Below are positions 1 to 36,297 of a stretch of 36,297 bases of DNA, piece by piece. The stretch's first letter is position 1. The number at the start of each line of letters is the position of its first letter. The notes below the pieces were generated by a model. It searched no databases and had not been told where the DNA came from. It saw only the letters and a list, made by a program, of their open reading frames with translations. The position numbers and the translations under genes are program-made. Origin of the DNA: a virus (taxonomy: Duplodnaviria; Caudoviricetes); the IMG/VR virus record IMGVR_UViG_3300014775_000700, positions 1 through 36,297 of that record, one strand, 5' to 3'.

Positions 1-1709
1 TGGTTAACTCGACCAACCAGTTCGTCTTTGTGACTGATGAGGAAAACATTTTTGTTTCTCTCACGTCCCATCTTTTTAAGAGCTGCTAGTGCATTTTCAA
101 CACCAGCAGTGTCCATACCTGAGTCGATCAACTCGTCAATGAACAACAAGTTAATACCTTGATACAAACTTTCCCAAACATCACGGAATGCCCAGCTCAT
201 ACCAAGTATGAGACGGTTACGTTCACCACGTGAAAGGTTATCAAAGTCTAAGTCTTGACCTAGTTGAGTAATCTCAACACTCAAATCATTTTGGAATGTA
301 ACCTGATGTGGTAATCCAAGTTTGTCTAAGTAGTAAGTCAGTCTATTGTTTAGATAAGATAGGTTTTGATCAATAATCTTTTTACGGATAAAACTATCTT
401 TGTTAGTTAACAACTTTAATAAAAACTCTTGATGTTCTTTCAACAAGTTAAGTTGATTGATTGGTTCCCAGTCTATTTCTTGTAGAGCCGTTTCTTTTAG
501 GTCGTTGATTTGTTCTTGATAAGGATCGTTTTCATTTTCTTTGTTGCTGTGTGCTTGACGTAAGTTGTCAACGTTGTTTCTGTGCTCATAGGCCTCTTTC
601 ATACTTTCATAGAAAGTATTAGGTCTACCGTTGATATGTCCTATGTCTTCTAGATCTTTCATCACTGCTTCTAGTTTATCTGCAACTTCCAGTTGATATG
701 CTAAAGAATCGTTAAGTTCTTTTTGTTTCTTTAACAATATTTCTTCTTTTTTGTCGTCGTGTAGTGCTTGTCCACACGTATAACACGTTGCTTCATCTAG
801 ATTTGAGATGTCTTTTTGTGCCTTTTTTACACTACTATCGGCCCGTAATAGTGCAGACTCTAGTGTGCTTTTCTCTTTGTTTAAGGCGGTTATTTTGTTA
901 TTAAGTTCTGTCCAGTTACTTAACTTTTCATGTGCTTCTAACTCTACATCAATATCAAGTTTTTCTAACTCTTCGATGCCTGCAGACAGCTTTTTTAGGT
1001 CATCTCTGCGTTTTGATTCCCAAGCACGTTGTCTACCAACAAGAGTTTCAATGCTTTGTTGTATTTTTTTGTTGCTAGTTTCGATAGCATTAATCTTTAG
1101 TGTTTCTTCTGTGATACTATCCTTAGTTGACCGTATTTGTTCTTTTAATCTTTCGGCTTTTTCAGTTAAGATAGTTATACCAAGCAGTTGTTCAATGATA
1201 GCTCGCTGGTCGTTTGCTCTCATACTAAGGAACGGCTCGGTGTAAGTGTTCAATGCAAGTATGTGTTTGAACATATCGTGACTCATACCCAGTAGATCTT
1301 GAATAGATTCTTGAGTTTTTCGACTATCACCTTGTGATTCGTCGATTTCGTCTTTTTGTTCATGGTCGTTTATGTAAAACTTGAGTACGTTAGGTGATCT
1401 TCCACGTTCAATGCGGTATTGGTTGCCGTGTTTTTCAAAGTTTAATGTAACTAACATGCCTTTGCTGTTAGTTTTATTAATCAAGTTGTTCTTTTTGATA
1501 TTTGTTAGTGCGTTACCAAACAATGCATACGAAAGTGCATTGATGATAGTGGTTTTACCAGTACCGTTACGTGATCCAGTGTCGTCACCACCTTGATCTA
1601 GGTTCTCACCTAACACAAGTGTTAGTTGTTCTTTGTTAAAGTCCACTGCTTGGGTAACATTACCCACACTCATAAAGTTCTTTACGGTTAAATCTTTTAT
1701 TTTAATCAT
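1..1709 (-). CDS. gp46: Recombination endonuclease ATPase subunit, Rad50/SbcC-like (T4 gp46 family); 3' end runs off the window
   Basis: Not in the ORF track. My translation from ATG at 1709 gives MIKIKDLTVKNFMSVGN, Walker A GEN...RNGTGKTT, zinc-hook CYTCG (~771-786), signature LSRGE, Walker B LLFIDELIDSGMD and H-loop LISH. The start overlaps the gp47 stop (ATGA). Confidence 0.95.
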   Translation of the reverse strand, partial: MIKIKDLTVKNFMSVGNVTQAVDFNKEQLTLVLGENLDQGGDDTGSRNGTGKTTIINALSYALFGNALTNIKKNNLINKTNSKGMLVTLNFEKHGNQYRIERGRSPNVLKFYINDHEQKDEIDESQGDSRKTQESIQDLLGMSHDMFKHILALNTYTEPFLSMRANDQRAIIEQLLGITILTEKAERLKEQIRSTKDSITEETLKINAIETSNKKIQQSIETLVGRQRAWESKRRDDLKKLSAGIEELEKLDIDVELEAHEKLSNWTELNNKITALNKEKSTLESALLRADSSVKKAQKDISNLDEATCYTCGQALHDDKKEEILLKKQKELNDSLAYQLEVADKLEAVMKDLEDIGHINGRPNTFYESMKEAYEHRNNVDNLRQAHSNKENENDPYQEQINDLKETALQEIDWEPINQLNLLKEHQEFLLKLLTNKDSFIRKKIIDQNLSYLNNRLTYYLDKLGLPHQVTFQNDLSVEITQLGQDLDFDNLSRGERNRLILGMSWAFRDVWESLYQGINLLFIDELIDSGMDTAGVENALAALKKMGRERNKNVFLISHKDELVGRVN

Positions 1710-2719
1710 GCTAGCTCGTTGTAAATGTCTAATAACAGCTTTTTATTAAAGGTTTCAGTGTCAATGGCTTGTATTTCTTTGCTTACAATCTGATCAACAC
1801 TTTCAAACTGTGTGATATCAAGTTCAGATGATATTTCTTCGAGGTGTTTTTGCGGAATCAGTGTAATCTCGCGGCATTGATACTGTTCCATGAACGTTTC
1901 TTTGATATACGTTGCTTCTTCAAAGCTAATATCAATGTCAAGGGTTACTCTCAAGTACATGTTTGGCTTGATAAGTGTATCTTTCTCATCAATCAACTGC
2001 GATAGTTTAACAGTACGGTACTTTGGGCACTCAGGCCAGTTAATGTATTCTGGTTCAGCATCATTCTCACGGTCCAGTATCATCATACCACGGTCATCGT
2101 CCCAAGCATCTGCATAGTTATGTGGGAAAGCATTACCAATATAGTGGATCTTACCTTGCTTTTGACGTTTGTGGAAGTGTCCACTAAACACATACTCTTG
2201 GTTCTTGAAGTGTTCACTCTTTAGTTCGCCGTGATCTGGCATCTGTACCATAGCATTCATGTAGAAACTAGGCAGTTCGAAGTGTCCAAACAAATACTTT
2301 GCTTGAATCTTCTCTATCCTACGCCATTCGTCGCCTACTAACCATGGAACCAGTGCTACATCTTCAATCACTTGTATCTCATCTACAACTGTAATACCTG
2401 GAATGTGCTTTGCCCATTCAGTACTCTTAACATCACGTTTGTCTTTGTAGTATAAGTCGTGGTTACCAGCAAACATATAGAAGTTTTCAAACGCTGCACC
2501 TAGCTTTTCTAATGCTCGTATGCCTGCGTCCATGGTTGTTAGGTTAAGACTGTTGCGATTATGATTCCAATCACCGCAAAATATTCCAGTCTCACAACCG
2601 TTTGCCTTGGCTGTGTTGATAAACCAGTCTACGAACTCTTCGCAGTCGTGATTGTGTACTTTGCTGTTGCCTTTCAGACCAAAGTGAATGTCTGTAAACA
2701 CTGCTGCTTTTTTAAACAA
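1706..2719 (-). CDS. gp47: Recombination endonuclease nuclease subunit, Mre11/SbcD-like metallophosphoesterase (T4 gp47 family)
   Basis: Motifs DIHFG, GDWNH, GNHD, GHFE, SGHFH. TTG start with GAGGT RBS 7 nt upstream. Adjacent to gp46. Confidence 0.95.
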   Translation of the reverse strand: MFKKAAVFTDIHFGLKGNSKVHNHDCEEFVDWFINTAKANGCETGIFCGDWNHNRNSLNLTTMDAGIRALEKLGAAFENFYMFAGNHDLYYKDKRDVKSTEWAKHIPGITVVDEIQVIEDVALVPWLVGDEWRRIEKIQAKYLFGHFELPSFYMNAMVQMPDHGELKSEHFKNQEYVFSGHFHKRQKQGKIHYIGNAFPHNYADAWDDDRGMMILDRENDAEPEYINWPECPKYRTVKLSQLIDEKDTLIKPNMYLRVTLDIDISFEEATYIKETFMEQYQCREITLIPQKHLEEISSELDITQFESVDQIVSKEIQAIDTETFNKKLLLDIYNELA

Positions 2720-2745
2720 ATGTATTACCTCATGTATAGACTTAT

Positions 2746-2774
2746 ACTGTAAACGGATTTTTGAAAGAAGTCAA
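2746..2774 (-). promoter_or_regulatory. Putative sigma70-type promoter for gp47-gp46
   Basis: Minus strand TTGACT (2774-2769), 17 bp spacer, TACAGT (2751-2746), in the gp55-gp47 intergenic gap. Confidence 0.6.
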
Positions 2775-2778
2775 GAGA

Positions 2779-3606
2779 TTATTTGTTTCTTTCTGCTTCT
2801 CGTTTTTGTGCTGCTTCCCACTCACCAGCATGTAGCCTTGTGTAGCTAGGAGCAAGATCGTTCATTTCTAGGATGTCATCTCTAATGTTTTGATTGCGTT
2901 TTTCTAGATTAATAACACGAACAAAGCTATTAGTAACAGCAGCGGTATAATAAGCAAAAGGATTGTTGGATTTACTTTCATCAAACTGTAGTCCTATCTG
3001 GGCTAGTTGTAGTATTGCTTGGCCTTTCATTTCGTCATTATAGGTATAACCACGAACATTACCTCTAGTAGCATAGCGATCAACAAGTTTAAGCCACATC
3101 ATAGCAAGTTTGTTTGTCGCTTTGCCGTGATCTTTTGAAAAATATCCATTTTCCATGCCACCTACCCAGTGACTTTTACCTATGCACACTAGATTATCAT
3201 TTTCGTCAAACTTATAATGTTGAAAAGGAGGAAAGTTTAGTTTAGTTTTTGTATCTGCGACTGTTTTTGGATTTTTCTTACGTCCTGGTTCTTCAGGAAT
3301 ATGATCAAATGTCATTATTCTAAAAATCAAGTCGGTTTTTTCTATAGTTCTATAATCAACTTCAAACTCGGCCATCTTAACTTTACGTCCACTGGCTTTT
3401 GCTTGTTCATATGCGTCAGTTGATTGCTTCTTTGCTTTGTTTCGTTTTGCTTCTGCTATTGTTCTTATGTTAATCTTATCAACAGAAGGCAAAATAATAT
3501 CATAGTTAGCATATTCTGGAGATACATAGCTACAAAAAGTACTTTTACTCTTGTGTATCTCTGCTAACATGTCTTTGTTGTTTAAATAATTTACTTTTCT
3601 AGCCAT
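2779..3606 (-). CDS. gp55: Late-transcription sigma factor (T4 gp55-like) with a large insertion
   Basis: N-terminal YLNNKDML and C-terminal RGYTYNDEM...FDESKSNNPFAYYT...SFVRVINLEKR match my recollection of gp55 motifs. The 55-47-46 gene order is T4-like. Confidence 0.85.
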   Translation of the reverse strand: MARKVNYLNNKDMLAEIHKSKSTFCSYVSPEYANYDIILPSVDKINIRTIAEAKRNKAKKQSTDAYEQAKASGRKVKMAEFEVDYRTIEKTDLIFRIMTFDHIPEEPGRKKNPKTVADTKTKLNFPPFQHYKFDENDNLVCIGKSHWVGGMENGYFSKDHGKATNKLAMMWLKLVDRYATRGNVRGYTYNDEMKGQAILQLAQIGLQFDESKSNNPFAYYTAAVTNSFVRVINLEKRNQNIRDDILEMNDLAPSYTRLHAGEWEAAQKREAERNK

Positions 3607-3629
3607 GTTTTACAGGGTCCTTTTTAAAC

Positions 3630-3658
3630 ATTATAAACTACGCTGTTTATTTTGTCAA
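3630..3658 (-). promoter_or_regulatory. Perfect consensus sigma70 promoter for gp55
   Basis: Minus strand TTGACA (3658-3653), 17 bp spacer, TATAAT (3635-3630), just upstream of the gp55 ATG at 3606. Confidence 0.85.
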
Positions 3659-3665
3659 CTAAATA
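3658..3665 (+). promoter_or_regulatory. Putative T4-type late promoter (ACTAAATA)
   Basis: TAAATA core 17 nt before the first structural gene, followed by AGGAG RBS at 3672-3676. Confidence 0.6.
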
Positions 3666-3682
3666 CTATATAGGAGATTATT

Positions 3683-4450
3683 ATGGCAGAAGGTTCCGAA
3701 TATTACAGCACATATGACTGGAGTGGCGACATTTCTCAAAGGCGTCTGGCAAACAGTGGGCTTCCGCCCGGTGCTGAACCTGTAAGTGCAGATGCAACTA
3801 CTGCAACTTTTACAAACAAGTTTGATAGAACTGGAAATGACTGGCGTGTTAAAATAAGTTTGCCTAACATAGGAACTTTCAAAAGCAGTCCTATGCTTAA
3901 ACCATTAAAAACAACCAACAACGCTGTAACCTTTCCTTTACAACCGACAATAACATTCAGTCACACAGCTGACTATGATGTACAATCTCCTGTACACAGT
4001 AACTATAGTTATCCTATTTATTCAAACTCAAGAATAGAAGATATTAATATTGTAGGAGAGTTTCCAGTTCAGAGTCCTAAGGACGGAACATATTGGGCAG
4101 CAGTAATACATTTTTTACGCAGTGCTACAAAAATGTTTTATGGCGATGGCAGCAACAAAGGAGGACCACCTCCGATTTGCCATCTAAGTGGATACGGAGA
4201 CTTTGTTTTAAATGATGTTCCTGTTGTGATTACAGCATTTAGTACAGATTTACCTAATAATGTAGATTATATTAGGAGCCCTATCTATGTACAAAACGAA
4301 GCAGGTATAGAAACTGAAAACTATACAATGGCTCCTACACTTAGCACAATAAGCGTAGTTGTAAAACCAATCTACAGCCGCAGTAAGATTGAAACATTCA
4401 ACCTTGACAAGTTTGTTAATGGTCAGTTAATAGACAAAGGATTCATCTAA
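3683..4450 (+). CDS. Putative baseplate tail-tube initiator/cap (gp48/gp54-like)
   Basis: Tube-fold-like pattern FPLQPTITFSH...GGPPPICHLSGYGDFVLNDVPVVITAFSTDLP. Lies directly before the LysM-like wedge and hub genes. Strong RBS. Confidence 0.55.
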   Translation: MAEGSEYYSTYDWSGDISQRRLANSGLPPGAEPVSADATTATFTNKFDRTGNDWRVKISLPNIGTFKSSPMLKPLKTTNNAVTFPLQPTITFSHTADYDVQSPVHSNYSYPIYSNSRIEDINIVGEFPVQSPKDGTYWAAVIHFLRSATKMFYGDGSNKGGPPPICHLSGYGDFVLNDVPVVITAFSTDLPNNVDYIRSPIYVQNEAGIETENYTMAPTLSTISVVVKPIYSRSKIETFNLDKFVNGQLIDKGFI

Positions 4451-4752
4451 TGGCAACTTATCCTAAAACCAGTCCTTATGCAACTACAAAAATATCAGAA
4501 TCAGGCGAGTTAGGTATATTTAAAATCAGACCTGTGCCTGCAAATGACGACGATATATTATATAAAATACAATCTCAGTATCTTTACAGACCTGATTTGT
4601 TAGCTTTTGATCTTTATGGAACAAGTAAACTATGGTGGGTGTTTTCGCAACGTAATATGGATGTACTAAAAGATCCAGTTTTTGATTTTAAACCGGGTAC
4701 AGAAATATATTTGCCAAAATCCTCATCATTAAAACGACAGCTAGGTATCTAA
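4450..4752 (+). CDS. gp53: Baseplate wedge subunit, LysM-like (T4 gp53 family)
   Basis: Motif YRPDLLAFDLYGTSKLWWVF...N...IYLP. TAATG overlap with the upstream gene. Confidence 0.75.
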   Translation: MATYPKTSPYATTKISESGELGIFKIRPVPANDDDILYKIQSQYLYRPDLLAFDLYGTSKLWWVFSQRNMDVLKDPVFDFKPGTEIYLPKSSSLKRQLGI

Positions 4753-7086
4753 ATGGCTATTAAAAAGAATGCATTACATCAGTTTGCTAGTTACAACTAT
4801 ATTTTTGAACTTTCTTGTCTAAGTTTTGACGAGATTGCAAAACCTGATGAAACATATCGTGCTTCTTCACCTCAAAATGTTATTTTCCGCAGCGGCGGCG
4901 GCGCAGAAAACAAAGTCACAACCTTATACGAAGATGCTATTGGGGCAAAACTGGAATATTATGTTGATGATGTTACTGTTGAAAGTTTAGTTGTACCAAA
5001 TAGCAAAACTAGAACAACAAATGCAACCCATATTGAGTTTACAGTAGTAGAACCGTACAGTATGGGTTTGTTTTTACAAACACTACAGCTTGCAGCAGTA
5101 AACTCTGGGCATGTAGGAAACTATATTAAAGCACCTTTTAATCTAAGTGTGCAGTTTGTAGGATACGACGATGACGGAGATCCGTTAGTAGTCGACGACG
5201 GAAGAAACTTACAAAGACATTTTCCTCTGTACATAACAAATGTTGAGTTTAATGTTACAGCCGGTGGGTGTACATATCGTGTTGAAGGTATTCCTTGGAA
5301 TGAACAGGCAGTACTTGACAGTGTTAATGAAGCAAAAACAGATATTAGCATTTCAGGATCAACTATTGTAGAAGCGTTACAAAGTGGCGAAAGAAGTCTT
5401 GCAACAGTTATTAATGGTAGATTTGAAGAACTTAGAAAAGCTAATCTAAACAAAGAAGCTGACGAACTTGTGATTAGTTTTCCAAAAGAGATAGCAAGCG
5501 GATTTGGCAATCCTAACAACGATGATGATACCGATCAAGGTGCTACAACTGACGGAACAAGCAGTAAAAAAGGTGGCGGCATATTTGGCAAAGTAGTTGC
5601 AGGTGCAGTTGGCGGTATTATTGGCGGTGCTTTAAGTGGTAATAGGAATATTGGTGAAGCAGCACTTGGAGGAGCTTTAGGTGGTCTTGGTCTCGGAGGA
5701 GGTGTTGGCGGCTTACTAGGTGGATTAGCAGGAGGATCCAGTATCGGAGGATTGCTTACAGCATTTAAAAACGGAGATGTTAATGCTTTGTTTCAAGGTA
5801 TAAGCGGATTTCTTGGAGCACAAGCACCTCAAAACTTTGAAGCATTTGTTAGTATGATCACTGGACAAGTTTTTACAAGAAGTAACATAGGAGATTCATT
5901 AACATCACGTGCTCAAGATCCAGATTCTCTCAATGATGTAGGTAATGGTGGATTTATTAGTTCATTTAATGATGGTGGTATTCCTCCTTTTCCTGAAACT
6001 GGACTAATATACGACAGAAATAGCAAAACTTACACTAGAGCTAAAGCGACAGTAAGCGATGATACACGAGTATGGCAGTTTCCAAGTGGTAGTAAAATAA
6101 CAAGAATGATAGAAAAAGTTATTTTAGACAGTAACTGGGCCAGAGAAATATTAGATAGAGCACCAAACGAAGACGGTATGGTTGATTGGTTTAGGATTGA
6201 ATGTGAAACCTATTTAAAACCAGGACTTGAAGTACAACAAAGCGGCGAAAGCGCCAAAGTTTATCATTATCGAGTAATAAAATATCAGGTACATAGCAGC
6301 ACATTACAAAATCCAAAGCAAGCACCGTCAAGTTATCAGTCTTTGTTTGACAATGCTGTAAAAGAATACAACTATATCTACACTGGTGAAAACAAAGATA
6401 TCATTGATTTTGACATACAACTTAACAGCAGTTACTTTGTTGCTAATCTTGCAGATGCAGGACAAAGTAATATTGATGCACAATACGACAATGCAGACAA
6501 TGTAACTGCAAAAGATCCAGAAATATTAACAGAAACAGAATCTGATGGTGTAATAAGTGCTACAGGATCATCAAGCACTACATCAGTTACAACTACTTCC
6601 TCAGCAGGCGGTGGCGGCGCAGGCCTAGATGGCAACAAACGTCGAGTAGCTCAGCTATTTCATGACGCAATAATAAACAGTAGTGTTGACTTGATACAAC
6701 TAGAGTTGGAAATCTTAGGAGATCCATACTTTATATTTGATAGCGGAATGGGTAACTATACTTCTTTTGCAGAAAGTCAAAACGAAACCGCAGAAGGTAG
6801 CATCGAAGTGCAAAGGAGTCAGTGTCATATCATTGTAAACTTTAGAACTCCAATAGATTACAACGAAGATACAGGAGGAATGCACTATCCTGAAGATACA
6901 ATACCAGTTGCTGCATTCAGTGGTTTGTACATGGTAACTACATTAGTAAACAGTTTTTCTGGTGGAAGATTCCAACAGAGACTTACATTAACAAGAAAAC
7001 GCAATCAAGAATCTGATACTACCGAAGACTTAACAAGTTCAGGAAATCCAAGATACGAAGATAACAGCGGAACAACATTGCCATAA
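4753..7086 (+). CDS. Putative baseplate hub protein (gp27/gp44-like) with a glycine-rich insertion
   Basis: Position between the gp53-like and spike genes. C-terminal LEILGDPYF...FSGLYMVTTLVNSFSGGRFQQRLTLTR is typical of hub proteins. Confidence 0.65.
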   Translation: MAIKKNALHQFASYNYIFELSCLSFDEIAKPDETYRASSPQNVIFRSGGGAENKVTTLYEDAIGAKLEYYVDDVTVESLVVPNSKTRTTNATHIEFTVVEPYSMGLFLQTLQLAAVNSGHVGNYIKAPFNLSVQFVGYDDDGDPLVVDDGRNLQRHFPLYITNVEFNVTAGGCTYRVEGIPWNEQAVLDSVNEAKTDISISGSTIVEALQSGERSLATVINGRFEELRKANLNKEADELVISFPKEIASGFGNPNNDDDTDQGATTDGTSSKKGGGIFGKVVAGAVGGIIGGALSGNRNIGEAALGGALGGLGLGGGVGGLLGGLAGGSSIGGLLTAFKNGDVNALFQGISGFLGAQAPQNFEAFVSMITGQVFTRSNIGDSLTSRAQDPDSLNDVGNGGFISSFNDGGIPPFPETGLIYDRNSKTYTRAKATVSDDTRVWQFPSGSKITRMIEKVILDSNWAREILDRAPNEDGMVDWFRIECETYLKPGLEVQQSGESAKVYHYRVIKYQVHSSTLQNPKQAPSSYQSLFDNAVKEYNYIYTGENKDIIDFDIQLNSSYFVANLADAGQSNIDAQYDNADNVTAKDPEILTETESDGVISATGSSSTTSVTTTSSAGGGGAGLDGNKRRVAQLFHDAIINSSVDLIQLELEILGDPYFIFDSGMGNYTSFAESQNETAEGSIEVQRSQCHIIVNFRTPIDYNEDTGGMHYPEDTIPVAAFSGLYMVTTLVNSFSGGRFQQRLTLTRKRNQESDTTEDLTSSGNPRYEDNSGTTLP

Positions 7087-7095
7087 GGATAAAGA

Positions 7096-8568
7096 ATGAC
7101 ACAAGTACCAGCAAATACAACAGAAGAAAAACGCAGTGTTGATACAGGACAAGAACAAGGCAGTTCTGGTCCTTTTGTTGCACGAGTTTTGAAACATGCT
7201 GATCCTCATTATCTTGGCGGATTAGAAGTACAGTTGTTAAAAGTCACTGAAGCAGGAAACTTCAATGAGACTTTAGGACAAACTGCTATTGTTTACTATG
7301 CAAGTCCATTTTATGGTGTTACACAACACGGTAATGTTGGCAAAAACGACGATTATGCAAATACTCAAAAAAGTTATGGTTGGTGGGCTGTTCCTCCTGA
7401 TCCAGGTAGTCTAGTTTTGGTTACATTTGCAGAAGGAAGTAGAGATTTTGGTTTTTGGTTTGCTTGTATTCCAGAAAAAGGCATGACATTTATGTTACCA
7501 GGTGGCCAACCTACTACACAACAGTTAAGTGGTCCTGTGCCTAGTGCATTAACAGGTAAAAAACTGCCTGCTGGTGAATACAACAAAGAAATAACCAAGC
7601 CACAAACCAACAATCCTATAAAATATAAACGTCCTGTCAACCTTGATTTTGTAAATCAACTTTTAGAACAAGGTTTAGCTGAAGATGATACTAGAGGAAC
7701 AACTACAAGTAGTGCGCAAAGAGAGTTTCCTAGTGCTGTTGTAGGTTTTAGTAGTCCCGGTCCTGTTGATAAACGTGGTGGCACACCTATGGCTAATATA
7801 GGTTTAAAAGAATCTAAAGCAACAATGCATGTTAGCCGTTTAGGTAGTAGCAGCATAGTTATAGATGACGGTGATGATAAACTTTTACGTAAAGGGTCAC
7901 CTTCGGATACACCTTACGAATACGTAAACAAAGAAGCAAACCAATCAGGCGGTGATGTTACTTTATTACACAACGAACTAATACGTTTACGAACACGCAC
8001 AGGTGCTCAAATATTGATGCACACAAGCGAGGATTTGATTTATATCAACAACAGCAAAGGAAGTTGTTGGATAGAAATGACCAGCAATGGAAAACTTGAT
8101 GTATATGCACAGGATAGTATTAGTTTTCACAGCGATAACGATATAAACTTCAAAGCAGAAAGAGATATCAACATACATGCTGCAAATAATATTAACTTTA
8201 CTTCTAACCAGAATACCTACATGAGTGCAGGTGCAAACTGGGAAGTAAAAGTAAATGCAGATGGAAAAATAACAACCGCAGGAAATGCAAGTATCAAAGC
8301 AGGCGCAGATGTAAAAGTTGCAGCTGGCGGTACAGGCAACTATAAATCTGGAGCAGATACCAAGATAACAGCTGGAGGAACAGCTTGGATTGATGGCGGT
8401 CCAAATGTAGAACTAAATGGCGGCGGTAGTGCAGCAGATGCAGACGAAGCAGCTCAAGCATCAATACCTGTGCGTATTCCACAACACGAGCCATGGGAAG
8501 GGCATGAAAATCTAAATCCGCCTGCTGTAACTCCTGAAAACACTCAGGCAAATCCAGAAGGAACATAA
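7096..8568 (+). CDS. gp5: Baseplate central spike (gp5/gpV/VgrG-like: OB-fold plus beta-helix, no lysozyme domain)
   Basis: N-terminal ARV...DPHYLGGLEV...PPDPGSLVLVTF (OB-fold-like). 8-residue-periodic beta-helix DINFKAER/DINIHAAN/NINFTSNQ. C-terminal HEPWEGH. Confidence 0.75.
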   Translation: MTQVPANTTEEKRSVDTGQEQGSSGPFVARVLKHADPHYLGGLEVQLLKVTEAGNFNETLGQTAIVYYASPFYGVTQHGNVGKNDDYANTQKSYGWWAVPPDPGSLVLVTFAEGSRDFGFWFACIPEKGMTFMLPGGQPTTQQLSGPVPSALTGKKLPAGEYNKEITKPQTNNPIKYKRPVNLDFVNQLLEQGLAEDDTRGTTTSSAQREFPSAVVGFSSPGPVDKRGGTPMANIGLKESKATMHVSRLGSSSIVIDDGDDKLLRKGSPSDTPYEYVNKEANQSGGDVTLLHNELIRLRTRTGAQILMHTSEDLIYINNSKGSCWIEMTSNGKLDVYAQDSISFHSDNDINFKAERDINIHAANNINFTSNQNTYMSAGANWEVKVNADGKITTAGNASIKAGADVKVAAGGTGNYKSGADTKITAGGTAWIDGGPNVELNGGGSAADADEAAQASIPVRIPQHEPWEGHENLNPPAVTPENTQANPEGT

Positions 8569-8580
8569 AGAGGGCATAAA

Positions 8581-10203
8581 ATGACTAGAGTATCAGAAGT
8601 AAGAGATGGTGCATTTGATCCTGAAGCGGCCGTAAGCCGAGTAACAGGGTTAACCGGCATAAGAACTGAACAAGTTCAAGCAGCAGTAAACAGTGTGTCC
8701 AATCTTGCTGAAGGCGGTATTGAAGGAATAGCAAATGCTGTTAGTGATACTGTTAACTCTCTTGCAACTTCTGCACAACAACTGTTTGATGGGTCGTTTG
8801 ATTTAGAACAAGCACTAGGAAGTGTAGCAGAACCTTTTAGATCTATATTTGAAGCAGCTGGCGCAACTCTTGATAGTGCTAGATATCCTTTTGTACACCC
8901 AGAAGATTGGATAGATCAAGGAAGAAAGTTTGGAATATGGACTTTTGAAACACAAAGACAATATGAAAACTTTGTTTTTAATCAACACATGCCTTTTGCT
9001 TCTCCTACTAGAGGAAACTGGGTTATTGTTCGTAATAACAGCACAGGCGGCACTGTTTATGGCTTGTTTTACATAGGAGAGTTTTGGGTACAATATTCTG
9101 TAGACGAAATGGTTGCAGGTAATATTATTATTAGAAGTGATCACCCTGCTAGACTTAACAATCTAACAAGAACAGCACCAGAAGCTCAGTCTCCTAGTCA
9201 AGTAGATCCAAATGCAGAAACACAGGGCACAACGTTACCTGCTGAAACCAGTCAGCCTAGAACTACACAAGGGATAAGAATAATAACTAGTGCTAACTTA
9301 GCAGCAATAGCACCAGATGATCCTTTGCGTCCAACAAGACAAAGCTATCAGCAAGCTCAAGGACCAAGCGATGTAACAATAACTGATGCAAACTATGGTC
9401 TTTCTAACGTAAATGGTGCAGGTCCTACAAATATACTTGATATATTAGGACAAGAACTTGTGTTAACACCTGATACTTTTTTACAAGGTGTACAAGGCGG
9501 ATTAAGTGATGTAGTATCTCAAATCGGTGGTAGTTTGTTTAATCAGTTTTTAGGAGCTCTTCCGCAAGGAGTGCAAAACTTTTTAAATGCTACAGGTTTG
9601 ACTACACAACTTCAAGAAGGTATTAACAACTTATTCGGCGGAAATCGCAATAATAGTGCCAGCCAAGCATTACAAGGTTTAACTGATACACAAAAAGAAG
9701 CCATTGAACTTTTAGAAAGTGAAAAAATGCAAGAAATAGCAAGGCGAGTGCCTAGTTCTATTTCACAGTTTCAACGACTACAAACAGCTTTGCAAAAATG
9801 GAATAGTGCTATAGAATCAAGCGTAACAGATCCAGAAGTTAAAAAGTACTTTTTAGATCGTGCAAACAAAATAGCAAATGGACAAGATCCTGGACCTGTA
9901 GATACTGCAAAGCTAGAACAACTTACTTCACAAGGCGGTGTTGAGTTTGCTGAAAATCCAGCAGCATTGCTTGCAGATATAGCTAGAGCAGCCGAAGAAG
10001 TACACAACAAAATCAGTAGAGAAGTTTCAGATGAAACTTTCTTAAAACTAGGAAGTAGTGCAGCTATTGCAAGTTCAGAACTTTCGCAAGTTTTTGTTAA
10101 AAACGATGAAGGAAAATGGATCTTTACATTAACACCTGAAGAATACGCTGCAAAACCCAACTTTACTTTTGAAGTTGAAGACGGTGTTATTGTAGGAGAA
10201 TAA
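8581..10203 (+). CDS. Hypothetical protein (540 aa), probably virion-associated
   Basis: Long ORF in the structural operon with GAGG RBS and codon style like its neighbours. No family recognised. Confidence 0.7.
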   Translation: MTRVSEVRDGAFDPEAAVSRVTGLTGIRTEQVQAAVNSVSNLAEGGIEGIANAVSDTVNSLATSAQQLFDGSFDLEQALGSVAEPFRSIFEAAGATLDSARYPFVHPEDWIDQGRKFGIWTFETQRQYENFVFNQHMPFASPTRGNWVIVRNNSTGGTVYGLFYIGEFWVQYSVDEMVAGNIIIRSDHPARLNNLTRTAPEAQSPSQVDPNAETQGTTLPAETSQPRTTQGIRIITSANLAAIAPDDPLRPTRQSYQQAQGPSDVTITDANYGLSNVNGAGPTNILDILGQELVLTPDTFLQGVQGGLSDVVSQIGGSLFNQFLGALPQGVQNFLNATGLTTQLQEGINNLFGGNRNNSASQALQGLTDTQKEAIELLESEKMQEIARRVPSSISQFQRLQTALQKWNSAIESSVTDPEVKKYFLDRANKIANGQDPGPVDTAKLEQLTSQGGVEFAENPAALLADIARAAEEVHNKISREVSDETFLKLGSSAAIASSELSQVFVKNDEGKWIFTLTPEEYAAKPNFTFEVEDGVIVGE

Positions 10204-10206
10204 ATA
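10199..10206 (+). promoter_or_regulatory. Putative late promoter (AATAAATA)
   Basis: Overlaps the upstream stop codon and ends 4 nt before the gp25 ATG. Confidence 0.5.
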
Positions 10207-10210
10207 CGTT

Positions 10211-10651
10211 ATGGCTACTAATGATCAACCACTTTATAAAAACATCACTATTACACAAGATTCCTATAGTGAACCAAACTATAGCAAACGCTATAGAGGA
10301 ATCAGCACGGTTAATCCTGAAGCCAATAGTTATAATCTATACGACTTTGAGTTGATCAAACAAGATATAATAAATCATTTCCATATACGTCAAGGCGAAA
10401 AACTAATGAATCCAACTTTTGGAACTATTATATGGGATATATTATTTGAACCTTTAACCGATGATATTAAAAATGCGATCATTAAAAATGTTACTGATAT
10501 TATTAACTACGATCCAAGGGTTAGAGTGCAAAAAGTTAATGTAGATGCTTATGAAAGTGGTATACAAATAGAAGCTACTCTTACATATTTGCCTTATAGT
10601 ATCAGTGAAACTATGCGTCTGACATTCGATCAAAATGCGGGATTGATTTAA
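10211..10651 (+). CDS. gp25: Baseplate wedge subunit gp25 (GPW/gp25 family)
   Basis: Motif IKQDIINHFHIRQGEKLMNPTFGTIIWDILFEP...YDPRVRV. Confidence 0.9.
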   Translation: MATNDQPLYKNITITQDSYSEPNYSKRYRGISTVNPEANSYNLYDFELIKQDIINHFHIRQGEKLMNPTFGTIIWDILFEPLTDDIKNAIIKNVTDIINYDPRVRVQKVNVDAYESGIQIEATLTYLPYSISETMRLTFDQNAGLI

Positions 10652-10671
10652 GTACGCACTTTATTAATCCA

Positions 10672-10679
10672 GATAAATA
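10672..10679 (+). promoter_or_regulatory. Putative late promoter (GATAAATA)
   Basis: Intergenic, upstream of a GAGGA RBS and the gp6 start. Confidence 0.65.
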
Positions 10680-10703
10680 TACTAAAGTGAGGATTGGTGC
10701 ATC

Positions 10704-13700
10704 ATGTCAACGACCGATAGGCAAAATAGATTACTTCTAGCTGAAGACTGGAAGACAATATATCAAAGTTTCAAGTATGCTGATTTCCAAAGTTATGACT
10801 TTGAAAATCTAAGACGTACTATGATTAACTATATTAGGGAAAACTATCCTGAAGATTTCAATGATTATATTGAAAGTTCAGAATATCTAGCTCTGATTGA
10901 TTTGATTGCATTTCTTGGGCAAAACTTAGCATTCCGCACCGATCTAAATGCTCGTGAAAACTTTATCGAAACAGCAGAACGTAGAGAAAGTGTTTTACGA
11001 CTAGCAAGACTTTTATCTTATAATCCAAAAAGAAATGTACCTGCATCAGGACTGCTAAAAATAGAAAGCATTAGCACAACTGAAGATATTTTTGACAGCA
11101 ACGGAAATAACCTAAGCGGACAAAGCATCTTGTGGAATGACGGTACAAATCCTGATTGGTACGAGCAGTTTACAAAAGTTATAAATGCATCTTTACCTGT
11201 AAGTAATAGATTTGGAAGACCTATTAAAAAGTCTACAATCGAAGGTGTTGTTACTGAACAATACAGAGTAAATGGTACAAATACAAATGTACCTATATAC
11301 AGTTTTACAAAAAATATTAATAACAGAAATACTCAGTTTGAAATAGTAAGCACTGGTATTGATGTAGAAAACAGCACAATATATGAAGAAGATCCACTAC
11401 CTGGAAACAAGTTAGCATTTGTATATAGAGATAACGGACAAGGAAGTTCTAGTGCAAATACTGGATTCTTTATGTATTTTAGACAAGGTAGACTCAACAA
11501 CAGTACATTTGAAGTAGCAAATGCAGCACCAAATACTGTTGTTAATCTTGATGTTGATAATATAAACAACAGCGATGTTTGGTTATACAAACTTGACAGT
11601 GCTAACAATGAAGACACATTGTGGACAAAAGTAGATGCTGTTGAAGGTAACAACATTATCTATAATAGTATTACAAAAGACCAAAGAAACATCTACAGTG
11701 TTTTAACACGTATTAACGATCGTGTAAGTTTAATATTCAGCGACGGCACTTTTGGTACACTGCCTAAAGGTGCATTTAAAGTTTACTATAGAACAAGCAA
11801 TAACAGAAGCTATAGAATAAATCCTGATGATATGATTAGCATCAGTATTAATGTTCCTTATATCAGTGTATCAGGTAGTACTGAAACACTTAACCTAATA
11901 TTAGAACTAAAAAGTACAGTTGCAAACGCTGCTCAAAGTGAAGATAATAACAGTTTAAAATCAAATGCGCCAGCAACTTATTATACACAAAATAGATTTG
12001 TAACAGGTGAAGATTATAATATAGGACCTCTTGGTATTAGCCAAGAAATAATAAAGGTAAAAAGTATTAACAGAACCAGTAGTGGTATTAGTCGTTATTA
12101 CGATTTAAGAGATGCTACTGGAAAATACAGCAACACAATGTTGTTTGGCGATGACGGAAGTTTGTATAGAGAAACGTTAGAAAAACTAGAAAGTTTTGAG
12201 TTTACAACAAGAACAGACATACAAGCAACTATTAACAATCTGATTTATCCTATATTAAAAAGTTCTTATGTACGTAACTTTTATTACACAAACTTTTCTC
12301 GTAATGAAACTATTAGACAAAATAACTATGAGTGGAAAAAAGAAACATTAGATACAAACCGTACAACTGGTTATTTTGTAGATCAATATGGCATTGCAGT
12401 GCAGCTTGGTTCATTTACTCAAGGTATTGCAAAATATGTTGAACCTGGCGCTCTTATAAAGTTTGTTCCGCCTGATAACAGCTATTTTGACAAAAATAAT
12501 GATATTAAAAGTGGTACGCCTAGTGTAAAAGGTGACAAAGCATATATTTGGTCAAAAGTAATAAGTGTAGAAGAAGCAGGAACTGTGGTGAATACTACTA
12601 CTGGTTTAGGACCAGTGGTATTCAACGATGATATACCAGACGGTGCATTTATTGCAGAAGTAATACCTGTTTTAACAACTACAATAAACAATGATACAAC
12701 AAGACAAATAGTAGACCAAGTATTTGCATACAAAACATTTGGTTTAAGATATGACACTGTTACTAGACTTTGGAAAGTTGTTTTAAATAACAACCTTGAT
12801 AGTACCAGTGACTTTAGTTTGGGTAAAACCGGCGATGCAAGTAACCAGCAGCTAGATGCAAGTTGGTTATTACTTTTTGAAACTGACGGTGAAAAATACA
12901 CTATTACCTATCGTGGATTAAGATACGTTTTCCAAAGTGACAAACAAATACGCTTTTATTTTGATGGTAACGATAAGATTTACGACAGTCGTACTGGAAA
13001 AATAGTAAAAGATGAAATCGTAGTTTTAAGTAACAACGAACAACCAGATAGTTTAGAACCTTTTACCATTGATTGGTCTTGGGAAGTAACCAAGGAGTTT
13101 AGAGATGCTGATGGATATGTTGATAGTAAAAAACTTGAAATAAGTTTCTTTGATAACGACAGCGACGGAGTTATCGATGATCCTGATCTGTTTAAGAATA
13201 TTGTTGCTCCGTCAAACAATCCAAATACAAAGTATATATTCAGTAAAAAATATACTAGAAACGGCACTGAAGTTTATGATTACGTAAATGCAGATGACGA
13301 AAGTATCACTATCAAAGCAAATGAAGCAGCAATAGGAGCTCATAGTTCTTACACAGATGGTGATGTAGTTTATATTATAAACAAAGATATTTTTAAAGTC
13401 TATAATGCATCAACTGACACTTTTGATCTAAGTGTTGATTACAAAGCATTTATAGGGCGTGAAAATATTAAGTTTAAATATGTTCATGCTGCAAATGAAA
13501 ATCGCAGAATAGATCCAAGCAGTAGTAATATAATGGACATTTATATGTTGATTAAAAACTACGATACAGAATACAGAAAATGGCTTAAAGGCGAAACAAG
13601 CACAAAACCATTACCACCTAGCAGTGATAGTTTATATCAAAGTTATGGATCAGATATTAACAAAGTTAAAAGTATTAGCGATGAAGTAATATATCATCCG

Positions 13701-14168
13701 GTGAAATATAAAAACATTTTTGGAAGCAAAAGTGACGTAGATTTGCAAGCAACATTTAAAATAGTAAAAAATCCTGATAGAGTTCTCAACGACAACGATA
13801 TTAAATCACGTGTAATAGATAGTGTAAACCAATATTTTGCTTTAGAAAACTGGGACTTCGGAGAAACGTTTTATTTTTCAGAACTAGCAGCATATATTAT
13901 CAACAAAAATGCACCTGATATTAGCAGTATAGTACTTGTACCTAGACAAGAAAGTCAGAGCTTTGGAAGTTTGTATGAACTAAAAAGCGAAAACGATGAA
14001 ATATTTGTTAGCAGTGCAACAGTTGAAGATGTAGAAATAATAGATGCAATAACTGCATCAAGACTAAAAGCAACCGGAGTTGTTGTTACAAGTGACGAAG
14101 TATTAAACACTGGTGTACAAAGTAGTTCAACAACATCATCATTTATTATTACCGGAGGAAATGGTTAA
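10704..14168 (+). CDS. gp6: Baseplate wedge subunit (T4 gp6 / baseplate J-like), extended to 1154 aa
   Basis: Motifs DFENLRRTMINY...DFNDYIESS...LIDLIAF...ENFIETAERRESVLRLARLLSYNPKR, FSDGTFGTLP and QNRFVTGEDY. Follows gp25. Confidence 0.85.
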   Translation: MSTTDRQNRLLLAEDWKTIYQSFKYADFQSYDFENLRRTMINYIRENYPEDFNDYIESSEYLALIDLIAFLGQNLAFRTDLNARENFIETAERRESVLRLARLLSYNPKRNVPASGLLKIESISTTEDIFDSNGNNLSGQSILWNDGTNPDWYEQFTKVINASLPVSNRFGRPIKKSTIEGVVTEQYRVNGTNTNVPIYSFTKNINNRNTQFEIVSTGIDVENSTIYEEDPLPGNKLAFVYRDNGQGSSSANTGFFMYFRQGRLNNSTFEVANAAPNTVVNLDVDNINNSDVWLYKLDSANNEDTLWTKVDAVEGNNIIYNSITKDQRNIYSVLTRINDRVSLIFSDGTFGTLPKGAFKVYYRTSNNRSYRINPDDMISISINVPYISVSGSTETLNLILELKSTVANAAQSEDNNSLKSNAPATYYTQNRFVTGEDYNIGPLGISQEIIKVKSINRTSSGISRYYDLRDATGKYSNTMLFGDDGSLYRETLEKLESFEFTTRTDIQATINNLIYPILKSSYVRNFYYTNFSRNETIRQNNYEWKKETLDTNRTTGYFVDQYGIAVQLGSFTQGIAKYVEPGALIKFVPPDNSYFDKNNDIKSGTPSVKGDKAYIWSKVISVEEAGTVVNTTTGLGPVVFNDDIPDGAFIAEVIPVLTTTINNDTTRQIVDQVFAYKTFGLRYDTVTRLWKVVLNNNLDSTSDFSLGKTGDASNQQLDASWLLLFETDGEKYTITYRGLRYVFQSDKQIRFYFDGNDKIYDSRTGKIVKDEIVVLSNNEQPDSLEPFTIDWSWEVTKEFRDADGYVDSKKLEISFFDNDSDGVIDDPDLFKNIVAPSNNPNTKYIFSKKYTRNGTEVYDYVNADDESITIKANEAAIGAHSSYTDGDVVYIINKDIFKVYNASTDTFDLSVDYKAFIGRENIKFKYVHAANENRRIDPSSSNIMDIYMLIKNYDTEYRKWLKGETSTKPLPPSSDSLYQSYGSDINKVKSISDEVIYHPVKYKNIFGSKSDVDLQATFKIVKNPDRVLNDNDIKSRVIDSVNQYFALENWDFGETFYFSELAAYIINKNAPDISSIVLVPRQESQSFGSLYELKSENDEIFVSSATVEDVEIIDAITASRLKATGVVVTSDEVLNTGVQSSSTTSSFIITGGNG

Positions 14169-14170
14169 GC

Positions 14171-17100
14171 ATGGCTTACAACGACGATCAAAACGAATAT
14201 CCAGTACCTACAAACGGAAACTCAACACGTAAAAGTTCTGATTTACTTCCAAGATATTTTAGAACTTCTACAAACAAAAAGTTTTTAGGTAGTACTTTAG
14301 ATCAGTTTACCAATCCTGGTGTTGTAGAAAAAATCAATGCTTTTGTAGGTAGTAGAGAAGCCAAAGCAGTAAAAATAGATGACAACTATCTAGCTGATAT
14401 AAGCAAAAATAGAGAAGCATATCAACTTGCTCCTGCTGCTGTTGTAAAAGACAACATAGACAATGTAACATTTTACAAAGACTACAATGATTACATTGGA
14501 TTGCTAGATAGCTTTGCGGCTAACACAGACAATCATAGTTCTTTAAACAGTCAAGAGTTTTATGCTTGGGATCCACATATTGATTTTGACAAGTTTGTAA
14601 ACTTTCGTGAGTACTACTGGTTAGCAAACGGTCCACAAGAAGTACCTATTAGAGGTCAATCAAAAAGTATAGTAAGCACATACAAAGTTACTCTTGTACA
14701 AGATGACGATAACTATGCATTTTTGTTCAATGATAACCCAGTAAGAAATCCTAAAATAAAACTATATAGAGGTCAAACTTATAGATTTGAAATAGAAACA
14801 CCTGGACATCCTTTTAGTTTAGCAACAAATAGAGCATTTGCTCCTGGAATAGGAATAGAAGACAGCAGTGTTATTAGCACATTGTACGAAGAAGGTGTTA
14901 CTTTAACTATAGACGATACAGATACACTTGTCAACAGAGCAGATTACATTCAAGATGGATATGTTGAAAAAGGTGTGTTAGAGTTTACTGTTCCTGAAAA
15001 CGCTCCAGACAGTTTGTATTATATTAGCCAATATTCACTTGATACAAGTGGACAGTTTCAAATATTCAACATTGAAGAAAACAGCGAAATCAATGTTGAG
15101 GAAGAAATACTTGGTAAAAAAACATACACTACTAGTGACGGCTGGAATCTAAGTAATGGTATGAAAGTATACTTTATTGGAAATGTTACTCCTAGCAAAT
15201 ATTCTACTGGACTATTTTATGTTGATGGCGTAGGCAGCAATATTACATTAACAAGTGTAAACGACTTGCAGGTGCCTGCAATCTTTACACAGGACTCTTT
15301 AGTACCGTTTGATGTTTATGGTTTTGATAGGCTGCCGTTTGGAGATGCATTAAGTTTTGCTGGAAGCAAAGATTATGTGGTTATGGCAAGAACCGATGGT
15401 GGTAAAAATGCTTGGGCAAGATACAATCGTTGGTTCCACAGAGATGTTATTGAAAAAAGTGCAGAAATAAACGGTATTGCTGATTTTGGCTTAGATGAAT
15501 CGTTAAGAGCAAAACGTCCTATTATCGAGTTTGAAAGTGGTTTAAGACTTTACAATCATGGAACTAAAACCAAACAGTTTGTAGACTTAGTAGATACGTT
15601 TACACAAGATGTCTTTAGCACCATTGAAGGAAGTATTGGTTACAACATAGATGGCATTGATTTAGTTGAAGGTATGCGTGTATTGTTTACAGGCGATCAA
15701 GACAGCTTTGTTAATGGTAAGATTTATGAAGTTAAGTTTATACTGCACAACAATGAAACACAAATCAGTCTAGTTGAGACTTTAGATACTCTACCAGAAC
15801 AAGATGAAACAGTACTTGTACGTTCAGGTAATGACTATGCAGGTCGTATGTTCTGGTACAATGGCACAGAATGGAAACTAGCACAAGATAAAACTGGACT
15901 CAACCAGTTTCCTAAGTTTGATATGTTTGATGTTAATGGCATCAGTCTTTCAGATGCAGATGTGTATCCAACATCAAACTTTAGAGGTAACAGAGTATTT
16001 GCTTATCGTGTAGGTGAAGGTTCTAACGACACAGAGTTAGGTTTTCCAATCAGCTATAGAAATATTGAAAACATTGGCGATATAGTTTTTGATTTTGATT
16101 TGCTGTCTGATACATATTCTTATGAAGAAAACAATGTTGTAAAAAATATAGACAGCGACACATGCTACCTAAAAAGATATAATATCAATGGCATAGATTT
16201 TTCATATGTCAATGCATGGAAAAAAGCTAATCGTAAAAGTAGACAGTTTGTTGTAAGAAAGTACACTGGCCAAGAAAGAGTAAACAAGTTTGCTATTGAT
16301 GTGTACAACAACAGCGGATTGTTGACTGATTTAGAAGTAAGAGTTTACATTAACAACGATTTAAAAATAGAAAATACAGATTATACTTTTGTTGTAGAAA
16401 ATAATATTAAAAAAATAAAGTTTACAAATAACATTGATTTAAATGATATTGTGATTATTAAAACATTTTCAAGTGCAGCAAAAAATAAAAATGGTTATTA
16501 TGAAGTTCCTAGCAACTTAGAAAGAAATCCATTAAATCAAAATATCGTAGAGTTTACTCTAGGACAGGTTAATGATCACGTTGATGGACTTGTTGCTGAA
16601 ATACCTAACTTTACTGGTGTACAACCAGGAAGAAATAATCTTAGAGATTTAGGAAATGTAAGTCAATATGGTAGAAAGTTTGTACAGCATTCTGGAAGTA
16701 TTGTTGGACCTCTTTACCATCTAGCACAAAAATCTAGTAACATTGTAAAAAGCATTAGATTTGCTAGAAATGAATATAGTAAGTTTAAAAAAGCATTTTT
16801 AAAAATAGCAACAGATACTGGGTTTGATGGACCAACCAAAGCATTTGTTGATCATGTTTTACAAGAGTTTGCCAAAGACAAAACAAAAAACATGCCTTTC
16901 TACAACAGTGACATGTTGGGCATCGGTGGTGCAAAAAAACTGACATACAATGTTTTAGACGAAAACAATGAATATTATGCTGTTAGCACACCTTTCACTC
17001 TTGACACTTTGTCAAGGAAGGCAATAAATGTGTATTTGAATGATGTTCAACTTATTCATAAAAAAGATTATGTATTCACAAGCGAAGGGTTTGTACAAAT

Positions 17101-20100
17101 AACAGCTACTTTAGCAGTAGATGATGTTATTGACATTTATGAATACGAAACAACAGAAGGCACATATATACCTCAAACTCCAACAAAACTAGGTATGTAT
17201 CCATCGTTTGAACCTATCAAGTTTGTTGATACAAGTTATGCTCAACCTACAGAAGTTATTAGAGGTCACGACGGTAGTTTAGTAGTTGCTTATGGCGATT
17301 ACAGAGACGATCTGCTTTTAGATTTAGAAAAAAGAATATACAATAACTTAAAAGTTGAATATAATACAAGCATTTTTGATATTTACGATTACATCGAAGG
17401 TGAAAATAGAAATGTAAATCTTAAAAAAGAAGATTTGAATGCTGTAATGATATCTGATTTTAACAAATGGTTAAAAACAGTAGGTAATCAAGATTATACT
17501 GATAATAGTTTTGTTACTCAAGGTGTACCTTTTACATATAACTACAGCAAAAGCAGCAGTCCAACTGGTAAAAAACTTCCAGGTTTTTGGCGTGCAGTTT
17601 ACAAACAAGCATTTGATACAGATCGTCCGCATACACATCCTTGGGAGATGTTAGGATTTTCATCGCAACCAACTTGGTGGCAGCAAGTTTATGGTCCAGC
17701 ACCATATACAAGAGACAACCTTATATTATGGCAGGATTTAGAACAAGGCGCAATCAAAGAACCAGGACAACCTGTTCGTAGATTGAAAAAGTTTGTTAGA
17801 CCTGGTTTAACAAATCATATACCAGTAGATGAGTTCGGTAGACTATTAAGTCCTCTGCAATCAAACTATGCAAGAGAGTTTAGTTACATTACAAGCAAAA
17901 ACATTAAGTTTAAGTTTGGGGACGAGGCACCTACTGAAACAGCATGGAGACGCAGCAGCGATTATCCATTTAGTTTACTAACTGCAATGCTATTAAATCG
18001 CCCTGCACAAGTTTTTGGTATTGGTTTTGAAAGAAGTTACATCACTAGAGATGTTGCAGGTAACCTTGTATCAACAATCAGTCATAAAAGACAAAGTTTG
18101 CAAGATACAGTATTTCCTAAAACAAAGACAGATGGTAATATAAACTTAACTTGTGGACTTGTAAACTACATATCTGCATTTATGTCAAACAATCTAACAA
18201 CAAGTTATGAAAACTACATTTTTGATTTGCAAAACATTAAAACTCAACTAGGTTTTAAACTTGGAGGATTTGCAGATAAATCAAAACTTAGACTTGTTTT
18301 AGACAGTAGAACTCCGTTAAACGAAGGTAACGTTTTTGTTCCTGACGAAAACTACAGTATATTCTTAGCTACAAGTAGCACTCAGGAAGTTGTTACATAC
18401 AGTGGTGTTATAGTTGAAAAAACAGGCAGTGGCTATAAAATAAAAGGTTATGATTTAGAAAATCCTAGATTTACATATTTGCCGCATCTAGTAACAGATA
18501 AAGATCCTGTGGTAAATGTCGGCGGCATTAGTGAGAGCTTCATTGAATGGTCAGAAGATAAAACATACGTTGCAGGCAAAGTTGTTAGATATGACGGTAG
18601 TTTTTTCAGAGTAAAACAAAACCATACATCAGGCAGCACATTTGATGCTACACTTTATAGTAAGTTAAGCGATCTTCCTTTAGTAGGTGGTAACAATGCA
18701 ATATTTAGAAAAAACTTTGCCAAAGTATCTACAACCTTAGAATACGGCTCAGTTCTAACTGATTATCAACAAGTTGTTGATTTCCTTTTAGGATACGGAA
18801 AATATTTAGAATCACTAGGTTTCAGTTTTGAATATTTCAATAGAGCAAATGAATCTATTGAAAACTGGACATTGATAACAAAAGAGTTTTTATTCTGGAC
18901 TACACAAAACTGGAGTGCAGGAACAGTTATTGCTCTAAGTCCTGGTGCAAATAATCTTACTTTTGAAAGAGATTATTATGTTGTTGACAATGTATTTGAT
19001 TCGTTGTATGATTACAGTATATTAAAAGTAAATGGCAGCAAGTTATCAAATGGTAACATAGGCATTACTCGTGATAATAGAAATATTTTTGTATTAGAAC
19101 CTAAAAATACTGAGGACGGAATCTACTTTGCAAGATTGCCGCTAATACAAAAAGAACATGCTGTCCTTATAGATAATACAACAGTATTCAACGATGTAAT
19201 ATATTCTCCTGAGCCTGGTTACAGACAAGAACGCATTAAAGTTGTTGGCTATAGAACAGACGACTGGAATGGTAGTTTGAACATTCCTGGATTTGTTTAT
19301 GACGAGGCTAAAGTAGAAGAATGGAAAGATTGGAAAGATTACAGCATTGGTGATCTTATAAAGTTCAAAGAGTTCTATTATAGTGCAAAATATAGTCATG
19401 CAGGAAAAAGCACATTTGATTATAATGACTGGACCAAGTTAGAAAGCCGTCCAGAAAGTTCATTAAAAGCAAACTGGGATTATAGATCTGCACAGTTTAA
19501 TGATTTTTATGATTTAGACACAGATAACTTTGATAGTGAACAACAACGTTTAGCACAGCACTTAATAGGCTATCAAAAACGTAAGTATTTAGAAAACATT
19601 ATTCAAGATGATGTTAGCCAATACAAGTTCTATCAAGGTATGATTCAAGACAAAGGTACTAACAATGCACTGACAAAACTTTTTGACAAACTTGGAAGTG
19701 CAAACAAAGACAGTCTTGAGTTTAACGAAGAATGGGCTATAAGAGTAGGTCAGTACGGCAGTATTGACACATTTGAAGAAGTTGAATATAAACTAGATGA
19801 AAGTCAGTTTAGAATAGAACCACAAACAGTTGAACTTGTAAGTTCAGTTGATATTACTAGAACAGACTTGGTATACCAATACCCAAGAAAAGATGTTTAT
19901 TTAGAATCAACAGATTACAATCATGCACCGTTTCCTACAACTTATTCAGCAGAAGAATACACAAAAACCGGTGGATATGTTAAACTTGATCAAATAAACT
20001 TTTTTGCAAAAAGCGAAAACGATATTTTTGCATTTGATATTAACAAGCTAGAAATAAACAAATACGTTTGGATACCACAAGTTAAACAAACTTGGGATGT

Positions 20101-23100
20101 AAGAAAACATGTATTAGTACCTATACAGATAATAAAAATAGATAAAATGTCTAAAGGTTTTGTTGCAACATTCAACAAACCTGTGCCTTTTGACATAGAT
20201 GATGTTGTCGGTTTACAAGGTATTACTGACGAAATAGATGGATTCTACAAAGTTAAACAAAAAACTCTTAATACATGTACTTTCTATACTAATATTCCTA
20301 TTTCTGAAGAATCTATAGATTTAAGTGATAGTACAATAGGTATTGTAAGTCAGCTAGATAGTAGACGTTTTGCTACATTAGATGAAGTAAATCAAAAACT
20401 AAAAATATATGATGTAAAAGAAAAAGACAAACTTTGGATCGACGATAACAATACTGGCAAGTTTGAAGTGTTTGAAAATAGTGCTGTGTTTGCACTACAA
20501 CAAGAAATGCCAAATCCAGTAAGTCCGGTAGCAGATGCTGATTATGCAACAGCTATTGCAACTAATGGAAATAACACAACTCTAGCAGTTGGAATGCCAG
20601 GCGACAATCACAGTGGCGCAGTCTACATTTACAACAGATTAAGCGAAACTAATGATTATACCTTGTTGCAAAAAATAACAAGTAACACACTAAACAGTCA
20701 ACAAGTTGCATTTGCAACCAACACTAATCCTGTGCGTGTTACTACATCGGGTAATCACGGATTTACAACATACCAGCAAGTTGTGTTTGATGAAATAACA
20801 CTAGGTATGACAGAACTAAGTGAAAACAGTTATTACATAGAAGTATTTGATGATCAAAACTTTGATTTGTACACAGACATATCTTTAACAAATACAGTTG
20901 ACGGTACTGCTTATGGTGCATGGGACGTTGCTGTAGATGCTAATGCAACAACTGGCGACTTATATGACATAGGCGCAAACTTTGGTAGTAGTGTTGCAAT
21001 AACAGACAATGGGCAGTATTTGTTTATTGGTGCTCCGCTTGCTACAAACGTAAAAACATTCTACAAAGGTGAGTTTGATCCTGATGCAACATATGTAGCA
21101 GGTGATATTGTAAGTGACAGAGGAACGTTCTGGAAAGCAAAGGTCACTGTAGTAGGTGATGGAAGCACTATTAATCAGTTTAACCAAGATTGGCAAACAC
21201 AAAATGTAGTTGTAAATGATATTACAGGCTATGCAAGCGGATTACAAAACCAAGGTGTTGTACACATTTACAAAAAACAATCAAATGGTAGTTTTGTAGA
21301 AAGTAGTGCTGTAATCAGTCCTTTAGCACAAGACGTAGAAAACTTTGGATCTGCTATTAAAGTAGCAACAAAAGCAGATGAAACACATAGAGTGTTTATA
21401 AAAGGAGAAACCGAAAACGGTAGATTATATTTCCTTAACAATCAAACACAAGATGCTGATTTCTTTGAATACACTAGAGATAGAGCTTACAAAGGAACAT
21501 TTAGTCCATTGACACAGTATGTTGTTGATGAAGTTGTATACGAAAGCGGAAAACTTTACAAAGCATTGGTAAATCTATTACCTGGATTGTTTGACGTTAA
21601 CGATTGGGAAGAACTATCTACAGCAATAGATTACAATGGATTTATTCCAAGTTTTACTGACGTATTGTCAACAGATGGCGACAGCACTATTGCTGATACA
21701 TTGAATATTGCAGGATCATTTGATGTCAGTAAAAACGGTGAAGTTTTAATCATTACAAATACTTTACCAACAGGCGAAAATAGAGTAAGCGTTTACAGAT
21801 TAGAAAATGGTAGATATACTCATAGTGAAAACATTGATTCACCTGTTGACGGCGAAGCATTTGGTTATACAAATAGTGCTATCAGCGACGACGGTAGACG
21901 CATTGCAGTAGGTAGTGTTCTATCAGACGAAAATGGTATTGATAACGGTAAAGTTTATGTATTCAAATATGACGGAACTAGTTTTGTCCTAGATCAAGAG
22001 TTGTTTTCTCCAGAAGGACAGAAAAACGAACTATTTGGATATGACTTAGATTTTAGTTTTAATAGACTTGCAGTTTTAAGTTTGAATGGTGATACTAACA
22101 CATACATTACATTTGATGGACAAGAAACATATTTTGATAATGCAGCAACTTCCTTCAAAGACACTGTAAAAAATACTGGACAAGTTTACATGTTTGAAAA
22201 TGTAAATGAAGTTCTAGTTTATGCAGAACAAATGACTTATAATAGAGATGTAAGCACTGCAAGAAATCCTATTATTAGATTAAGTAAAAACCATTTGGTA
22301 GTCGGGTTGCCAGGTGCAGATTACAATGAAGGCGCAGCAACAGGATTAGTTGTTGACTTTAGAAGCAATATAGGTAGCACTGCATGGACAAGTATTTCTG
22401 TAGCAGCAGATTTTGTTGATATTAACAAACTCAAAGGCGTATTTTTATATGATAGAACAACACAGGATATTGTATCATATCTTGATTATATCGATCCTAT
22501 ACAAGGAAAAATAGCAGGACCAGCAGAACAAGCTCTTGATTATAAGTTGTATTATGATCCTGCTGTGTATACAACTGGTGTAACAACAACAGGAAATGCA
22601 AATCCTTGGGTAGACGAATATGTAGGAAAACTGTGGTGGGATCTAAGCACAGTAAAATGGTTTAATCCTTACCAAGGAAATACAGAATACAGAGCTAATA
22701 ACTGGAACAAAATACTTAACACATTCTCAGTTGATGTATATGAATGGGTAGGTAGTTTTTATAAACCAACCGAATGGGATCAACTTAGTGGAACAGTAGC
22801 AGGTGAAAGTTTAGGAATCACTGGTACAACAAAGTACGGCGATACAACATATACAACTAAAAAAGTTTACAACGAAGTTACTAAAAAGTTTGAAAACAAA
22901 TATTACTATTGGGTAAAAGACACTGTTGTATTACCTGAAAATGTAGAAAGAAATCTTACAGCTAATGAAGTTGCAAATCTTATTTTAGATCCTGCGGCAC
23001 AAGGATACAGATTTGTAGCATTTTATGGCAATGATAGATTTGGCTTATACAATATTAAAAATCTTGTAAAAGATACTGATACTGTTTTACATATTGAATA

Positions 23101-26100
23101 TGATACACTAGATGATTATTCTAATAATATTCACAGTGAATATCAGTTGTTAACAGAAGGTTTAGCAACAAGTAAGCCTAATGCAGACATTATACAAAAA
23201 TGGGAAGACAGTTTAGTCGGATATGATAAAAATGCTAATCAGTTACCTGATCAGAATATCAGTGTTGCTCGTAGATATGGTATTTTAAACAATCCAAATC
23301 AAAGCATGTTTATCAACAAAACAGAAGCATTAAAGCAAGTTATTGAAAGAGTAAACGGTGTATTAGCATCTAAGCTGATTGTTGACGATTTTGACATATC
23401 GCCGTTAACTAAATCAGATCCTAAACCAAGTGCATATAGTCGTACTTGGGATACAAGCATTGCTTCGGAATCGTTGTTGAGATTTGTAGGTGTTGCAAGA
23501 ATAGAAAGAGCAGTACTTACACCTACAGTTGTTGATGGAAAAATAACTGACGTTACTATTGTAAATGCAGGTAGAGGATATATTGATCCTATTTACAGCG
23601 GCACTGGTGACAGATTAGGTCCAACTGTTGACATAAATGGCACAGGTAGTGGTGCAAAAATACAAACATATATTAACAATCTTGGACAAATAACTAGAGC
23701 AGTAGTTGTAAAACAAGGTAGAGATTACAAAAGCAACACTACATTAACTGTTCGTAGATTTACAGTGCTTGTTGAAAATGACAGTAGTCTTGGAGGATTC
23801 TGGGCTCTATACACATACGATCCAACCAGCCAAGAATGGTTTAGAATAGATACACAAAACTATGATACAAATCTATATTGGGACTATATTGATTGGTATG
23901 AAGACGGATACGACGAAGATACAAATATTGATTTCTTAATAGATGCAAGTTATCAACTGGATGGCTTAGATGATTACTTAGGTGCAGTGGTAAAAATACA
24001 AACAATCGGCACCGGTGGCTGGTTACTTCTAAAAAAAGTAGATAACCAACCCAATGTTGATTATACAGTGAACTATCAAACCGTAGGTAGAGAAAACGGT
24101 ACTATTCAGTTTAGCGAACTTCTATACAATAGTTCAACAACAGGTTTTGACAATCAAGTTTATGATGCTGTATTGTACGATAGAGAACCTGTAGAAGAAA
24201 CTCGTATAATCCTGTCAACCTTACAAAATAATATATTTGTAGACGAACTAGAAGTAGAATGGAATAACTTGTTCTTTGCAAGTGTAAGATATGCAATGAG
24301 TGAACAGGTAAATCTAGATTGGATTTTCAAAACAAGTTTTGTTAGAGCAATACACAATGTCGGTGAACTAGAACAGAGTGTTACATATAAAAATAATAAT
24401 CTAAGCAACTATCAAGACTATGTTCATGAAGTAAAACCATATAGTACAAAAATCAGAGAATATATCAGTAGTTACGAAAATGTAGACCCTACACAAACTT
24501 CTACAACTGATTTTGATTTACCACCTTACTATTCAACAGCAGATGGAAAAATCATCACTGAAAATATTAAGATGGTAGATAATACATTACAAGGATTAAC
24601 TATTGATACTATTCAGTATCCTCGTAGACATTGGTTTGAAAATATCGGTTTTGAAATCAAAGAAATAGTTGTTTACGAAGGTGGTAGTGGATGGACAGAA
24701 GCACCTGTTGTAACTATAAGCGGTGGCGGCGGACCAACTTTAACAGGTTATGGTAGACTTATTGGTGATAAGGTAAACTTTATTGATATTAATACAACTA
24801 ATGCAAAATATATCAGTGCGCCTACTGTTACATTTAATGGATCTAACGAAGATGGTACTGAAGCAAAAGCAGTAGTTATTTTAGGAAGCGGTCAAACACG
24901 AGCTACACACATGACAATGAAGTTTGACAGAACAAGCGGAAATGTCTTTATAACAGATTTGAATCCTACCGCAAATGGTTACGAAGAGTTTACAGGTGAC
25001 GGTGGAACAAATGAGTTTAATCTTATTTGGCCTATGAATCTAAACACTACACAAATCACTATAACAGTAGATGGTGTAGAACAGCTTTCAACAGATTATG
25101 TAGCATCAAATCAAGTAGATAATACAAAATCATATAGCAGATATAAAGGTAAGATTACATTTGTAAATGCTCCAGCATCAGGCAGCAATATTAAAATATA
25201 TTACAAAAAAGATATTACTATGTTAGATGCTGCTGATAGAATATCTTATTTCTATAATCCTACAACTGGCATGATTGGTAACGATTTAAGCCAGTTAATG
25301 GATGGTGTAGAATACAGCGGAGTAAGTGTTGATAGTTATGGATTTGGAACCGAAAGCGGATTTGACACAAGCAAGTTTGCAAGCACACCTTTTGATACAT
25401 ATGACAGCACATATGAAGATGAAATAATAACACTTGATGCAAGTATTAATGTTCTAGAACTTAGTGCGCCATTAGAATCAGGTGTAACATACAACATTTA
25501 TAAAAACAACATAAGAATAGATGACCCTCAATGGGACGGTAGTAGTGTTGTAAATAATCCAAATGCAATGATGCCTAGTATTATAGGCGACGGTATTACT
25601 AATACTATTGTATTAAATGATTATGATATTGCAGGTGATGATGGTGATACATTTGTTGTTAGAAAATCAACCAGTGACGGCAGCTTTACACCGAGCAGTA
25701 CAGTTTATGATGTTGCTTTAAGTGGCGGCTCTATTCCACAAGGCAGCACTGCATTAGGTATTAATGCTGGAGAAATAGTTGTTGACGGTGACGGTTTTGT
25801 CACACCTACAACTAGCAAAGGTCCAGAAGAACTTGTTCCTGGACAGCTTATTGATACATTAGATATGAAAGTTTATAACAGAGTAAACGACGGTAATGGT
25901 ATCATTACTACTCATACTTATGTAACCGATGGTGATACTAGCAGTTTTGCTATCAATGCATTACCACAATCTCAAAATGATGTTATTGTTAAAATAGGCG
26001 ATTATATTTTAGATGAATCACAATATACTGTTGATTGGACTGCAAGTAGATTAGAAATATCTGATAGTTCTATGCTGTCTGCAGGACAAAAAGTTTACAT

Positions 26101-28144
26101 TGTATTAGTAGGTAGCAGTGGAGAAAATATTATTGATAGAGATAGATTTATCGCTGATGGTAATACATTAGTATTCTCAACTCCTACACCGTATACAACT
26201 GAAATAACAGCATTTGTAACTATCAACGGTGTTGTTAACAACAACTTTAGTTTAAAAGAATCTGCTACAGGGTTTGTTGATATTGAGCTAACAAGCAAAC
26301 CAGGAAGTGGAACATTTATAGATTACACATTATTTGAAGGAACAGATAGAAACTATAGTTTAATCGAAGTCGATAACAGTTTTGTTGCAGACGGACAACA
26401 AGTACACTATACATTCCCTACTTTACCTATTGGTAAAATACCCACAGCAAATAATATTCTTGTAAGAGTAGATAACACAATACTAAATCCTGGTTATAAC
26501 AAAAAAATCACACTTACAACTGCTAGAAGTTATGACATTGATAGATGGCAGTTTGAAGATTATAGTACACTAAGAAAATCTGATTTTGTTATCTTTATTG
26601 ACGGTGAAGTATTAGAAGAACAACTATATTACTACGACACGTTAAATGGAAGAATAACTATTACAACAACCAGCGTTGGTCTTCCAGGACAAACTATGGA
26701 AATGTTTGTTATAAGAGATGCTGAATATTATTTCATAGACACAGTAGTAAAGATTACTAATGCTGAAAGTTTAGATTTAGAACTTAACAACACTTATGAA
26801 CTTTCAGCAGGTGATAGTGCAAGTGCAACTGTTCTAGTAACCAAAGTAGAAGGTGATTTAGTTACATTCTGTGGATATGTAAGATCATTAGAAGATGTTA
26901 CTCGTGCAGGACAAGACGACGATATTACACTTGATGATAGTACAGTAATAACTATTGAAGAAATAAACTACGTACAAACTGATGTTATAACATTTGCAAC
27001 TGCACCTGCAGACGGTGCTGATGTTAAAATATACACTTTCAGCAATCACGATGTTAATCAGTTTGAAAGAATAAGTTTAGACGTTATTGTAAGAGCAAGT
27101 ACTAGTGCTCCTGAAGGGTCAGATCAGTATATTGATCAAAAACTATTAACAGACGGCGTAATACGTTTACGTCAACCTGCTGTAAGCAGTGAATATGTTT
27201 GGGTAGTAAAAGACGGCGTGCTTCTAACAGCTGGAGTAGATTATTCTCTAAACCCAGATTTACAAAGTATTAGTATTGCTAAAAAACTACGTCAAGGTCA
27301 AAATATACAAGTGTTGCAGTTCGCAGCTCCTATAAGTAGACCTAAGTTTGGTTTCAGAATCTTTAAAGACATGTTGAATAGAAATCATTTCAAACGTCTA
27401 AACAAAGATAATGAATACAAACTTGCAGAAAATCTAAACTATTACGATTTGAGTATAGTCCTTGAAAGTGCTGACGACTTGCCTGAACCTAACAGGAATA
27501 TTGATCAGCCTGGTATTATTTGGATAGAAGGCGAACGTATCGAATATTATATCAAAGACGGCACAGTTTTAAAACAACTACGTAGAGGTACATTAGGTAC
27601 TGGTATTGGCTTGCAATATGCAAAAGGTAGTATTGTAAGCGGACAAGGACCTGAAGAAACAATCCCTTACAAAGAACAAACACTAACTCAGGTTCTTATT
27701 GCTGACGGTAGCACTGCTGCTATTGAATATACACTTGATTTTGATATTTGGGCCGCAGCTACAAACTATAAAAACAACACAGGTACAAGTAGAGAAATAG
27801 AAGACATTGCTAGAGACTTTATTGATGTTTATTTAGGAGGCACACTTTTAAGAAAAACAACAACTACACACTTTGATAAATCTGTCGGTCTTGATAGTGG
27901 AGATGCTAATGCTGATTACACTGTTCCGCCTGATTTTACTGTTGATGCAAACAACAATATTTTCATACAACCTAGAAATATTGAAACAGGAGAAATCATA
28001 TCTCCTAGCGAATATGACGCTCAACAAATAAAAATAGTTAGAAGAATCGGGCAAGTTTGGAACGATGACGGAAAATCACTAAGTGATAGCACAAATCAAA
28101 TAGCAAGATTTATAAAGGACAAAACAATATCGCTGGTACGATAA
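14171..28144 (+). CDS. Giant multidomain virion structural protein (4657 aa), in the gp7 position of the baseplate cluster
   Basis: Uninterrupted 14 kb ORF after gp6. Contains CBM5/12-like, FG-GAP-like, GxGY and (G/A)DG repeat modules. Confidence 0.8.
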   Translation: MAYNDDQNEYPVPTNGNSTRKSSDLLPRYFRTSTNKKFLGSTLDQFTNPGVVEKINAFVGSREAKAVKIDDNYLADISKNREAYQLAPAAVVKDNIDNVTFYKDYNDYIGLLDSFAANTDNHSSLNSQEFYAWDPHIDFDKFVNFREYYWLANGPQEVPIRGQSKSIVSTYKVTLVQDDDNYAFLFNDNPVRNPKIKLYRGQTYRFEIETPGHPFSLATNRAFAPGIGIEDSSVISTLYEEGVTLTIDDTDTLVNRADYIQDGYVEKGVLEFTVPENAPDSLYYISQYSLDTSGQFQIFNIEENSEINVEEEILGKKTYTTSDGWNLSNGMKVYFIGNVTPSKYSTGLFYVDGVGSNITLTSVNDLQVPAIFTQDSLVPFDVYGFDRLPFGDALSFAGSKDYVVMARTDGGKNAWARYNRWFHRDVIEKSAEINGIADFGLDESLRAKRPIIEFESGLRLYNHGTKTKQFVDLVDTFTQDVFSTIEGSIGYNIDGIDLVEGMRVLFTGDQDSFVNGKIYEVKFILHNNETQISLVETLDTLPEQDETVLVRSGNDYAGRMFWYNGTEWKLAQDKTGLNQFPKFDMFDVNGISLSDADVYPTSNFRGNRVFAYRVGEGSNDTELGFPISYRNIENIGDIVFDFDLLSDTYSYEENNVVKNIDSDTCYLKRYNINGIDFSYVNAWKKANRKSRQFVVRKYTGQERVNKFAIDVYNNSGLLTDLEVRVYINNDLKIENTDYTFVVENNIKKIKFTNNIDLNDIVIIKTFSSAAKNKNGYYEVPSNLERNPLNQNIVEFTLGQVNDHVDGLVAEIPNFTGVQPGRNNLRDLGNVSQYGRKFVQHSGSIVGPLYHLAQKSSNIVKSIRFARNEYSKFKKAFLKIATDTGFDGPTKAFVDHVLQEFAKDKTKNMPFYNSDMLGIGGAKKLTYNVLDENNEYYAVSTPFTLDTLSRKAINVYLNDVQLIHKKDYVFTSEGFVQITATLAVDDVIDIYEYETTEGTYIPQTPTKLGMYPSFEPIKFVDTSYAQPTEVIRGHDGSLVVAYGDYRDDLLLDLEKRIYNNLKVEYNTSIFDIYDYIEGENRNVNLKKEDLNAVMISDFNKWLKTVGNQDYTDNSFVTQGVPFTYNYSKSSSPTGKKLPGFWRAVYKQAFDTDRPHTHPWEMLGFSSQPTWWQQVYGPAPYTRDNLILWQDLEQGAIKEPGQPVRRLKKFVRPGLTNHIPVDEFGRLLSPLQSNYAREFSYITSKNIKFKFGDEAPTETAWRRSSDYPFSLLTAMLLNRPAQVFGIGFERSYITRDVAGNLVSTISHKRQSLQDTVFPKTKTDGNINLTCGLVNYISAFMSNNLTTSYENYIFDLQNIKTQLGFKLGGFADKSKLRLVLDSRTPLNEGNVFVPDENYSIFLATSSTQEVVTYSGVIVEKTGSGYKIKGYDLENPRFTYLPHLVTDKDPVVNVGGISESFIEWSEDKTYVAGKVVRYDGSFFRVKQNHTSGSTFDATLYSKLSDLPLVGGNNAIFRKNFAKVSTTLEYGSVLTDYQQVVDFLLGYGKYLESLGFSFEYFNRANESIENWTLITKEFLFWTTQNWSAGTVIALSPGANNLTFERDYYVVDNVFDSLYDYSILKVNGSKLSNGNIGITRDNRNIFVLEPKNTEDGIYFARLPLIQKEHAVLIDNTTVFNDVIYSPEPGYRQERIKVVGYRTDDWNGSLNIPGFVYDEAKVEEWKDWKDYSIGDLIKFKEFYYSAKYSHAGKSTFDYNDWTKLESRPESSLKANWDYRSAQFNDFYDLDTDNFDSEQQRLAQHLIGYQKRKYLENIIQDDVSQYKFYQGMIQDKGTNNALTKLFDKLGSANKDSLEFNEEWAIRVGQYGSIDTFEEVEYKLDESQFRIEPQTVELVSSVDITRTDLVYQYPRKDVYLESTDYNHAPFPTTYSAEEYTKTGGYVKLDQINFFAKSENDIFAFDINKLEINKYVWIPQVKQTWDVRKHVLVPIQIIKIDKMSKGFVATFNKPVPFDIDDVVGLQGITDEIDGFYKVKQKTLNTCTFYTNIPISEESIDLSDSTIGIVSQLDSRRFATLDEVNQKLKIYDVKEKDKLWIDDNNTGKFEVFENSAVFALQQEMPNPVSPVADADYATAIATNGNNTTLAVGMPGDNHSGAVYIYNRLSETNDYTLLQKITSNTLNSQQVAFATNTNPVRVTTSGNHGFTTYQQVVFDEITLGMTELSENSYYIEVFDDQNFDLYTDISLTNTVDGTAYGAWDVAVDANATTGDLYDIGANFGSSVAITDNGQYLFIGAPLATNVKTFYKGEFDPDATYVAGDIVSDRGTFWKAKVTVVGDGSTINQFNQDWQTQNVVVNDITGYASGLQNQGVVHIYKKQSNGSFVESSAVISPLAQDVENFGSAIKVATKADETHRVFIKGETENGRLYFLNNQTQDADFFEYTRDRAYKGTFSPLTQYVVDEVVYESGKLYKALVNLLPGLFDVNDWEELSTAIDYNGFIPSFTDVLSTDGDSTIADTLNIAGSFDVSKNGEVLIITNTLPTGENRVSVYRLENGRYTHSENIDSPVDGEAFGYTNSAISDDGRRIAVGSVLSDENGIDNGKVYVFKYDGTSFVLDQELFSPEGQKNELFGYDLDFSFNRLAVLSLNGDTNTYITFDGQETYFDNAATSFKDTVKNTGQVYMFENVNEVLVYAEQMTYNRDVSTARNPIIRLSKNHLVVGLPGADYNEGAATGLVVDFRSNIGSTAWTSISVAADFVDINKLKGVFLYDRTTQDIVSYLDYIDPIQGKIAGPAEQALDYKLYYDPAVYTTGVTTTGNANPWVDEYVGKLWWDLSTVKWFNPYQGNTEYRANNWNKILNTFSVDVYEWVGSFYKPTEWDQLSGTVAGESLGITGTTKYGDTTYTTKKVYNEVTKKFENKYYYWVKDTVVLPENVERNLTANEVANLILDPAAQGYRFVAFYGNDRFGLYNIKNLVKDTDTVLHIEYDTLDDYSNNIHSEYQLLTEGLATSKPNADIIQKWEDSLVGYDKNANQLPDQNISVARRYGILNNPNQSMFINKTEALKQVIERVNGVLASKLIVDDFDISPLTKSDPKPSAYSRTWDTSIASESLLRFVGVARIERAVLTPTVVDGKITDVTIVNAGRGYIDPIYSGTGDRLGPTVDINGTGSGAKIQTYINNLGQITRAVVVKQGRDYKSNTTLTVRRFTVLVENDSSLGGFWALYTYDPTSQEWFRIDTQNYDTNLYWDYIDWYEDGYDEDTNIDFLIDASYQLDGLDDYLGAVVKIQTIGTGGWLLLKKVDNQPNVDYTVNYQTVGRENGTIQFSELLYNSSTTGFDNQVYDAVLYDREPVEETRIILSTLQNNIFVDELEVEWNNLFFASVRYAMSEQVNLDWIFKTSFVRAIHNVGELEQSVTYKNNNLSNYQDYVHEVKPYSTKIREYISSYENVDPTQTSTTDFDLPPYYSTADGKIITENIKMVDNTLQGLTIDTIQYPRRHWFENIGFEIKEIVVYEGGSGWTEAPVVTISGGGGPTLTGYGRLIGDKVNFIDINTTNAKYISAPTVTFNGSNEDGTEAKAVVILGSGQTRATHMTMKFDRTSGNVFITDLNPTANGYEEFTGDGGTNEFNLIWPMNLNTTQITITVDGVEQLSTDYVASNQVDNTKSYSRYKGKITFVNAPASGSNIKIYYKKDITMLDAADRISYFYNPTTGMIGNDLSQLMDGVEYSGVSVDSYGFGTESGFDTSKFASTPFDTYDSTYEDEIITLDASINVLELSAPLESGVTYNIYKNNIRIDDPQWDGSSVVNNPNAMMPSIIGDGITNTIVLNDYDIAGDDGDTFVVRKSTSDGSFTPSSTVYDVALSGGSIPQGSTALGINAGEIVVDGDGFVTPTTSKGPEELVPGQLIDTLDMKVYNRVNDGNGIITTHTYVTDGDTSSFAINALPQSQNDVIVKIGDYILDESQYTVDWTASRLEISDSSMLSAGQKVYIVLVGSSGENIIDRDRFIADGNTLVFSTPTPYTTEITAFVTINGVVNNNFSLKESATGFVDIELTSKPGSGTFIDYTLFEGTDRNYSLIEVDNSFVADGQQVHYTFPTLPIGKIPTANNILVRVDNTILNPGYNKKITLTTARSYDIDRWQFEDYSTLRKSDFVIFIDGEVLEEQLYYYDTLNGRITITTTSVGLPGQTMEMFVIRDAEYYFIDTVVKITNAESLDLELNNTYELSAGDSASATVLVTKVEGDLVTFCGYVRSLEDVTRAGQDDDITLDDSTVITIEEINYVQTDVITFATAPADGADVKIYTFSNHDVNQFERISLDVIVRASTSAPEGSDQYIDQKLLTDGVIRLRQPAVSSEYVWVVKDGVLLTAGVDYSLNPDLQSISIAKKLRQGQNIQVLQFAAPISRPKFGFRIFKDMLNRNHFKRLNKDNEYKLAENLNYYDLSIVLESADDLPEPNRNIDQPGIIWIEGERIEYYIKDGTVLKQLRRGTLGTGIGLQYAKGSIVSGQGPEETIPYKEQTLTQVLIADGSTAAIEYTLDFDIWAAATNYKNNTGTSREIEDIARDFIDVYLGGTLLRKTTTTHFDKSVGLDSGDANADYTVPPDFTVDANNNIFIQPRNIETGEIISPSEYDAQQIKIVRRIGQVWNDDGKSLSDSTNQIARFIKDKTISLVR

Positions 28145-28147
28145 ATA
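28140..28147 (+). promoter_or_regulatory. Putative late promoter (GATAAATA)
   Basis: Overlaps the giant-gene stop, upstream of an AGGA RBS and the ATG at 28166. Confidence 0.65.
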
Positions 28148-28165
28148 CAGTATAGGTAGGATAAC

Positions 28166-28774
28166 ATGACAAAAACTGACGAACATAGTGGTGTACACAT
28201 AGTAGGACACATTAAAATATTTAACCCTGAAAACGGTCACGTTTATATTGATAAACGTAATGCCATTCATTACGAAAATATGAGTATAAGTCTAGCCGAA
28301 AGTTTGGGTAATGCCGGCGAAGGTTTTATATATGAAATGGCCTTTGGTAACGGAGGCACAAGCGTTGACCCAACAGGTATTATTACATACTTAACACCAA
28401 ACAGTACTGGTACAAATGCAAGTTTGTACAACGAAACCTATGCAAAAGTTGTTGATGATAATAGTGTTAACAACACAGATCCTACAAGAAACAAAATAGA
28501 AACTCGTCATATTAGTGGTACAAACTACACTGACATTATTGTAAGTTGTTTACTAGATTACGGTGAACCAGACGGACAAGATGCTTTTGATACAGCCAGC
28601 GACACAGACCAACTTTATGTTTTTGACGAGTTAGGCTTGAAAGGTTATACAACTGACGGTACCGAAAGACTGTTAACTCATGTTATTTTCCATCCAGTAC
28701 AAAAAGCACTAAACAGACTTATTCAAATAGATTATACTGTTAGAGTACAAAGCCTTAGCGGAGGGAATAGCTAA
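28166..28774 (+). CDS. Virion structural protein, probably baseplate (202 aa)
   Basis: Motifs GHIKI...NAIH, MAFGNGG, FDELGL and LLTHVIFHPVQKALNR...IDYTVR. Sits between baseplate and fibre genes. Confidence 0.65.
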   Translation: MTKTDEHSGVHIVGHIKIFNPENGHVYIDKRNAIHYENMSISLAESLGNAGEGFIYEMAFGNGGTSVDPTGIITYLTPNSTGTNASLYNETYAKVVDDNSVNNTDPTRNKIETRHISGTNYTDIIVSCLLDYGEPDGQDAFDTASDTDQLYVFDELGLKGYTTDGTERLLTHVIFHPVQKALNRLIQIDYTVRVQSLSGGNS

Positions 28775-30819
28775 TGGCCGAATATGAAATACCGTTTACA
28801 GACGTAACCAACAAAGGTACTATCACAGTACCAGATGGATCTCCTAATGTTAGCGATACAAGTCTAGCTCTTATAGGTGATCAACAAGAGAGATATGGTA
28901 TAAATCTAAACACAAACTTTTTACATTTGTTAGAAAACTTTGCAGATGTGAATCCGCCAGGTAATCCGGTAGAAGGACAGTTGTGGTACGATACAACAAG
29001 TGGTGTTGATCAACTAAAAATATATGACGGAACAAACTGGGTTGCAGCAGGCGGCCTAAAAAAAGGATCAACACAACCAGAAACCACTAACAGTGTTACA
29101 GGTGATCTTTGGGTTGATACAACTAATAATCAACTGTATCTTTACAGTGGAAGTGCATGGTTGTTAGTAGGCCCTAGCTATAGCGATGGCATTAAGACAG
29201 GTGCAATACCAGAAACTATTATTGATACAAACAACGTAAGTAGACTAGTTATTATAAACTACAGTAACAATGTTCCTGTGAGTATTGTAAGTAGCACTAC
29301 TTTTACGCCTAAAAGCACTATAGTAGGATTTAGCACAGTAAGTGCAGGTATAACTTTAAGTTCTAATATAAGCGGAAACAAAGCAATATTAAACGGTGAA
29401 GCAAAGTATGCAGAACGTTTAACAGCAAATCCAACTGATACAACTCCTATTGCAGGTACAATACTTGCTAGTGCATTTATGCGTAATGATCAGACTAGCT
29501 TAACAAGTTTTCCAATACAAATCAGAAATGATGGCGGTTTAGAAGTTGGCGGAACTCGTACACTTAGTTTGTTAGTAGAAGGCACAACTGGTGTTATAGA
29601 TCATGCACAAACAGGTAGTAGTTTAGATTTGCGTGTAAACAATGCAGGCACAAGTAGTGTTGCAGTTAGAGTAAAAAGTGATACCACTGTTGGTATTAAC
29701 AATCTAAATCCTACTGAAAGTTTAGATGTTATAGGTAATGTTAAAGCAAGCGGTAACCTTGACTTAGGCGGTGAACTTGATGTTACACAAAATACAAATA
29801 TTGCAGGAAATCTAGTTGTAGGCGGTACTGGTACATACACTAATACTTTAAATGTACAAGACATTGTACCAACACTTGATAACGATTATGCTATTGGTAG
29901 TAACCCATCATCGGGCGGAAAAGCATTTTCGGATATATGGGCTTACAACTTTAGATTAGCACCAGGGGGTTTCTTACACGGAAACGTAACAGGAAATGTG
30001 TCTGGCAGTGCAGGTAGTGCAGCTAAAATAACAAGTCCTACAACATTTGCAATGAGTGGCGAAGTTAGTGCAACAAGTTTTATATTTGACGGTCAAACCG
30101 GTGGAAGTACAAAAACTTTTACAACAGTGATTGATCCTACATTTGTTAGTTCTAAACCTAGCATAACAACAACAACTCCTTCAACTGTGCAGACTACTGA
30201 TGAAGTATTGCTGAACAGGGGTGGTACACTTTATAAAGCTACACAAACTGAACTTATTAATAACATTCCAACTAACCCTGTTGGAACAGTTGTGATGTTC
30301 GCTGGTCCAGTTATTCCAAGCGGTTGGTTCTTATGCGATGGCAGTGAAATAAGTTTATCAACGTATAGCACACTTGCTACTGCATTAGGATACGATGCAA
30401 CAGATAACACAACTTGGTATTATGGTACTCCTAGTGATCCTAACACAGTGTTTGTTATTCCTGATTACAGAGGAAGAATGCCATTAGGTGTTGGATTACC
30501 GGGCGGAGCAACAAGGGTAACAGATAGTGCAGCAGGAACATTAGGTGGCTTAGGCGGTGCAGAAGAACAAACAATAAATGTTGATAACTTACCTGAACAC
30601 CAACACGACTTAAAAAGTAGTTCAGGAGACCAGTTTTATGCAACTGCTACTGCCTCTTATACAGGCACAGGTGTTACAACTGGTAACGGAGATACAGCAG
30701 GTACAGGTAGTGTATTTGAATACAGCGGAACCATATTAGGTGGTACTACAAATGATCCTTTAACTACAACTCCACCTTTTGCTGCTATTAACTTTATTAT
30801 ATATCACGGAGTACTTTAA
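28774..30819 (+). CDS. Tail fibre or baseplate fibre protein with C-terminal phage tail-collar domain
   Basis: Collar motif PVGTVVMFAG...PSGWFLCDGS...IPDYRGRMPLG, then NLPEHQH and PPFAAINFII. N-terminal module shared with the next two genes. Confidence 0.8.
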   Translation: MAEYEIPFTDVTNKGTITVPDGSPNVSDTSLALIGDQQERYGINLNTNFLHLLENFADVNPPGNPVEGQLWYDTTSGVDQLKIYDGTNWVAAGGLKKGSTQPETTNSVTGDLWVDTTNNQLYLYSGSAWLLVGPSYSDGIKTGAIPETIIDTNNVSRLVIINYSNNVPVSIVSSTTFTPKSTIVGFSTVSAGITLSSNISGNKAILNGEAKYAERLTANPTDTTPIAGTILASAFMRNDQTSLTSFPIQIRNDGGLEVGGTRTLSLLVEGTTGVIDHAQTGSSLDLRVNNAGTSSVAVRVKSDTTVGINNLNPTESLDVIGNVKASGNLDLGGELDVTQNTNIAGNLVVGGTGTYTNTLNVQDIVPTLDNDYAIGSNPSSGGKAFSDIWAYNFRLAPGGFLHGNVTGNVSGSAGSAAKITSPTTFAMSGEVSATSFIFDGQTGGSTKTFTTVIDPTFVSSKPSITTTTPSTVQTTDEVLLNRGGTLYKATQTELINNIPTNPVGTVVMFAGPVIPSGWFLCDGSEISLSTYSTLATALGYDATDNTTWYYGTPSDPNTVFVIPDYRGRMPLGVGLPGGATRVTDSAAGTLGGLGGAEEQTINVDNLPEHQHDLKSSSGDQFYATATASYTGTGVTTGNGDTAGTGSVFEYSGTILGGTTNDPLTTTPPFAAINFIIYHGVL

Positions 30820-32744
30820 TGAGCTATAGGTTAAACAAAACAGACGGATCACTATTAGTTGAACTTGTTGATGGTCGTATTGATGATACTTCCACTAACC
30901 TAGTGCTTGTAGGTAAAAACTACCAAGGGTTTGGCGAGTTTCTTAATGAAAACTTTATTAAGATTTTAGAAAACTTTAGTAATAGTGCAGCACCAAGTCA
31001 GCCAATAAGAGGACAACTTTGGTATGACACAGGCGAAGCAAGACTAAAAATATTTAATGGTGTACAGTTTGTAAGCACAGACAGTACAATATTTGCATCA
31101 ACTAGACCTACAACACTAGTTGACGGCGATATTTGGATTGATGGCACAAACAACCAAATGTATTTTTACGATGGGTTAGATTTAAGTTTAGTAGGTCCTG
31201 CCTACACTAAAACACAAGGTAAATCAGGATACGAAGTTTCTACAGTAAAAGATACAACAGGTCAAAACAAAACTATTGTTAAGTTTTATGTAGGAGCAAG
31301 TTTAATAGGTATACACAGTAAAGCAGCATTTACTCCGTTCCCAGCAATCAATGGATTTGATAGTTTAGATGTTGGTTTTAACTTAAATGCAGCTTACAGT
31401 GGTTACAAATGGATTGGTGAAGCATTAAGTGCAAGTACACTGTCAGACGGCGTTAACACATATGAACCACAAAGTGATTTTTTAACAGCAAGAGATGGTA
31501 TCGGTAATAACACTACTACTTCGGGCATTGTTATTAGCAACAATGCAGGTATACGTATTGGTACACAAACCGACTTTGATATTGCTATTGGTGCCTCTGC
31601 TACAACTTTAAGGACAAACGTTAATCATGCTGATCTAAGAATCAGAATGAAAAACACTTCTAATAGTGCCTATCTTGCAGACAACTATTTTTATGATATT
31701 ATGTATTTTGATGCTAGCACAGAACGAGTAGGTATCAAAAACAATGCACCGACTTACGATTTAGATGTAACAGGTGATGTACGTATAACAGGTGATTTGC
31801 GTGTAGAAGGCGATTCTACATATTTAGATATTCAAACTTTAAGAGTACAGGATAAAACTATTGAGCTAGGAGTTGCCGAAGATAGTACAATATTAGACAA
31901 TGCAGCATTAGACGGCGCAGGTATTGTCATTCCTAGTTTAGATGGAAGTAAAGATTGGATTTTTGACGATGCTACAAGCAGTTGGAGATCAAACCTAAAT
32001 ATTAACCTGTTAGAAAGAACAGGCGTTTACAAGATCGATAACGCTGATGTATTAAGTGTAGATACTTTAGGATCAAGTGTTATAAACAGTAACTTACAAA
32101 CACTAGGTACACTACAAGAACTTTCTATTGATAGTCTAAACTTAAATGATAGTACAATAACTGCAACAGCAGATTTAGTATTGAAAGTGAACAAGATTGT
32201 TCCTGTAGCAACGTTTCAAGGTCCTGGTACAGATACAGTTCTTGTTAATGGATTAACTACAGCAACAAGTGCAAAAGCAGTAGCGGAACTAGGTGGTACA
32301 GAAAATGACGATGATGTAGCAGCAAGTAAAGAATATGTAGATAAAGAAATCAAATGGATGAGTAGGGCGTTTAATCTAAATGTAAACGGCCTAGGATCTG
32401 GACCTACATTGCAAAGTAATGTTGGCACAATAATAGAAACAATATATCCTGCTGCTGATTATACCGTTGGTACAATCATTAATGTTATAGCAGAGGAAAT
32501 AACAGCAACAACACCTGCTGTTACACTATCTATACGAGATAGCACTGCACCTGATACAGGAGAAGTATTAGTTCAAACAAAAACACCTGTAGACAGTGCT
32601 GGTACTCAAAACGTTAGTGTTGTAAGTGATGTAGCAATAGCCAACGATATACCAAGTGGATCGGTGACACTGAGTGTTACAAGGACACTTATGACATACA
32701 AACAAAACGGTACATGGACCTATCAGTCAAGTACTGCCCTATAA
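30819..32744 (+). CDS. Tail fibre-like virion protein (paralogous N-terminal module)
   Basis: Motifs LVGKNYQGFGEFLNENFIKILENF...GQLWYD, RVGIKNNAPTYDLDVTG and AASKEYVD. Confidence 0.7.
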   Translation: MSYRLNKTDGSLLVELVDGRIDDTSTNLVLVGKNYQGFGEFLNENFIKILENFSNSAAPSQPIRGQLWYDTGEARLKIFNGVQFVSTDSTIFASTRPTTLVDGDIWIDGTNNQMYFYDGLDLSLVGPAYTKTQGKSGYEVSTVKDTTGQNKTIVKFYVGASLIGIHSKAAFTPFPAINGFDSLDVGFNLNAAYSGYKWIGEALSASTLSDGVNTYEPQSDFLTARDGIGNNTTTSGIVISNNAGIRIGTQTDFDIAIGASATTLRTNVNHADLRIRMKNTSNSAYLADNYFYDIMYFDASTERVGIKNNAPTYDLDVTGDVRITGDLRVEGDSTYLDIQTLRVQDKTIELGVAEDSTILDNAALDGAGIVIPSLDGSKDWIFDDATSSWRSNLNINLLERTGVYKIDNADVLSVDTLGSSVINSNLQTLGTLQELSIDSLNLNDSTITATADLVLKVNKIVPVATFQGPGTDTVLVNGLTTATSAKAVAELGGTENDDDVAASKEYVDKEIKWMSRAFNLNVNGLGSGPTLQSNVGTIIETIYPAADYTVGTIINVIAEEITATTPAVTLSIRDSTAPDTGEVLVQTKTPVDSAGTQNVSVVSDVAIANDIPSGSVTLSVTRTLMTYKQNGTWTYQSSTAL

Positions 32745-32745
32745 C

Positions 32746-32753
32746 GATAAATA
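32746..32753 (+). promoter_or_regulatory. Putative late promoter (GATAAATA)
   Basis: Intergenic, upstream of a GAGGAG RBS and the ATG at 32775. Confidence 0.65.
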
Positions 32754-32774
32754 GTAATAACACGAGGAGCAACA

Positions 32775-34280
32775 ATGGCATATGTTATTAACAGATTTAA
32801 TGGTCAACAACTTGTATCAGTAGAAGATGGTACAGTTGACCAAACCACTGATATTAAACTGGTAGGTAAAAACTATAGCGGATACGGTGAAGCACAAAAC
32901 GAAAACTTTATTCATATGTTGGAACACTTTGCAGGAACATCTGCACCAACAAAAGCATTAAGCGGACAAGTATGGTTTGACAGTGCAACAAATAAACTGA
33001 AGTTTTATACCGGTGACACATGGAAAAATGCAGGCGGTGCAGAAGTCAACTCTACTGAACCAGCAGGGTTAAATGAAGGTGATCTTTGGTATAGCACTAC
33101 AAGCAATCAGTTGTTTGCTAAAACTAATACAGGCGAGTTTATTTTAGTTGGTCCTCAAGCAGCAGGTGACGGCAGTACTCAAATGTTAAGTACAAGTGTA
33201 CTAGACGCTGGATCAGTAGAAAGAAATATCATTGTTGCTCTAATCAATGACAATCCTCAGTTTATTATCAGTACTGTTGAGTTTACATTAAACACAACAC
33301 AGCCAGCAGGTACAGTTAACCTAACAGGATTTAGCTTAATCAAAAAAGGCATAACCCTGTTGAACACAAGTACAAGTGGTATTACAACAGATGCAGGTGA
33401 CACAGGAGAACCTGTTATATGGGGTACTGCAAGTGATGCTCTTAGATTAGGCGGTGTTTTAGCAAGTGATTATCTAACAAGTTCTAGTGGTGCTTTTACT
33501 GATGTTGTGACGTTTGTTGATGCAGGCTTCCGTGTAGGTAATAGTAACGATTTACATGTAAAGATTGTAGACGGTAATGTAGGACAAATAACAAACGAAG
33601 TAGGCGATGAAATAAAACTAGGTACAAAACTTGCTAGTGCAGGCAGTGCTGATGTATTATTAAGATTACGTAATACAACAACAGACAAAGGATTGTTCCC
33701 TGCAAGCGATAATGTTTATGCTTTAGGTAGTAGTTCACTGAAGTTTTCAAATGTAGTTGCAACTACATTTACAGGTACAGCAACTCAAGCAACTGCACTT
33801 TACACAGGTAGCACTTATGTTCAAGGTAGAACCACTGCTACTGCAAATACAGTTGCAGTAAGAGATTCAAGCGGTAACATAACTGCAAATGAGTTTAATG
33901 GAACAGCTACAAAAGCACGTTATGCTGACCTTGCTGAAAAGTATACTACAGACAAAGAATATCCAGTAGGTACTGCTATGGCAGTATCAAATGCAAGTGC
34001 AAGTGCTGAAACAGCAAGTGCAAAAAGTTCTGATATTTGTATAGGTGTAATAAGTGAAAAACCTGCATACTTAATGAATGCTGAAATAGATGGTCAAGCT
34101 ATTGCACTTAAAGGTCGTGTACCTGTAAGAGTTAAAGAACCAGTTTCAAAAGGTCAAGCAATATACGCATGGGAAGATGGTGTTTGCACAACTACAGCAA
34201 CTCGTGCGTTAGTTGGTATTGCACTTGAAACAAATGAAAATGCTGAAGAAAAATTAGTTGAGTGTGTTTTAAAAGTATAA
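32775..34280 (+). CDS. Tail fibre-like protein with putative C-terminal intramolecular chaperone (peptidase G2-like) domain
   Basis: Shared N-terminal module LVGKNYSGYGEAQNENFIHMLEHF. C-terminal YADLAEKY...IGVISEKPAYLMN...ALKGRVPVRV. Confidence 0.7.
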   Translation: MAYVINRFNGQQLVSVEDGTVDQTTDIKLVGKNYSGYGEAQNENFIHMLEHFAGTSAPTKALSGQVWFDSATNKLKFYTGDTWKNAGGAEVNSTEPAGLNEGDLWYSTTSNQLFAKTNTGEFILVGPQAAGDGSTQMLSTSVLDAGSVERNIIVALINDNPQFIISTVEFTLNTTQPAGTVNLTGFSLIKKGITLLNTSTSGITTDAGDTGEPVIWGTASDALRLGGVLASDYLTSSSGAFTDVVTFVDAGFRVGNSNDLHVKIVDGNVGQITNEVGDEIKLGTKLASAGSADVLLRLRNTTTDKGLFPASDNVYALGSSSLKFSNVVATTFTGTATQATALYTGSTYVQGRTTATANTVAVRDSSGNITANEFNGTATKARYADLAEKYTTDKEYPVGTAMAVSNASASAETASAKSSDICIGVISEKPAYLMNAEIDGQAIALKGRVPVRVKEPVSKGQAIYAWEDGVCTTTATRALVGIALETNENAEEKLVECVLKV

Positions 34281-34303
34281 GTATGTAAAAGTAGGAAAAC
34301 ATA

Positions 34304-35197
34304 ATGGTAAACCAGATTATTTCAGCAGCAAGGTACAACAACTTACAGGGTAGAATAGCAGCAATATTAGGACCAGGATCAGGCGATAAAGGTTACAACC
34401 AGACTGTTGCTAGTAGTACTGTGCCTGTTAGTGAAACAGTTCAAGCATTGCATATGAATAATCTACATACTGATTTTGTAAATGCTCGTACACACCAAAC
34501 AGGTGCTATACCTGTAAGTATTTTTACAGTTTCGTCATCAGGTGAAATCACAGAAGCTTTACATGCTGCATACGAAGCATTAATAAATGATGTAGAAACT
34601 GATAGATTTTTAGTAGATGCTAGTCAAGCGGAACCTAGTAGTGCAGGTGTAAACAGCACACGTACTACAGATTGGGGTGGTCCGTCTTCTGCACCACAAG
34701 CAGTTACGCACGAGTTCAAAGCAACATGGCCTACTGCTAATGCACGTAGAGGATTTTTTAACGCAGGTGGAGAGATACGCTTTAGTGCAAACCTAAATCC
34801 AAGTATTTCTAGCGGCGATGATTATTTAAAAACAAAAAACTGGGCAGATATGCTTACAGCAATAGGTGTGGTCACATTTAACTATACCCAAACAAGTGTT
34901 AGTGGATCTGGTACCGGCAGTGCTATAGGTAACTTAGATTTAACAAGTACATATCAAACAATATACACAAAAACAGGAAGTGCTGTTTATACAGATAATG
35001 AATATACTATTCAGGCAAAAGAACTTAACACAAGAGAAATACAGTTTTTGATCACATTCCAAGACGATGCTAACGGCAGCGGAGGTGCTGATGAAACTGT
35101 TAAAGGAACACTTACAAGTACTATAGTACAATATAGAGCAGACGGACCTTATGTAGACACACCTGCTCCTGGTTATACATTAGTATCTGCATTATAA
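34304..35197 (+). CDS. Virion structural protein (297 aa), paralogue of the next gene
   Basis: AGGA RBS. Motifs ISAARYNNL, STRTTDWGG, FFNAGGEIRFSA and YTDNEYTI. Confidence 0.7.
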   Translation: MVNQIISAARYNNLQGRIAAILGPGSGDKGYNQTVASSTVPVSETVQALHMNNLHTDFVNARTHQTGAIPVSIFTVSSSGEITEALHAAYEALINDVETDRFLVDASQAEPSSAGVNSTRTTDWGGPSSAPQAVTHEFKATWPTANARRGFFNAGGEIRFSANLNPSISSGDDYLKTKNWADMLTAIGVVTFNYTQTSVSGSGTGSAIGNLDLTSTYQTIYTKTGSAVYTDNEYTIQAKELNTREIQFLITFQDDANGSGGADETVKGTLTSTIVQYRADGPYVDTPAPGYTLVSAL

Positions 35198-35198
35198 C

Positions 35199-35232
35199 TT
35201 GACAAAAACAAAAACTCTAGTTATAATAAATA
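35199..35232 (+). promoter_or_regulatory. Perfect sigma70 promoter overlapping a putative late promoter
   Basis: TTGACA (35199-35204), 17 bp spacer, TATAAT (35222-35227), overlapping AATAAATA (35225-35232). Confidence 0.75.
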
Positions 35233-35254
35233 CTAATATAAAAAAGGAATAAGT

Positions 35255-36297
35255 ATGGCTGCATTAGATCCTATTTCAGCTTTAGAATATAACAACATAA
35301 GACTAAGTATCGCTCAACAAGTTGGCGATTTTAGTGTTTGGACTAGCCATGGCATAACAACATCTACAACCACTAGTGGATATGGCAGAAGTTTTAGTAG
35401 TGGTCTTGTTGTAGGCGGAAACGATCCTGCTGTTAGTGATACTTGTACAGAAGAACAATATTTTGATTTATACTTAGATTTACAAGCAGCCCATGTACAT
35501 CAGTATGGCACATTAAATGGAGCATTAGACGAAACAGAGTTTCAAGGAAAGTTAAGTTTTCCAGATCCGGCTGTGTCGTCAAGAGACACTATTGCATTCC
35601 AACAAGTTACAGATTTAAATACTGTAGCATCCGCAGTCACTTCATTTAATCATGCAAGTACTGATTTTCCTAGTGCTAACTTTACAACTGACCTTTTAAG
35701 AACAAGCGGAGCAGTTTCTGTTTCTAGTACACGTTCTAGTAGTTGGGGTGGATCATCAGGACCTGCAAGTATCAATCACCAAGTTACAGTTGATTTTGGT
35801 ACACATAACTCCTTTCTATATTGGTTAGCAGCAGGCGGCGAAATACGTTTTGACGCAAGTTTATCAGGCGGTACTAGTGGTACTGCAAATACCAAGGACT
35901 GGGATTGGGCTCGTATCCTAGCAGCAATGGGTACAATACGTTTTGGAAGAGTAGCGCAAAGTACTTGGAGGTGTGAAGCTATTAGTCCAGGCACTGGTAC
36001 TGGTTATAGTAGTGCAAGTTTAAGCACTAGTAGCCCAGGTACATTAATATTTGAAAAACAAGGCGGCGGTGTTACAGGGGGTGCTACAGGACAAGTTCCA
36101 GTAACGCAAATCTATGACGACAACTACTATAGAATATTTGCTTGGACAAACACCACATTCAGTGCTGCTACACAGTTGATTTTTAATATCATATTCTTAG
36201 ACGGTGATACAGGTACAGGCGGCCAAGTAAGTCCAGATCCTGGCGAGTTTGGTACGCCGATTGACGAAGCGGTAACAGGTACTGTTGTAAGTAATGT
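35255..36297 (+). CDS. Virion structural protein, paralogue of 34304..35197; truncated at the window end
   Basis: Not in the ORF track. My translation gives MAALDPISALEYNNIR...STRSSSWGG...WLAAGGEIRFDASL...YDDNYYRI, open to the end. AAGGA RBS upstream. Confidence 0.85.
   Translation, partial: MAALDPISALEYNNIRLSIAQQVGDFSVWTSHGITTSTTTSGYGRSFSSGLVVGGNDPAVSDTCTEEQYFDLYLDLQAAHVHQYGTLNGALDETEFQGKLSFPDPAVSSRDTIAFQQVTDLNTVASAVTSFNHASTDFPSANFTTDLLRTSGAVSVSSTRSSSWGGSSGPASINHQVTVDFGTHNSFLYWLAAGGEIRFDASLSGGTSGTANTKDWDWARILAAMGTIRFGRVAQSTWRCEAISPGTGTGYSSASLSTSSPGTLIFEKQGGGVTGGATGQVPVTQIYDDNYYRIFAWTNTTFSAATQLIFNIIFLDGDTGTGGQVSPDPGEFGTPIDEAVTGTVVSN

Follow-up and report, generated by a model that had tools for sequence, protein, structure and literature searches.

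Only two copies of the palindrome AATT remain in the 36,297-base stretch of phage DNA analysed here (the window). The gap is specific and mostly synonymous, and the evidence speaks well for a sequence-specific nuclease as the source of selection against AATT. We consider it probable that this nuclease is the phage's own, so that the purge is a form of self-avoidance.

AATT is depleted beyond compositional and codon expectation

An exact count agreed with the two sites that the initial annotation of this sequence had read by eye (Table 1). Base composition (64% A+T) predicts 376 sites in the window, a maximal-order Markov model 232 (observed/expected ratio, O/E, 0.009; z −15), and 200 shuffles preserving amino acids and codon usage across 35,952 coding bases 332.6 ± 10.8, with a minimum of 305 (O/E 0.006). 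The earlier estimate of hundreds of expected sites was thus borne out under both models (232 and 333), and the ratios lie far from 1 after correction for shorter words and for codons, which is how site avoidance is defined. Equal loss of other AT-only tetramers, which would speak against specific avoidance, was not seen: the remaining 15 have Markov O/E values of 0.82–1.47. TTAA (278), TATA (266), ATAT (325) and GATC (113) are as common as the annotation had stated, and the segment 16381–16500 is indeed free of AATT. The first residual site adjoins a TAAATA at 3583–3588; we looked for a constraint forcing its retention and found none.

Table 1 Features of the window
Feature	Position	Strand	Remarks
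AATT purge	1..36297	no strand	O/E 0.006–0.009, chiefly through synonymous codon choice
gp46/SbcC-like recombination ATPase	3..1709	−	truncated by contig end
gp47/SbcD-like nuclease subunit	1706..2719	−	phrog_100, E 9e-69
gp55 late sigma factor	2779..3606	−	phrog_12791, E 7e-76
Residual AATT 1	3588..3591		TAATTT; first codons of gp55 gene (minus strand)
TAAATA	3660..3665	+	likely late-promoter core
Baseplate module	3683..14168	+	virion protein, wedge subunits, hub/lysozyme protein, unassigned 540-aa protein, 1154-aa protein
1154-aa wedge protein	within 3683..14168	+	phrog_10646
4657-aa virion structural protein	14171..28144	+	phrog_10938; 14 kb without AATT
Tail, collar and fibre-like genes	28166..36295	+	final gene truncated by contig end
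Residual AATT 2	34252..34255		AAATTA; Lys(AAA)-Leu(TTA) junction, near end of tail-fibre-like gene

The gap reflects context-specific rewording on both strands. Before a TTN codon, Glu is written GAA 0 times and GAG 40 times (elsewhere 569 and 41), Lys AAA once and AAG 37 times (488 and 68), and Gln CAA 0 times and CAG 35 times (351 and 63). Asn before T is AAT once and AAC 107 times (447 and 311 elsewhere), and where the preceding codon ends in A, Ile is written ATT 0, ATC 43 and ATA 174 times (352, 81 and 151 elsewhere). The annotation had described just this preference for GAG, AAG, CAG and AAC before T-starting codons and for ATA after A. The dipeptides concerned are not depleted (observed/expected: EF 31/28.9, KF 29/26.4, QF 25/19.9, NF 34/38.5). 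Five AATT-normal relatives carry 23–33 AATT sites each in gp46, gp47 and gp55; the window retains 0–1 of these and has lost 19–22 synonymously.

The window belongs to an uncultured jumbo phage clade

The genes of the window mark it as the structural region of a jumbo myophage, an uncultured one of the PA5oct/GAP32 type: it has the long gp55, the gp46/47 pair beside the baseplate module and the giant virion protein typical of that group. The gp46/SbcC-like gene is named provisionally, from ATPase motifs and from where it sits, next after gp47. Its gp55 is 48–49% identical to those of PA5oct/MIJ3/Paride, and the best cultured matches for gp55, gp47 and the wedge protein are PA5oct/MIJ3/Paride, Atu_ph07, SCTP-2 and GAP32/RaK2 (35–50% identity). 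Unlike these phages, the window's clade is uncultured: no cultured member was found, and gp55 is 77–91% identical among its IMG/VR contigs. A complete relative, G071, has 357,559 bases and carries curli CsgF/CsgG, AlgH-like and IscA genes, which suggest a Gram-negative host.

The window makes up 36 kb of a genome whose size is put at ~360 kb, and no restriction or methylase gene is among its genes. The gp47/SbcD-like subunit belongs to the core recombination genes and is not the AATT nuclease. When the 297-aa protein at 34304 was used as a query, only two relatives (52%) and no contig extension were found.

AATT depletion is lineage-specific

Among 80 gp55 relatives, 71 have an AATT O/E of at least 0.75 and nine fall below 0.4, with none in between; the depletion is therefore lineage-specific. 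The closest relative, L001 (gp55 91%, DNA 80% identical), has an O/E of 0.05. A bias of composition, or an artefact of the assembly or the library, has virtually no chance of being the cause. All that speaks for it is a general under-use of palindromes in the family, and it is already refuted because codon-preserving shuffles keep at least 305 AATT sites; nor does it account for context-specific rewording on both strands, or for 71 of 80 relatives of similar composition being normal.

Other relatives are purged of different palindromes, namely AGCT, GTAC, CATG, CTAG and GCGC. The family has FolE, QueE-like and YhhQ genes; protection of G-containing sites by 7-deazaguanine was rejected, as it cannot explain relatives that purge AGCT, GTAC or CATG. 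Two further candidates were set aside: a longer target, RAATTY, because the flanks of residual sites in partial avoiders are the same as in normal relatives, and a SegE-type GIY-YIG gene beside gp46 as the cutter, because its N-terminal part is nearly identical in AATT-poor and AATT-normal relatives.

A nuclease–methylase gene pair accompanies AATT loss

An endonuclease and methyltransferase search, suggested in the initial annotation and fruitless in the window itself, did yield a candidate in the family. The early-gene region of relatives has a slot, flanked by an SprT-like gene on one side and a conserved 230-aa gene on the other, for a two-gene cassette encoding a 168-aa protein with EcoRI-like motifs and a Dam-class methylase; in the family carrier L542, the methylase lies at 8549–9487. 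Family contigs span this slot at 34 loci (24 after dereplication). The 8 carriers of the 24 have AATT O/E values of 0.06–0.49 and the 16 non-carriers 0.81–1.05, without overlap, a split that comprises far fewer independent events than its p-value of 1e-6 suggests because the carriers are mostly one clade with nucleases 93–100% identical. All eight dereplicated carriers have the nuclease-like and methylase genes as an overlapping pair, and whole carrier records are depleted (G102 0.29, G166 0.32, G167 0.21). The nuclease family also occurs in other phages: 41 dereplicated carriers of at least 2.5 kb (of 67) have a median AATT O/E of 0.45, with 37 of the 41 below 0.8 and 8 of the 41 weakly depleted (0.72–1.07). 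No contig joins the window to the cassette; in G071, the slot lies ~170–185 kb from gp55.

No cellular copy of the cassette was found in the 24 of 64 parts of GTDB scanned. The only close methylase match there (60%) lies on a contig of just 2,951 bases, within a MAG in which the nuclease and a ligase of the type known from this phage family are also present; a further 79 methylase matches are at most 34% identical and come without such a nuclease. The Pfam EcoRI model matched 0 of 50 records in each of three genome sets and 0 of 8 cultured cyanophages, negatives that are uninformative because one 50-record set held the cassette carrier G102. PF02086 gave nothing over cut-off in 80 records with no carrier among them, and PF01555 nothing over cut-off in 5, 5 and 50 records.

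The initial annotation had left the source of selection between a host system and a phage-encoded nuclease. Nuclease selection stands, and the phage-encoded version is favoured because AATT depletion goes with the phage-borne cassette (8 of 8 carriers versus 0 of 16 non-carriers). The competing view is that the host has an MluCI/Tsp509I-like type II system for AATT, which the phage evades by having shed the site. On that view the methylase of the phage would serve as a counter-defence, and its nuclease would be either a passenger or missing from this genome. We consider this unlikely. It can draw on the documented elimination of orthodox type II sites by virulent phages (PMC6286503, in which 3.9% of site–genome pairs have a bias below 0.1), on AATT methylation in three marine Acidimicrobiia MAGs (PMC8919816), and on the other purged palindromes, for which no phage gene was found, as host-driven purging would have it. 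Yet it predicts neither a nuclease-like gene beside the methylase in every family carrier nor a nuclease that tracks AATT loss in unrelated phages, and the 24 of 64 GTDB parts scanned gave it no cellular pair.

With an O/E of 0.01, the window is more purged than the family carriers. Loss of the methylase with retention of the nuclease, leaving the absence of sites as the sole protection, would explain this deeper purge, since all those carriers have the methylase. We nonetheless hold it improbable: near-zero AATT occurs despite a methylase (L543, 5 of 87 expected; L553, 0 of 25; L528, 3 of 78; L529, 1 of 46), six carriers without an adjacent methylase match have O/E values of 0.32–0.84, and two AATT sites persist in the window.

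The cassette proteins resemble EcoRI in motifs and Dam in sequence

The nuclease has eight invariant columns over 97 sequences (D67, E82, K84, Q86, G90, N91, A92 and R95), which align by eye with EcoRI D91, E111, K113, Q115 and E144/R145. In EcoRI, a type IIP enzyme (GAATTC; PF02963), E144/R145 read the inner adenines and R200 the outer G (PMC3806743). By eye, the catalytic D...ExK and the segment that reads adenines agree with EcoRI in order and spacing, and a counterpart of R200 is not evident in the 168-aa protein, whose segment from ExK to the recognition motif is short; the EcoRI Pfam model has 257 positions. Two of 18 homologues, both distant, matched that model weakly and below its curated 22-bit cut-off (profile positions 108–156; E 0.017 and 0.15; 14.6 and 11.5 bits), and the other 16 did not match it; the phage-family nuclease itself has no Pfam match, and neither the protein nor its profile matched the PDB. 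The likeness to EcoRI is thus at the level of motifs only, sequence similarity not being significant. From these motifs and the association with AATT loss, the small nuclease is predicted to cut AATT, the site that MluCI and Tsp509I cut.

The methylase matches PF02086 above cut-off (E 1e-21) with an invariant DPPY motif, features shared with DpnM, EcoDam and T4Dam. Its profile matches 2DPM (E 1.5e-37) and EcoDam (E 1e-22), the nearest structures being DpnM and EcoDam, which places it among D12/Dam-class N6-adenine methylases. In EcoDam, R124 reads the G of the fourth pair, and R124A accepts GATT (PMC4417163). The R124 column holds Gln in 29 of 29 members, and the K9 column Met, Ile, Val or Thr in 27 of 29 (two gaps). 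Since the readers of both GATC guanines are replaced, a target other than GATC is expected; we predict that the enzyme marks AATT.

Methylation enters another reading, in which AATT is methylated by the host and the methylated sites are put at risk by a methyl-dependent nuclease, either a host type IV enzyme or phage-encoded. This bears on a second, weaker gap that the initial annotation, right about AATT, had overlooked: CGCG occurs once in the window against 10.6–11.9 expected. Some marine Acidimicrobiia methylate AATT as well as CGCG (PMC8919816), and both words are low here. But CGCG is low across the family (228 observed versus 581 expected, pooled over 80 relatives), AATT-normal members included, the G071 genes suggest a Gram-negative host, and such a nuclease fits poorly with a phage that itself methylates AATT; we regard this reading as very improbable.

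Probable self-avoidance as a possible footprint of phage weaponry

If the purge is self-avoidance, the window's phage likely carries the cassette in its early region, beyond the 36 kb sequenced. Its nuclease, made early in infection, would cut unmethylated AATT in the host chromosome, bringing host shutdown and freed nucleotides, and could also cut co-infecting phages. The methylase would protect phage DNA but lag behind rapid replication, and each leftover AATT would pose a small, repeated risk, which selection would remove through single synonymous changes, one after another. The annotation's notion of a phage nuclease that spares the phage solely through missing sites is incomplete, as every family carrier also has a methylase.

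Near-elimination of a short palindrome likewise occurs in the virulent dsDNA phages of Rusinov et al. 2018 (PMC6286503), who examined sites recognised by host-encoded systems and whose main text does not contain AATT; here depletion follows the phage family's own gene pair. Adjacent virus-encoded nuclease and methylase genes are also found in chloroviruses, whose enzymes recognise 2–4 bp and, it is believed, break down the DNA of the host in early infection (PMC7019647). Chloroviruses have algal hosts and virion-packaged enzymes of known activity (PMC7019647); ours is a bacteriophage with predicted enzymes and, unlike the chlorovirus case, its genome is also purged of the site. We found no description of a phage-borne AATT nuclease–methylase pair in the main texts of the open-access literature searched.

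Missing restriction sites in phages are usually read as a footprint of host defence and used to infer hosts, an inference that fails for such phages if their own enzyme drives the purge. Restriction would then be an offensive tool of lytic phages, as it is thought to be of chloroviruses, and very small four-base cutters and Dam-class methylases with altered targets could be tested in this family. More tentatively, this aquatic jumbo phage family may use swappable four-base restriction cassettes against host DNA or rival phages. It is similarly conceivable, if short of probable, that each lineage clears the site of its current weapon from its genome by rewording codons in the hundreds to thousands, and the purged words might then be AATT here and AGCT, GTAC, CATG, CTAG, GCGC and GTWAC in relatives. 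Site avoidance would in that case tell of the phage's own arsenal and not of host defence, and new nuclease specificities could be predicted from the missing words. Other cassettes would lie behind the purges of AGCT, GTAC, CATG or CTAG in relatives. None was found for these relatives, few of their contigs covering the early region; four AGCT-poor contigs (L468, L630, L637 and L645) span the slot and carry no cassette, and the ORF list of G109 shows none over 140 kb.

Other words in the window

Besides the likely promoter core in Table 1, TAAATA precedes the genes at 10211, 10704, 28166, 32775 and 35255 by 10–30 bases, which brings the total to 6 of the 14 plus-strand gene starts examined, and is scarce within coding DNA (20 versus 55). 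The gapped word TGC-N6-GCA is absent from both strands against 19.9 expected, probably a reading-frame effect.

Depletion of AATT in the window

An exact count bore out the near absence of AATT that the initial annotation had seen by eye: there are two sites in 36,297 bases of 64% A+T, where base composition would predict 376 and a maximal-order Markov model 232. In the latter model, the z-score of AATT was -15, the next-lowest tetramer stood at -4.8, and unrelated AT-only tetramers were not equally depleted, the remaining ones having observed/expected ratios (O/E) of 0.82-1.47. Permuting synonymous codons across the window's 17 genes (200 rounds) gave an expectation of 332.6 +/- 10.8 and a minimum of 305. 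The codon-choice signature proposed earlier was also evident, the usual preference for GAA, AAA and CAA being reversed ahead of TTN (GAA/GAG, 0/40; AAA/AAG, 1/37; CAA/CAG, 0/35); in the same genes, AAT/AAC stood at 1/107 for Asn ahead of T and ATT at 0/217 for Ile following A. The frequency of the affected dipeptides in the window was not reduced. Five AATT-normal relatives each have 23-33 AATT sites in gp46, gp47 and gp55; site by site, 19-22 of these were lost synonymously in the window, 4-10 lay on changed residues and 0-1 were kept. The AATT purge is a real and strong feature of this DNA.

Other low words in the window were CGCG (1 versus 11-14 expected; also low family-wide, at 0.39) and, by codon shuffling, TCGA (24 versus 58) and GGATG/CATCC (12 versus 26). 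The window, which is the entire record, carries genes for gp46 (cut), gp47 and gp55, followed by those for baseplate proteins, a virion protein of 4657 aa and tail-fibre-like products; no tRNA, restriction or methylase genes were found in it. Among cultured phages, it best matches jumbo myophages, namely PA5oct/MIJ3/Paride, Atu_ph07, SCTP-2 and the GAP32 type (35-50% identity). Many nearer uncultured relatives exist in IMG/VR (gp55 identity 77-91%), among them a complete record (G071) of 357,559 bases.

Switching of purged words among relatives

At 80 gp55 loci of relatives (not dereplicated), which we checked for the same gap, AATT O/E was at least 0.75 at 71 and below 0.4 at nine, with none intermediate; the closest relative to the window, L001, has 3 AATT versus 55 expected. 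Other words at O/E <=0.1 at these loci were AGCT (8), GTAC (3), CATG (2) and TGCA (1), and tallies near the DNA polymerase, helicase and ligase were comparable (e.g. GTAC at 11/80 polymerase loci and CTAG at 8/80 helicase loci). On a quick gp55 tree, many branches of which are weakly supported, lineages lacking different words are intermingled. GTAC- and CATG-free lineages adjoin the window and L001, and other AATT-poor loci lie elsewhere. Since the flanks of residual AATT sites in partial avoiders were ordinary, the target is the tetramer AATT.

Complete purges of other palindromes were seen in the relatives' records G109 (L511-L517), G052, G001, G057-G059 and G107/G112, the words being AGCT and CTAG together, CATG, GTAC and GCGC. 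Both AGCT and CTAG are at 0 across 140 kb of G109, and G052 has no CATG in the 72 kb read (209 expected). AGCT and CTAG, the same letters in reverse arrangement, are often lost jointly. The record G003 (L190-L192 versus L087) has 0 CATG versus 168 expected in its first 60 kb and 8 versus 41 in its gp46-gp55 part, and is possibly recombinant or chimeric.

A putative nuclease-methylase cassette in AATT-poor relatives

The initial annotation had ascribed the gap either to an AATT-targeting restriction or defence system of the host or to an AATT nuclease of the phage. Anchoring on the family's ligase led us to three AATT-poor loci. One of them belongs to the record G102, in whose early region the gene for a 168-aa protein of no known family overlaps that for a 320-aa PF02086 methylase. 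Scans with this nuclease-like protein yielded 12 viral loci and, in 42/64 parts of the metagenomic set, at least 80 metagenomic loci. In the family, the position of the cassette is fixed: it follows the IF-1 and SprT-like genes. Dereplication left 24 of the 34 loci that span this slot. Eight of the 24 were carriers, with AATT O/E of 0.06-0.49, and 16 were non-carriers, with 0.81-1.05, a split that favors the phage-encoded alternative; depletion runs throughout carrier records (0.21-0.32). Across all phages, the median was 0.45 in 41 dereplicated carriers of at least 2.5 kb (of 67), with 37 below 0.8; eight were barely depleted (0.72-1.07). Family carriers fall mostly in one clade, plus two or three outliers, on a tree of the slot's flanking gene; therefore, the association of the cassette with depletion rests on few independent events in the family, plus recurrence in unrelated phages.

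The cassette is absent from the window itself, which is about a tenth of the genome. Over 6.5-9 kb, the DNA of the carrier G167 is 99% identical to that of the AATT-poor records G103/G104. The G103/G104 polymerase is 98% identical to that of another AATT-poor locus and 84-88% to those of GTAC-, CATG- and AGCT-free relatives. These likenesses place carriers in the window's neighborhood without providing a physical link to it.

Methylase loss does not account for near-zero AATT in the carriers sampled: L543, L553, L528 and L529 are near zero despite having the methylase, and O/E was 0.32-0.84 in six carriers in which no methylase adjoins the nuclease.

In a GTDB scan (24/64 parts), the cassette occurred only on L714 (JBMSJH010000239.1), an Aquirufa MAG contig of 2,951 bases on which both cassette genes are accompanied by a ligase of this jumbo family's type, with 5 AATT versus 15 expected; the remaining 79 loci were at most 34% identical and without the nuclease. 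L714 is probably a mis-binned phage fragment; alternatively, it gives a weak hint at a host.

Residues bearing on specificity

The profile of the cassette methylase matches DpnM and EcoDam. In EcoDam, the fourth-pair guanine is read by R124, whose loss allows methylation of GATT, and K9 takes part in first-pair reading (PMC4417163). In the cassette-methylase family, the R124 column holds Gln in 29/29 sequences and the K9 column Met, Ile, Val or Thr, residues that would be consistent with an AATT target. Invariant columns of the nuclease (97 sequences) are D67, E82, K84, Q86, G90, N91, A92 and R95. By eye, they match EcoRI D91, E111, K113, Q115 and the E144/R145 segment, which reads the inner adenines, whereas R200, the residue responsible for reading the outer G, has no evident equivalent (EcoRI roles from PMC3806743). 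A PDB search with the cassette nuclease and a Pfam search with the jumbo-family nuclease gave no match, and sub-threshold Pfam EcoRI matches appeared in 2/18 homologues. This formal sequence support for EcoRI likeness is weak; the likeness lies at motif level, and we do not class the nuclease as an EcoRI-family member.

Origin of the purge

We consider it probable that, early in infection, the phage expresses an AATT nuclease of its own, which would cut the host chromosome and perhaps the DNA of co-infecting phages. The methylase would shield phage DNA from this nuclease but would not keep pace with replication, so that AATT sites would be selected out. The data establish both the purge and the cassette-depletion association; that this genome has the cassette is inferred, as are the cassette's specificity, timing and target. 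That a host AATT restriction system drove the purge, the main rival, seems unlikely. AATT methylation has been reported in three marine Acidimicrobiia MAGs (PMC8919816), but curli and other family genes suggest a Gram-negative host. We found no cassette in AGCT-, CTAG-, CATG- or GTAC-free relatives, and no gene responsible for the purges in G109, G052, G001, G057-G059 and G107/G112; some AGCT-poor contigs cover the whole slot without any cassette. Those gaps may therefore be host-driven, which lends the rival some weight.

Virulent phages are known to avoid the sites of host systems (PMC6286503), whereas the depletion here tracks a phage-borne cassette in relatives. Chlorovirus restriction pairs, which are virus-encoded, are believed to degrade host DNA (PMC7019647). 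Among the papers listed in our searches of the open-access literature, none concerned a phage-borne AATT pair or self-avoidance in the jumbo family. The present analysis adds the cassette test inside this family and shows that the purged word switches among its members.

Other gene clusters

In AATT-normal relatives, a different pair of genes is often found in the slot. The first encodes a 330-480-aa protein (weak DUF6551 matches in two) and the second, in three cases, a small HNH nuclease; the pair may be a different modifier-plus-nuclease cassette. One further pair, in the relative G073, does match the association of a cassette with site depletion: GTWAC (GTAAC/GTTAC) occurs there 26 times versus 79 expected, with GTCAC/GTGAC normal (75 versus 71). 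The 245-aa protein of this pair has 113 homologues.

Coordinates of features in the window and in relatives (G, relatives' records; L, loci or contigs)
Location	Feature	Reading
Window: 3588, 34252	AATT sites	
Window: 3660, 10201, 10674, 28142, 32748, 35227	TAAATA directly upstream of six structural genes; depleted in coding DNA	Likely late promoter read by gp55 sigma factor
L617:10767-12385	Alternative slot pair	
L618:11639-13548	Alternative slot pair	
L627:10482-11887	Alternative slot pair	
L622:11455-12964	Alternative slot pair; second gene encodes an unassigned 134-aa protein in place of the HNH nuclease	
L488:15401-17227 (G073)	245-aa gene without family matches and N4/N6 methylase, directly ahead of DNA ligase	Candidate GTWAC restriction pair
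L689:10441-14339 (large phage contig)	Helicase-like pair and two methylase-like genes behind SprT-like gene, read by eye	Resembles a larger restriction-modification cluster
L374:5082-10144 (G071)	Curli genes (curlin repeat, CsgG, CsgF), heme oxygenase, ferredoxin-dependent bilin reductase	
L190:2878-11009; L171:11887-16787	Cluster after DNA polymerase: FolE, QueE-like radical SAM protein, YhhQ/Vut_1 transporter, several unassigned conserved proteins (sizes near 500 aa and 350-390 aa); no DpdA identified	Possible 7-deazaguanine pathway
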